A stretch of DNA of 64,000 bases, from NCBI GenBank assembly GCA_036785375.1, contig JAWMAR010000471.1:496001-560000 (forward strand), given 5' to 3'. This stretch comes from Leucoraja ocellata (Eukaryota). The position numbers and the translations under genes are program-made. The notes under the pieces were generated by a model, which saw only the letters and a list, made by a program, of their open reading frames with translations, had not been told where the DNA came from and ran no database searches. This document shows, in pieces, positions 1 through 64,000 of this stretch; positions within the stretch are counted from its first letter, which is position 1; the number at the start of each line of letters is the position of its first letter.

Positions 1-1199
1 ACATGCCCCACCCGCGTTGATCAGCTGCGCAAACCGATCGCAAGCAGCTACACACAGAAACGCCTCTTCAGTAACACTGGCAAGGAAATGCACGGAACCC
101 GAGCAGCATTCTTAAGATGTAGGCGGGTCCGCGACAAGAGTGGGGGACTGGATAAAGCCTGTAGGGGGCAGAAGGTCACAAGAATCCCTCAGTGGCAACA
201 GGAGCTGCTGGAGCTGGAGGTAGTTGAAGGGAAGATTGTGACGCAAGTGGCTTGCCGAGCCATCGACTGCGAATGGAGGTAGTGAAGCGAAACGGTATGA
301 ATGGACATTATTTCCTTCGCAGTCTGAGGAAGGGTTTCGGCCCGAAACGTTGCCTATTTCCTTCGCTCAATTGATGCTGCTGCACCCGCTGAGTTTCTCC
401 AGCATTTTTGTGTACATTAGCAGAGATATTGTGACCTGGGTATGTGACAAACACGAGATATCTTTATGTCTTCTGTCCAGATTTCCCGTTTACGGGGCTC
501 GTAAGATAAAGCATATTCTACTCTGTCATCGAACATTTTAGTCAGAATATATAGCGGTGAACAGTAACCTCCAGATTTTGAATCATTGAGAGCTTCCAGG
601 AATGATCTAGATCTGATTAACAAACATAGATGGCTAATTATTCCTATAGGGTGGGCTGGGCGTATGACAGAGAAACACACAGACAAATAAATATTAAGAG
701 AAGATAATAGGTGAGGAAATGTTAAATTGCACAGCACGTGACCGGAGACGTTGAACAGAGTAACGTTAAGTGCGGTGTTTGCATTCACAATTATGATCAT
801 TTATTGGCATACTTTCTTCAGGTTGACATGTAATAGATCAGCCAGTTTGGAAGCTCGTGGCAACAGTGCGACAAAGACATGAACAAAGCAACACAATGAC
901 TATCTTCTAACTGTGGAAAGTATGCGCCACCTTCATTGGTAATTGTAATTTATCTGGAGAGGAATACACTTAAATACACTGAAATTGATCATTCCAATGG
1001 AATTGTGATATTTTCTTTCTTATTCCAGCGAAGAACAAGAAACTCAGTAAATGAAATGGGCAATAACCTCGATATTTACTTTTACCTGTAGAATCTGCGA
1101 ATGCTGACCAGATGTAATTTGCTTCCCTGTCGACTTATGCTTGAAGGTATCTAGCACTCATGGTATGACATATAGACAATCGACAATAGACCATAGCCA

Positions 1200-3255
1200 A
1201 TAGGTGCATGTTTCCTGCCTCTAGCATGTCCAAGCCCTTAAAAATCTTACATGTTTCAATGATATCTCCTCTCGTCCTTCTAAGCTCCAGAGTGTACAAG
1301 CCCAGCTGCTCCATTCTCTCAGCATTCGGCTCTTCGAGCCATCACCACCGTTCAATATGATCCTGGCTGATCATCCAGAATCAGTACCCTGTCCCTGCTT
1401 TCTCCTCATGTCCCTTGATTCTGTTGTCCGAAGAGCAAAGTCTAACTCTCGCTTGAATACATCGAGTGAATTGGCCTCCACTACCTTCTCTGCCGGATAA
1501 TTCCATAGATTCAAAGCTCTCTTGTTGAAAACGATTTTCCTCATCCCAGTCCCAAATGGCCTACCCCTTATTCTTAAATTGTGACCCCTGGTTCTCGACT
1601 CCCAACATCGGAAACATTTGTCCTGTATAATTCCTTAAGAATCTTATATGTTTCTATAAGATCCCCTTTCACCCTTCTAAATTCCAGTGGATATAAACCC
1701 AGTCGATCCATCCTTTCACCATATTTCAGTCCCGCAAGAATGCCCTTCCTCAAATAAGGAGACAAAAACTGCGGTCTCGCCAGGATCGCTTTGCTCCTTT
1801 ACACACATCCTCTCGCTATGAAAGCCAAAATGCCATTAGCTTTCTTCATTGCCTGTTATACCTGCATGCTTACTTTCAGTGTTTAATGTACAAGGACACC
1901 AGTGTCCCGTTGACACTCCCCTTTTCCAAATCTGACACAATTTAGATAATAATCTGCCTTCTTGTTCTTGCCACCAATGTGCATAAACTCACACGTATCC
2001 ACATTATATTGCATCTTACTTGCATCTGCCACGCACCGAAGCAAGTCACCAGGCGGCCTCATCGCATTCTCCTCGCAGCTCACACTGCCACCCAGCTTTG
2101 TGTCATCCGCAAACATGGAGATGTTGCATTTAATTCCTTCGTCTAAATCGTTAATATATATTGTAAACAACTGGAGCCCCAGCACTTAGCCTTACGGTAC
2201 TCCACGGGTCACTGCATGCCATTCTGAAAAGGACCTGTTATTTCCTACTCTTTGCTTCCTGCCTGCCAACCAGTTATTTATCCGTGTCAATAGCCCACCC
2301 CCAATACAATGTGCTGCAATTTTGCACACTAATCTCCTGTGGTGAACCTTGTCAAAGCTTTTTTGAAACTCCAGATACACCACATCCACTGGCACTCCCT
2401 TATCCACCCTACTTGTTACGTCCTCAAAAAAATCCCGAAGATTTGTCAAGCATGATTTCCCCTTCAGAAATCAATGATAAGTCTGACCTATCCTGTCACT
2501 GCTATCCAAATGCGGTTCTATTAATCTATTAATAATCGATTCAAGCATCCTCCTCTCTACCAATGTCAACCTAACTGGTCTATAGTTCCCCGTTTTCTCT
2601 CTTCCTCCTTTCATTAAAAAAAAGTGGTACATTAGCTATCCTCCAGTCCGCAGGAACTAATTCACAGTCAAAAAAACTGATCACCAATGCAAGCACGATT
2701 TCTCGGCCCACCTCCGTGGCTACTCTGGGATGCAGACCATCAGGTCCTGGTGATTTATCTGTCTTCAGTCCCAACATTTTACCCAACACTATTTCATGAC
2801 TAATGTGAATTTCCTTCAGTTCCTCAATCACGATAGAACCTCGGTTCTCTAATATTTCTGGGAGATTGTTTCTGTCTTCCGTAAGTAAGTACTTGTTAAA
2901 CTGGTCTGAAATTCCTTGCTTTCCATTGTAAATTTACCTGTAATTCTGTCTGTAAGGGACTTTTGACTACATTTATTGCATCAGCTGACATTATATAAAG
3001 AAACATAGAAACATTGAAAATAGGTGCAGGAGTAGGTCATTCGGCCCTTCGAGCCTGTACCGCCATTCAATATGATCATGGCTGATCATCCAACTCAGTA
3101 TCCTGTAACTGCCTTCTCTCCATACCCCCTGATCCCTTTAGCCACAAGGACCACATCTAACTCCCGCTTAAATAAAGCCAATGAACTGGCCTCAACTACA
3201 TTCTGTGGCAGAGAATTCCAGAGATTCAGCACTCTCCGTGTAAAAAATGTTTTGC
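1200..3255 (-). mobile_element. Cluster of degraded CR1 LINE fragments
   Basis: RT fragments (FADDTK, FDKV, KSPGPDG) in - strand ORFs 1883-2831; CR1 3' end with an (acatagaa)n-type tail near 3001. Confidence 0.85.
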
Positions 3256-3698
3256 TCATATTTACACTATCCAGTAATATTTACATGTCAAGCCATGAAA
3301 TTGTCATCTAACATCTAACTTCAAGCCAAGAATTTGTCCGTAGGTTTACTCTGTCCGCCTGTCCACTATTCGCATGTGGTGGAATGACTATGCGTGGACA
3401 GAGGATCGGCCAGCTCATGCGATATGTCTACGCAGAGAGAATAATTCCACTTGATACATCGTCAGAGAGATATAGAGGCATACCCCACGGGAACAGCGCT
3501 TTGGGCCCAACTTGTCCATGATGACCAAGATGCCCCTAGTGTCATTTTCCCGCGTTTGCACCATACCCCCCTACGCCTTCCGTATCCATATACCTGTCCA
3601 CATGTGTTTTCAATACAGTACCTGTCATACTGCTCCCTCTGGCAGCACGTTCCATATACCGGGCACTCCCTGTGTGAAACAGTGTGAATGCAGTGCAA

Positions 3699-3990
3699 AG
3701 GGCCTGTCCCTCGAGCATGCGACTCCATGCGGCAAGCGCGACCTAACGTGGTCGCTAGAGCCGTTCAGGCTCGCGTGGCCGGTCCCACTTCGATCGCCGG
3801 AGGCGTATGGAGTTGTGCCGAGCTGGTCCCGACATCGCGCGGGGCTCCGAAAAACTGACTGTGTTCATAAATTCCGCGCGGCAACGGTCTGCCTGACCGC
3901 AGCCGCCTCGCCGCCTCGCCGCCTCGCCGCCGTGTCACTCACTCGACCTCCGCGCGGCTTCCGCTTCTGGTTTGGTCGCGCTCGCAGGAT
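3699..3990. mobile_element. GC-rich MITE-like interspersed repeat fragment
   Basis: Begins aagggcctgtccc, has an abrupt GC-rich composition and an internal (cgccgcct)n; the opposite terminus was not found. Confidence 0.35.
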
Positions 3991-5777
3991 GACACCAGGA
4001 CTTTATTGCAAGATCGAAGAACAACACATCATCTTCCCCCGAGGCAAGGCGCAAATTTCTGAACATAACATATGAGTCTCCAACTCTACTAAATCTCTCT
4101 TCCTCGTCATTTGGAACACAATTGGGCATTTCGACGACTGTCTTGATTATATTGTCTCTCGTGAAAACGTTCCAAACTTGAAATGTCAAATCACAACATC
4201 GTTCGGTCCAGAGAAATAAAATATCCTGCCCTATACAGTCTCTCTCGGAATTCAACCTCTCCATTCCTGGCAAAAACGTTGTCATTAATACTCTGCCACT
4301 CCCCAGATTAATGGTATCATCGCTAACATATTGCGATCTGAACAACATTGCACGTGCGGTCTCGCCAACGTCCCAGACCAGATGGTTAAACTCCACTTAT
4401 GCCCAACTGCGTGTTACTCCTGCAGTGAAATAAGCCGACACCTCAAGCTGGCTGAGGGGAAACAAATCTTAACATCCACATTCAAATTTACTCGCATTGG
4501 TTGCAAGCAAATTGTTCATGAACAAGATGGAGAAAAGGCCATGTCTCTGTGCTGTGTAACATGCAACTACCACTTACAGTGAGAGTTGGTTCAATATACC
4601 TGCCTCTCCCGTGAAGGAGAGTTGGCGCGGCGTCCCCTTTAAATATTTACCGCCTCATTTTAGACTTTTGCCCTCTTTTAGAGACCTACATCCGAGGAAC
4701 ACAGTAAAATACCACAACTGATCTTCTTGTCATATGTTAACCCTCCACAACTCCTCCAGGTTTTGTTCGCAGCAGAGGGATAAGGCTTCTGCATTAGCCA
4801 GTCCATCTCACAATTCACACTCTCCAATATTAGTACCATTCTTATGAATAGAGTTGCATACTTAAATGAATCCTAAATGCACTATTTCGAAAAATAATTT
4901 CCCTCCCCCTGTGGTGTACTGCTCTGAAGTTTTTGTCAGTGAATTGCTTAGGTCGAGTGCAGCAAACATAATACTTCTTTCTTGGGTCAAGACTTTCTTC
5001 AGGATGATCTATCCCCAAACATTTACAGCCGGTGAGATTCTCCTTAACCGATTCAATCACCTTGTACATCAACATACTTGACATCTCCAACGGATCATTG
5101 AATTGAGAAGATTTCGCTCTAATATCTGGAATAACGTCAAAACTGTTCACCTCTGTGTTTTATGAATTAACACATTTCTTTAAAGATAATCTGTTGATCA
5201 AGAACATTTCTAGCCGCTGCATATTTCCAGTCAGTTGTCACATTACACATTATATTCGCCTATTCTTTACTTCATGAAGTGGCAACAGTTGAAATACATT
5301 AATGCTGCTGTTGTAGCTGAATTGTATACGATGTCGTCTAGAAGGTTCCCTGTGGTTTACATCATTTAGACCCTGCCCAAAAATGATTATTTTTCCTTTT
5401 GAAAGGCAGCTCCACGGATAATGCAAGATGAAATCATTAATGGGTGCATGTTAAATGAAGGGAACGGTGTCTGGAAAATGCATTGCAAATGCGACAAGTA
5501 ATATATTGTATTACATCGTAGTATGTGTGGATAAATGCTACATTACACGTATTTTGCTGCATCTGTGTGCCACCCGTTAACATTTAAAAATAGAATGTTC
5601 ACTCGTATTTTACAGTTCCTTAGTTCTGTTGGTGCTCAGCTGGTGCCTGAGTAGTGAGCGGTCGCATAATGAGTTTGATCGCTTTGCATCACCTGGGAGC
5701 AAACTATTTGTTCAACGGTCCACAATAAATGTCCGCGGGGAGGTGAACGCACGCAGTCCTTCAGTTTTTTCTAAGAA

Positions 5778-5785
5778 TATAAATA
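5778..5785 (+). promoter_or_regulatory. Candidate TATA box (TATAAATA) of GPCR copy 1; equivalents at 22852, 41948 and 61012
   Basis: TATAAATA begins exactly 81 nt upstream of the ATG in all four copies. Confidence 0.55.
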
Positions 5786-5858
5786 TAGCGGTGTTTGACT
5801 TCTCACTTTGAATCCTATAAGTTTTGCACTGCATAACTGCGGACGGCTTGAAGGAAAC

Positions 5859-5928
5859 ATGGGATGGAAGCGGCACTTGGAAGTTGAATATTATTATTAT
5901 CCAATTCTGGCAGCAATCGGAGTACCCG
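5859..5928 (+). CDS. GPCR copy 1, coding exon 1 (MGWKRHLEVEYYYYPILAAIGVP + 1 nt, phase 1)
   Basis: ATG at 5859, 23 codons plus G, then donor G|gtaggt at 5929. Splices in frame to the acceptor at 7589 (G+TG = Val) and supplies the N-terminus and start of TM1. Conserved upstream of all four GPCR copies. Confidence 0.9.
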
Positions 5929-6084
5929 GTAGGTGAAGGGAACGCAGTAAGTGGGACTGAGACGTGGGATGATGTGTTGATAAAAACAATGTTAAAGGTA
6001 AAGTGTAAATAGTGTGCGAAACACGGGAATGCTAGACTGCATTCTTCAGGTTAGGGCGGTATTAGCTAGAAAATGTTTGTTTAA

Positions 6085-6245
6085 GAAATGACTGCAGTTG
6101 CTGGAGAAATCGAAGCTAGACAAAAATGCTGGAGAATTGGACAGCGGGTGAAGCGGCATCTATGAAGCGAAGGAATAGGTGACGTTTCGGGTCGAGACTG
6201 ATCAGTCTGAAGAAGGGTCTCGACCAGAAACGTCACCTATTCCTT
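6085..6245. mobile_element. Penelope-like terminal remnant forming an inverted repeat in GPCR intron 1 (also ~23150-23310, ~42255-42415, ~61320-61480; related copy 305-415)
   Basis: aggaataggtgacgtttcgggtcgagac ... gtctcgacc(c/a)gaaacgtcacctattcct, about 28-bp arms; includes a ctgaaga...gaaacgtc motif. Confidence 0.6.
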
Positions 6246-6554
6246 TGTTAAGCTACTTGATCGTTCGTCGTTCATTGGATATGTCACAGGTTAATTCTCT
6301 TCAGATTCAGGTTTAGGTGCATTGTTGCCATGTCTCTCCGGGAGCTGCAAAAAGCATTGGTTTGCATGAAAAACCAAATTAGATCAAATACTATTAAATA
6401 TCAGTACAAAGAATTCAATCTCAGTAACAGGTAGTGTAAGAGGGGAAATCGGAGTGCAGAGCGTAGTTCAAGTTTGGGAGCGCACTGCAGCGTATCACAT
6501 CCACAAAGCCCAATGTCCGCAAGAGGATATAGGTGAAACGGCAATACCCTGGCA

Positions 6555-7480
6555 TATGGAAGAGCGGCTCAGAAGCCTGACAACAGAGGGTAAGAATCTG
6601 TTCTGGAGTCTGGTGGTGCGAGCTTTAAGCCTTCTGTATCTTCTGCCCGACGGGTGCAGGGAGTAGAAGGAATGAGACCCGTCATCTTCCAGAACCCTGC
6701 GCAATTTACTCTTTATAGGACATATATGTCCCCACAACAAGCTGTGATATACCCAACAGTATGCGTTCTATGCTAATCTGTCGCAGCATGTTTGAGTAAT
6801 CAGAGGCAGGTCAACGTTCCTAAGACTTCTCCGTAAAGGTGTTGGTCTGCCGCTGGCTGTCCCTTCGATGTGGTCGTCCAACAAACATCGTTGGTAATAT
6901 CAACTCCGAGGAACTTGACGTCCTCAATCACTTCCACTTCAGCACCGTTGTTGCTGACCGGTGATCCACCGCATTCCCTGATATCGATAACTTGCTCCTT
7001 GGCCTCGTTGATACAGACATAGAGATTGTCATCATCTGGGAGCTTGTGGGAGCAGTCACAGCCGCATTTGGCCGCGGGGTCGTGAGTGCATGGGAGGAAG
7101 AACCCGGAACCGGATGAGACGTCTTTATGCGGCACCGTTGTAGAGATTTATTGTGGAAGGGGTGTTATAACTACTTCTCACTGATTAAGGTACGTTCATT
7201 AGAACATTAGAAGCTGGTGTGCTGATCGCTAGGCTCGGGAGCTTATCAATGGGTTGGATGGGAGTAGTGTTGGGAATGGTAATCTGACTTTCGACTCCTT
7301 GCTGCCCGGCTGTTCCCGGGAAGGGTTTAGGTCCAGGACGATGACGTCTGATGCGGACATTTTGCTGCAATATGCAGTCTGCGGTGCAACAAGTGTGGCT
7401 GGGAGACAGCTCACGCTGCCTGCGTAGACCGCTGCTACGTAATCCGCACAGCTCCTTAGCACGCACACAGGTTTGCATGT
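6555..7480 (-). mobile_element. Degraded Rex/Babar- or L2-like LINE RT fragment in GPCR intron (paralogues in copies 2-4)
   Basis: PSGRRYRRLKARTTRLQNRFLPSVVRLL C-terminus; VKFLGVDI; NTTPIQPIDKL..LAIS-like RT remnants. Confidence 0.7.
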
Positions 7481-7589
7481 GGGCCAGTTGTTTTCGAAAA
7501 AATGTGCAAAGTGTAACCCAAATGTGACCCCCGCCTCCAAATGAGCATCGCGTTTCTCTTACATGTAACGACAGTTTTCTCTTTTCCAG

Positions 7590-8503
7590 TGAACCTGTTG
7601 GCGATTGTGATCCTGTCGCGCAGAAATTGTGGTCTATCCAAATGCACCACTCGGTTCCTGGTGGCCATGGCGTCGGCGGACCTCTTGGTGATCGTCTGCG
7701 AAGTGATATTACATCGGATTGCCGACGTTTACTGGGTGCACTCATTCCTCTTACACAATACTGTGTGCAGGTCCATTATGTTCCTCGCTCCAGCGGCCGT
7801 TGCCTGTTCTGTTTGGCTCACGGTTGCTTTCACATTTGATCGCTTTGTGGCCATTTCCACTCAGAATCTGAGAACCAGATACTGCACCGAGAGAACCGCG
7901 CTGGTGGTTATAGTGACCCTAACTGCGTTCTTCTGTTTACTGAACGTCCCCTGGCCCTTTGCGTACAATTATTATTTCAGGGATCTGCAGGGTATACAGT
8001 GGGGCTGCCTAATAAAATATCAGTTTTACAGCGTATCCTCGTGGATAGCATTTTCCTGGACTCAACAGCTGCTAGTCTCAGTCATTCCATTTTGTTTAAT
8101 TATGCTGATGAACGTGCTCACAGTCAGACGCATTTTAGTGGCCAGTCGTGTCCGCAGAAAACTCCGGGATCTCAGTAATGAGGACCCCGAGATCGCAAAC
8201 CGCAGACGGTCCGTAATTTTACTCCTTGCAATCTCCAGCAGTTTTATGGTGCTCTGGGGCACAAATGTAGCATATTTCGTTGTCTATCGAATTACGAATG
8301 CATTTTGGGTCAGGGGGTTGATGAACCAATTTGCAACATTTGAACAAACTGGAATTCTGCTACAACTGTTGAACACCTGCACAAACACGCTCATTTACAC
8401 CGTGACCCAGAGGAGGTTCAGAGAGCAGCTGCTCCAGGTACTCATGTACCCCTTCAACCGAACTGTAAGTTTAACAAAATCGAGAACACCTGGTGTAAAA
8501 TAA
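7590..8503 (+). CDS. GPCR copy 1, exon 2: class A (rhodopsin-like) 7TM receptor, GPR139/GPR142-like; 327 aa after splicing
   Basis: Acceptor ttttctcttttccag|tg. Shows TM1 VNLLAIVIL, TM2 LVAMASADL, TM3 TFDRF (DRY-like), ECL2 Cys (WGC) and TM7 NTLIY followed by helix 8 FREQL. The ORF-track start at 7541 is intronic. Confidence 0.92.
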
Positions 8504-8767
8504 CATTAAATTACTAATCCCACCGAGTGCTATGTTGTACTGGAGCAGATCTCCAATGATTCCGGAATTGAGCCTCGCCGTTAACTGTTTCCACCTTATT
8601 TTGAATCCAGCGGCAACGTCTCCAGCACGCAATGAAAACAGACTGAGAGTTATGGTCCTAAACATTGCATGCTCCATTACTCTACAATTCTTTGAGACGT
8701 TCCATGGTTACGTATGTAAATGCCCAGTGCACCAATGTGTTTAATACAATTCTTCCTGCAACATTTT

Positions 8768-9300
8768 CAATTCAATTCAATACAATTCAATTCAATTCAA
8801 TTCAATTCAATTCAATTCAACTTTATTGTCATTGCACAGATACAAGTACGGGTACAACGAAATGCAGTTTAGCTTCAGTCCGCAGTAATAGTGCAATATA
8901 GAAATAAAACATACAGAATAAGCAAACAATGCGGACGGAGAGACTGGAGAATCTATCGGCGGGACTCCGAGTTCAGCAATGTGATAGTGTTCTTGTAGAA
9001 GCTCATCCTACTAGTACGAGACCCGAGGCTCCTGTACCGCCTCCCTCATTGGAGGTGGGCAAACAGTCCATGGTTAGGGTGGGAGGGGTCTTTGATGAAC
9101 TTCCCGGCCCGTCTCAGACACCGTTTTCGGTGCAGGGCATCCATGGCAGGGAGCGGGGCACCGATGATATACTGAGCGGGTTTCACCACCCGTTGTAGTG
9201 CCTTCCTGTCCGCTACGGTGCAACTGCTGTACCATACCGTGAAGCAGGTGATCAGGATGCTTTCGATGGTACAGCGGTAAAAGTTGGTTAGGATCTGACC
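8768..9300 (-). mobile_element. Rex/Babar-like LINE 3' fragment with (attca)n tail; paralogue at 27049-27560
   Basis: YRCTIESIL..VWYSSCTVADRKALQRVVKTAQ..DPSHP motif; absent at the equivalent sites after GPCR copies 3 and 4. Confidence 0.8.
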
Positions 9301-10094
9301 AACTTTACATTACGTTAATGAGAGTTCCATTTTATATTTGTTTCTCGCACTGAATGTAATGCCTCATTGCCTCTTACAGATGCTTTCGGTTTTCAGTACA
9401 ATTAGTAATTCAGTACCAGATGCAGCCAAAGGTAGTGAGTGGGTGTTATTCATACAAGTTGGCATTACTAATTATATTTTTAATGCAAGCAATGAGTAAC
9501 AAGCGAGTGTCCAGTAGAGGGCGGTAAAGTGAGTAAGTTCACCTGTGTGGTAAAGATATGCTGAATCGATTTGCATTAATGTCCCACCTCCATTGATGCA
9601 GCGCCGACGCTGGAACTCTGCCTAATGGAGATTCTAATGAGTGCTCACAGTCGGATTTATCTCCTCCTGCAGGGCAAGGAAATGTGAGAAATTCATTAAT
9701 TTATTTTCTTCACCGATGGCGGCTGAGATTTGTATAGCTCCAAATTTGAGTTGAGTACTCTCTCCCCAAATCGTCCGCTCCCGACGTGGTAACGGTTACA
9801 TTTTTACATATTCTGATTGACATTTTCCCTCTCGAGGCCGAAAATACCTTCGCTGAACATGTTATGCTTTATTTCTCGCCATTACTGATTAAAGTAAAAA
9901 AAAAAATCAAAAGACTGAATTGAAAACGACTAGCTTCAACTGGTGACGTCACAATGTGTTGGCTAGCAGTGATCAGCTTCATTTACGTTCGGGAACGGCT
10001 TGAGTTGGGGGACCACGCCTCCTGTGGGGGCTACGGGTAGGGAACGGGTGCGTTGGGGGAGCAGACCCTATCGTAGCCTCTCATAACGTTATAT

Positions 10095-11725
10095 ACTATA
10101 TTTAAGAGGGAGTTAGATGTGGCCCTTGTGGCTAAGGGGATCAGGGGGTATGGAGAGAAGGCAGGTACGGGATACTGAGTTGGATGATCAGCCATGATCA
10201 TATTGAATGGCCGTGCAGGCTCGAAGGGCCGAATGGCCTACTCATGCACCTAATTTCTATGTTTCTATGTTTCTATACTTCAACCAGATCTTCCTGCAAT
10301 CTCCGACATTCCAGTGGGAAAGAATCCAAATATGACCAATCTCTCCCTGCACCGCTAATCCAGCCACCACTCCGGTAAATGAGCAACTGCGACTCCAAAA
10401 CACGCTGTTCTTATTAAAGGTGTCCATCTTGCTTAGTTGGCAAAGACATTCACTAATGACTTTATTACTGGTCACCAATTAGTACAGCGTGCTAGCTTAG
10501 TTAGTTTACATTAGTTCATGATAGGCGTCTACAGGGTAGACTGTCAGAACTTTGATTTTCCCAACGGTCGGTTCTAACCGGGATGGCTGGTCTGGCAGAT
10601 GTTGAAATAATGGAGTGACTGGCCTTGTATTTATTAGAATTTAGAAGGATGAGAGGGGTTCTTTTTGAAACATATAATGTTATTGAGGGTTTGGACGCGC
10701 TCGAGGCAGGAAACATGTTCCCGATGTTGGGAGAGCCCAGAACCAGGTCCACGGTTTAATAATAAGGGGTAAGCCATTTAGATGGAGATGCCGAAACAAA
10801 TGTTCACACATGGAGTACTGAGTCTGTGGAGGCCGGTTCTCTGGATACTGTCAAGAGAGAACTAGATAGGTCTCTTAAAGATAGTGGAGCCTGGGGAAAA
10901 GGGGAGAAGACAGGAACGGGGTACTGATTGTGGATGATCAACCTTGATCACATTGAATGGCGGTGGTGGCTCGAAGGGCCGAATGGCGTACTCCTGCACT
11001 TATTGTCTATTGAAAAGAAGCTTATCAGCTAATTTCCAACTATCATATCTGCAGGACCTTCTCTCTCCGCTTCCAGACCCATAAACTAATTTATTGCACA
11101 AACACATGTGTTACTTTTTAAGCTAGGGTGCTCTCTCGATTGCTAAATAGCCTACACCTTATACTTAAACTGTGGTCCCTAGGCCTGGACCCTCTCAACA
11201 TCGAGAACATGGTTCCTGCCTCCAACGTGCCCAATCCCTTAATAATATTTTATGTTTCAAAAAGAGCTAATCTCAGCATACTAAATTCCAGTGTATACAA
11301 GCCCAGCCGCTCCGTTATATCCACATATGACAGTCCCGCCATCCCGGGAATTAACCTCGTGAACCTACGGTGCACTTCTTCAATAGCAAGAATGTCGTTC
11401 CTCAAATCTGGAGACCGAAACTGCACACAATACTCCTGGTGTGGCCTCACTAGGGCCCTGCACAACTGCAGAATGGCTTCTTTACTCCAATACCCAATTC
11501 CTCTTGTTATGAAGGCCAACGTGCAATTAGCTTTCTTCACTGCCTGCTGTACCCGCATGCTTATTGTCAGTAAGTGATGAACAAGGACACCAAGTGATAC
11601 CCATCACCTTCTCAAGTGCAAAAGTTTCCCTCCCGTTCCTGTTAAACATTTCCCCTCTCACCTTTAACCTAATTCCTCTGGTTCTTGATTCTCCAACTCT
11701 GGGTAAAGGACAAGATACAATATGC
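10095..11725. mobile_element. Several CR1 3' fragments in both orientations (paralogues 28345-29980)
   Basis: LVRPHQEYCVQF..RRFTRLIPGM; 3' UTR gatcagccatgatcatattgaatggc motif. Confidence 0.8.
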
Positions 11726-12129
11726 ATTTACTTGTCTCATGTACCAGTTGGTACAGTGAAATGTGTGGTCAACATACAGCCATACAATAAAATAAAGAAC
11801 ACAACACACGATAGAGTCCAACATAAAACATCCCCACACAGCAGAATAAAGTTTCCCACTGTGATTCAGGTGTGATTCACGTTGTCCAATCCGCTAATGA
11901 CTTCATACACTCTGCCTCGTGCGCCCAAGGAACATAGGCTCAAGATATCAGAGATCTGCTGTGCACACAGGCCCTTCGTCCCACACAATCTGCGCTTACC
12001 ATCGATCACCCCATACAGTAGCACTCTACTACAAGCTGGAAACAATTTACTATTTATAGACGTTAAAAATAAACTATATTTCTGTACGTGCTTCGAGTCT
12101 GGGAGGAAACCGGAGCACGCGGAGAAAAC

Positions 12130-12965
12130 CCAGGCAGTCATCAGAATCAGAATCGGAATCAGAATTATGTGTATTGTCATTTTAAAGTAGGTTCGGACGA
12201 AATTACGTTCCTGCAGACAGAACAACAACAACAAAACACACACAATTAGCACAATTCCACACAAACATCCATCACATTGAATCTCCAAACACCTCCTCAT
12301 TGTGATGGAAGGCAAAGGTCTCATCTCTTCCCTGTTCTCTGTTCTTTATTCTTGTCCCGCAGTCAAGCAGTCAAACTGCTGCATCAAGCTGATCGAAGCT
12401 TTTGATGTTCGAGACCCCGGCGGACCATGGTAAGTCCCGCGTTCGTTTACGCCGTGCCGGGCGATATAAGGCCCTGCTACCGGTCGATTTAAACCCCTTG
12501 ATTCGGGCGGGAGAAGTTGCCGTTGCGGGAGCTCCGAAAAGTGGTCCCCCACAAGGGACCCGCGAGCTCCCGATGTTACCTTCCACGGGGCCTGCAGCCG
12601 GAGCCTCCGAAGCGCCGTAGTCGGATCGCAGCCGCGCGCCACCGCAGCGCTCCGCGCACCGATGTCGGCAGCTCCGCGATAGTGAGTCCGCAGGCTGCGC
12701 GACTGGAGCCCCAGGTCGATTCCGGTTGGAGGCCGCCTGCTGCACGATGTTAGGCCCCAACAACAACGGACACTCGAGAGGGAAAAGGTCGAGTCCCAGA
12801 ACGGGGAAGATATTTAAAAATCCCCCCTGCACCCCCCCCCCCCCCTCCCGCCCACATATACACATCTAAAACTAATATAAAACTAAACCAAAACATACAT
12901 CTAACAAGACAAAAAGAAAGAAAAGAGAGACATACTGCGGAGGCCATGGCCGCGAGGCGCCGCCT
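12130..12965. mobile_element. Unclassified GC-rich interspersed repeat (also 30390-31215; a related element in opposite orientation at ~23995-24780)
   Basis: Multi-copy, GC-rich, with microsatellite-like ends; the overlapping ORFs lack recognisable domains. Confidence 0.55.
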
Positions 12966-13099
12966 TCTTGTCCAACCGTGAGAACTTGCAAAATCGTTAC
13001 CGACAGTTACGACACTACGCCGCCTAATTTATTCCTAGCCTGTTCAACCTATCCTTTCAGCGAAGTCACTGGAGGTAGTATAGTAGAGCTATGATCTGG

Positions 13100-13522
13100 A
13101 ACATAGAAACATAGAAACATAGAAAATAGGTGCTGGAGTAGGCCATTCGGCCCTTCGAGCCTGCACCGCCATTCGATATGATCATGGCTGATCATCCAAC
13201 TCAGTATCCTGTACCTGCCTCCTCTCTATACCCCCTGATCCCTTTAGCCACAAGGGCCACATCTAACTGCATCTTAAATATAGCCAATGAACTGGCCTCA
13301 ACTACCTTCTCTGGCAGAGAATTCCACAGATTCACCACTCTTTGTGTAAAAAATGATTTTCTCATCTCGGTCCTAAAAGACTTCCCTCTTATCCTTAAAC
13401 TGTGACCCCTTGTTCAGGACTTCCCCAACATCGGGAATAATCTTCCTGCATCTAGCCTGTCCAACCCCTTAAGAATTTTGGAAGTTTCCATAAGATGCCC
13501 CCTCAATCTACTAAATTCTAGC
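13100..13522 (-). mobile_element. CR1 3' fragment with (acatagaa)n tail; paralogue 31352-31775
   Basis: Same 3' UTR and tail as other CR1 copies. Confidence 0.85.
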
Positions 13523-14360
13523 GAAGGAACAATCTTCTAGTGAAGGTGTTGTCATGTTCCTGTTGTGAAGGAATTCCCAGACTATAGCGATGTCGAGAAG
13601 TAATTCAGTACCGGATCATTGAGCAAAAACAGTAATTACGGCCTTAAGGTATTTGCACATTTGTGCAGTGGCCCATTGGGAAAGGCGCCATGCGTATTTA
13701 AAGTGTTTAATTTTACTGCCCTCACGTGAATATCCATCAGGGGATTTATTTCAGCAGTTGCTGTAGCTATGTATCTGGTGTCCAGTGATATATCCTCCGA
13801 CACAGATGTGGATTACTCAGTAGGGCCCAATGATGAACTATCCATCTGCATTACAGCTAATCCGCCATTTGCGGTAAATAGTTTGTTTTATTGACTTCCT
13901 ATTCTTCCCGCGTCCGGGACGATTTTGCTGCTATTAGTGAAGGTCAATCAACTGGAATTGGAAAGTCTGTCAGGGTGTCGGTGAAGTGGAATTGGGTAAC
14001 GTAATTGTGACAATTCAGGGCCAGCCCATCCTCCATCCAGAGACACCCTCGTTTTAATAACTAAAACTGTAAAATCTGCAGTTATTAAACAGGTTATCCA
14101 GGACTGAGAGAGAGTAAAACAGAACACACGTTTCAGATCTCTGGTCACATTTCCTATCCCGCGGTCGTCAGAACTCTTGTAATTCTCTGTAGCTAGCGGC
14201 TAATGTTATGGAAACGGATTCCGGAGAAGCAGCTCGCAGTTGGAAACAATAAAACCACCAGGACACCTGCACACAATGAAAGCAAACCGACAACTGAGAG
14301 AGAACAGGAAAGCAGGCACATCCAATCGCATCAGCGGAGCAGAGAGCAAGACAAAGGCGA

Positions 14361-14398
14361 TGTTTTTGTAAGGGGCTTAACTTGTTTCCATCACTGTG
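14361..14398 (-). promoter_or_regulatory. Recombination signal sequence (23-type) of V1
   Basis: On the - strand: CACAGTG (14398-14392), 22-nt spacer, ACAAAAACA (14369-14361; 8/9 match to ACAAAAACC). Confidence 0.93.
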
Positions 14399-14705
14399 CG
14401 CCACAGTGCGCAGTAATAGACTGCAGAGTCGCTGAGATCCAGCCCTGAGATACTCAAGCTGGTGAACTTTGTCGCGGTATTGAGCTCAATAGAGAAACGA
14501 GTATCAGCGTATTGGGCCGTATCTTCATTGTTGCTGGTGTCTCTCGACATAGTAAACTCGGGCTGCATGCCTGGATATTGTCGGTACCAGAATAAAGTGT
14601 ATGCTGCCCATGTGGTATCATAGTTACAGGTTAAAGTCACCGCTTCTCCTTTTGTCTTCGTCGCCGAGGGCAGTGGCTGTGTGACAGATTCTCCGTGAAT
14701 AGTGA
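14399..14705 (-). CDS. T-cell receptor alpha/delta-type variable gene segment 1 (V exon)
   Basis: Acceptor ttttacag|tc. Ig V-set fold: SVTQ..VTLTC (Cys23), WYRQ (Trp41), RFS, LSISGL..SDSAVYYCAL (Cys104). Open frame running into an RSS. Confidence 0.93.
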
Positions 14706-14823
14706 CTGTAAAATAAATATATTGAGATAGTAACAGACATCGGAGTCCCATGAGATTGCACTTCTCAAGCCAAAATCTCACTGCGGAGGGCGAGGGGAAC
14801 TGAAAATATTGATCCAGAATTAC

Positions 14824-14869
14824 CTGTCAGAAACGCTCCCCACACAACACAGATGCCGATGAAACGCAT
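14824..14869 (-). CDS. TCR V segment 1, leader exon (MRFIGICVVWGAFLT + 1 nt)
   Basis: ATG at 14869 (-), hydrophobic signal peptide, donor G|gtaatt, 118-nt intron to the V exon. This is the standard Ig/TCR leader architecture. Confidence 0.88.
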
Positions 14870-14986
14870 TTTACCCGTTCACTCTGTACTAGCTGAGTTC
14901 CAAACTTGAAGAGACACAAACAGGAGCGTTTTCTCAGTCGAAGGGCGTCTGCTGGTCTCCCTGTCACTGCCCTGTGCCCCCAGCGA

Positions 14987-14994
14987 TGTCGTCA
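14987..14994 (-). promoter_or_regulatory. CRE-like element (TGACGACA) about 120 nt upstream of the V1 leader; also at 33242-33249 for V2
   Basis: 7/8 match to TGACGTCA. CRE-like motifs are typical of TCR V promoters, but this short motif could be chance. Confidence 0.3.
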
Positions 14995-17900
14995 GAGATG
15001 TGGGTGGGCAACGGGGTCTCAGCCAATTGAAATACACGTAGCCGGAATCCAGCTTTCCCCCCGAGCGTAGTCGCATCCGCTTGAACAAACCGTGGTTGAG
15101 GAAGGCATATTTGTTCTGGTAACCGGTAGTGAAGGTGCGAAGCCTGATATTGTTAAGCGGAACAATAATAAGGTGCATATTCACAAATGGAATAGATCGG
15201 GTAAACTCACAGAGTCTCTTGGCCAGATTGGGGGATCGAGAAACAGAGGACATAGATTGAACTTGAGTGGGGAGGAAGATTTAATAGAGACCAAAAGGGT
15301 AACTTTTTCATACAAAGGGGGCGGCGCATGGAACGCGCTGGCAGAGGTAGTAGTTAAGGCAGGTACAATCGCAAAGTTTAAGAAGAACGTTGACATGTAC
15401 ATGAATAGAGCTGATGTTGAGGGATATGGGCGAAACGCTTGCGGGTAGGACTGGTGTGGATGGAACATGTTGGCCGGTGTGGGCAAGCGGGGGCCTAAGG
15501 GTATGTTTCCACGTTGTAAGACTCTATGATGCCTTGATTCTAAAACAAACCACCACAGTATTAACGTCGTCCGTCAAAAGGCGACAGGCAGTGGTCAGAT
15601 CTACCGTCGCTTCGGCAGTGTCGAGAAAATGGGAGTTGTTACGATGTTTTGATGTTTTCATTGAGAAATGCACGTGATTTCTATATGAAGTAAATTACAA
15701 GCAAAGCCAGAATAATGTGCAAGGATCCATTTTCAATCAATGTTTTTAGTTCCACTCCCCTTCATCTGCCATGTTTTGACATATGAAATTCATTGCTGAG
15801 GACCTCACCCCACCGAGTCCACGCCAACCATCGATGACCCGATCACTTTCGTTCCATGTTATTCCACTTTTCCATCTATTCCTCACACACTTGGTGCATG
15901 TTTACACAGGCCAATTCACCTAAAATAACCACACGTATTTTGGATACGGGAGGAAATCAGAGCGCCTGGACGATACCGACACGGTCACAGCGAGACGGGA
16001 AAACTCCACTCAGACATTACCCGAGGACAGGATTGATCCCGGATCTCTGAAGCTTTGAGGCAGCAGCTGCGCCACTGAACCGACAAATGTGTGATTTGTT
16101 TTTATAAAGATTGCAGCTGGGTGATTGTTGAACTTTAACCACAGCTAGCCGGCAAAATCGGTTTGGAATTTCCATGAGTTTCAGCATTATATCGAGTGGT
16201 CTGGTGATCTGCATTCTGCGCACCGACCGCTGCTGCCTGGATTCGGTTCGTGGTCAGGGAGTAGGGCGGTTTATTTCTGCCTCCAGTGGAAACATTATTA
16301 GAGCGCGCATCGTTCACTATGTGTAGTTTCAGCGTCGCCTCCACCACGGGAACAGTCAGCAGCTGATTAACATTTAAAATGATGCACTTATGCAAAATAC
16401 ACACACATTATTGCTACCAACGGCTAACAATACCATAATCCCGACAGGATCAGGCGGCCAGGGCTTTCAGATACAAATTCATATTGAGATTCACATTCAA
16501 AATATATCTCCAAAATCGAAGAAAATATATGCCAACAATGGCCCACAAATCATCTTATCGAATATGCTAACTATACAACGTGTTGTGCGTCATGTAAACT
16601 ACATGTAACAGTTGCTCGCGGAATGGCGTGGATATCAGGGTAGTTGGGGAGGAGCAGCCATACATTGAGAAATCGTAACATTTGGCTGGGTCTTTACATG
16701 GAAATGGTTCCGCCTTCACAGGCCTCGACTATGGGAAAAACAACTGCGATTATTGTGAATTGTGGAATTATAGTACGTCACGTTTTTGAATTTCAAAATA
16801 TACTTTATGCGAGAAATTAATATGTCCAATACATGACCCTTACAAAACCCCATCCGACATTCACGGAGGCTAAGCATACATCCAATACTGCTTACACAAA
16901 TTACACAATTTTACCTCCCACCTAAGGGGTCACAAATAACATTAGCACATTTGCAGATGACACAAAGCTGGGTGACAGTGTGAACAGTGAGGAGGATGCG
17001 GTGAGAATGACTTCGACAGGTGGGGTGAGTGGGCAGATGCATGGCAGCAGCAATTTAATGTGGGTAAATGTAGGGTGAGCCACTTAATTAATGTGAGGTT
17101 AGCCAAGTAATTCCACATCAATGCATTATCAACGCATTCCGATGATTTCCCCCTAATATCTGCAATAACGTCACATGCCTGTCTGTTTTATTGATAAAAA
17201 CATCTCGAAATATAACTCTTTGATCAAGGACATTCCTTGCTGATATTTATTCCTGGTCATTTAGCACGTTACACGTTATATTTTCATATCATTGTCATCA
17301 TGTAATATATTAATGCCGCTGCTGTATCCAATTGTATTCACTACCAACTAGAAAGGTCCATGTGATTTGCCTCATTTAGACCGCTGCACAGGAACCATTC
17401 TCGTTTGTTTTGAAGAGGAGCTCCAAGCGAAATCCAGGAAAATATTATCACTGGTTAAATGTCAAGTGAATTCAACAGTGTCTGGGAAGAGCAGTAGAAA
17501 GGTTGCAAATACATTATTACATCGCAGCATGTGTTGATAAGTGATGACAAGGTCATAAGTGATGCGTGCAGAATTAGGCCACTGGGCCCATCAAGTCTAC
17601 TCTGCCATTTAATCATGGATGATCCATCTCCCCCTCCCCCCCAACCCCATTCTCCTGCCTTCTCCCCATAACCCCAGACACTCGTACTAATCCAGAATCT
17701 GTCTATCTCTGCCTTAAATATATAAATTAACGGCATCTACAGCTTGGTGTGGCAAAGAACTCCACAGATTCACCTCCCATTAATTAAATAAATTCGTCCT
17801 CCTTATTGCCAAAGTAACGCCATTCTATTCTGAGGCTATGGCCTATAGTCGTAGATTCTCCCTCTAGTGGAATCATCCTCTCCACGACCATTCTATGCAA

Positions 17901-18675
17901 ACATTTCACGATTCGGTAAGTTTCAATGTGGTCCCCCCCCTGATGCTTCCAGTCTCCAGCGAGTACAGGCTCAGTGTCTTCAAACGATCAACATATTTTA
18001 ACTGCCTCATTCTTGAAATCGTTGTTGTAAACGTCCCCTGGACCCTCTCCGCAGCTGGCTCATCCTTCCTTAGATATGGTGCCCACAATTGCTCACAATA
18101 GTCCAAATGCGAGCTGACCAGCGCCTTTGTAGTGCCTCAGTATTACATACCTGTTGTTTTATTCTTTCCCGATTGAAGTAAATGCTAGCATTGCGTTTGC
18201 CTTCTTTACTACCAATTCGATTTGCAAATTACCTGGTTTGGGAATCCTGCACTAGCCCTCTCATGTCCCTTTGCACCTTCGATTTCTTGATTCTCTCCCG
18301 ATGTTTTGAAATATTCTATGCCTTCTACCAAAATGCATGACTCCACACTTTGTTACTCAATATTCCATCTGCCACTTCTCTGCCCACTCTCCAAACCTAT
18401 CCAAGTTCTTATGTAAAGACCCAGCTTTCTGTCCACCACCTGTGTATGGAGCATGCTGCCGGTGATGGTAGTTGAGGCAGGTACTGTCGCAACGTTTAAG
18501 AAATATTGCAACAGGGACGTGGATACGATATGTTAACAGGAATATGGGCCAATCGTAGGCAGGTGGGGGTGTGCAGATGGGGTACATTTTTGATCGTGGG
18601 CAGGTTGGGCCGGGGGACTATTTTTCACGCTGTATGACACTAGAACTCTATGCCAAGATCGAAGAACAACAAGTC

Positions 18676-21672
18676 ATGTTGAGCGTGGCCCCTTGGACAA
18701 GAGTGACCGTAATATGGTTGAATTCTTCATTAGGATGGAGAGTGACATTTTCAATTCAGAAACAAGGATTCTGAACTTAAAGAAAAGTAACTTTGAGGGT
18801 ATGAGACGTGTATTGGCCAAGGTTGATTGGCATTTGATTCTTAAAGGGTTGACGGTGGGTATGCAATGGAAGGCATTTAAAGACTGCATGGATGAACTAC
18901 AACAATTGTTCATCCCAGTTTGGCAAAATAATAAATCAGGGAAGGTAGTGCATCCGTGGATAACAAGGGAAATCAGGATAGTATCAAAACAAAAGATGAA
19001 GCGTACAAACTAGCAAGAAAAAGCAGCCTACCAGAGGACTGGGAAACATTTTCGAGTCCAACAGAGGAGGACAAAGGGCTTAACTAGGAACTGGAACATA
19101 GATTACTGGCAGGGAACATAAAAACGGACTGCAGAAGTTTATATAGATATGTGAAGAGAAAACGATTAGTTGAAACAAATGTAGGTCCCTTGCAGTCAGA
19201 AACAGGTGAATTGATCATAGGGAACAAGGGCATGGCAGACCAATTGAATAACTACATTGGTTCTGTCTTCAGTAAGGAAGACATAAATAATCTGCCGGAA
19301 ATAGTAGGGGACCGCGGGATAATTGAGATGGAGAACTGAGTGAAATCCAGGTTAGCCGGGAAGTGGTGTGAGCAAAATTGAATGGATTAAAGGCTGATAA
19401 ACCCCCAGGGCAGATAGGCCTCATCCCAGAGTAATTAAGGAAGTAGCCCCAGAAATACTGGATGCATTAGTGATAATTTTTAAAAACTCCTTAGATTCTG
19501 GAGTAGTTCCTGTGGATTGGAGGGTAGCTAATTTAACCCCACTTTTAAAAAAGTAGGGAGAGAGAAATCTGGGAATTACAGACCAGTTAATCTAGCATCG
19601 GTAGTGGGGGAACTGCTAGAGTCAGTTATTAAAGATGGGATAGCAGCACATTTGGAAAGTGTTGAAATCATTGGAGAAAGTCAGCATGGATTTACAAAAG
19701 GCAAACCCAGTTGAGCAGAGGGATCTGGGAATAACCGTGCATAGTTCCTTGAATGTGGAATCTCATATAGATAGGGTGGTAAAGGAAGCTTTTGGTATGC
19801 TAGACTTTATAAACAGAGCATTGAGTATAGAAGCTGGGATGTAATGTTAAAATTGTACAAGGGATTGGTGAGACCAAATCTTGAGTATGGTGTACAATTT
19901 TGGTCGCCCAATTTTAGGAAGGATGTCAACAAAATAGAGAGAGTGCAGAGGAGATTTACTAGAATGTTGCCTGGGTTTCAACAACTAAGTTACAGAGATA
20001 GGTTGAATAAGTTAGATCTTTATTCTCTGGAGCCCAGAATGTTAAGGGGGGACTTGATAGAGGTCTTTAAAATGATGAGAGGGATATACATAGTTGATGT
20101 GGACAAGCTTTTCCCTTTGAGAATAGGGAAGATTCAAACAAGAGGACATGATTTCAGAATTAAAGGACATAAGTTTAGGGGTAACATGAGGGGGAACTTC
20201 TTTACTCAGAGAGTGGTAGCGGTGTGGAATGAGCTTCCAGTGGAAGTGGTGGAGGCAGGTTCGTTGGTATCATTTAAGAATAAATTGGATAGGGATATGG
20301 ATGAGAAGGGAATGGAGGGTTATGGTATGAGTGCAGGCAAGTGGGACTAAGGGAAAAAGTTGTTCGGCACGGACTTGTAGGGCCAAGATGGCCTGTTTCC
20401 GTGCTGTAATTGTTATATGGTTATATGGTTATATGTCTGACGAATCTTATGGAATTTAACGAGGATGTAACTAATGGGGTGGTTAAGGGAGAACCAGTGG
20501 ATGTGTTATATCTATACTTCCAGAAGGCTTTCGACAAGGTCCCACATAAGAGATTATTATACAAACTTATAGCACACGGTATTGGGGGTTCAGTGTTGAT
20601 GTGGATAGAGAACTGACTTGCAAACAGGAAGCAAAGAGTAGGAGTAAACGGGTCCTATTCAGAATGGCAGGCAGTGACTAGTGGGGTACCGCAAGGCTCG
20701 GTGCTGGGACCTCAGCTATTCACAATATATATTAATGATTTGGACGAGGGGATTGAATGCAACATCTCCAAGTTTACGATGACACGAAGCTGGGGGACAA
20801 TGTTAGCTGTGAGGAGGATGCTAAGAGACTGCAGGGTGACGTGGCTAGGCTGGGTGAGTGGGCAAATGCATGGCAGATGCAATATAATGTGTATACATGT
20901 GAGGTTATCCACTTTGGTGGCAAAACCAAGAAAGTAGACTATTATCTGAATGGTAGCCGATTAGGAAAAGGGGAGATGCAACGAGACCTGGGTGTCATGG
21001 TACACCAGTCATTTAAAGTAGACATGCAGGTGCAGCAGGCAGTGAAGAAAGCGAATGGTATGTTAGCATTCATAGAAAAAAATGATTTGAGTATAGGAGA
21101 CAACACGAGGAGTATTGCGTACAGTTTTGGTCTTCTAATCTGAGGAAAGACATTCTTACCATAGAGGGAGTACAGATAAGGTTCGCCAGACTGACTCCTG
21201 GGATGACAGGACTTTAATATGAAGAAAGACTTGATAGACTCGGATTGTACTCGCTACACTTTAGGAGATTGAGGGGGGATCTTAAAGAAACGTACACAAT
21301 TCTTAAGGGGCTGGACAGGCTAGATGCAGGAAGATTGTCCTCGTTGTTGGGGAAGTCCAGGACAAGGGGTGACAGTTTAACGATCAAGGGGAATTCTTTT
21401 AGGACCCAGATGAGAAAAACATTTTTTCACACAGAGAGTGGAGAATCTCTGGAACTCTCTGCCACAGAAGTTAGTTGAGGCCTGTTCATTGGCTATATTT
21501 AAGATGGGGTTTGATGTGGCTCTTGTGGGTAAAGGGATCAGGGGGTATGGAAAGAAAGCAGGAACAGGATACTTAGTTGGATGATCAGCCATGATCATAT
21601 TGAATGGCGGTCAGGCTCGAAGGGCCGAATGGCCTACTCCTGCAACTATTTTCTATGTTTCTATGTTTCTAT
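18676..21672 (+). mobile_element. Degraded CR1 ORF2 with a nested 3' fragment of a second CR1 family (~19710-20433); paralogue 36955-39708
   Basis: The host RT is interrupted between KGK and CLTN by a fragment ending (gttatatg)n; the host ends in (tttctatg)n. Confidence 0.88.
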
Positions 21673-22932
21673 GTTAATTCGCTTGATAAAAAAACGTTAA
21701 ATTATCCAACTTGGCGATATGCAGAGTACTGCCCTGCCTACTTCAAAAATCAGAAGGTTCAGTAGGTAATACCTGAATTGATCATCTTGTCATATTTTAA
21801 CCCTCCATAACTCATCATGGTTTTGTTCGCTGCAGAGGGAAAACAATACTGCATTATCCAGTCCATCTCACAATTCACACTATCCAATACTAGCATCATT
21901 CGTGTGAGGAGAGTTGCATACTCCCTAGTTTAAATTGATCCTTAATTCATTATTTCGGAAAATAATATCCCTGTTCCTGTGCTGTACTGCATTGTGAAGT
22001 TTTTGTTTTCCTGTGAATTCCTTAGGTCGAGTGCAGCAAACATGACACTTCTTTCTTAGGTCAAATCTTTCTTCAGAATGATCTATCCCCAAACATTTAC
22101 AGCCGATCAGACCCAGTCAATTCGTTCTATTATCTTGCACATCCACATTCGTGATATCTCAAACGGATTAATGCATTGAGAAGATTTCGCCCTAATATCT
22201 GGAATAACACCAAAAGCTGCTCACCTCTGTGTTTTATGATTTAACACATTAATTTAAAGATAACCTGTTGATCAAGAATATTTCTAGCCGCTGTTTATTT
22301 CCAGTCAGTTGTCACGTTACACATTATATTCGCCTATTTTTTACTTCATGAAGTGCCAACAGTTGAAAGACATTAATGCTGCTGTTGTAGCTGAATTGTA
22401 TACGATGTCATCTAGAAGGTTCCCTGTGATTTACATAATTTAGACCCTGCCCAAGAATGATTATCTTTCCTTTTGAAAGGGAGCTCCACGGAAAATCCCA
22501 GATCAAATTATTAACGGGTGCATGTTAAATGAAGGGAACGGTGTCTGGAAAATGCATTACAAATGCTACAAATACTATACTGTATTACATCGCAGCATGT
22601 TCGTATAAATACTACATAACATGAATTTTGCTGCATCTGTGTGCCACGCGTTAAAATTTAAAAATAGAATGTGCAGTCGTATTTTACAGTTCCTTAGTTC
22701 TGTTGGTGCTCAGCTGGTGCCTGAGTAGCGAGCGATCGCATAATGAGTTTGATCGCTTTGCATCACCTGGGAGCAAACTATTTGTTCAATGGTCCACAAT
22801 AAATGTCCGCGGGGAGGTGAACGCACGGTGTCCTTCACTTTGTCCTAAGAATATAAATATAGCGTTGTTTTACTACTCACTTTGACTTCTATACGTTTTG
22901 CACTGCATAACTGCGGACGGCTTGACGGAAAA

Positions 22933-23002
22933 ATGAGTTGGATGCGGCACTTGGAAGTTGAATATTATTATTATCCAAATCTAGCAGCAATCGCAATACC
23001 AG
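22933..23002 (+). CDS. GPCR copy 2, coding exon 1 (MSWMRHLEVEYYYYPNLAAIAIP)
   Basis: Homologous to 5859-5928; donor G|gtaggt at 23003. Confidence 0.88.
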
Positions 23003-23729
23003 GTAGGTCAATGGAACGCAGTAAGTGGGACTGAGATGTGCGATGATGTGTTGATAAAGACAATGTTAAAGGTAAAGTGAAAATAGTGTGCGAAACATGG
23101 GAATGCTAGACTGCATTCTTCAGGTTAGGGCGGTATTAAGAAATGTTTAAGAAATTACTGCAGTTGCTGGAGAAATCGAAGGTGGACAAATATGCTGGAG
23201 AATTAGACAGTGGGTGAAGCGGCATCTATGAAGCGAAGGAATAGGTGACGTTTCGGGTCGAGACTGATCAGTCTGAAGAAGGGTCTCGACCCGAAACGTC
23301 ACCTATTCATTTGTTAATCTACTTGATCGTTGGCCTTTCATTGGATCTGGCACAGGTTAATTCTCTCCAGATTCAGGTTTAGGTGCATTGTTGTCATGTC
23401 TCTCCGGGAGCTGCAAAAAAGCTTCCGGAGAGACATGACAACAATGCACCTAGATCAAATAATATTAAATATCAGTACAAACTATTCAATCTCAGTAACA
23501 GGTAGTGTGAGAGGGGAAATCGGAGTGCAGAGCGTAGTTCAAGTTTGGGAGCGCACTGCTGCGTATCACATCCACAAAGCCCAATGTCCGCAAGGGGATA
23601 GAGGTGAAACGGCAACGCCCTGGCATATGGAAGAGCGGCTCAGAATCCTGCCAACAGAGCGTAAGAAGTTGTTCTGGAGTCTGGTGTTGCAAGCTTTAAG
23701 CCTTCTGTATGTTCTGCCCGACGGGTGCA

Positions 23730-23992
23730 GGGACGGGTGATGGAATGAGCGGTTGTTATTTTTGTCCCGTTTTAATGAAGGGGGTGAGATTTAATGAATT
23801 ATTCTTCTTCTCCCTGCTTTTCGAGCTTGTACAGACACAGAGTTGGACATTGGACATTTGCTTTTTGTTCTTTTCATTCCTTGTAAACATTGATTGTAAT
23901 GTCCAATTGTTTGATAATTTCCATTTTGTTACTATGAATGTCTTTAATATCTTTACTTGTTCGGAATAAATAAAATAAATAAATAAATAAAT
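23730..23992 (+). mobile_element. Short retroposed 3' UTR fragment with (aaat)n tail in GPCR copy 2 intron
   Basis: Present only in copy 2; AT-rich, ending aataaataaaataaataaataaataaata. Confidence 0.5.
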
Positions 23993-25677
23993 ACATGTGG
24001 TTTTAATTTATTTTTTGATGGGGTATGTGTGTGTGTGTGTGTGTGGGGGGGGGGGGGGGCGGAAACTTTTAAAATCTTTCCCCTGCACGGCCAACCCGAC
24101 CTCTTCCCTGTCGTTGGGGCTGCACGTGGGGCGGCCTCCAGCAGGAACGAACTGGGGCTCCAGTCGCGGAGCTGCGGAGCTACTCACCATCATGGAGCTG
24201 GCCGAATCCGGAGCGGGTGGAGCTGTGGTGGCGCGTTGCTGCGACCCGACCCCCGGAGATTCGGAGGCTTACCGCAGGTCTGGCAGACAGTAATATCGGG
24301 AGCCCGCGGGTCCCTGCTGGGAGACCGCTTTTCGGGGCTTCCGCAACGGCGACTTCTCCTGCCCGAGTCGCGGGGTCGAGGAGCACCTGGAGCGGGGCCT
24401 TACATCATCGCACGGCGTGGCTTCAACGGCTGCGGGACTTTTCTAGCGCCCGCCGGAGGCTCCAACAACAAGACCCGGAGCGCGGCCTTGCATCACCCTG
24501 CGCGACGTTAATGGCCGCGGGACAATTGCCATCGCCCGCCGGGGGTTTTGCCTCTGACATCGGGAGGTAAATGGGGAGTGCTGGGGAGAGATACGTTTTT
24601 TTTTTTGCCTTCCATCACAGCGAGGAGGAGATGCGCTGTGATGGATGTCTGTGTAAATTGTGTTGTGTCTTGGGTCTTTTTTTCTTGCGTGGATGACCGC
24701 AGAAACAACATTTCATTTGAGCCTCTATGAGGTTGAAGTGACGAATAAATTGTATTGTGTATTGTGTATTGTGTATTGAGATGTGCCCGCAGGAAGCTGT
24801 AATGTACCCAACAGTACGCTTTCTACGCTAATCTGTAGCAGCATGTTTGAGTCATCAGAGGCAGGTCAAAGTACCTCAGACTTCCCAGTAAAGGTGTTGT
24901 TCTGCAATTGGCTTTCCCTTCGATGTGGTCGTCCATGAAATATCGTTAGTAATATTAACTCCGTGGAACTTGAAATCCTCAATCACTTCCACTTCAGCAT
25001 CATTGCTTGTGCCGGTGATCCACCGCTTTTCCTGAAATCGACAACTTGCTCCTTCGACTAGTTGATATTGACGTATAGATTGTCATTATCTGGAAACTTG
25101 TGCGAGCAGTCACAGCCAAATTTGGCCGCGGGGCCGTGAGTGCACAGGGTGAAGGGTCGGGGACGGGGAAGACATCTTTATTCGGCACCGTTGTAGAGAT
25201 TTATTGTGGAAGTGGTGTTAATACTAATTCTCACTGATTAAGGTATGTTCATTAGAACGTCAAGTGTGCACTCGCAAGCTGGGGTGCTGATCGCTAGGCT
25301 CGTGAGTTAATCAATGGTTTGGATGGGAATAGTGTTGAAGGCAAGTTCTCCAGCGGAGAAATGGGAATCTAACTTTCGACTCCTTTGTTGCCCGGCTGTT
25401 CCCGGGAACTGTTTAGGTCCAGGACGATGGCATCTGATGCGGACATGTTTTGCTGCTATATGCAGTCTGCGGTGCATCACGGGTGGCTGGGAGACAGCTC
25501 ACGCTGCCTGCGTATACCGCTGTTAGCTAATCCGCACAGCTCCTTAGCACGCACACAGGTTTGCATGTGGGCCAGTTGTTTTCGAAAAAATGTGCAAAGT
25601 GTAACCCAAATGTGACCCCCGCCTCCAAATGAGCATCGCGTTTCTCTTACATGTAACGACAGTTTTCTCTTTTCCAG

Positions 25678-26591
25678 TGAACCTGTTGGCGATTGTGATC
25701 CTGTCGCGCAGAAATTGTGGTCTCTCCAAATGCACCACTCGGTACCTGGTGGCCATGGCGACGGCGGACCTCTCGGTGATTGTCTGCGAAGTGATATTAC
25801 ATCGGATTGCCGACCTTTACTGGTGGGACACATTCTTACTCCACAATACTGTGTGCAGGTCCATTATGTTCCTCGCTCCCGCGGCCGTTGCCTGTTCTGT
25901 TTGGCTCACGGTCGCTTTCACATTTGATCGCTTTGTGGCCATTTCCACTCAGAATCTGAGAACCAGATACTGCACGGAGAGAACCGCGCTGGTGGTTATA
26001 GTGACCCTAACTGCGTTCTTCTGTTTACTGAACGTCCCCTGGCCGTTTGCGTACAATTATCATGTCAGGGATCAGCAGGGTATACAGTGGGGTTGCCTAA
26101 TAAGATATCACTTCTATAGCCTATCCTCGTGGATAGCATTTTCCTGGACTCAACAGCTGCTTGTCCCAGTCATTCCATTTTGTTTAATTATGCTGATGAA
26201 CGTGCTCACAGTTAGACGAATTTTAGTGGCCAGTCGTGTCCGCAGAAAACTCCGCGATCTCAGTAATGAGGACCCCGAGATCGCAAACCGCAGAAGGTCT
26301 GTAATTTTACTCCTTGCAATCTCCAGCAGTTTTATGGTGCTCTGGAGCACAAATGTAGTATATTTCGTTTTCTATCGAATTACGAATGCATTTCGGGCCA
26401 GGGGGTTGATGAACCGATTTCCAACATTTGAACAAACTGGAATTCTGCTACAACTGTTGAGCACCTGCACAAACACGGTCATTTACACCGTGACCCAGAG
26501 GAGGTTCAGAGAGCATCTGCTCCAGGTACTCATGTACCCCTTCACCCTAGCTGTAAGTTTAATAAAATCGAGAAAACCTGGTGTAAAATAA
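25678..26591 (+). CDS. GPCR copy 2, exon 2, GPR139/GPR142-like 7TM receptor, intact
   Basis: Acceptor tttccag at 25677; open frame paralogous to copy 1 with the same length. Confidence 0.92.
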
Positions 26592-29500
26592 CATTATATT
26601 ACTAATCCCACCGTGAGTCAGTGCAAAAACTAGGTAATGAAGGAGTTTTGTCTGAAAGCTTTCCGCATAAATTTTCAAAAACATAGCTGAGAAATACAAT
26701 CTGAACCTGCGTCCCCTGCACTGGAATGCATATTTGGCCATCTATTTAACATGCAACACGGGCGCGTTGTTCAAAGTGCCTAGTGGGAAGGGCGGCCATG
26801 TGGAACGAGTGCTATGTTGTACTGTAGCAGACCTCCAATGACTCCGGAATTGAGCCTCGCCGTTAACTGTTTCCACCTTCCTTTGAATCCAGGGGCAACG
26901 TCTCCAGCACGCAATGAAAACAGACAGAGAGTTATGGTCCTAAACATTGCATGCTCCATTTCTCTACAATTCTTTGAGACGTTCCATGTTTACGTATGTA
27001 AATGCCCAGTGCACCAATGTGTTTAATACAATTCTTCCTGCAACATTTTAATTCAATTCAATACAATTCAATTCAATTCAATTAAATTCAATTCAACTTT
27101 ATTGTCATTGCACAGATACAAGTATGGGTACAACGAAATGCAGTTTAGCTTCAGTCCGTAGTAATAGTGCAATATAGAAATAAAACATACAGAATAAGCA
27201 AACAATGCGGACGGAGAGACTGGAGAAATCTATCGGCGGGACTCCGAGTTCAGCAATGTGATAGTGTTCTTGTAGAAGCTGTTCCTCGTCCTACTAGTAC
27301 GAGACCCGAGGCTCCTGTACCGCCTCCCTCATGGGAGGTGGGCAAACAGTCCATGGTTAGGGTGGGAGGGGTCTTTGATGAACTTCCCGGCCCGTCTCAG
27401 ACACCGTTTTCGGTGCAGGGCATCCATGGCAGGGAGCGGGGCACCGATGATATACTGAGCGGTTTTCACCACCCGTTGTAGTGCCTTCCTGTCCGCTACG
27501 GTGCAACTGCTGTACCATACCGTGAAGCAGGTGATCAGGATGCTTTCGATGGTACAGCGGTACGTTAATGAGAGTTCCATTTTATATTTGTTTCTCGTAC
27601 TGAATGTAATGCCCCGTTGCTTCTTACAGATGCGTTCGGTTTTCAGTACAATTAGTAATTCAGTGCCAGATGCAGCCAAAGGTAGTGAGTGGGTGTTATT
27701 CATACAAGTTGGCATTACTAATTATATTTTAATGCAAGCAATGAGTAACAAGCGAGTGTCCAGTAGAGGGCGGTAAAGTGAGTAAGTTCACCTGAATGGT
27801 AAAGAGATGCTGAATCGATTTGCATTAATGTCCCACCTCCATTGATGCAGCGCCGACGTTGGAGCTCTGCCTATTGGAAATTCGAGTGAGTGCTCACAGT
27901 CGGATTTATTTCCTCCAGCAGGGCAAGGAAATGTGAGAAATTCATTAATTTATTTTCTTCACCGATGGCGGCTGAGATTTGTATAGGTCCAAATTTGAGT
28001 TGAGTACTCTCTCCCCAAATCCTCCGCTCCCGACGTGGTAACGGTTACATTTTTACATATTCTGATTGACATTTTCCCTCTCGAGGCCGAAAATACCTTC
28101 GCTGAACATGTTATGCTTTATTTCTCGACATTACTGATTAAAGTAAAAAAAAAAATCAAAAGACTGAATTGAAAACGACTAGCTTCAACTGGTGACGTCA
28201 CAATGGCTCGGCTAGCAGTGATCAGCTTCACTTACGTTCGGGAACGGCTTGAGTTGGGGGACCACGCCTCCTGTGGGGGCTACGGGTAGGGAACGGGTGC
28301 GTTGGGGGAGCAGACCCTATCGTAGCCTCTCATAACGTTATATACTATATTTAAGAGGGAGTTAGATGTGGCCCTTGTGGCTAAGGGGATCAGGGGGTAT
28401 GGGGAGAAGGCAGGTACGGGATACTGAGTTGGATGATCAGCCATGATCATATTGAATGGCCGTGCAGGCTCGAAGGGCCGAAAGGCCTACTCCTGCACCT
28501 AATTTCTATGTTTCTATGTTTCTATGTTTCTATACTTCAACCAGATCTTCCTGCAATCTCCGACATTCCAGTGGGAAAGAATCCAAATATGACCAATCTC
28601 TCCCTGCACCGCTAATCCAGCCACCACTCCGGTAAATGAGCAACTGCGACTCCAAAACACGCTGTTCTTATTAAAGGTGTCCATCTTGCTTAGTTGGCAA
28701 AGACATTCACTAATGACTTTATTACTGGTCACCAATTAGTACAGCGTGCTAGCTTAGTTAGTTTACATTAGTTCATGATAGGCGTCTACAGGGTAGACTG
28801 TCAGAACTTTGATTTTCCCAACGGTCGGTTCTAACCGGGATGGCTGGTCTGGCAGATGTTGAAATAATGGAGTGACTGGGCTTGATATATTGGAATTTAG
28901 AAGGATGAGAGGGATTCTTTTTGAAACATATAATGTTATTGAGGGTTTGGACGCGCTCGAGGCAGGAAACATGTTCCCGATGTTGGGAGAGTCCAGAACC
29001 AGGTACACGGTTTAATAATAAGGGGTAAGCCATTTAGATGGAGATGCCGAAACAAATGTTCACACATAGAGTACTGAGTCTGTGGAGGCCGGTTCTCTGG
29101 ATACTGTCAAGGGTGAGCTAGATAGGTCCCTTAAAGATAGTGGAGTCAGGGGAAAAGGGGAGAAGACAGGAACGGGGTACTGTTGTGGATGATCAACCTT
29201 GATCACATTGAATGTCGGTGGTGGCTCGAAGGGCCGAATGGCCTACTCCTGCACTTATTGTCTATTGAAAAGCAGCTTATCAGCTAATTTCCAACTGTAT
29301 CATATCTGCAGGACCTTCTCTCTCCGCTTCCAGACCCATAAACTAATTTATTGCACAAACACATGTGTTACTTTTTAAGCTAGGGTGCTCTCTCGCTTGC
29401 TAAATAGCCTACACCTTATACTTAAACTGTGGTCCCTAGGCCTGGACCCTCTCAACATCGAGAACATGGTTCCTGCCTCAAACGTGCCCAATCCCTTAAT

Positions 29501-32500
29501 AATATTTTATGTTTCAAAAAGAGCTAATCTCAGCATACTAAATTCCAGTGTATACAAGCCCAGCCGCTCCGTTATATCCACATATGACAGTCCCGCCATC
29601 CCGGGAATTAACCTCGTGAACCTACGGTGCACTTCTTCAATAGCAAGAATGTCGTTCCTCAAATCTGGAGACCGAAACTGCACACAATACTCCTGGTGTG
29701 GCCTCACTAGGGCCCTGCACAACTGCAGAATGGCCTCTTTACTCCAATACCCAATTCCTCTTGTTATGAAGGCCAACGTGCAATTAGCTTTCTTCACTGC
29801 CTGCTGTACCCGCATGCTTATTTTCAGTGTGTGATGAACAAGGACACCAAGTGATACCCATCACCTTCTCAAGTGCAAAAGTTTCCCTCCCGTTCCTGTT
29901 AAACATTTCCCCTCTCACCTTTAACCTAATTACTCTGGTTCTTGATTCTCCAACTCTGGGTAAAGGACAAGATACAATATACATTTACTTGTCTCATGTA
30001 CCAGTTGGTACAGTGAAATGTGTGGTCAACATACAGCCATACAATAAAATAAAGAACACAGCACACGATAGAGTCCAACATAAAACATCCCCACACAGCA
30101 GAATAAAGTTTCCCACTGTGATTCACGTGTGATTCACGTTGTCCAATCCGCTAATGACTTCATACACTCTGCCTCGTGCGCCCAAGGAACATAGGCTCAA
30201 GATATCAGAGATCCGCTGTGCACACAGGCCCTTCGTCCCACACAATCTGCGCTTACCATCGATCACCCCATACAGTAGCACTCTACTACAAGCTGGAAAC
30301 AATTTACTATTTATAGACATTAAAAATAAACTATATTTCTGTACGTGCTTCGAGTCTGGGAGGAAACCGGAGCACGCGGAGAAAACCCAGGCAGTCATCA
30401 GAATCAGAATCGGAATCAGAATTATGTGTATTGTCATTTTAAAGTAGGTTCGGACGAAATTACGTTCCTGCAGACAGAACAACAACAACAAAACACACAC
30501 AATTAGCACAATTCCACACAAACATCCATCACATTGAATCTCCAAACACCTCCTCATTGTGATGGAAGGCAAAGGTCTCATCTCTTCCCTGTTCTCTGTT
30601 CTTTATTCTTGTCCCGCAGTCAAGCAGTCAAACTGCTGCATCAAGCTGATCGAAGCTTTTGATGTTCGAGACCCCGGCGGACGATGGTAAGTCCCGCGTT
30701 CGTTTACGCCGTGCCGGTGGATATAAGGCCCTGCTACCGATCGATTTAAACCCCTTGATTCGGGCGGGAGAAATTGCCGTTGCGCGAGCTCCGAAAAGTG
30801 GTCCCCCACAAGGGACCCGCGAGCTCCCGATGTTACCTTCCACGGGGCCTGCAGCCGGAGCCTCCGAAGCGCCGTAGTCGGGTCGCAGCCGCGCGCCACC
30901 GCAGCGTTCCGCGTACCGATGTCGGCCAGCTTCGCGATAGTGAGTCCGCAGGCTGTGCGACTGAAGCCCCAGGTCGATTCCGGTTGGAGGCCGCCGGCTG
31001 CACGATGTTAGGCCCCAACAACAACGGAGACTCGAGAGCGAAAAGGTCGAGTCCCAGAACGGGGAAGAGATTTAAAAATCCCATCTGCACCCCCCCCTCC
31101 CGCCCACATATACACAGCTAAAAATAATATAAAACTAAACCAAAACATACATCTAACAAGACAAAAAGAAAGAAAAGAGAGACAGACTGCGGAGGCCATT
31201 GCCGCGAGGCGCCGCCTTCTTGTCCAACCGTGAGAACTTGCAAAATCGTTACCGACAGTTACGACACTACGCCGCCTAATTTATTCCTAGCCTGTTCAAC
31301 CTGTCCTTTCAGCGAAGTCACTGGAGGTAGTATAGTAGAGCTATGATCTGGAACATAGAAACATAGAAACATAGAAAATAGGTGCTGGAGTAGGCCATTC
31401 GGCCCTTCGAGCCTGCACCGCCATTCGATATGATCATGGCTGATCATCCAACTCAGTATCCTGTACCTGCCTCCTCTCTATACCCCCTGATCCCTTTAGC
31501 CACACGGGCCACATCTAACTGCATCTTAAATATAGCCAATGAACTGGGCTCAACTACCTTCTCTGGCAGAGAATTCCACAGATTCACCACTCTTTGTGTA
31601 AAAAATGATTTTCTCATCTCGGTCCTAAAAGACTTCCCTCTTATCCTTAAACTATGACCCCTTGTTCAGGACTTCCCCAACATCGGGAATAATCTTCCTG
31701 CATCTAGCCTGTCCAACACCTTAAGAATTTTGTAAGTTTCCATAAGATCTCCCCTCAATCTACTAAATTCTAGCGAAGGACCAACCTTCTAGTGAAGGTG
31801 TTGTCATGTTCCTGTTGTGGAGGAATTCCCAGATTATAGCGATGTCGAGAAGTAATTCAGTACCGGATCATTGAGCAAAAACAGCAATTACGGCCTTAAG
31901 GTATTTGCACATTTGTGCAGTCGCCCATTGGGAAAGGCGCCAGGCGTATTTAAAGTGTTTAATTTTAATGCCCTAATGTGAATATCCATCAGGGGATTTA
32001 TTTCAGCAGTTGCTGTAGCTATGTATCTGGTGTCCAGTGATATATCCTGCGACACAGATGCGGATTACTCAGTAGGGCCCAATGGTGAACTACCCATCTG
32101 CATTACAGCTAATCCGCCATTTGCGGTAAATAGTTTGTTTTATTGACTTCCTATTCTTCCCGCGTCCGGGACGATTTTGCTGCTATTAGTGAAGGTCAAT
32201 CATCACCTGAAATTGGAAAGTCTGTCAGGGTGTCGGTGAAGTGGAATTGGGTAACGTAATTGTGACAATTCAGGGCCAGCCAATCCTCCATCCAGAGACA
32301 TCCTCGTTTTAATAACTAAAACTGTAAAATCTGCAGTTATTAAACAGGTTATCCAGGACTGAGAGAGAGTAAAACAGAACACACGTTTCAGATCTCTGGT
32401 CACATTTCCTACCCCGCGGTCGGCAGAACTCTTGTAATTCTCTGTAGCTAGAGGCTAATGTTATGGAAATGGATTCCGGAGAAGCAGCTCGCAGTTGGAA

Positions 32501-32615
32501 ACAATAAAACCACCAGCACACCTGCACACAATGAAAGCAAACCGACGACTGAGAGAGAACAGGAAAGCAGGCACATCCAACCGCATCAGCGGAGCAGAGA
32601 GCAAGACAAAGGCGA

Positions 32616-32653
32616 TGTTTTTGTAAGGGGCTTAACATGTTTCCATCACTGTG
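32616..32653 (-). promoter_or_regulatory. Recombination signal sequence (23-type) of V2
   Basis: CACAGTG (32653-32647), 22-nt spacer, ACAAAAACA (32624-32616). Confidence 0.93.
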
Positions 32654-32960
32654 CGCCTCAGTGCGCAGTAATAGACTGCAGAGTCGCTGAGATCCAGCCC
32701 TGAGATACTCAAGCTGGTGAACTTAGTCGCGGTATTGAGCTCAATAGAAAAACGAGTCTCAGCGTATTGGGCCATATCTTCATTGTTGCTAGTGTCTCTC
32801 CTCATAGTGAACTCGGGCTGCATGCCTGGATATTGTCGGTACCAGAATAAAACATATCCAGTCCATGTGGTATCATAGTTACAGGTTAAAGTCACCGCTT
32901 CTCCTTTTGTCTTCGTCGCCGAGGGCAGTGGCTGTGTGACAGATTCTCCGTGAATCGTGA
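32654..32960 (-). CDS. T-cell receptor alpha/delta-type variable gene segment 2 (V exon)
   Basis: Same V-set motifs as V1, open frame, ends YYCALR at the RSS; about 95% nt identical to V1 by manual comparison. Confidence 0.93.
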
Positions 32961-33078
32961 CTGTAAAATAAATATATTGAGATAGTAACAGACACCGGAG
33001 TGCCAAGAGATTGTAATTTTCAAGCCAAAATCTCACTGAGGAGGGCGAGGGGAACTGAAAATATTGATCCAGAATTAC

Positions 33079-33124
33079 CTGTCAGAAACGCACCCCACAC
33101 AACACAGATGCCGAGGAAACGCAT
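33079..33124 (-). CDS. TCR V segment 2, leader exon (MRFLGICVVWGAFLT + 1 nt)
   Basis: Paralogue of 14824-14869 at offset 18255, with intact ATG and donor. Confidence 0.88.
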
Positions 33125-36100
33125 TTTACCCGTTCACTCTGTACTAGCTGAGTTCCAAACTTGAAGAGACACGAACTGGAGCGTTTTCTCAGTCGAAGGG
33201 CGTCTGCTGGTCTCCCTGTCACTGCCCTGTGCCCCCAGCGATGTCGTCAGAGATGTGGGTGGGCAACGGGGTCTCAGCCAATTGAAATACACGTAGCCAG
33301 AATCCAGCTTCCCCCCCCCGAGAGTATTCGCATCCGCTTGAATAAACCTTGATTGAGGAAGGCATATTTGTTCTGGTAACCGGTAGTGAAGGTGCGAAGG
33401 CTGAGATTGTTAAGCGAAACAATAATAAGGTGTATATTCACAAATGGAATAGATCGGGTAAACTCACAGAGTCTCTTGGCCAGATTGGGGGGCATCGAGA
33501 AACAGAGAACATAGATTGAAGTTGAGTGGGGAGGAAGATTTAATAGAGACCAGAAGGGTGAATTTTTCATACAAAGGGGGCGGCGCATGGAACGCGCTGG
33601 CGGAGGTAGTAGTTAAGGCAGGTACAATCGCAACGTTTAAGAAGAATATTGACATGTACATGAATAGAACTGATGTTGAGGGATATGGGCGAAAAGTTGC
33701 GGGTAGGACTGGTGTGGATGGAACATGTTGGCCGGTGTGGGCATGCTGGGCCGAAGGGTATGTTTCCACGCTGTAAGACTCTATGATGCCTTGATTCTAA
33801 AAAGAAAACACCACAGTATTATCGGCATCCGTCCAAAGGCGACAGGCAGTGGTCAGATCTACAGTCGATTCGGCCCTGTCGAGAACATGGGAGTTATTAC
33901 GATGTTTTGGCGTTTTCATTGAGAAATGCACGTGGTTTCTATATGAAGTAAATTACACGCAAAGCCGGAAGGATGTGCAAGGAGCCAATTTCAATCAGTT
34001 TTCAGTTCCACTCCCCTCCATCTGCCATGTTTTGACCAATGAAATTAATTCCTGAGGACCTCACCCCACCGAGTCCACGCCAACCATCGATGACCCGATC
34101 ACTTTCGTTCCATGTTATTCCACTTTTCCATCTATTCCTCACACACTTGGTGCATGTTTACACAGGCCAATTCACCTAAAATAACCACACGTATTTTGGA
34201 TACGGGAGGAAATCAGAGCACCTGGACGATACCGACACGGTCACAGCGAGACGGGAAAACTCCACTCAGACATTACCCGAGGACAGGATTGATCCCGCAT
34301 CTCTGAAGCTTTGAGGCAGCAGCTGCGCCACTGAACCGACAAAATGTGTGATTTGTTTTATTATAAAGATTGCAGCTGGGTGATTGTTGAACTTTAACCA
34401 CAGCTAGCCGGCAAAATAGGTTTGGAATTTCCATGAGTTTCAGCAATATATCGAGTGGTCTAGTGATCTGCATTCTGCGCACCGACCGCTGCTGCCTGGA
34501 TTCGGTTCGTGGTCAGGGAGTAGGGCGGTTTATTTCTGCCTCCAGTGGAACATTATTAGACCGCGCATCGTTCACTCTGTATAGTTTCAGCGTCGCCTCC
34601 ACCACGTGAACAGTCAGCAGCTGATTATCATTAAAATAATGCACTTATGCAAAAAAAACACAAACATTATTGCTACCAACGGCTAACAATACCATAATCC
34701 CGACAGGATCAGGCGTCCAGGGCTTTCAGATACAAAATCATATTGAGATTCACATTCAAACTATATCTCCAAAATCGAAGAAAATATATGCCAACAATGG
34801 CCCACAAATCATCTTTTCGACTATGCTAACTATACAACGTGTTGTGCGTCATGTAAACTACATGTAACACTTGCTCGCGGAATGCCGTGGATATCAGGGC
34901 AGTTGGGGAGGAGCAGCCATACATTGAGAAATCGTAACATTTGGCTGGGTCTTTACATGGAAATGGTTCCGCCTTCACATACCTCGACTATGGGGAAAAC
35001 AACTGCGATTATTGTGAATTGTGGAATTATAGTACGTCACGTTTTTGAATTTCAAAATATACTTTATTCGAGAAATTAATATGTCCAATACATGATCCTT
35101 ACAAAACCCCATCCGACATTCACGGAGGCTAAGCATACATCCAATACTGTTTACACAAATCACACAATTTTACCTCCCACCTAAGTGGTCACAAGTAACA
35201 TTAGCAAATTTGCAGATGACACAAAGCTGGGTGACAGTGTGAACAGTGAGGAGGATGCGGTGAGAATGACTTCGACAGGTTGGATGAGTGGGCAGATGCA
35301 TGGCAGCAATTTAATGTGGGTAAATGTAGGATGAGCCACTTAATTAATGTGAGGTTAGCCAAGTAATTCCACATCAATGCATTTTCAACGCATTCCGATG
35401 ATTTTCCCCTAATATCTGGAATGACGTCACATGCGCCCCCCTGTCTGTTTTATTGGTAAAAACATCGCTCGAAATATAACTTTTTGATCAAGGACATTCC
35501 TTGCTGATATTTATTCCTGGTCATTTGGCACGTTATACGTTATATTTTCTTATCGTTTTCATCATGAAGTGCCAACAGGTGAAATATATTAATGCCGCTG
35601 CTGTATCCAATTGTATTCACTACCAACTGGAAAAGTCCATGTGATTTGCATCATTTAAACCGCTGCACAGGAACCATTCTCGTTTGTTTTGAACAGGAGC
35701 TCCAAGCGAAATTCAGGAAAATATTATTACTGGGTAAATGTCAAGTGAATTCAACAGTGTCTGGGAAGAGCAGTAGAAAGGTTGCAAATACAATATTACA
35801 TCGCAGCATGTGTTGATAAGTGATCACACTGTTATAAGTGATGCGTGCAGAATTAGGCCACTAGGCCCATCAAGTCTACTCTGCCATTTAATCATGGATG
35901 ATCCAACTCCCCCTCCCCCCAACCACATTATCCTGCCTTCTCCCTATAACCCCAAACACTCGTACTAATCCGGAATCTGTCTGTCTCTGCCTTAAATATA
36001 TAAATTAACGGCAACCACAGCTTGGTGTGGCAAAGAACTCCACAGATTCACCACCCATTATTTAAAGAAATTCGTCCTCCTTATTCCCAAAGTAACGCCA

Positions 36101-39100
36101 TTCTATTCTGAGGCTATGGCCTATGGTCGTAGATTCTCCCTCTAATGGAATCATCCTCTCCACGTACATTCTATGCAAACCTTTCACGATTCGGTAAGTT
36201 TCAATGTGGTCCCTCCCCGATGCTTCCAGTCTCCAGCGAGTACTGGCTCAGTGTCTTCAAATGACCAACATATTTTAACTGCCTCATTCCTGAAATCGTT
36301 GTTATAAACGTCCTCTGGACCCTCTCCGCAGCTGGCTCATCCTTCCTCAGATATGGTACCCACAATTGCTCACAATACTCCAAAGGCGAGCTGACCAGCG
36401 CCTTTGTAGTGCCTCAGTATTACATACCTGTTGTTGTATTCTTTCCCGATTGAAGTAAATGCCAGCATTGCGTTTGCCTTCTTTACTACCAATTCGATTT
36501 GCAAATTACCTGCTTTGGGAATCCTGCACTAGCCCTCTCATGTCCCTTTGCACCTTCGATTTCTTGATTCTCTCCCGATGTTTTGAAATATTCTACGCCT
36601 TCTACCAAAATGCATGACTCCACACTTTGTTACTCAATATTCCATCTGCCACTGCTCTGCCCACTCTCCAAACCTATCCAAGTCCTTATGTAAAGACCCA
36701 GCTTTCTCTCCACCACCTGTGTATGGAGCATGCTGCCGGTGAAGGTTGTTGAGGCAGGTACTGTCGCAACGTTTAAGAAATATTGCGACAGGGGCATGGA
36801 TAAGATATGTTAACATGAATATGGGCCAATCGTAGGCAGGTGGGGGTGTGCAGATGGGGTACATTTTTGATCGTGGGCAGGTTGGGCCGGGGGACTACTT
36901 TTCACGCTGTATGACACTAGAACTCTATGCCAAGATCGAAGAACAACAAGTCATGTTGAGCGTTGCCCCTTGGACAAGAGTGACCATAATATGGTTGAGT
37001 TCTTCTTTAGGATGGAGAGTGACATTTTCAATTCAGAAACAAGGATTCTGAACTTAAAGAAACGTAACTTTGAGGGTATGAAACGTGAATTGGCCGAGGT
37101 TGATTTACATTTGATTCTTAAAGGGTTGACGGTGGATATGCAATGGAAGGCATTTAAACGCTGCATGGATGAACTACAACAATTGTTCATCCCAGTTTGG
37201 CAAAAGAATAAATCAGGGAAGGTGGTGCATCCGTGGATAACAAGGGAAATCAGGATGGTATCAAAACAAAAGATGAAGCGTACAAATTAGCAAGAAAAAG
37301 CAGCCTACCAGAGGACTGGGAGAAATTTTCCAGGGCCAGATAGGCCGCATCCCAGAGTACTTAAGGAAGTAGCCCCAGAAATAGTGGATGCATTAGTGAT
37401 AATTTTTAAAAACTCCTTAGATTCTGGAGTAGTTCATGTGGATTGGAGGGTAGCTAATTTTACCGCACTTTTAAAAAAGTAGCGAGAGAGAAAACTGGGA
37501 ATTACACACCAGTTAATCTAGCATCGGTAGTGGGGAAACTGCTAGAGTCTGTTATTAAAGATGGGATAGCAGCACATTTGGAAAGTGGTGAAATCATTGG
37601 AGAAAGTCAGCATGGATTTACGAAAGGCAAATCCAGTTGAGCAGAGGAATCTGGAATAACCGTGCATAGTTCCTTGAAGGTGGAGTCTCATATAGATAGG
37701 GTGGTAAAGAAAGCTTTTGATATGCTAGACTTTATAAATCAGAGCATTGAGTATAGAAGCTGGGATGTCATGTTAAAATTGTACAAGGGATTGGTGAGAC
37801 CAAATCTGGAGTATGGTGTACAATTTTGGTCGCCCAAGTATAGGAAGGATGTCAACAAAATAGAGAGAGCACAGGGGTGATTTACTAGAATGGTGCCTGG
37901 GTTTGAACAACTAAATTACAGAAATAGGTTGAATAGGTTAGGTCTTTATTCTCTGGAGCGCAGGATAATAAGGGAGGACTTGATAGAGGTCTTTAAAATG
38001 ATGAGAGGAATATACAGAGTTGATGTGGACAAGCTTTTACCTTTGAGAATAGGGAAGATTCAAAAAAGAGGACATGATTTCAGAATTAAGGGACAGAAGT
38101 TTAGGGGTAACATGAGGGGGGACTTCTTTACTCAGAGAGTGGTAGCGGTGTGGAATGAGCTTCCAGTGGAAGTGGTGGAGGCAGGTTCGTTGGTCTCATT
38201 TAAAAATAAATTGGATAGGCATATGGACGAGAAGGGAATGGAGGGTTATGGTATGAGTGCAGGCAGGTGGGACTAAGGGAAAAAAAGTTGTTCGGCACGG
38301 AGTTGTAGGGCCGAGATGGCCAGTTTCCGTGCTGTAATTGTCATATCGTTATATGGTTATATGTCTGACGAATCTTATGGAATTTAACGAGGATGTAACT
38401 AATGGAGTGGATAAGGGAGAAACAGTGGGTGTGGACTTCCAGAAGGCTTTCGACAAGGTCCCACATAAGAGATTAGTATACAAACTTAAAGCACACGGTA
38501 TTGGGGTTTCTGTATTGATGTGGATAGAGAACTGGCTTGCAAACAGGAAGCAAAGAGTAGGAGTAAACGGGTCATTTTCAGAATGGCGGGCAATGACTAG
38601 TGGGGTACCGCAAGGCTCAGTGCTGGGACCTCAGCTATTCACAATATATATTAATGATTTGGACGAGGGAATTGAATGCAACATCTCCAAGTTTGCGATG
38701 ACACGAAGCTGGGGGGCAATGTTAGCAGTCAGGAGGATGCTAAGAGGCTGCAGGGTGACTTGGATAGGCTGGGTGAGTGGGCAAATGCACGGCAGTTGTC
38801 GTTGTCTTAATGCATTTCGTTGTCTCTGTACTGTACACTGACAATGACAATTAACATTGAATCGGAATCGGCAGATGCAATATAATGTGTATACATGTGA
38901 GGTTATCCACTTTGGTGGCGAAACCAAGAAAGTAGACTATTATCTGAATGGTAGCCGATTAGGAAAAGGGGAGATGCAACGAGACCTGGGTGTCATGGTA
39001 CACCAGTCATTTAAAGTAGACATGCAGGTGCAGCAGGCAGTGAATAAAGCGAATGGTATGTTAGCTTTCATAGCAAAATGATTTGAGTATAGGAGCAGAG

Positions 39101-40321
39101 AGGTTCTACTGCAGTTGTACAGGGTCTATAGCAGACACCACCAGGAGTATTGCGTACAGTTTGTTCTCAAAATCTGAGGAAAGACATTCTTACCATACAG
39201 GGAGTACAGATAAGGTTCACCAGACTGATTCCTGGGATGACATGACTTTCAAATGAAGAACGACTTGATAGACTCGGCTTGTACTCGCTACACTTTAGGA
39301 GATTGAGGGGGTATCTTATAGAAACTTACAAAATTCTTAAGGGGTTGGACAGGCTAGATGCAGGAAGATTGTCCCCGTTGTTGGGGAAGTCCAGGACAAG
39401 GGGTGAGAGTATAACGATAAAGGGGAATTATTTTAGGACCCAGATGAGAAAAACATTTTTTCACACAGAGAGTGGTGAATCTCTGGAACTCTCTGCCACA
39501 GAAGGTAGTTGAGGCCAGTTCATTAGCTATATTTAAGAGGGGGTTTGATGTGGCCCTTGTGGGTAAAGGGATCAGGGGGTATCAAAAGAAAGCAGGAACA
39601 GGATACTGAGTTGGATGATCAGCCATGATCATATTGAATGGTGGTCAGGCTCGAAGGGCCGAATGGCCTACTCCTGCAACTATTATCTATGTTTCTATGT
39701 TTCTATGTTAATTGGCTTGATAAAAAAAACGTTAAATTGTCCAACTTGGCGATATGCAGAGTACTGCCCTGCCTACTTCAAAATTCAGAAGGTTCAGTAG
39801 GTAATACCTGAACTGATCATCTTGTCATATTTTAACCCTCCATAACTCATCATGGTTTTGTTCGCTGCAGATGGAAAACAATTCTGCATTATCCAGTCCA
39901 TCACACAATTCACACTGTCCAATACTAGCATCATTCGTGTGAGGAGAGTTGCATACTCCCCAGTTTAAATTGATCCTTAATTCATTATTTCGAAAAATAA
40001 TATCCCTGTTCCTGTGCTGTACAGCTCCGTGGAGTTTTTCTTCTGTGAATTCCTTAGGTCGAGTGCAGGAAACATGGCACTTCTTTCTTAGGTCAAATCG
40101 TTCTTCAGAATGATCTATCCCCAAACATTTACAGCCGATCAGACCCATTCAATTCGTTCTATCATCTTGCACATCAACATTCGTGATATCTCAAAAGGAT
40201 TAATACATTGAGAAGATTTCGCCCTAATATCTGGAATAACACCAAAAGCTTTTCACCTCTGTGTTTTATGATTTAACACATTCATTTAAAGATAATCTGT
40301 TGATCAAGAATATTTCTAGCC

Positions 40322-41369
40322 AATCCTTTGGAAGAAGCAATGAATATTAAGGCTGATTCACAAAAAATAATATCATACTTTTATAATAATATATTAAATA
40401 GAGAATCACCCTCAACAGAAGCATTAAGGGAAGATTGGGAACATGAGTGAATGATAAAGATCCCGAAGGATAGATGGGAAAAGTATTTGATGAATACACA
40501 TAACTGTTCTATTAATGCAAGACATAATTTAATTCAGTTCAAATTATTACATAGACTATATTATTCAAAAACGAGGTTGAATAAATTTTATCCAAACGTC
40601 TCTCCCAGATGCGATAAATGTTTGTTTCAAAACGCTAATATAACACATTCATTTGTAGGATGTACAAAGTTGAATAAACTCTGGAGTGATATATTTGATA
40701 TATTTACAAAGCTTTTCAAGTCAAGAATAGAACCCAAAACGGAATGGATTATATTTGGAATAATAGGAGAAGATACCAATTTAAATAAAGATCAAAATGT
40801 TTTTTTTTTAATTATGGGTTAATAATTGGAAAGAAATTGATAATTAAATTTTGGAAAAATACAACCATACCAACTGTTAAAATGTGGATTAGGAATAAGA
40901 TGGACATAGAACGCCTTGAAGAAATGAGACTCCGACTAATAGATAAATATGACCAATTCTTAAGGAGTTGGTCTCCTTTCATCGACTTTTTGGAATCATG
41001 TGATGCAGCGGTAACGTAAAGATTGCTGATTTCAGTTCATGACGCGGAAAGATCTACATCTCCGAATACAGATTTGAAAATTTATCTTTTAAGGGGCCTT
41101 CACTTCTATTTCTACTTTCCACTTTCTCTCTTTCTTTTTTATTTTTTATATACACACTTTACGTTTTTCTACTCTCTACCATCTATTTTTCCACTTTTTC
41201 CTCTTTCTATTGTTTTCTTTTTCTTGACTTGCTTACTTCCTTCTCATAACATAAAACTAGAGGTTGTACATAGAATGGATTACGGTATTACATAGTTGGC
41301 ACCTAATATTACGTTCCACTGTACTGTTTTGTGCTGTATTAACTTCTAATAAAATAAACAAAAAAAAAA
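40322..41369 (+). mobile_element. 5'-truncated L1/Tx1-like LINE (ORF2 C-terminal CCHC domain, 3' UTR, poly(A))
   Basis: RCDKC..ITHSFVGC motif; AATAAA at ~41348 then an A-run; 16-bp TSD aagaatatttctagcc at 40306-40321 and 41370-41385. Absent from the paralogous sites (~5200, ~22275, ~60435). Confidence 0.9.
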
Positions 41370-42028
41370 AAGAATATTTCTAGCCGTTGTATATTTCCAG
41401 TCAGTTGTCACATTACACATTATATTCGCCTATTCTTTACTTCATGAAATGCCAACAGTTGCAATACATTAATGCTGCTGTTGTAGCTGAATTGTATACG
41501 ATGTCGTCTAGAAGGTTCCCTGTGGTTTACATCATTTAGACCCTGCCACAAAATCATTATCTTTTCTTTTGAAAGGCAGCTCCACGGATAATGCAAGATG
41601 AAATTATTAATGGGTGCATATTAAATGAAGGGAACGGTGTCTGGAAAATGCATTGCAAATGCTACAAGTAATATACTGTATTACATCGTAGCATGTGTGG
41701 ATAAATGCTACATGACACGAATTTTGCTGCATCTGTGTGCCACGCGTTAAAATTTAAAAATAGAATGTTCACTCGTATTTTACAGTTCCTTAGTTCTGTT
41801 GGTGCTCAGCTGGTGCCTGAGTAGTGAGCGGTCGCATAATGAGTTTGACCGCTTTGCATCACATGCGAGCATACTATTTGTTCAACGGTCCACAATAAAT
41901 GTCCGCGGGGAGGTGAACGCACGCAGTCCTTAATTTTTTTCTAAGAATATAAATATAGCGCTGTTTGACTTCTCACTTTGACTCCTATAAGTTTTGCACT
42001 GCATAACTGCGGACGGCTTGAAGGAAAA

Positions 42029-42098
42029 ATGAGTTGGAAGCGGCACTTGGAAGTTGAATATTATTATTATCCAATTCTGGCAGCAATCGGAGTAACCG
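42029..42098 (+). CDS. GPCR copy 3, coding exon 1 (MSWKRHLEVEYYYYPILAAIGVT)
   Basis: Homologous exon 1 with donor G|gtaggt at 42099. Confidence 0.85.
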
Positions 42099-43483
42099 GT
42101 AGGTCAAGGGAACGCTGTAAGTGGGACTGAGATGTGGGGTGATGTGTTGATAAAGACAATGTCAAAGGTAAAGTGTAAATAGTGTGCGAAACACGGGAAT
42201 GCTAGACTGCAATCTTCAGGTTAGGGCGGTATTAACTAGAAAATGTTTGTTTAAGAAATTAATGCAGTTGCTGGAGAAATCGAAGCAAGACAAAAATGCT
42301 GGAGAATTAGACAGCGGGTGAAGCGGCATCTAGGAAGCGAAAGAATAGGTGACGTTTCGGGTCGAGACTGATCAGTCTGAAGAAGGGTCTCGACCCGAAA
42401 CGTCACCTATTCCTTTGTTAAGCTACTTGATCGTTGGTCGTTTATTGGATCTGGCACAGGTTAATTCTCTTCAGGTTTAGGTGCATTGTTGTCATGTATT
42501 TCCGGGAGCTGCAAAAAGCTATGGTTTGCAAGAAATCAAAATTAGATCAAATAATATTAAATAACAGTACAAACAATTCAATCTCAGTAACAGGTAGTGT
42601 AAAAGGGGAAATCGGAGTGCAGAGCGTAGTTCAAGTTTGGGAGCGCACTGCAGCGTATCACATCCACAAAGCCCAATGTCCGCAAGGGGATACAGGTGAA
42701 ACGGCAATGCCCTGGCATATGGAAGAGCGGCTCAGAAGCCTGACAACAGAGGGGAAAGAGCTGTTCTGGAGTCTGGTGGAGCGAGCTTTAAGCCTTCTCC
42801 ATTTTCTGCCCGACGAGAGCAGGAAGTAGAAGGAATGAGCGGGGTGAAACATGTCTCCGTTTCCAATGGATTGTGAAGTGCGAACGCAGTCAACAGTGCG
42901 GAGTCCATTTCGTGATATGGACCCGGCGTCTTCCAGAACCCTGTGCAATTTATTCTTTATGGGGCATAGATGGCCCCACAACAAGCTTTGTGCGGCACCG
43001 TTGTTGAGAATTATTGTGGAAGGGTGTTACCACTAATTCTCTCGGTTTATTCTTTAGGAAGTTGAGTATCCATTCGCAAGCGGCTGCACTGATCGCTGGG
43101 CTCTGGAGTTTATCAATGGGTTTGGATGGGAGTAGTGTTGAAGGCAAGTTCTCCAGCGGAGAAATGGAAATCCGACTTTCGACTCCTTGTTGCCCGGCTG
43201 TTCCCGGGAAGGGTTTAGGTCCAGGACGATGTCGCCTGATGCGGACATGTTGCTGCAATATGCAGTCTGCGGTGCATCACGGGTGGCTGGGAGACAGCTC
43301 ACGCTACCTGCGTAGACCGCTGCTAATTAATCCGCACAGCTCCTTAGCAAGCACCCAGGTTTGCATGTGGGCAGTTGTTTTCGAACAAATAAGCAAACGT
43401 AACCCAAGATTGACCCCCGCCTCCAAATTTGCATCACGTGTCCCTTACATGTAACTACAGTTTCCTCTTTTCTACACCCGCAG

Positions 43484-44398
43484 TGAACTTGCTGGCAATT
43501 GTGATCCTGGCCCGCAGAAATTGTGGTCTCTCCAAATGCACCACTCGGTACCTGGTGGCCATGGCGACGGCGGACCTCTCTGTGATTGTCTGCGACGTGA
43601 TATTAAATCGGATTGCCGACCTTTACTGGATGAAAACATTCCTCTTCCACAATACTGTGTGCAGGTCCATTATGTTCCTCGCTCCCGCGGCCGTTGCCTG
43701 TTCTGTGTGGCTCACGGTTGCTTTCACATTTGATCGCTTTGTGGCCATTTCCACTCAGACTCTGAGAACCAGATACTGCACTGAGAGAACCGCGCTGGTG
43801 GTTATAGTGACCCTAACTGCGTTCTTCTGTTTACTGAACGTCCCCTGGCCTTTTGCGTACAATTATTATTTCAGGGATCGGCAGGGTATACAGTGGGGTT
43901 GCATAATACGATATCAGTTGTATAGCCTATCCTCGTGGATAGTTTTTTTCCTGGACTCAACAACTGCTAGTCCCAGTCATTCCATTTTGTTTGATTATGC
44001 TGATGAACGTGCTCACAGTCAGACGCATTTTAGTGGCCAGTCGTGTCCGCAGAAAACTCCGCGATCTCAGTGGTGAGGACCCCGAGATCGCAAACCGCAG
44101 ACGGTCCGTAATTTTACTCCTTGCAATCTCCAGCAGTTTTATGCTGCTCTGGGGCACAACTGTGGTATATTTCGTTTTCTATCGAATTACGAATGCATTT
44201 TGGGTCAGGGGGTTTAGGAACCCATATGCAACATTTGATCAAACAGCTATTCTGCTACAACTGTTGAACACCTGCACAAACACGCTCATTTACACCGTGA
44301 CACAGAGGAGGTTCAGACAGCATCTGCTCCAGGTACTCATGTACCCCTTCACCCTAACTGTAAGTTTAATAAAATCGAGAAAATCTGGTGTAAAATAA
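43484..44398 (+). pseudogene. GPCR copy 3, exon 2, with a +1 frameshift in a T7 run (pseudogene or homopolymer sequencing error)
   Basis: Acceptor cccgcag at 43483. The frame breaks at gtttttttcc (T run 43943-43949), where paralogues read gcattttcc. ORFs 43429-44076 and 43991-44398 are the two halves; no other lesion seen. Confidence 0.8.
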
Positions 44399-45129
44399 CA
44401 TTACAAATCCTTGTGTGAGTAAGTGCAAAAACTAGGTAATGAAGGAGTTTTCGCTGAAATCTTTCTGCATCAATTTTCCAAAAAATAGCTTAGAAATACA
44501 AGCTGAACGCGCCCCTTGCACTGGAATGCACATTTGGCCATCTATTTAACATACGACACGGGCTCGTTGTTCAAAGTGCCCAATGGGAAGGGCGGCCATG
44601 TGGAACCGAGTGCTATGTTGTACTGGAGCAGACCTCCAATGATTCCGGAATTGAGCCTCGCCGTTAACTGTTTCCACATTCCTTTGAATCCAGCGGCAAA
44701 GTCTCCAGCACGTGATGAAAACAGACATAGTTATGGTCCTAAACATTGCATGCTCCATAACTCTACACTTCTTTGAGACGTTCCATAGTTACTTGTGTAA
44801 ATGCCCAGTGCACCACTGTGTTCCATAAAATTACTGCTGCAACATTTACATTAATGAGAGTTCCATTTTATATTTGTTTCTCGCACTGAATGTAATGCCT
44901 CGTTGCTTCTTACTGAGGTTTTCGGTTTCCATTGCAATTCTTAATTCTGCACCAGATGCAGCCAAAGGTAGTGGGTGCCGTTAAAACAATTTGGCATTAC
45001 TAACTATATGTTTTAATGGAAGCAGAGTGTCACAAGCGGGAGTCCAGTAGAGGGCGGTAAAGTGAGTAAGTTCGCCTGTGTGGTAAGCCAGAGAATCTGA
45101 ATCGTTTTGCATTAATGCCCAACGTCAAC

Positions 45130-48100
45130 TAGCTTATCCTTTGATAATGTTGCATGTTTCTATCAGACCCCCCCCCCCCCCCCCACCCCCTCATCTTTCT
45201 AAACTCCAGTGAATCCAAGCCCAGTCTTTTCAATCTTTCCTTATATCACAGTCACGCCATCTCAGGTATCTATCTCGTGAACCTACGCTGAATGCCTCAT
45301 TCACAAGGATATCCTTCCTCAATTTAGGACACCAAAACTATGCACAATACTCCAGATGTGGTCTTACCAGCGGTCTATACAACTGCAGAAGAACCCCTTT
45401 CCTGCGATACTGAAATCCTCTTGTTATGAAGGCCAACATTCCATTTGCTCTCTTCACTGCCTCCTGTAGCTGCACGCCAACGTTCAATGACTAGTGTACA
45501 AGGACACCCAGGTCTCGCTGCACCCCCCCCTTACTAAACCCTAACCTCATTGAGATAATAATCTGCCACCTTGTTGTTTCCGGCAAAGTGGATAATCTCA
45601 CATTTAGTTATATTATACTACACCTGCCACGCAACTGCCCATTCACTCAACCTGTCCAGGTCACCCTACAACCTCCTAACATCCTCTTCACAGTTCACAC
45701 TGCCACGCAGATTTGTTTCATCCGCAAACTTGCTAGTGTTGCTCCTCATTACCGCTTCCAAATCATTAATATATGTTGAAAATTTGCGGCCCCAACACCG
45801 AGCCTTGAGGCATCCACTCGCCACTACCTGCCATTCTGAAAAGGACCCGTTCACCCCTACTCTCATCTTCATTTCTGCCAACCAATGTTCTATCCATGTC
45901 AACACCCTAACCACAATACCATGTGCTCTAATTTTAGTCACCAGTCTCCCGTGCTGCACCTTATCAAATACTTTCTGAAAGTCTAGATAATCTACATCCA
46001 CTGGATCCCCTCCAACCATTTTACTTGTAACGCCGTCAAAAAATTCCCGAAGATTAGTCAAGCATGATTTCCATTCTCATAAATCCATGTAGACTTGGAC
46101 TAATCCGTTTGCTATCCAACTGCCCCATTATTACCTCTTTATTAATTGACTCCAGCATCGTATCAACCATCGAAGTCAGGTCTGTATTTCCCCGTTTTCT
46201 CTCTCACTCCTTTCTTGAAAAGTGGGATAAGGAAGACATATATAATTTACCGGGGGATCGGGGGTCAAATAAGATGGAGGAGCGAAGGGAAATGCATGTT
46301 AGTCGAGAAGTGGTGTTAGGTAAATTGAATGGATTAAAGGCCGATAAATCCCCAGGCTGCATCCCAGAGTGCTTAAGGATGCATCCCCAGAAACAGTTGA
46401 TGAATTAGTGATAATTGTTTTAAACTCGTTAGATTCTGGAGTAGTTGCTGAGGATTGGAGGATAGCTAATGTAACCCCACTTTTTAAAAAGGAACGGAGA
46501 GAGAAAACGGGAAATTACAGACCAGTTAGTCTCACATCGGTAGTGGGGAAAATGCAAGAGTCAGTTATTAAAGATGGGATAGCAACACATTTGGAAAGTG
46601 GTGACATCATTGGACAGTCAGCATGGATTTATGAAAGGTAAATCATGTCTGACGAATCTTATATAATGTTTCGAGGATGTAACTAGTAGAGTGGGTAAGG
46701 GAGAACCAGTGGATGTATTATATCTGGACTTTCAGAAGGCTTTCGACAAGGCCCCATATAAGAGATCAGTATGCAGCCTTAAAGCACACGGTATTGGGGC
46801 TTCAGTATTGATGTGGATAGAGAACTGGCTGGCAGACATTAAGCTAAGTGTTGGAGTAAACGGGACCTTTTCAGAATGGCGGGCACTGACTAGTGAGGTA
46901 CCACAAGGCTCAGTGCTGGGACCGCAAATATTTACAGTACATATTAATGATTTGGACGAGGGAATTGAATGCAACATCTCCAACTTTGCGGATGACACGA
47001 CGCTGCGGGGCATTGTTCCCTGTGAGGAGGATGCTAGGTGGCTGCAGTGTGACTTTGACAGGTTGGGTGAGTGGGCAAATGCATGGCAGATGTAGTATAA
47101 TGTGGATAAATGTGAGGTTATCCACTTTGGTGGTAAGAACAGGAAAGTAGACTGAATGGTGGCCGATTAGGAAAAGGGGCGATGCAACCAGACCTGGGTG
47201 TCATGGTACACCAGTCATTGAAAGTGGGCATGAAGGTGCAGCAGACAGTGAAGAAAGCGAATGATATGTTAGCATTCATAGCAAAACGGTTTTCAGCATA
47301 GGAGCAGAGAGGTTCTACTGCAGTTGTACAGGGCCTTGGTGAGACCACACCTGGCGTATTGCATACAGTTTGGTCTCCTAAGCTGAGGAAATACATTCTT
47401 GCCATGGAGGGAGTACAGAGAAGGTTCACCAGACTGATTCATGGGATGGCAGGTCTGCCATATGAAGAAATACTGGATAGACTCGGCTTGTACTCGCTAG
47501 CATTTAGAAGATTGAGGGACGATCTTATAGAAACGTACACAATTCTTAAGGGGTTGGACAGGTTAGATGCAGGAAGATTGTTCACGATGTTGGGGGAATC
47601 CAGAACAAGGGGTCAGAGTTTAAGTATAAGGGTGATGTCTTCTAGGACCGAGATGAGAAAAAAGAAATCACACTGAGAGTGGTGAATCTGTGGAATTCTC
47701 TGCCACAGAAAGTAGTTGAGGCCAGTTCATTGGCTATATTTAAGAAGGAGTTGGATGTGGCTCTTGTGGCTAAAGGGATCAGGGGGTATGGAAAGAAGGC
47801 ACGTACAGGATACTGAATTGGATGATCAGCTATGATCATATTGAACGACGGTGCAGGCTCGAAGGGCCGAATGGCCTACTCCTGCACCTATTCTCTATGT
47901 TTCTATGTTTCTATAACATTACCTATACTTCCATCCGCAAGAACAGACCCTGAATCTATTGAACATTGGACAATGGTCACCAATGCGTCCACTATTTGTA
48001 GAGCCACCTCCCTGCGGACCCTGGGATGCAGACCTTCGGACACAGGGGATTTATTATCCTTACGTATTATTAGCCTACCCAATTCTATTTCTCGCCTAAA

Positions 48101-49965
48101 TAAAAATAATGTCAGTTCCTCTACCCCCTTAGATCATCTGTCCTCCAGCACACATGGGAGATTGTTTGTGTCTTCTTCAGTGGAGACAGATCCGAGGTAC
48201 CAGTTCAACTATTCTACCATTTAATTATTACCCATAATAATTTCACCCGTGTCTGTCTTCAAGGGACCCACATTTGACGTTGCTACTCTTTTTCCCTTAA
48301 TATATCTAAAGAAGCTTTTATAGTCCATCCTGATATTCCTGGCCAGCTTCCCCTCACACTTCATCTTCTCAGCCCTTATTGCCCGTTTTGTTTCCTTCTG
48401 TTGTCCTATGAAAGTTTCCCAATGCTATAGCTTCCCGCCAGTTTAACTCCTGCTGAAAATTACACGCTACATCCGGGCTACTGTTTTGGGAGGTTTGTAG
48501 AAAGCACCAATTAGTGTCTTCTTGTCTTTATAATTCTTCAACTGAAACCACAGTGACTCTGCCACGTAAGTCCCTATGTCTTCCCTCGCAAGGTATTGAA
48601 TTCCATCCCTCAACAGCAGAGATACACACCCCCCCCCCCCTCCCCACCACCCCCCTCCTCTGCCCACCTGACTGTCCAATCTTTAGGATGTAGAAATTAC
48701 ATTCCTAGGCCCGATCCTCCTGCAGACACGTCGCAGTAACCCCCACAACGCCATATCTACCAACCTCTAACTGAGCCTCAACTTCATCTCCTTTACTTCT
48801 TATACTTCGCGCATTCATATACAATACTTTTAATTCCTTACGCATCTCACCTTTCCCATCGATCCCTATTACACTTGGCCATAGTCTCCTATCATTTGTG
48901 AGCTATCTTTCCCGTTAATCCTGGGGGTCATTAACTACCCATTTACTCTCTTTCCCTTTTTATCCCATTTGACACCCCACCCCCATTATTCAGTTTGAAA
49001 CCCACCTGTGTAGCAGTGGCAAAGCTGCCTGCCAGAATGCTGGTGTCCCACTTGTTAAGGTGCAATCAGTCCCTTTAGTACAGTTGTGCCTTACTCCAAA
49101 ACAGACCCCAGTGGTCTAAGAATCTAAATCCCTGCCTCCTGCAACAGGTCCTCAGCCACATATTCAGGTCCTGTATCTCCCTGTTCTTGCTCTCGCCAGC
49201 ACGAAGAACTGGAAGCAAACCGGAGTCAACCACCCTGGAGATCCTGCTTTTCCGAGCTTCTAAAGTCCTGCTAAATAATATTCATCCCCTTCTTTCCAAC
49301 ATCGTTTGTGCCGACATGCACTACCACTTCCGGCTGTTCACCTACGCCCTTGAGGATTTGATGTACTCTGTCCGTGACAACCTGGATCCTGGCACCAGGG
49401 AGGCGACGCTCCATCCTCGAATCCCGTCTGTTGCCGCAGAAACCCCTGTCCGTACCTCTCATAATGGAGTCTCCAACTACCACGGCGTTGCCAGACGTCG
49501 GCCTCTTTGGTTTTGGCTCAACAGCACTTTTTGCTTCGCAAGCCACTCCGCCGATCAGTGTGTTAACGGGATCTGTCCCGACAGCTTCTAAGTGGGTGAG
49601 CCTGTTCTCAAGAGGTAAAACACCCAGGGACGTTTGCAATCCATGTTTCCTTCCCTTTCTCACTGTCACCCACCTTCTCTCTTCAAGTACCTTGGAAACA
49701 CAGAAACATAGAAACATAGAACATAGGTGCAGCAGTAGGCCATTCGGTCCTTCGAACCTGCACCGCCATTCAATATGATCATGACTGATCATCCAACTCT
49801 GTATCCCATACTTTCCTTCTCTCCATACCCCCCTGATCCCTTTAGCCACACGGTCCACATCTAAATCCCTCTTAAATCTAGCCAATGAACTGCCCTCAAT
49901 TATCTTCTGTGGCAGAGAATTCCACAGATTCACCACTGTGTAAAAAATGATGTTCTCCTCTCGGT
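45130..49965. mobile_element. Nested cluster of CR1 fragments (RT on both strands, ORF1 esterase remnant 49271-49690 on -)
   Basis: FADET/FADDT, DFQKAFD, VVGDSIMRG, HVGTND motifs. Confidence 0.88.
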
Positions 49966-50844
49966 CCTAGGTTTAGTTACCTGCAGCAAAAAATGGAGAC
50001 TGATGAAATCAACTTTTATAGAAATATAATCTGATAACAAAAGTATTTTGGGGACAACATGTGTTTTCCTTCAGCTGCTTGCGCCAGTTGTGATCTCCAT
50101 TGGGATCGGTGTCCATTTGTGACTGTGGCGCCACTTTCCACAGCAATCTGTTCTGAACTAGATTTACCAACAAACTCTGCATCCATCGTATCCAGCCGCC
50201 TCGCCTCCAACTGAATGGCAATAGCTCTACTATTCCGGTCCTCGACGCTTCCCCCTGATCACACTATTCTACTCTAAACCCATCTCTGATTGCTCATGTA
50301 AGCGCTCATGTTACAAATCTGCTTAATATAATTAGTTTACAATGTACATTAAAGATTCACTCTTCACCAGTTGCAGCCAACGGCGGCGGATGGTGTTTAT
50401 ACAATCAAGGGAATCTAATTATATTTCAAGGAAGCAGAGTCCAGTAGTCGGGTGCGTTAAAGCGAGAAGGTCCGCGTTTGTGATTGGTCATAGAGCAAAT
50501 TGGTCTTGCATTTATCTCCCAAGCCATTACCCCAGCGCAGACGCTGCAGTTCTGCTGATGCAGAGTGTTGAGAATGAAAACAAGGGGAAACAGCTTGAAA
50601 GGATGATTCTCAGACTCGTGTGCATCGTGCGTAGAACTCCGCAGTTGGGAAGACATTGAGAATGATAGAGGATGCTTCCAATTAAATTGTAACTGATTAC
50701 ACAAATAAGGAATCTTTCTGCTGTTAGTGCCAGCTAAGATATTTATGAGGATTATGGTTTGACTTTTGACTTGGCGGAAAATTCTGCACAATCTTTCCAT
50801 AACATCATTTACAATCAACCTACCTTGTAAACCTGTGCTGCACT

Positions 50845-51362
50845 CCCTCAGTTGCAAGAATGTCCTTCCTCAAATTAGGGGACCAAAACTGCACACAATA
50901 CTCCAGGTGTGCTCTCGCTAGGGCTCTGCACAACTGCAGAAGGACCTGTTTGCTCCTATATTCGATTCCTCTTGTTATAAAGGCCAACATGCCATTCGCT
51001 TTCTTCACTGTCTGCTGTTCCTGCATGCTTACTTTCATAGACTGATGTACAAGGACCCCCAGATCCCGTTGCACTTGACGCAATTTAGATAATAATTTGC
51101 CTTCCTGTTTTTGCTACCAAATTGGATAACCTCACATTTATCCGCATTAAACTTCATCTGCCATGCATCTGCCCACTCCCCCAACCTGTGCAAGTCACCC
51201 TGCATTCTCGTAGCATCTTCCTCACAGTTCACACTGCCATCCAGCTTTGTGTCATCTGTAAATTTGCTAATGTTACTTTGAATCCCTGCATCTAAATCAT
51301 TGATGTATATTGTAAATAGCTGCGGTCCCAGCACCGAGCCTTGCGGTATCCCACTAGTCACT
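50845..51362 (-). mobile_element. CR1 RT fragment
   Basis: [23 protein letters not shown]. Confidence 0.85.
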
Positions 51363-51703
51363 GAAACGAGAAGCTGCGTCGCCTTACCGGCCCTCTATCG
51401 GCCTCCTCCCATCGTGTGCGGGCGAGCCGGGACTACAGGCTGAGTTCCCGCGCGAGGCGCTTGTCCTCCCTCCTCGGTCTGCAGCGGGCGAACCAGGCAT
51501 ACTGGGCCGGTCATCATTGATAGGCGATTGAGGTCTGGCCTAGCCGGTGATACTCTGTCGGCGGTGCCCTGCCTACTGCTGGGTTTGGCCGCGGCTATAT
51601 CACATTTGGCCGCGCTTTAGCCACATTCGAAACGCATGCAGGTTTGCCGTTTAATTGGTCTCTGTAATTGTTCCTATGTGAAGGAGGGAGGTTGTGTGCG
51701 GGT

Positions 51704-52236
51704 ACTTCTACAGAGGCCCGGGGAGCCGTTGGCGAGAGGAGGTCTTACCTGGAGCTGTGAGTATAAAAACAGCGCGGGGCTTGCTTCTACAGAGGCCCGG
51801 GGAACCGTTGGCGAGAGGGGGTCTTACCTGGAGCTGTGAGTATAAAAACAGAGCGGGGCTTGCTTCTACAGAGGCCCGGGGAGCCGTTGGTGCGAGGAGG
51901 AGTTACCTGGAGCTGTGAGTATAAAAACAGCGCGGGGCTTGCTTCTACAGAGGCCCGGGGAGCCGTTGGTGCGAGGTGGAGTTACCTGGAGCTGTGAGTA
52001 TAAAAACAGCGCGGGACTTGCTTCTACAGAGGCCCGGGGAGTCGTTGGTGCGAGGTGGAGTTACCTGGAGCTGTGAGTATAAAAACAGCGCGGGGCTTGC
52101 TTCTACAGAGGCCCGGGGAGTCGTTGGTGCGAGGTGGAGTTACCTGGAGCTGTGAGTATAAAAACAGCGCGGGACTTGTTTCTACAGAGGCCCGGGGAGT
52201 CGTTGGTGAGAGGAGGACTTACCTGGAGCTGTGAGT
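51704..52236 (+). repeat. Tandem repeat, 79-bp unit, ~6.7 copies, forming the CR1 5' end
   Basis: gtataaaaac recurs at 51761, 51840, 51919, 51998, 52077 and 52156 (period 79). Confidence 0.95.
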
Positions 52237-52403
52237 TACCCAAATCACCAACGTTCCATCTCACTTCCAGAGAAAGATTCTGATTCTGGTGGAAGCCTCT
52301 GATTGGTGGAAGAGGACCAGCAGAAGCAGCTGATTGGCTGATTGGCTTGTATTGTATTTGCATTGGAATTGTAAGGCTTTATTGTATTTGGATAAGGGGG
52401 ACA

Positions 52404-53339
52404 ATGAAGGCCAGGGCAGTTTACTGTTCTGGATGTCAGATGTGGGAGGTCATGGAGTCGGAGTGCCCTCCAGACGTCCACATCTGCGCAAGGTGCGTCG
52501 AGATGGAGCTCCTAAGGGACCGTGTCAGGAACCTGGAACAGCAACTCGATGACCTCTGTCTGCTCAGGGAGAACGAGGAGGTCATAGAAAGGAGTTACAG
52601 GGAGGTGGTCACTCCAAGACCACGGGAGACAGAAAACTGGGTCACAGTTAGGAAGGACAACGGGCAGAGGCAGGGACTGGTGAGTACCCCGGTGGCTGTA
52701 CACCTTAGAAATAAGTACTCATGTTTGAGTAAGGGTGGGGGGGACAGCCTACCTGGGGGCAGCGACAGCGACCGGGTCTCTGGCACAAAGACCGGTCCGG
52801 TTGCTCAGAAGGGTAAGGAAAAGAAGGGGAGGGCAATTGTAATAGGGGACTCTATTGTCAGGGGTTCGGATAGGCGATTCTGTGGACGCAGACAGGAGTC
52901 CCGGATGGTAGTTTGCTTCCCTAGTGCCAGGGTCACGGATGTGTCTGAACGTGTCCAAGAAATCCTGAAATGGGAGGGAGAGGAGCCTGAGGTTGTGGTG
53001 CATATAGGTACCAATGACATAGGTAAAAAAAGAGAAGAGGTCCTGAAAGAAGAATTTAGGGAGTTAGGTAGAGAGTTAAGGAGAAGGACTGGAAAGGTAA
53101 CAATCTCAGGATTACTGCCTGTGCCACGCGACAGTGCGAGTAGGAATGGAGTGAGGTGGAGGATAAATGCGTGGATGAGGGACTGGTGCAGTGGGTATGG
53201 ATTCAAGTTTCTGGATCATTGGGACCTCTTTTGGGGAAGGTGCGACTTGTACAGAAAGGACGGGTTGCACTTGAACTCAAGGGGGACAAATATCCTGGCG
53301 GGGAGATTTGCAAAGGCTACTGCGGAGACTTTAAACTAG
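52404..53339 (+). CDS. CR1 ORF1p (CxxC...CxxC zinc finger, coiled coil, SGNH/GDSL esterase domain), intact
   Basis: MKARAVYCSGCQMW..ICARC; VIGDSIVRG, HIGTND and DGLH motifs. Confidence 0.88.
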   Translation: MKARAVYCSGCQMWEVMESECPPDVHICARCVEMELLRDRVRNLEQQLDDLCLLRENEEVIERSYREVVTPRPRETENWVTVRKDNGQRQGLVSTPVAVHLRNKYSCLSKGGGDSLPGGSDSDRVSGTKTGPVAQKGKEKKGRAIVIGDSIVRGSDRRFCGRRQESRMVVCFPSARVTDVSERVQEILKWEGEEPEVVVHIGTNDIGKKREEVLKEEFRELGRELRRRTGKVTISGLLPVPRDSASRNGVRWRINAWMRDWCSGYGFKFLDHWDLFWGRCDLYRKDGLHLNSRGTNILAGRFAKATAETLN

Positions 53340-53479
53340 TATGATTGGGGGGAGGGACTCAAATTGGGAAAGCTAGCAGTCAGTGTGTGAAGCAGGGGGC
53401 AGAGAATGGTAGCACTCTGACCCAAAATGTAGGGGAGAGAGAAGAAAAAGAAAATAATCAGAGAATAAGAGAGGGTGGG

Positions 53480-56290
53480 TTTCTTAAATGTGTATATTTT
53501 AATGCTAGGAGCATTGTAAGAAAAGTGGATGAACTTAGAACCTGGATTGACACCTGGAAGTATGATGTTGTGGCGATCAGTGAAACATGGTTGCAGGAGG
53601 GCTGTGATTGGAAATTAAATATTCCAGGATTTCGTTGCTTCAGGTGTGATAGAATTTGAGGGGCAAGAGGTGGAGGTGTTGCATTGCTTATCAGGGAAGA
53701 TATTACAGCAGTGCTTTGGCAGGATAGATTAGAGGGCTCGTCTAGGGAGACTATTTGGGTGGAACTGAGAAATTGGAAAGGGGTAGCAACACTTATAGGG
53801 GTGTATTATAGACCGCCAAATGGGGAGCGAGAATTGGAAGAACAAATATGTAAGGAAATTGCAGATATTAGTAGTAAGCACAAGGTAGTGATTGTGGGAG
53901 ATTTCAATTTTCCACACATAGACTGGGAAACACATTCTGTAAATGGGCTGGATGGTTTGGAGTCTGTAAAATGTGAGCAGCATAGTTTTTTGCAACACTA
54001 CATAGAAGTACCTACTAGAGAAGGGGCGGTACTGGACCTCCTGTTAGGAAATGAGATGGGTCAGGTGGCAGAGGTATGCGTTGGGGAACAGTTCGGGTCC
54101 AGTGATCACAATACCATTAGTTTCAATATAAATATGGAGAGGGACAAAACTGGACCTAGGGTTGAGATTTTTGATTGGAGAAAGGCTAACTTTGAGGAGA
54201 TGCGAAAGGATTTAAAAGGAGTAAATTGGGACAGTTTGTTTTATGGGAAAGATGTGGAAGAGAAATGGAGTACATTTAAAGGTGACATTTTAAGAGTACA
54301 GAATCTTTATGTCCCTGTTCGGTAGAAAGGAAATCGTAAAAATTGTAAAGAGCCATGGTTTTCAATGGAAATTGGACACTTGGTTCGGACAAAGAGGGAG
54401 ATCTACAATAATTATAGGCAGCATGGAGTGAATGAGATGCTTGAGGAGTATAAAGAATGTAAAAAGAATCTTAAGAAAGAAATTAGAAAAGCTAAAAGAA
54501 GATATGAGGTTGCTTTGGCATGTAAGGTAAAAGTAAATCCGAAGGGTTTCTACCGCTATATTAAAAGCAAAAGGATAACGAGGGATAAATCTGGTCCATT
54601 AGAGAGTCAGAGTGGACAACTATCTGCAGAGCCAAAAGAGATGGGGGAGATATTGAACAGTTTCTTTTCTTCGGTATTCACCAAGGAGAAGGATATTGAA
54701 TTATGAGAGGTAAGGGAAACAAGTAGAATAGCTATGGAAACGACGAGGATCAAAGAAGAGGAAGTACTGACACTTTTGAGAAATATAAAAGTGGATAAGT
54801 CTCCAGGTCCGGACAGGATATTCCCTAGGACATTGAGGGGAGTTAGTGTAGAAATAGCAGGGGCTATGGCAGAAATATTTCAAATGTCATTAGAAACGGG
54901 AATAGTGCCGGAGGATTAGCGTACTACGCATGTTGTTCCATTGTTTAAACAGGGGTCTAAGTGTAAACCTAGCAATTATAGACCTGTTAGTTTGACGTCA
55001 GTGGTGGGCAAATTAATGGAAAGAATACTTAGAGATAATATATATAAGCATCTGGATAAACAGGGTCTGGTTAGGAACAGTCAACATGGATTTGTGCCTG
55101 GAAGGTCTTGTTTAACTAATCTTCTTGAATTTTTTGAAGATGTTACACGGGAAATTGATGAGGGTAACGCAGTGGATGTTGTGTATATGGACTTCAGTAA
55201 GGCCTTTGACAAGGTTCCTCATGGAAGGTTGGTTAAGAAGGTTCTATGGTTGGGTATTAATGGTGGAGTAGCAAGATGGATTCAACAGTGGCTGAATGGG
55301 AGATGCCAGAGAGTAATGGTGGATGGTTGTTTGTCAGGTTGGAGGCCAGTGACGAGTGGGGTGCTACAGGGATCTGTGTTGGGTCTACTGTTGTTTGTCA
55401 TGTACATCAATGATCTGGATGATGGTGTGGTAAATTGGATTAGTAAGTATGCAGATGATACTAAGATAGGTGGGGTTGCGGGTAATGAAGTAGAGTTTCA
55501 AAGTCTACAGAGAGATTTATGCCAGTTGGAAGAGTGGACTGAAAGATGGCAGATAGAGTTTAATGCTGATAAGTGTGAGGTGCTACATCTTGGCAGGACA
55601 AATCAAAATAGGACGTACATGGTAAATGGTAGGGAATTGAAGAATGTAGGTGAACAGAGGGATCTGGGAATAACTGTGCACAGTTCCCTGAAAGTGGAAT
55701 CTCATGTAGATAGGGTGGTAAAAAAAGCTTTTGCTGTGCTGGCCTTTATAAATCAGAGCATTGAGTATAGAAGTTGGGATGTAATGTTAAAATTGTACAA
55801 GGCATTGGTGAGGCCAATTCTGGAATATGGTGTACAATTTTGGTCGCCTAATTATAGGAAGGATGTCAACAAAATAGAGAGAGTACAGAGGAGATTTCCT
55901 AGAATGTTGCCTGGGTTTCAGCAACTAAGTTACAGAGAAAGGTTGAACAAGTTAGGGCTTTATTCTTTGGAGCGCGGAAGGTTAAGGGGGGACTTGATAC
56001 AGGTTTTTAAAATGATGAGAGGGATAGACAGAGTTGACGTGGAAAAGCTTTTCCCACTGAGAGTAGGGAAGATTCAAACAAGGCGACATGACATGAGAAT
56101 TAAGGGACTGAAGTTTATGGGTAACATGAGGGGGAACTTCTTTACTCAGAGAGTGGTAGCTGTGTGGAATGAGCTTCCAGTGAAGGTGGTGGAGGCAGGT
56201 TCGTTTTTATCATTTAAAAATAAATTGGATAGTTATATGGCTGGGAAGGGAATGGAGGGTTATGGTCTGAGCGCAGGTATATGGGACTAG
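53480..56290 (+). pseudogene. CR1 ORF2 (APE endonuclease + reverse transcriptase) with four in-frame nonsense codons and no frameshift
   Basis: YFNARS, ISETW, VGDFN, SDHN (APE); DFSKAFD, QGSVLG, YADD (RT). ORF pieces 53345, 53684, 54365, 54734 and 54941 are all in one frame. Confidence 0.9.
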
Positions 56291-58419
56291 GGGAGATTAT
56301 GTGTTCGGCACGGACTAGAAGGGTCGAGATGGCCTGTTTCCGTGCTGTAATTGTTTTATGGTTATATGGTGTTATATGGTTACTTGCTGCTCGGTGCGGA
56401 CGTGATGGAGCGAAGGGACAGTTTTCACTCTGTAAACTAAATTTAAGAAAACTCAAGCAATGTATTATAGTTCACTTTATAATTCGCTCTCTTCAGAAAC
56501 GGCTCGAATTAGATTGTTTCCCTTTCAAAGTCAGTATCGTGTAACTGAAATGTAACTAGCAGATGGATGAGTTGTCACCGGAAGTAAAGATAATGATATG
56601 TTTCTGTCTTCCTCTTCACACTTCTTTATTCTTCCAAGTACTTTTTAGATATAGGGAACAACCGATGAAAAACTATAGCAGACAGAAATATATGCGGGAT
56701 TGATTCGAGTTGATCGGAGAGCACCTTGGTTCGCATTGAATAATTAAAATTATTGAAACAGAATCTCTTGCTTGTTTCATATTGCTCGTGCTGACTGTGG
56801 TCCAACAACGAAGACATATTCACCTGGTTAACTTGGCCAACACATTCCTAAGTATTCATAAATTGAGTGTTAATAATAAATAGATCTTGGACTAAATCGA
56901 CTAAACCTGTTTTTTTATTCCTGTATTGAAAGAAGTTGCGCAACTTCTGGGGGCAGATACATCCACGGTAACCCGTCATTGTCAATGTGTATCTGCAACA
57001 ACTGAGGTGCAGCTGTAGAAACGCTGCCGAATATGACAGTGCCCCAATGCGTTACTTCATCGAACCTGCTTTTTAACATTACGACCGAACTCTCTCTTCA
57101 GTACATGAATGTATGTGTATTGCTAATATTATGCCAATCTCCGCTCAGTCACCATTCAAATACACCTTAGTGGTTGCACCTGACGAATTCCGTTTTGTAG
57201 AAAAAATAAATAGCCTTGAACATTAAACTTATTTTTCCCCTTACAACTGCTGCCTTGCCGCTGGAGATTTATTTTACTTTCTGTGCAATTGTACATGTTC
57301 AGTATCTGCGGTAGTTTGTATTTTATTAAACTACACCCTATTGATGCTGGTCCTAATTCGGCGCATGTTCTGCTGTATAAGCCAAACATGCCGGGTACAG
57401 CCATTGCCTGAAATGAAATACTTCGTTGAACAGCAGGCACAATCACGTTCACAATCACCGCACCTCTTCGGACTTCATGTTAGCCATTGCGAAATTAATA
57501 TCAAACTTCCTAAACCTGGTCCAGGCTCTGTCTGTTTTGGAACTTATAACATAGAACATACAGCAAAAGATCGTTCAGTTTAGTTTATTACCTCGTGTAC
57601 CGAGGTACATTGGAAAGCTTTTTTTGAGCTATCCAGTCAGCAGAAAGACAACACATGATTGTAATCGAGCCATTCACATTATTAAATATACATGATAATG
57701 GAACAAGGTTTAATACAAGGTGAAGCCAGCATAGCCCTATCAAACATGGTGCTCGGGTCAGCATTTAGATGGATCAGTTGAAGAACAGATTTTTAGTTCA
57801 CAATGTTCCTGTCAACCCGATACCAAGACCAGCTCCGATCTATTTGCGCTTAATCAACATCCTTCCATTCCCTGCAGAATCATATCTCCATCCAAAACTA
57901 TTTTACATTCTACTATCGTATCCGCCTTAACCAGCAGCGCGTTATAAACACTCGACACACTTTTTGTAAAACGTTGCGCCGTACATTTTCTTTAAATGTT
58001 GCCCTTCTTAGCATAAAGCTGTGCCCTCTTCGATACATTTTTTTCCATTCTGGGGAAATCAAAATTCTGACAATCTACCGGGTCTCATAAGTTTACATAA
58101 CTCAACCAGTTGTCCCCGCAATCTCCGACGTTCCAGAGGGATAACAATCCAAATCTGACCAATCTCTCCCTGTATCTAATACCCGCTAATCCAGCCACCA
58201 TGCGCAACTGAGCAACTGCGGCTGTAAAACACGCTGTTCTTATTAAGTTTCTCCATCTTGCTGAATTGGCAAAGTCATTCACTAATGGCCTTGATGCCGG
58301 TCACCAGTTTGTGCAGAGTTGTAGTTTAGTTAATTTACATTAGGTTGGTGGAGTTAAAGTAACCTAAACAAATACAATTACAAAAACAATACTAACCAAA
58401 AAAACACAAATGAATGACC

Positions 58420-59040
58420 AGGTACACTACACCCACTGGCTCTCCCTTGTCCATTTTCCTACTACCATCCTTAAACAAAATCCAGAAGATTAGTCAAGTA
58501 TGATATCCCCTTCGTAAATCCATGCTGACTCGGACCGATCCTGTCACTGCTATCCAAATGTGCCGCTATTTCGTCTTTTTATAATTGATTCCAGCATCTT
58601 CCCCACCGCCGATGTCAGGCTAACTGGTCTATAATTCCCTGTTTTCTCTCTCCCGCCTTTCTTAAAAAGTGCGATAACATTTGCTACCCTCCAATCCACA
58701 GGAACTGATCCTGAATCTATGGAACATTATAAAATTATCACCAATGCAACCACGAATTCTAGAGCCATTTCCTTAAGTACTCTGGGATGCAGACTATCAG
58801 GCCTTGGGGCTTTATTAGGCTTCAGTCCCATCAGTCTACCCAACACCATTTCATGCCTAATGTAGATGTATTTCAGTTCCTTCGTCACCCATATCCTCTG
58901 GCCACTACTGCATCAGGAACTGTGTCTGTGTCCTCCTTAGTGAAGACGGATCCAAAGTACCTGTTCAACTCATCTGCCATTTCATTGTACCCCATAATAA
59001 ATTCATCTTTTTCAGTCTTCAAGGGTCCAGTCTTCAAGGA
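58420..59040 (-). mobile_element. CR1 ORF2 fragment
   Basis: GPLKTE..MADELNRYFGSVFT; homologous to other CR1 pieces. Confidence 0.8.
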
Positions 59041-61092
59041 TGTAGTTGAGGCAGGTACTGTCGCAACGTTTAAGAAATAATGCGACAAGTACATGGATTA
59101 GATATGTTCAGAGGAATATGGGCCACTCGTAGGCAGGTGGGGTGTGCAGATGGGGTTCATTGGTCATCGTGGGCAGGTTGTGCCGGAGGACTATTTTTCA
59201 CGATGTATGACACTAGAACTCTATGCCAAGATCGAAGAACAACAAGTCACTTTCCGCTTGTGCAAGGCACACGTTTCTGGAGTTAACATCCGAGTCTTCA
59301 ACGTTACCAAATCTATCTTTCTGCTAATTTGGAAGAACATTCGGCATATCGACGTCTGTTTTGATTATATTGTCTCTCGTGGTAACGTCCACAACGTGAA
59401 ATGTCAATTCACCACATCGTTCGTTTCAGAGAATTGAAATATCCTGACCTATACAGTCTCTCTCGGAATTGAACGTCTCCAGTCCTGCAAAAACGTTGTC
59501 GTTAATACGCTGCCACTCCCCAGATTAATGGTATCAATGCGAACATATTGCGATCTGGAGAACATCGCACGTGCGGTCTCGCCAACGTCCTAGACCAGAT
59601 TGTTAAACTCCACTTATACACAACTGCGTGCGATTCCAGCAGTGAAATAAGCCCACACATCAAGCTGGCTGAGGAGGAAAAAATCCTACCATCCACATTC
59701 AAATTGACTCGCATTGGTTGGAAGCAAATTGTTCATGAACAAGATGGAGAAAAGGCCCTGTTTCTGTGCTGTGTAACATGCAACTACCACTTACAGTGAG
59801 AGTTGGTTCAATATACCTGCCCCCCACCCCCTCCTGAGGGAGAGTATGCGCTGCGTCCCTTTAAATATTTACCGTCTTATTTTATACTCCTGTCCTCTTT
59901 TAGAGACCGACGTCCGAGGAACACATTAAAATATTTCAACTGATCACCTTGTCATATTTTAATTCTGCATAACTCCTCATGGTTTTATTCGTTGCTGAGA
60001 GATTCAGTTTCTGCATTCTGCAGTCCATCTCATAATTCACACTGTCCAATAATAGTATCATTCGTGGGAGGAGAGTTGCATACTCGCTCGTTTAAATGGA
60101 TCCTTAATAAATTATTTCGAAAAATAATATCCCTCCTCCTCTGGTGTACTGCTCTGTGAAGTTTTTGTCTCTGAATTGCTTACGTCGAGTGCAGAAAACA
60201 TGACATTTGTTTCTTTGGTCAAGACTTTCTTCAGGATGATCTATCCCCAAACATTTACAGCCGGTGAGACTCTCCTTAACCGATTCAATCATCTTGTACA
60301 TCAACATTCTTGATATCTCCAACGGATCATTGAATTGGGAAGTTCTCGCCCTAATATCTGGAATAACATCAAATGCTGTTCACCTCTGTGTTTTATGAAT
60401 TAACACATTTCTTTAAAGATGATCTGTTGATCAAGAATATGTCTAGCCGTTGTATATTTCCAGCCAGTTATCACATTACACATTATATTCGCTTATTCTT
60501 TACTTCATGTAGTGGCAACAGTTGAAATACATTAATGCTGCTGTTGTAGCTGAATTGTATACGATGTCGTCTAGAAGGTTCCCTGTGGTTTACATCATTT
60601 AGACCCTGCCAAAAAACGATTATCTTTCCGTTTGAAAGGCAGCTACACGGATAATGCAAGATGAAATTATTAATGGGTGCATATTAAATGATGGGAACGG
60701 TGTCTGGAAAATGCATTGCAAATTCTACAAGTAATATACTGTATTACATCGTAGCTTGTGTGCATAAATGATACATGACACGAATTTTGCTGCATCTGTG
60801 TGCCACGCGTTAAAAGTTAAAAATAGAATGTTCACTCGTATTTTACAGTTCCTTAGTTCTGTTGGTGCTCAGCTGGTGCCTGAGTAGTGAGCGGTCGCAT
60901 AATGAGTTTGATCGCTTTGCATCACCTGGGAGCAAACTATTTGTTCAACGGTCCACAATAAATGTCCGCGGGGAGGTGAACGCACGCAGTCCTTAAGTTT
61001 TTTTCTAAGAATATAAATATAGCGCTGTTTGACTTCTCACTTTGACTCCTATAAGTTTTGCACTGCATAACTGCGGACGGCTTGAAGGAAAA

Positions 61093-61162
61093 ATGAGTTG
61101 GAAGCGGCACTTGGAAGTGGAATATTATTATTATCCAATTCTGGCAGCAATCGGAGTACCCG
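61093..61162 (+). CDS. GPCR copy 4, coding exon 1 (MSWKRHLEVEYYYYPILAAIGVP)
   Basis: Homologous exon 1 with donor G|gtaggt at 61163. Confidence 0.9.
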
Positions 61163-62548
61163 GTAGGTCAAGGGAACGCAGTACGTGGGACTGAGATGTG
61201 GGGTGATGTGTTGATAAAGACAATGTCAAAGGTAAAGTGTAAATAGTGTGCGAAACACGGGAATGCTAGACTGCAATCTTCAGGTTAGGGCGGTATTAAC
61301 TAGAAAATGTTTGTTTAAGAAATTACTGCAGTTGCTGGAGAAATCGAAGCTAGACAAAAATGCTGGAGAATTAGACAGCGGGTGAAGCGGCATCTAGGAA
61401 GCGAAAGAATAGGTGACGTTTCGGGTCGAGACTGATCAGTCTGAAGAAGGGTCTCGACCCGAAACGTCACCTATTCCTTTGTTAAGCTACTTGATCGTTG
61501 GCCGTTTATTGGATCTGGCACAGGTTAATTCTCTTCAGGTTTAGGTGCATTGTTGTCATGTATTTCCGGGAGCTGCAAAAAGCTATGGTTTGCAAGAAAT
61601 CAAAATTAGATCAAATAATATTAAATAACAGTACAAACAATTCAATCTCAGTAACAGGTAGTGTAAAAGGGGAAATCGGAGTGCAGAGCGTAGTTCAAGT
61701 TTGGGAGCGCACTGCAGCGTATCACATCCACAAAGCCCAATGTCCGCAAGGGGATATAGGTGAAACGGCAATGCCCTGGCATATGGAAGAGCGGCTCAGA
61801 AGCCTGACAACAGAGGGGAAAGAGCTGTTCTGGAGTCTGGTGGAGGGAGCTTTAAGCCTTCTCCATTTTCTGCCCGACGAGAGCAGGAAGTAGAAGGAAT
61901 GAGCAGGGTGAAACATGTCTCCGTTTCCAATGGATTGTGAAGTGCGAACGCAGTCAACAGTGCGGAGTCCATTTCGTGATATGGACCCGGCGTCTTCCAG
62001 AACCCTGTGCAGTTTATTCTTTATGGGGCATAGATGGACCCACAACAAGCTTTGTGCGGCACCGTTGTTGAGAATTATTGTGGAAGGGTGTTACCACTAA
62101 TTCTCTCGGTTTATTCTTTAGGAAGTTGAGTATCCATTCGCAAGCTGGTGCACTGATCGCTGGGCTCTGGAGTTTATCAATGGGTTTGGATGGGAGTAGT
62201 GTTGAAGGCAAGTTCTCCAGCGGAGAAATGGGAATCCGACTTTCGACTCCTTGTTGGCCGGCTGGTCCCGGGAAGGGTTTAGGTCCAGGACGATGGCGTC
62301 TGATGCGGACATGCTGCTGCAATATGCAGTCTGCGGTGCATCACGGGTGGCTGGGAGACAGCTCACGCTACCTGCGTAGACCGCTGCTAACTAATCCGCA
62401 CAGCTCCTTGGCAAGCACCCAGGTTTGCATGTGGGCAGTTGTTTTCGAACAAATAAGCAAAGCGTAACCCAAGATTGACCCCCGCCTCCAAATTTGCATC
62501 ACGTGTCCCTTACATGTAACTACAGTTTCCTCTTTTCTACACCCGCAG

Positions 62549-63462
62549 TGAACTTGCTGGCAATTGTGATCCTGGCCCGCAGAAATTGTGGTCTCTCCAA
62601 ATGCACCACTCGGTACCTGGTGGCCATGGCGACGGCGGACCTCTCTGTGATTGTCTGCGAAGTGATATTAAATCGGATTGCCGACCTTTACTGGATGAAA
62701 ACATTCCTCTTCCACAATACTGTGTGCAGGTCCATTATGTTCCTCGCTCCCGCGGCCGTTGCCTGTTCTGTGTGGCTCACGGTTGCTTTCACATTTGATC
62801 GCTTTGTGGCCATTTCCACTCAGACTCTGAGAACCAGATACTGCACTGAGAGAACCGCGCTGGTGGTTATAGTGACCATAACTGCGTTCTTCTGTTTACA
62901 GAACGTCCCCTGGCCTTTTGCGTACAATTATTATTTCAGGGATCTGCAGGGTATACAGTGGGGCTGCCTAATACGATATCAGTTTTATAGCCTATCCTCG
63001 TGGATAGCATTTTCCTGGACTCAACAGCTGCTAGTCCCAGTCATTCCATTTTGTTTAATTATGCTGATGAACGTGCTCACAGTCAGGCGCATTTTAGTGG
63101 CCAGTCGTGTCCGCAGAAAACTCCGCGATCTCAGTAATGAGGACCCCGAGATCGCAAACCGCAGACGGTCCGTAATTTTACTCCTTGCAATCTCCAGCAG
63201 TTTTATGGTGCTATGGGGCACAAATGTAGCATATTTCGTTTTCTATCGAATTACGAATGCATTTTGGGTCAGGGGGTTGAGGAACCAATTTGCAACATTT
63301 GAACAAACTGGAATTCTGCTACAACTGTTGAACACCTGCACAAACACGCTCATTTACACCGTGACTCAGAGGAGGTTCCGAGAGCATCTGCTCCAGGTAC
63401 TCATGTACCCCTTCACCCTAACTGTAAGTTTAATAAAATCGAGAACACCTGGTGTAAAATAA
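62549..63462 (+). CDS. GPCR copy 4, exon 2, GPR139/GPR142-like 7TM receptor, intact
   Basis: Acceptor cccgcag at 62548; open frame to TAA at 63462. Confidence 0.92.
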
Positions 63463-64000
63463 CATTACATTACTAATCCCACCGTGAGACAGTGCAAAAA
63501 CTAGGTAATGGAGGAGTTTTGGCTTAAAACTTTCCGCATCAATTTTCAAAAACATAGCTGAGAAATACAATCTGAACGCGTCCCCTGCACTGGAATGCAC
63601 ATTTGGCCATCAATTTAATATGCGACACGGGCACGTTGTTCAAAGTGCCCAGTGGGGAGGGCGGCCATGTGGAACCGAGTTATATGTTGTACTGGAGCAG
63701 ATCTCCAATGATTCCGGAATTGAGCCTCGCCGTTAACTGTCTCCACTTTCCTTTGAATCCAGCGGCAACGTCTCCAGCACGTAATGAAAACAGACATAGA
63801 GTTATGGTCCTAAACATTGCATGCTCCATTAATCTACAATTCTTTGAGACGTTCCATGGTTACGTATGTAAATGCCCAGTGCACCAATGTGTTTAATAAA
63901 ATTCTTGTTGCAACATTTACATTAATGAGAGTTCCATTCTATTTTTGCTTCTCGAACTGAATGTAATGCCTTGTTGCTTCTTACAGAGGCTTTCTGTTGC

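Follow-up and report, generated by a model that had tools for sequence, protein, structure and literature searches.

The window, a 64,000-nucleotide stretch of Leucoraja ocellata DNA (scaffold C471, positions 496,001 to 560,000, in a 3.44-Gb assembly), probably lies inside the V array at the alpha/delta locus for T-cell receptors (TCRs), where its two V genes would join by inversion and plus-strand V genes at lower coordinates would delete the G-protein-coupled receptor (GPCR) genes carried as passengers between them and the J segments. The genes of the window are arranged as GPCR1(+), V1(-), GPCR2(+), V2(-), GPCR3(+), and GPCR4(+), the order given in an initial annotation of this DNA, which had begun at position 5859. 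We located exon 1 of GPCR1 using the N termini of relatives, and position 5859 is its start codon. The high-coordinate part of the scaffold holds the J segments and C-alpha, and V1 and V2 are opposite in orientation to the V genes nearest to J. Coordinates are given in Table 1.

Table 1. Genes, recombination signals, and duplicated segments of the window (window positions).
Feature	Coordinates	Strand	Remarks
GPCR1, predicted two-exon GPR139-like class A receptor, open 327 aa	5859..8503; exon 1 5859-5928, exon 2 7590-8503	+	GT/AG splice sites, Pfam 7tm_1
V1 RSS, CACAGTG-22-ACAAAAACA	14361..14398; heptamer 14398-14392, nonamer 14369-14361	-	faces low coordinates
V1, TCR alpha/delta V gene, intact	14399..14869; leader 14869-14824, V exon 14705-14399	-	Pfam V-set
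GPCR2, open 327 aa	22933..26591; exon 1 22933-23002, exon 2 25678-26591	+	head-to-head with V1
V2 RSS, heptamer CACAGTG, 22-bp spacer, nonamer ACAAAAACA	32616..32653; heptamer 32653-32647, nonamer 32624-32616	-	faces low coordinates
V2, TCR alpha/delta V gene, intact	32654..33124; leader 33124-33079, V exon 32960-32654	-	Pfam V-set
GPCR3, frameshifted copy	42029..44398	+	head-to-head with V2; stop after 220 aa
GPCR4, open 327 aa	61093..63462; exon 1 61093-61162, exon 2 62549-63462	+	Pfam 7tm_1
Recent tandem duplication	8524-19056 versus 26806-37333 (span 8524..37333)	.	10.6 kb, 95.8% identical; V and GPCR 3′ flank copied together

Both V genes consist of a leader exon plus a V-set exon with the conserved Cys, Trp, and Cys residues and an open frame. 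V2 is a 93%-identical copy of V1, and TRAV/TRDV chains were among its top PDB matches; a search for longer homologues of V2 returned merged V models. Each gene carries a recombination signal sequence (RSS) with an exact heptamer, a nonamer with one mismatch, and a spacer of 22 bp, which is within the 23(±1)-bp type. The RSS pattern (spacer of 22 to 24 bp, at most one mismatch) occurred twice in the window versus 0 times in each of 100 base shuffles; searches of the window with the spacer fixed at 23 or at 12 bp gave no match because the spacer is 22 bp. V1 and V2 are both minus-strand genes, and their signals face lower coordinates, as initially annotated. The V1 family has 13 matches in the assembly. 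Five copies differ by 14 replacement codons, of which 13 are located at positions 29 to 34, 48 to 63, and 97, the loop regions of the V domain, a pattern that suggests that this family is in use. V1 and V2 share their scaffold, across gaps, with a 12-RSS J array and C-alpha.

GPCR1, GPCR2, and GPCR4 are, judged by sequence, class A (rhodopsin-like) GPCRs. They scored 65 to 68 bits against Pfam 7tm_1 (curated cutoff, 30.5) and are identical to one another at 293 to 304 of 327 residues. GPCR3 carries a single additional base close to codon 179 and encodes 220 aa, versus 327 in the other three. The same frameshift is present in a 99%-identical copy at scaffold position 698 kb, on another contig, and is therefore no one-off read error. 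The best named relative of GPCR2 is a "probable GPCR 139" of Leucoraja erinacea (93% identical). The family had 1,272 relatives at an E value of ≤1e-20, and nearly all of the best 120 were shark, ray, and chimaera proteins with the automatic database name "Probable G-protein coupled receptor 139." Human GPR139 itself is distant (E value of 3.6e-7), and with at least 122 copies the skate genes did not pass as GPR139 orthologues. Neither did they pass as olfactory receptors, which have a single coding exon: 7tm_1 was the sole family match, and there are two coding exons. The skate GPCRs belong to neither the olfactory receptor nor the trypsinogen family.

To place the window relative to its joining partners, the complete 1,597,627-base scaffold was scanned for J-like matches, defined as a 12-spacer RSS plus FGxG. 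All 132 matches lie at 1,396 to 1,597 kb, with the window at 496 to 560 kb; none was found below 1,390 kb, and the low side of the scaffold is devoid of any J, D, or C match. The single C-alpha of the assembly (one match among 14 candidates) lies at 1,499,699 to 1,499,968, with a transmembrane exon near 1,497.2 kb; its exon 1 shows an apparent frameshift. All J segments and C-alpha are thus 0.89 to 1.09 Mb away on the high side of the window, and 886 kb separate the V1 signal from the closest J, in the direction that V1 faces away from. At an E value of ≤0.001, 8 of the 10 relatives of C-alpha were C-alpha-like chains, several of them named TCR alpha in sharks and a ray; the other 2 were chance matches. 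A search for longer homologues of C-alpha returned nothing, none of the 150 scored Pfam C1-set matches was on C471, and none of three PF09291 matches exceeded the cutoff. C-delta-like exons were found together with four J segments on an unplaced 28-kb contig (C5524). They presumably represent C-delta, given their resemblance to delta constant regions and a match with a shark C-alpha at an E value of 4.6e-6. A scan of C471 and C5524 for D segments found none.

These positions bear directly on the deletions first proposed, in which joining from V1 would remove GPCR1, joining from V2 would remove GPCR1, V1, and GPCR2, and GPCR3 and GPCR4 would be kept. The initial annotation had named J and C segments at higher coordinates as an observation that would speak against this scheme. 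With no J below 1,390 kb, 132 above it, and C-alpha at 1,499.9 kb, all J segments and C-alpha are on the opposite side from the one proposed, as ordered across the gaps of the scaffold, and deletion through V1 and V2 is therefore not supported in this assembly.

The scaffold contains 18 gaps of 200 N, which divide it into 19 contigs (k0 to k18), and the window is in k4. Several contigs resemble duplicates: k0 copies k1 in inverted orientation (96%), and k5 copies k4 (98%). In read sets X1 and X2, the depth over the V2 exon was ~4 to 7 times that over C-alpha, compared with the 13 V1-family matches of the assembly; these are other samples, and depth is not copy number, but assembly of both haplotypes would fit this comparison. 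On the scaffold as it stands, 259 V matches were found, of which 182 look intact and have a 22-to-24 RSS (110 plus, 72 minus). Without the duplicate-like contigs k0, k5, k6, and k11, the V genes number 121 (107 plus, 14 minus) and the GPCR loci 42. With them, there are 62 GPCR loci, all at 411 to 1,347 kb, in the interval that separates the distal V array from J; the second exon is open in 41. These 62 loci are unrelated genes between V and J and are likely passenger genes. The lowest 411 kb is free of GPCRs, and k0 to k3 hold 143 of the 182 intact V genes; 91 plus-strand V genes lie below GPCR1, and 88 lie below every GPCR. GPCR matches are also found elsewhere in the assembly, with 72 of the 122 scored matches lying off the five V-array contigs; contig C128 has an array of 13 at 87 to 90% identity. 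Among the intact V genes with an upstream GPCR on the same contig, 25 of 36 are head-to-head with it, although these are copies of a few units and not independent.

By the 12/23 rule, a minus-strand V joined to a plus-strand J further up inverts the intervening DNA without loss. If, as we think, the J-C-alpha region runs plus, a join from V1 or V2 would invert about 0.9 Mb and lose nothing. With V1 inverted to J, GPCR2 would still be 8 kb upstream of it and GPCR1 would be left behind. V2 would then face the remaining J segments; if it joined one of them in turn, GPCR2 and the V1-J unit would be lost and GPCR1 kept. Joins from the 91 lower plus-strand V genes, on the other hand, would excise all four GPCRs of the window, and those from 88 V genes would excise every GPCR of the locus. 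The GPR139-like genes were likely copied along with the V genes and are likely passengers. The V-dependent removal of GPCRs proposed initially thus survives at the scale of the locus, through plus-strand V genes, and fails for V1 and V2. It is plausible that GPCR content follows V choice, mostly as "all gone" via the distal array, through V genes other than V1 and V2. Sequential alpha joins of the kind invoked here are known in mice and have been proposed for sharks, according to the available text of PMC5931798.

Several observations count against this inversion-and-deletion geometry. The available text of PMC10772921 describes mouse Tcra/d joins as almost exclusively deletional; mouse Tcrb and Igk can join by inversion over long distances, which is rare in mouse Tcra/d. 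No rearranged V1 or V2 transcript was seen. Most intact V genes with an upstream GPCR are head-to-head with it (the 25 of 36 above), the C-delta-like exons are unplaced, and the scaffold has 18 gaps, with no overlap on the link between the V array and J. Where contig ends overlap, a single orientation is preserved, both across k3 to k8 and across k13 and k14, and no sequence overlap was found joining k14, k15, k16, and the J contigs. Because overlap is lacking there, the side of the V array on which J lies and its direction rest on the order chosen by the assembler. A stretch shared by C5524 and k15 was considered as a link and rejected as a repeat, not being low-copy.

Within the J region, k16 carries 11 matches on the minus strand, k17 carries 49 on the plus strand, and k18 carries 72 on the minus strand, with C-alpha also minus in k18. 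Contig k17 duplicates a portion of k18 in inverted orientation at 96% identity; it is placed plus, opposite to the minus-strand C-alpha contig. All 49 J segments of k17 have copies in k18, and none of the 11 in k16 does. Since k18 extends to C-alpha and lacks all 11 of the k16 segments, k16 is the 5′ J set. In the scaffold, k16 is closer to the V array than C-alpha is, and, if the order is right, this fits a plus direction of J-C-alpha; our preferred geometry requires that k16 and k18 both be flipped. The orientation of V1 and V2 has separate support in contig C1182, which is gap-free over the 190 kb covered; its V1-like gene and the V families closest to J in C471 have opposing orientations, and V1 and V2 are therefore opposite to those families. 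C1182 has the 1,287-kb and 452-kb regions directly adjoining, and the order of the array differs between the two contigs, which points to a large tandem duplication or another order.

The first geometry, in which the V array is reversed relative to J so that V1 and V2 point toward J and their joins remove GPCR1 alone or GPCR1, V1, and GPCR2 together, is in our estimation unlikely. It gains from the link between the V array and J, which is scaffolded and not contiguous, and from other elasmobranchs. In table S1 of PMC12227049, 15 of 26 V rows in the epaulette shark and 5 of 9 TCRad V rows in the stingray are opposite to C-alpha. Mixed V orientation is normal in these fishes, which fits the preferred geometry as well, and the plus majority alone therefore cannot fix the direction here. 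In the stingray, megabases of IgM and other V genes also lie between the TCR V genes and C-delta, and these are absent here between k14 and J. Reversal would, however, leave 107 of 121 V genes facing away from J, whereas no J, D, or C match was found on the low side of the scaffold and the assembler put the J contigs at the high end, with the 5′ J set first.

Reading the scaffold literally, with J-C-alpha on the minus strand, the V array downstream of C-alpha, and plus-strand V genes joining by inversion, is a good deal less probable again. A join from V1 or V2 would then leave the assembled gene on an excised circle, giving no heritable receptor, whereas V1-family genes look selected for use. 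Contig k18 is indeed placed in this way, and the white shark annotation in the same table S1 has this layout, with V genes beyond (downstream of) a plus-strand TCR-alpha. The white shark is an exception: V genes lie upstream of C-delta and C-alpha in the stingray and upstream of C-alpha in the epaulette shark, and on the catshark scaffold the nearest V, delta, and alpha genes are all plus, so that the literal layout is at odds with all three. The available parts of PMC10322711 and PMC5931798 contain nothing on V orientation. Furthermore, the order k16(-), k17(+), k18(-) cannot be one chromosome copy: k17 is a duplicate of k18, and a literal reading would force the 5′ J set beyond the far end. 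A real mirrored J cluster serving both V orientations is unlikely: the ends of k17 coincide exactly with two gaps, all 49 of its J segments match k18, and there is one C-alpha.

We also considered whether the GPCRs do more than travel with the V genes. Functional variegation, in which joining would move a V-linked GPCR close to the TCR-alpha enhancer or eliminate copies and T-cell clones would express different paralogues as a result, seems very unlikely. The open second exon in 41 of 62 loci and the frequent head-to-head pairing with V count in its favor, and the upstream neighbor would be carried with V under inversion and deletion alike. However, the start codons of V1 and GPCR2 are 8,064 bp apart and those of V2 and GPCR3 are 8,905 bp apart, with retroelement fragments between them. 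The initial annotation had placed a retained GPCR head-to-head next to the V gene used; the orientation is correct for V2, but its partner GPCR3 is broken by the frameshift and distant. In addition, the low 411 kb, with 143 of the 182 intact V genes, carries no GPCR, and close paralogues (87 to 90%) form the array on C128. A poly(A) RNA run (X24, of which 6% was used; from another organism, tissue unspecified) had a depth of 0 to 2 on GPCR2 exon 2 and 0 on V2; its depth on C-alpha exon 1 was at most ~0.3 and repeats were dominant, making it uninformative for T cells. Clonal GPCR variegation is accordingly unsupported and unlikely, and its extension to a receptor-choice device, in which V fixes which of 40 to 60 GPCRs survive and the one carried beside the TCR-alpha enhancer gives a clone-specific paralogue, has the lowest likelihood of the readings that we weighed.

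The preferred geometry, with V1 and V2 inverting and lower plus-strand V genes deleting passengers, has partial precedents. Olfactory receptor genes occur among TRAV genes in the TRA/TRD loci of human, mouse, and opossum, as described in the available text of PMC2275272 and PMC7696796. As in that case, class A GPCR genes are interspersed here with V genes, and those between V and J are in a removable interval. The mammalian olfactory receptors, in the same partial sources, occupy the extreme 5′ part of the locus, where mouse and opossum each have a single TRAV in their midst, whereas the 42 to 62 skate loci fill the J-nearer 0.9 Mb, are GPR139-like with two exons, and are duplicated with V. 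The trypsinogen genes of TRB are likewise a multicopy unrelated family between V and D/J that is lost in deletional joins (PMC7696796, PMC10772921, and PMC2275272, in the portions available). They encode enzymes and lie in blocks flanking the V cluster, whereas here receptor genes alternate with single V genes in mixed orientation. In mouse Tcrb they are silent in T cells, according to the accessible part of PMC10772921. By analogy, the skate GPCRs may be silent in T cells, and their loss on one or both alleles would then be without effect.

Inversion, too, has parallels. In Igk, Trbv31/TRBV30, and Trdv5/TRDV3, a V gene oriented against J is joined through inversion, and the DNA between is retained (PMC10772921 and PMC7696796, in the text available), as would V1 and V2. 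Unlike the upstream V genes of mouse Tcra/d covered by those texts, a minority here that includes V1 and V2 would require long inversions. The arrangement also resembles the elasmobranch antigen-receptor complex of PMC12227049, in which TCR alpha/delta V genes of both orientations are located upstream of C-delta and C-alpha. The terms GPR, GPCR, and G protein had no match in the main text of that paper, and its table S1 has no GPCR entries. More widely, no title or beginning of an abstract that our literature search retrieved (subscription journals and supplements being outside its scope) mentioned GPCR genes in a cartilaginous-fish TCR locus.

The skate locus can be regarded as a larger variant of known passenger genes, a general principle that is plausible here, and differs from the known cases in its scale and in the J-near position of the passengers. 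It would constitute a new way to diversify T-cell clones only if the receptors were expressed in step with V use. If the inversion-and-deletion geometry is true, skate TCR alpha/delta would contain far more passenger receptor genes than its mammalian counterparts, and in most alpha/delta joins a stretch of GPCR passengers as long as a megabase would be cut out. Some V genes would have to join by long inversion, unlike those of mouse Tcra/d, and both excision circles and the mode of joining would become testable in a cartilaginous fish.

At least 83 distinct J-alpha segments were found between 1,433 and 1,598 kb of C471, the ~1.6-Mb scaffold that holds the window (L017-L030), with 11 on contig k16 and 72 on contig k18. 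Among them are near-identical copies spaced 0.3 to 1.5 kb apart, the product of a recent burst, and the nonamer AGTTATTGA, common to these copies, has 3 mismatches relative to the consensus. A one-base shift close to the start of C-alpha exon 1 splits its frame in two; this shift is probably an assembly error in a run of G, the alternative being that it may mark a broken allele.

C-delta-like exons and four near-identical J segments were located on contig C5524, where a search for a D segment found none within 28 kb. Two odd V exons of opposite orientation precede the J region on C471. One is single-copy with a weak recombination signal (RSS), and is ~42% identical to V exons of Ig-like clusters elsewhere. 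Other vertebrates have an inverted V located after C-delta, of which this single-copy exon is possibly the counterpart. The other member of the pair has a poor RSS, and C471 carries a copy of it, in truncated form, at 1,380.8 kb.

Selected features of the window and of related contigs (L numbers denote pieces of assembly DNA; offsets after the colon count within the piece)
Feature	Location	Strand	Remark
Odd V exon 1	C471 1,375,390 (L008:5390-5668)	minus	just ahead of J region
Odd V exon 2	C471 1,387,377 (L009)	plus	just ahead of J region
C-alpha exon 1	C471 about 1,499,950 (L020:9699-10000)	minus	sole C-alpha of assembly
Four near-identical J with 12-spacer RSS, and C-delta-like exons	C5524 (L161, L162, L181)		unplaced contig
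Long LINE retrotransposon copy	window 53345-56378		endonuclease and reverse-transcriptase frames, stop-interrupted

Two near-identical constant exons, which we take to resemble TCR gamma or beta, lie 244 kb apart on C77 (1.44 and 1.68 Mb; L159, L160). Scaffold C128 carries Ig-like constant exons and, at its end (6.03 to 6.38 Mb; L172, L184, L195-L198), an array of 13 GPCR copies that are 87 to 90% identical to GPCR2, one of the GPR139-like genes of the window. No V genes were found in the 56 kb of C128 examined, and the array may adjoin the TCR alpha/delta locus of C471.

Most spacers of the window are filled by retroelement fragments shorter than the LINE copy. Elsewhere on C471, a V-V-GPCR unit is repeated across 1,004 to 1,241 kb (L121-L150); it includes a V family starting SVTQSPNAV, which has an unusual framework and two copies of which match only a 12-spacer RSS. 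On contig C1182, sequence like that at 1,287 kb of C471 passes without a gap into sequence like that at 452 kb (267 to 268 kb; L165-L166). This junction suggests a very large tandem duplication of the V-GPCR block or a difference in its copy number.

What the first reader, a model, noticed from the sequence alone, without database searches (positions are those of the whole stretch)
7590..63462. GPCR paralogues are hypervariable in the extracellular loops
Seen, copies 1-4. ECL1: VYWVHSF / LYWWDTF / LYWMKTF / LYWMKTF. ECL2: YFRDLQ..CLIKYQFYSV / HVRDQQ..CLIRYHFYSL / YFRDRQ..CIIRYQLYSL / YFRDLQ..CLIRYQFYSL. ECL3: WVRGLMNQFAT / RARGLMNRFPT / WVRGFRNPYAT / WVRGLRNQFAT. TM3-ICL2-TM4 and ICL3 are almost invariant. 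Inference: diversifying selection on ligand recognition with conserved G-protein coupling, as in chemosensory or pathogen-sensing receptor families rather than the single-copy, conserved mammalian GPR139.
Basis: partly seen in the sequence, partly recalled or inferred. Interest (0 to 1): 0.7.

Follow-up and report, generated by a model that had tools for sequence, protein, structure and literature searches.

The report
Fast-changing skate receptors inside T-cell locus
Four tandem receptor genes from a very large shark-and-ray family sit among T-cell-receptor gene segments and differ mostly at the outer rim of the binding pocket, likely because selection tunes them to varied large molecules, though their ligands and the tissues that use them are unknown.

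Summary
In the four copies, 20 of 59 extracellular-loop codons vary in amino acid against 22 of 228 elsewhere (P=2e-5). Three copies are intact; copy 3 is frameshifted. They are not GPR139 orthologues (24% identical to the genome's own GPR139) but part of a family with about 330 matching places in this skate-like assembly, haplotigs included. Site models favour omega>1 in four clades, but the copies exchange sequence, and my simulations show the proposed single-tree test gives false positives here. What survives harsher controls is narrower: ECL3/top of TM6 (piN/piS 3.1; 0 of 108 harsh nulls reach it) and probably ECL1 residues 50-51. ECL2 in this clade shows no regional excess (0.62; its silent sites also diverge). 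The deep pocket is conserved within clades, unlike odorant receptors, which points to large ligands or a pathogen binding the surface. The array lies inside a TCR-alpha-type locus: two V segments with recombination signals lie in the window and were duplicated with the receptors. The scan noted this family, and its TCR interleaving, before on other DNA. Expression and ligands are untested.

The parts
5859..5928 (+). GPCR copy 1, exon 1 (23 codons plus 1 base; short N-terminus and first half of TM1); TATA-like box at 5778-5785
   Evidence: matches the N-terminus of Amblyraja protein P0003
7590..8503 (+). GPCR copy 1, exon 2 (TM1 second half to stop), intact
   Evidence: 7tm_1 E=1.9e-18
14361..14869 (-). 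TCR alpha/delta-type V gene segment 1: leader exon 14869-14824, V exon 14705-14399, RSS 14398-14361 (heptamer, 22-base spacer, nonamer)
   Evidence: V-set E=4e-14
8524..19056 (+). Block duplicated with copy 1/copy 2 (95.8% to 26806-37333), holds the V segment
22933..23002 (+). GPCR copy 2, exon 1
25678..26591 (+). GPCR copy 2, exon 2, intact
32616..33124 (-). TCR V gene segment 2: leader from 33124, V exon 32960-32654, RSS 32653-32616; 7 of 101 residues differ from segment 1, mostly near CDR1/CDR2
42029..42098 (+). GPCR copy 3, exon 1
43484..44398 (+). GPCR copy 3, exon 2, broken by a +1 frameshift in a T run at 43943-43949 (start of TM5); pseudogene
   Evidence: same lesion in the duplicate at G000:C471:698.7 kb
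61093..61162 (+). GPCR copy 4, exon 1
62549..63462 (+). GPCR copy 4, exon 2, intact; reference for residue numbering (exon-2 codon n = full-length residue n+23)
62683..62721 (+). Copy 4 ECL1 (codons 46-58); sites 50 and 51 carry 6 residue types each across clade A
62914..63000 (+). Copy 4 ECL2 (codons 123-151), with C45.50; high silent and replacement divergence, no regional excess of replacements in clade A
63247..63297 (+). Copy 4 top of TM6, ECL3 and top of TM7 (codons 234-250): the most robust signal of diversifying selection

Best explanation
These are four young tandem copies (three intact, one broken) of a very large cartilaginous-fish class A GPCR family related to but distinct from GPR139, whose G-protein face and deep pocket are held constant while the outer rim (ECL3/top of TM6, tip of ECL1) is likely diversified by positive selection, probably to recognise a varied set of peptide-sized outside ligands. 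Shown: gene structure, family size, purifying selection on the cytoplasmic side, a conserved deep pocket within clades, exchange of sequence between copies, and location among TCR V segments. Supported but not proven: omega>1 at the rim. Inferred: gene conversion or unequal crossing-over reshuffles ECL1, ECL2 and ECL3 variants into new combinations; all copies signal through one G-protein class; the ligands are large, since small-molecule specificity would be expected to change deep-pocket residues. The location gives a lean to immune-cell use, which is untested.
For: Loop enrichment in the window. M2a vs M1a 2dlnL 91/97/56/34 and M8 vs M8a 87/97/55/34 in clades A-D, omega about 4-5.6; 34 of 42 sites with posterior >0.9 lie in the loops, which hold 59 of 287 codons. 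With a separate tree and rate for each of five segments, 2dlnL is still 33/25/28/14. None of 77/24/38/29 conversion-matched nulls reaches the observed grid statistic. Tree-free ECL3 piN/piS is 3.09 (A), 4.65 (B), 2.29 (C), 1.18 (D), pooled 2.07 (CI 1.35-3.65; P=0.013 after taking the best of three loops); 0 of 108 harsh nulls reach 3.09. Sites picked in other clades give piN/piS 2.19 in A and 1.72 pooled. 18 deep-pocket positions: piN 0.026, piS 0.094. Cytoplasmic omega 0.21-0.53. Recombination test P=0.007/0.001/0.036/0.0005; copy 4 is 1 base from copy 3 over codons 1-58 but closer to copy 1 over codons 123-304. Closest folds are peptide receptors, TM-score about 0.7; the family has the C3.25/C45.50 pair and a long ECL2 that GPR139 lacks.
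Against: Pooled loops in the window's clade: omega 0.97, piN/piS 1.13; 11 of 77 and 22 of 108 nulls reach it. ECL2 of clade A is 0.62 with silent diversity 0.175 against 0.077 gene-wide. Allowing site-wise silent-rate variation cuts the clade A statistic to 14.5, reached by 11 of 108 harsh nulls, and clade D to 3.5. The signal is uneven: ECL3 ratio 10.9 on contig C471 but 0.8 on C128; ECL1 1.9 and 7.2. Cross-validated sites are not significant in C or D. Recombination tests on third positions alone are not significant. No ligand, G-protein or tissue data. Other family arrays lie on contigs where I did not test for TCR segments.
Confidence: 0.45

Rival explanations
1. Escape rather than recognition: all copies in a clade read the same host ligand with the conserved deep pocket, and the rim changes to evade a pathogen protein (toxin or viral attachment protein) that docks on the loops, as recalled for chemokine receptors.
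For: Deep pocket fixed within clades, rim variable; immune-locus location.
Against: Escape does not by itself explain keeping hundreds of intact copies (124 of 130 scored exon-2 frames are open); deep-pocket residues do differ between clades. No pathogen ligand is known.
Confidence: 0.2
2. No adaptive diversification: loops are simply tolerant, and conversion among copies plus local rate differences make them look selected; the genes expand as passengers of TCR V-segment duplication.
For: Pooled loop omega near 1 in A and D; raised silent divergence in ECL2; single-tree tests give false positives in simulation (48 of 77 nulls exceed the nominal 5.99; 27 of 108 harsh nulls exceed the observed value); the 18-kb unit copies receptor and V together. 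Olfactory receptor genes lie among TRAV segments in mammals (PMC2275272, passage).
Against: ECL3 piN/piS exceeds the nulls (1 of 77, 0 of 24, 1 of 38, 3 of 29; 0 of 108 harsh); per-site replacement diversity correlates across clades within the loops (rho 0.22-0.38, three of six pairs P<0.05); strong purifying selection elsewhere shows the genes are functional.
Confidence: 0.2
3. A fifth olfactory-type family for small water-borne molecules, expressed in sensory epithelium, that fills the gap left by the small known repertoire of cartilaginous fishes (mean 43.8 olfactory genes; PMC10869828, passage).
For: Family size and birth-and-death arrays; kinship to the Trp/Phe receptor GPR139; very short N-terminus; OR-like position within the TCR alpha/delta locus.
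Against: Variation within young clades avoids the deep pocket; only W6.48 of five GPR139 ligand residues is kept. The top-50 list for catshark brain and olfactory tissue held no GPCR (PMC11979771, passage), which is weak evidence.
Confidence: 0.15

Closest known systems
GPR139 (human, PDB 7VUG/9M42) and GPR142
   Same: Best PDB match of the family profile (E=1.2e-18, next 4e-12); same phase-1 intron just before N1.50; W6.48 kept; both lack P7.50.
   Different: 24% identity to the genome's own GPR139, which lies on another contig and matches human at E=1.8e-159; E3.32, F3.33, H5.43, R6.51, N7.38 replaced by A, P, Q, N, I; gains C3.25/C45.50 and a longer ECL2; lacks P6.50; hundreds of copies.
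Few-copy GPR139-related orphans of salamanders, coelacanth and teleosts (possibly GPR210A/B of PMC6504862; identity with those names not tested)
   Same: Group between GPR139 and the expanded family in the tree; share the C3.25/ECL2 cysteine pair.
   Different: About 27% identical to the window proteins; the coelacanth gene has a single 62% orthologue in this genome (L133), apart from the expansion.
Olfactory receptor genes interspersed with TRAV segments in mammals (PMC2275272, passage)
   Same: A multigene class A GPCR family lodged among TCR alpha/delta V segments.
   Different: Unrelated receptor family (Pfam gives only 7tm_1); here receptors and V segments were co-duplicated across about 0.9 Mb.
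Rapidly evolving immune GPCR arrays such as formyl-peptide receptors and MRGPRs (recalled, not tested)
   Same: Tandem arrays, extracellular diversification, conserved signalling face.
   Different: No sequence evidence of membership; expression and ligands unknown here.

Membership tests
Class A (rhodopsin-like) GPCR | 7tm_1 domain, seven helices plus helix 8 | tested here: met
   Pfam E about 1e-18; AlphaFold2 model pLDDT 84.9; Foldseek TM about 0.7 to peptide GPCRs
Class A (rhodopsin-like) GPCR | Core motifs N1.50, D2.50, D-R3.50, W6.48, N7.49/Y7.53, C3.25-C45.50 | tested here: met
   Present; P6.50 and P7.50 absent. Generic numbers are my assignment from the motifs.
GPR139 orthologue | Orthology: closest relative of human GPR139 in the genome | tested here: not met
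   True GPR139 lies at G000:C465; window protein is 24% identical to it and falls in a separate clade (quick tree)
GPR139 orthologue | Trp/Phe site residues F3.33, H5.43, W6.48, N7.38, R6.51 (PMC5430874 abstract; PMC8807744 first third) | tested here: not met
   1 of 5 kept
GPR139/142-related group | GPR139 as nearest characterised relative and shared TM1 intron | tested here: met
Known vertebrate chemoreceptor families (OR, TAAR, V1R, V2R, T1R, T2R) | Sequence membership | tested here: not met
   Only 7tm_1 in Pfam; no such receptor among the listed PDB matches
Works like a chemoreceptor repertoire | Large birth-and-death family | tested here: met
   331 distinct places in three searches, haplotigs included; pseudogenes present
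Works like a chemoreceptor repertoire | Variation concentrated in the deep TM3/5/6 pocket | tested here: inconclusive
   Conserved within clades (piN/piS 0.28), differs between clades
Works like a chemoreceptor repertoire | Expression in sensory neurons | not testable with these tools
Genes under diversifying selection | dN/dS>1 at loop sites, robust to recombination and silent-rate variation | tested here: inconclusive
   Met for ECL3 by the tree-free ratio; not met for ECL2 or pooled loops of clade A; site test with silent-rate variation reached by 11 of 108 nulls
TCR alpha/delta locus | V segments with 23-type RSS, many J segments with 12-RSS, a constant exon on the same contig | tested here: met
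   V on both sides of and inside the window; 132 J-like segments at 1.40-1.60 Mb; C1-set exon at 1.50 Mb. The two window V segments have a 22-base spacer; their use in rearrangement is untested.

The most novel reading that the evidence does not exclude
Cartilaginous fishes have a germline repertoire of hundreds of GPCRs that diversify at the outer rim by selection and loop shuffling and serve as non-self sensors on lymphocytes; the arrays inside the TCR alpha locus are opened, deleted or inverted by V-J joining, so that T-cell clones differ in which receptors they keep.
Probability: 0.1. Interest if true: 0.9.

Novelty: new variant of a known kind. Interest (0 to 1): 0.6.

Why it matters
Surveys credit cartilaginous fishes with only about 44 olfactory receptor genes (PMC10869828, passage), yet this genome holds some hundreds of receptors that databases label 'probable GPR139' and that my literature searches did not find described as a family. 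Rim-focused selection with a fixed deep pocket, and co-duplication with TCR V segments, make a testable choice between a sensory and an immune repertoire; an existing 20-tissue shark RNA set could decide it. The work also shows that single-tree codon tests overstate selection in such arrays.

Tried and rejected
Expression: no RNA holder listed. The one RNA run offered (X6, other organism code, tissue unknown, about 6% read) laid 10 reads on exon 2 at 80% likeness, none at 95% or more, no splice joint: no evidence either way. Single-tree M1a/M2a and M7/M8 as proof: rejected after simulation. Copy 3 frameshift as an assembly slip: disfavoured, the duplicate 159 kb away has it too. AID-type mutation as the source of variation: WRC/GYW enrichment P=0.07, 0.48, 0.04, 0.70 in the four clades, no consistent signal. 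Orthology to GPR139: rejected. In the tree, rows L136 and L138 were wrong ORFs and are ignored; the tree is the quick one, without bootstraps. ESM Atlas gave only the automatic 'probable GPR139' clusters. Literature searches found no description of this expansion or of its place in the shark TCR locus; the library lacks most subscription papers, and I searched the supplements of PMC12227049 only. No complex was predicted, as no candidate ligand exists.
Full report
1. What is in the window. Four same-strand copies of a class A GPCR gene (7tm_1, E about 1e-18). Each has a 70-base first exon and a phase-1 intron just before N1.50, then a 914-base second exon, giving 327-residue proteins with a very short N-terminus. 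Copies 1, 2 and 4 are intact. Copy 3 has a +1 frameshift at 43943-43949, also present in its duplicate 159 kb along the contig, so it is probably a real pseudogene. Copies 1 and 2 sit in an 18-kb tandem unit. The closest named protein is from Leucoraja (91%), and all named hits among the 120 listed are sharks, rays or a chimaera, so the genome is likely a skate.

2. The observation. All quoted strings are present. Of 287 codons, 42 vary in amino acid among the four copies: 20 of 59 in the loops, 22 of 228 elsewhere (P=1.6e-5). TM3-ICL2-TM4 varies at 3 of 64 codons, ICL3 at 1 of 23. Loop limits were set from the AlphaFold2 model and motif positions. Copies 1 and 2 differ at 13% of loop bases, 3.5% of other coding bases and 3.2% of co-duplicated non-coding DNA.

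3. The family. A genome search scored 130 of 4329 candidates; 124 of the 130 have an open exon 2. Two more searches with distant queries added 117 and 119 places, 35 shared, for 331 distinct places. This is a lower bound on places but includes alternative haplotigs, and only three of the added places were placed on a tree. True GPR139 is elsewhere in the genome, 24% identical to copy 4. In a quick tree the expansion is separate from GPR139; few-copy salamander and coelacanth/teleost genes lie between. PMC6504862 (passages) names fish and coelacanth relatives GPR210A/B; I did not test whether these are the same genes. The family keeps GPR139's intron and W6.48, has lost the other four ligand residues named in PMC5430874 (abstract) and PMC8807744 (first third), and has the C3.25/C45.50 pair and a longer ECL2.

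4. Selection tests. I wrote the codon models myself (GY94-type, F3x4, branch proportions from IQ-TREE, naive empirical Bayes). Of the 124 intact rows, 115 fell in four clades (A 47, B 35, C 17, D 16), reduced to 32, 27, 15 and 13 after removing rows over 99% identical; 9 outlying rows were left out. Clade A holds the window's genes (copy 1 through a duplicate 3 bases away). M2a vs M1a gave 2dlnL 91, 97, 56, 34; M8 vs M7 99, 98, 61, 41; M8 vs M8a 87, 97, 55, 34. In clade A all 10 sites with posterior >0.9 are in the loops (50, 51, 130, 141, 143, 151, 235, 241, 247, 249); over four clades 34 of 42. The cytoplasmic half has omega 0.29, 0.27, 0.53, 0.21.

5. Controls that weaken the claim. The copies recombine: four-gamete incompatibility rises with distance (P=0.007, 0.001, 0.036, 0.0005; not significant on third positions alone), and segment-wise trees cut 2dlnL to 33, 25, 28, 14. 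Copy 4 looks mosaic. With local silent rates, clade A ECL2 has omega 0.51 and pooled loops 0.97. In no-selection simulations with conversion matched on divergence and incompatibility, 48 of 77 (A), 22 of 24, 19 of 38 and 2 of 29 exceeded the nominal 5.99, though none reached the observed grid statistic. With rate variation, doubled loop mutation rate and 5% doublet mutations added, 27 of 108 reached it, and 11 of 108 reached the statistic that allows silent-rate variation (14.5). The signal also differs between the C471 and C128 sub-arrays.

6. What survives. Tree-free piN/piS for codons 234-250 is 3.09, 4.65, 2.29, 1.18; pooled 2.07, CI 1.35-3.65. It is reached by 1 of 77, 0 of 24, 1 of 38, 3 of 29 matched nulls and 0 of 108 harsh nulls; P=0.013 for the best of three loops. 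Sites chosen in the other clades give 2.19 in A (bootstrap P=0.009), 4.95 in B, 1.20 in C, 1.24 in D. The five most diverse codons of A exceed all 77 matched and all but 3 of 108 harsh nulls. I put real diversifying selection at the rim at about 80%.

7. Where the change falls. At 18 deep-pocket positions piN is 0.026 against piS 0.094; most are fixed within a clade and some differ between clades. Variation in young clades is on the rim. From general GPCR knowledge, rim contacts matter most for peptide or protein ligands, or for pathogen proteins that dock on the surface; the nearest folds are peptide receptors. This step is inference.

8. Context. V-set domains crowd bases 1-404 kb and recur at 484-954 kb and 1.27-1.36 Mb; 132 J-like segments with 12-base signals and a C1-set exon lie at 1.40-1.60 Mb. 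The window (496-560 kb) is thus inside a TCR alpha-type locus. Two V segments with leader, open frame and signal (22-base spacer) lie in the window, one in each 18-kb unit. Mammalian olfactory genes also lie among TRAV segments (PMC2275272, passages), so location alone does not show immune use. PMC12227049 (passages and two supplements searched) covers this shark region without mentioning these receptors under the terms searched.

9. Novelty and verdict. Loop-focused selection with conversion is a known mode in receptor arrays (own knowledge). The family itself was not found described in eight searches; passages of PMC10869828, PMC10116579 and PMC11979771 did not mention it under the terms searched. 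The scan noted it on other DNA before. This report adds a calibrated selection test, the rim-versus-pocket contrast and V segments inside the unit. New variant of a known kind; interest 0.6.

Noticed in passing
G000:C471:1396643-1596721 (L183-L203): TCR J segments lie in three blocks of alternating orientation (10 minus, 50 plus, 72 minus) with near-duplicate J sets mirrored around a constant exon at about 1.50 Mb: an inverted duplication of the J cluster, or an assembly artefact.
   Followed up: partly
G000:C465:706093 and 753270 (L131, L132): True GPR139 is present twice, in inverted orientation 47 kb apart, with near-identical exon-2 proteins.
   Followed up: partly
L133 (G000:C16:5041988-5042941): Single-copy orphan GPCR, 62% identical to a coelacanth protein labelled 'probable GPR139', grouping with teleost and amphibian-type sequences: a conserved vertebrate gene distinct from GPR139.
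   Followed up: partly
window 14399-14705 and 32654-32960: The two TCR V segments differ at 16 of 307 bases and 7 residues, clustered near CDR1/CDR2, more than the 3.2% of the surrounding duplicated block; both have a 22-base RSS spacer.
   Followed up: partly
G000:C128:4.55 and 5.74-5.81 Mb: C1-set exons lie between other arrays of this GPCR family (3.8-4.8 Mb and 6.06-6.37 Mb), suggesting further linkage with Ig-type clusters.
   Followed up: no
G000:C471, about 503-573 kb and 680-732 kb: A recent segmental duplicate of the window's genes lies 159-177 kb away (copy 1: 3 differences in 912 bases; copy 4: 9).
   Followed up: partly
window 52284-56290 (+): LINE-type retrotransposon with GDSL-esterase ORF1, endonuclease and reverse transcriptase domains, split over several frames.
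   Followed up: no
window 22933-23002: Copy 2 exon 1 has a polar Asn in place of Ile within TM1, and copy 3 has Thr in place of the conserved Pro before the intron.
   Followed up: no
clade B loci L051-L085: A 4-residue ECL2 deletion is present in 9 of 27 copies and combines with different ECL1 and ECL3 types, a clear marker of loop shuffling.
   Followed up: partly
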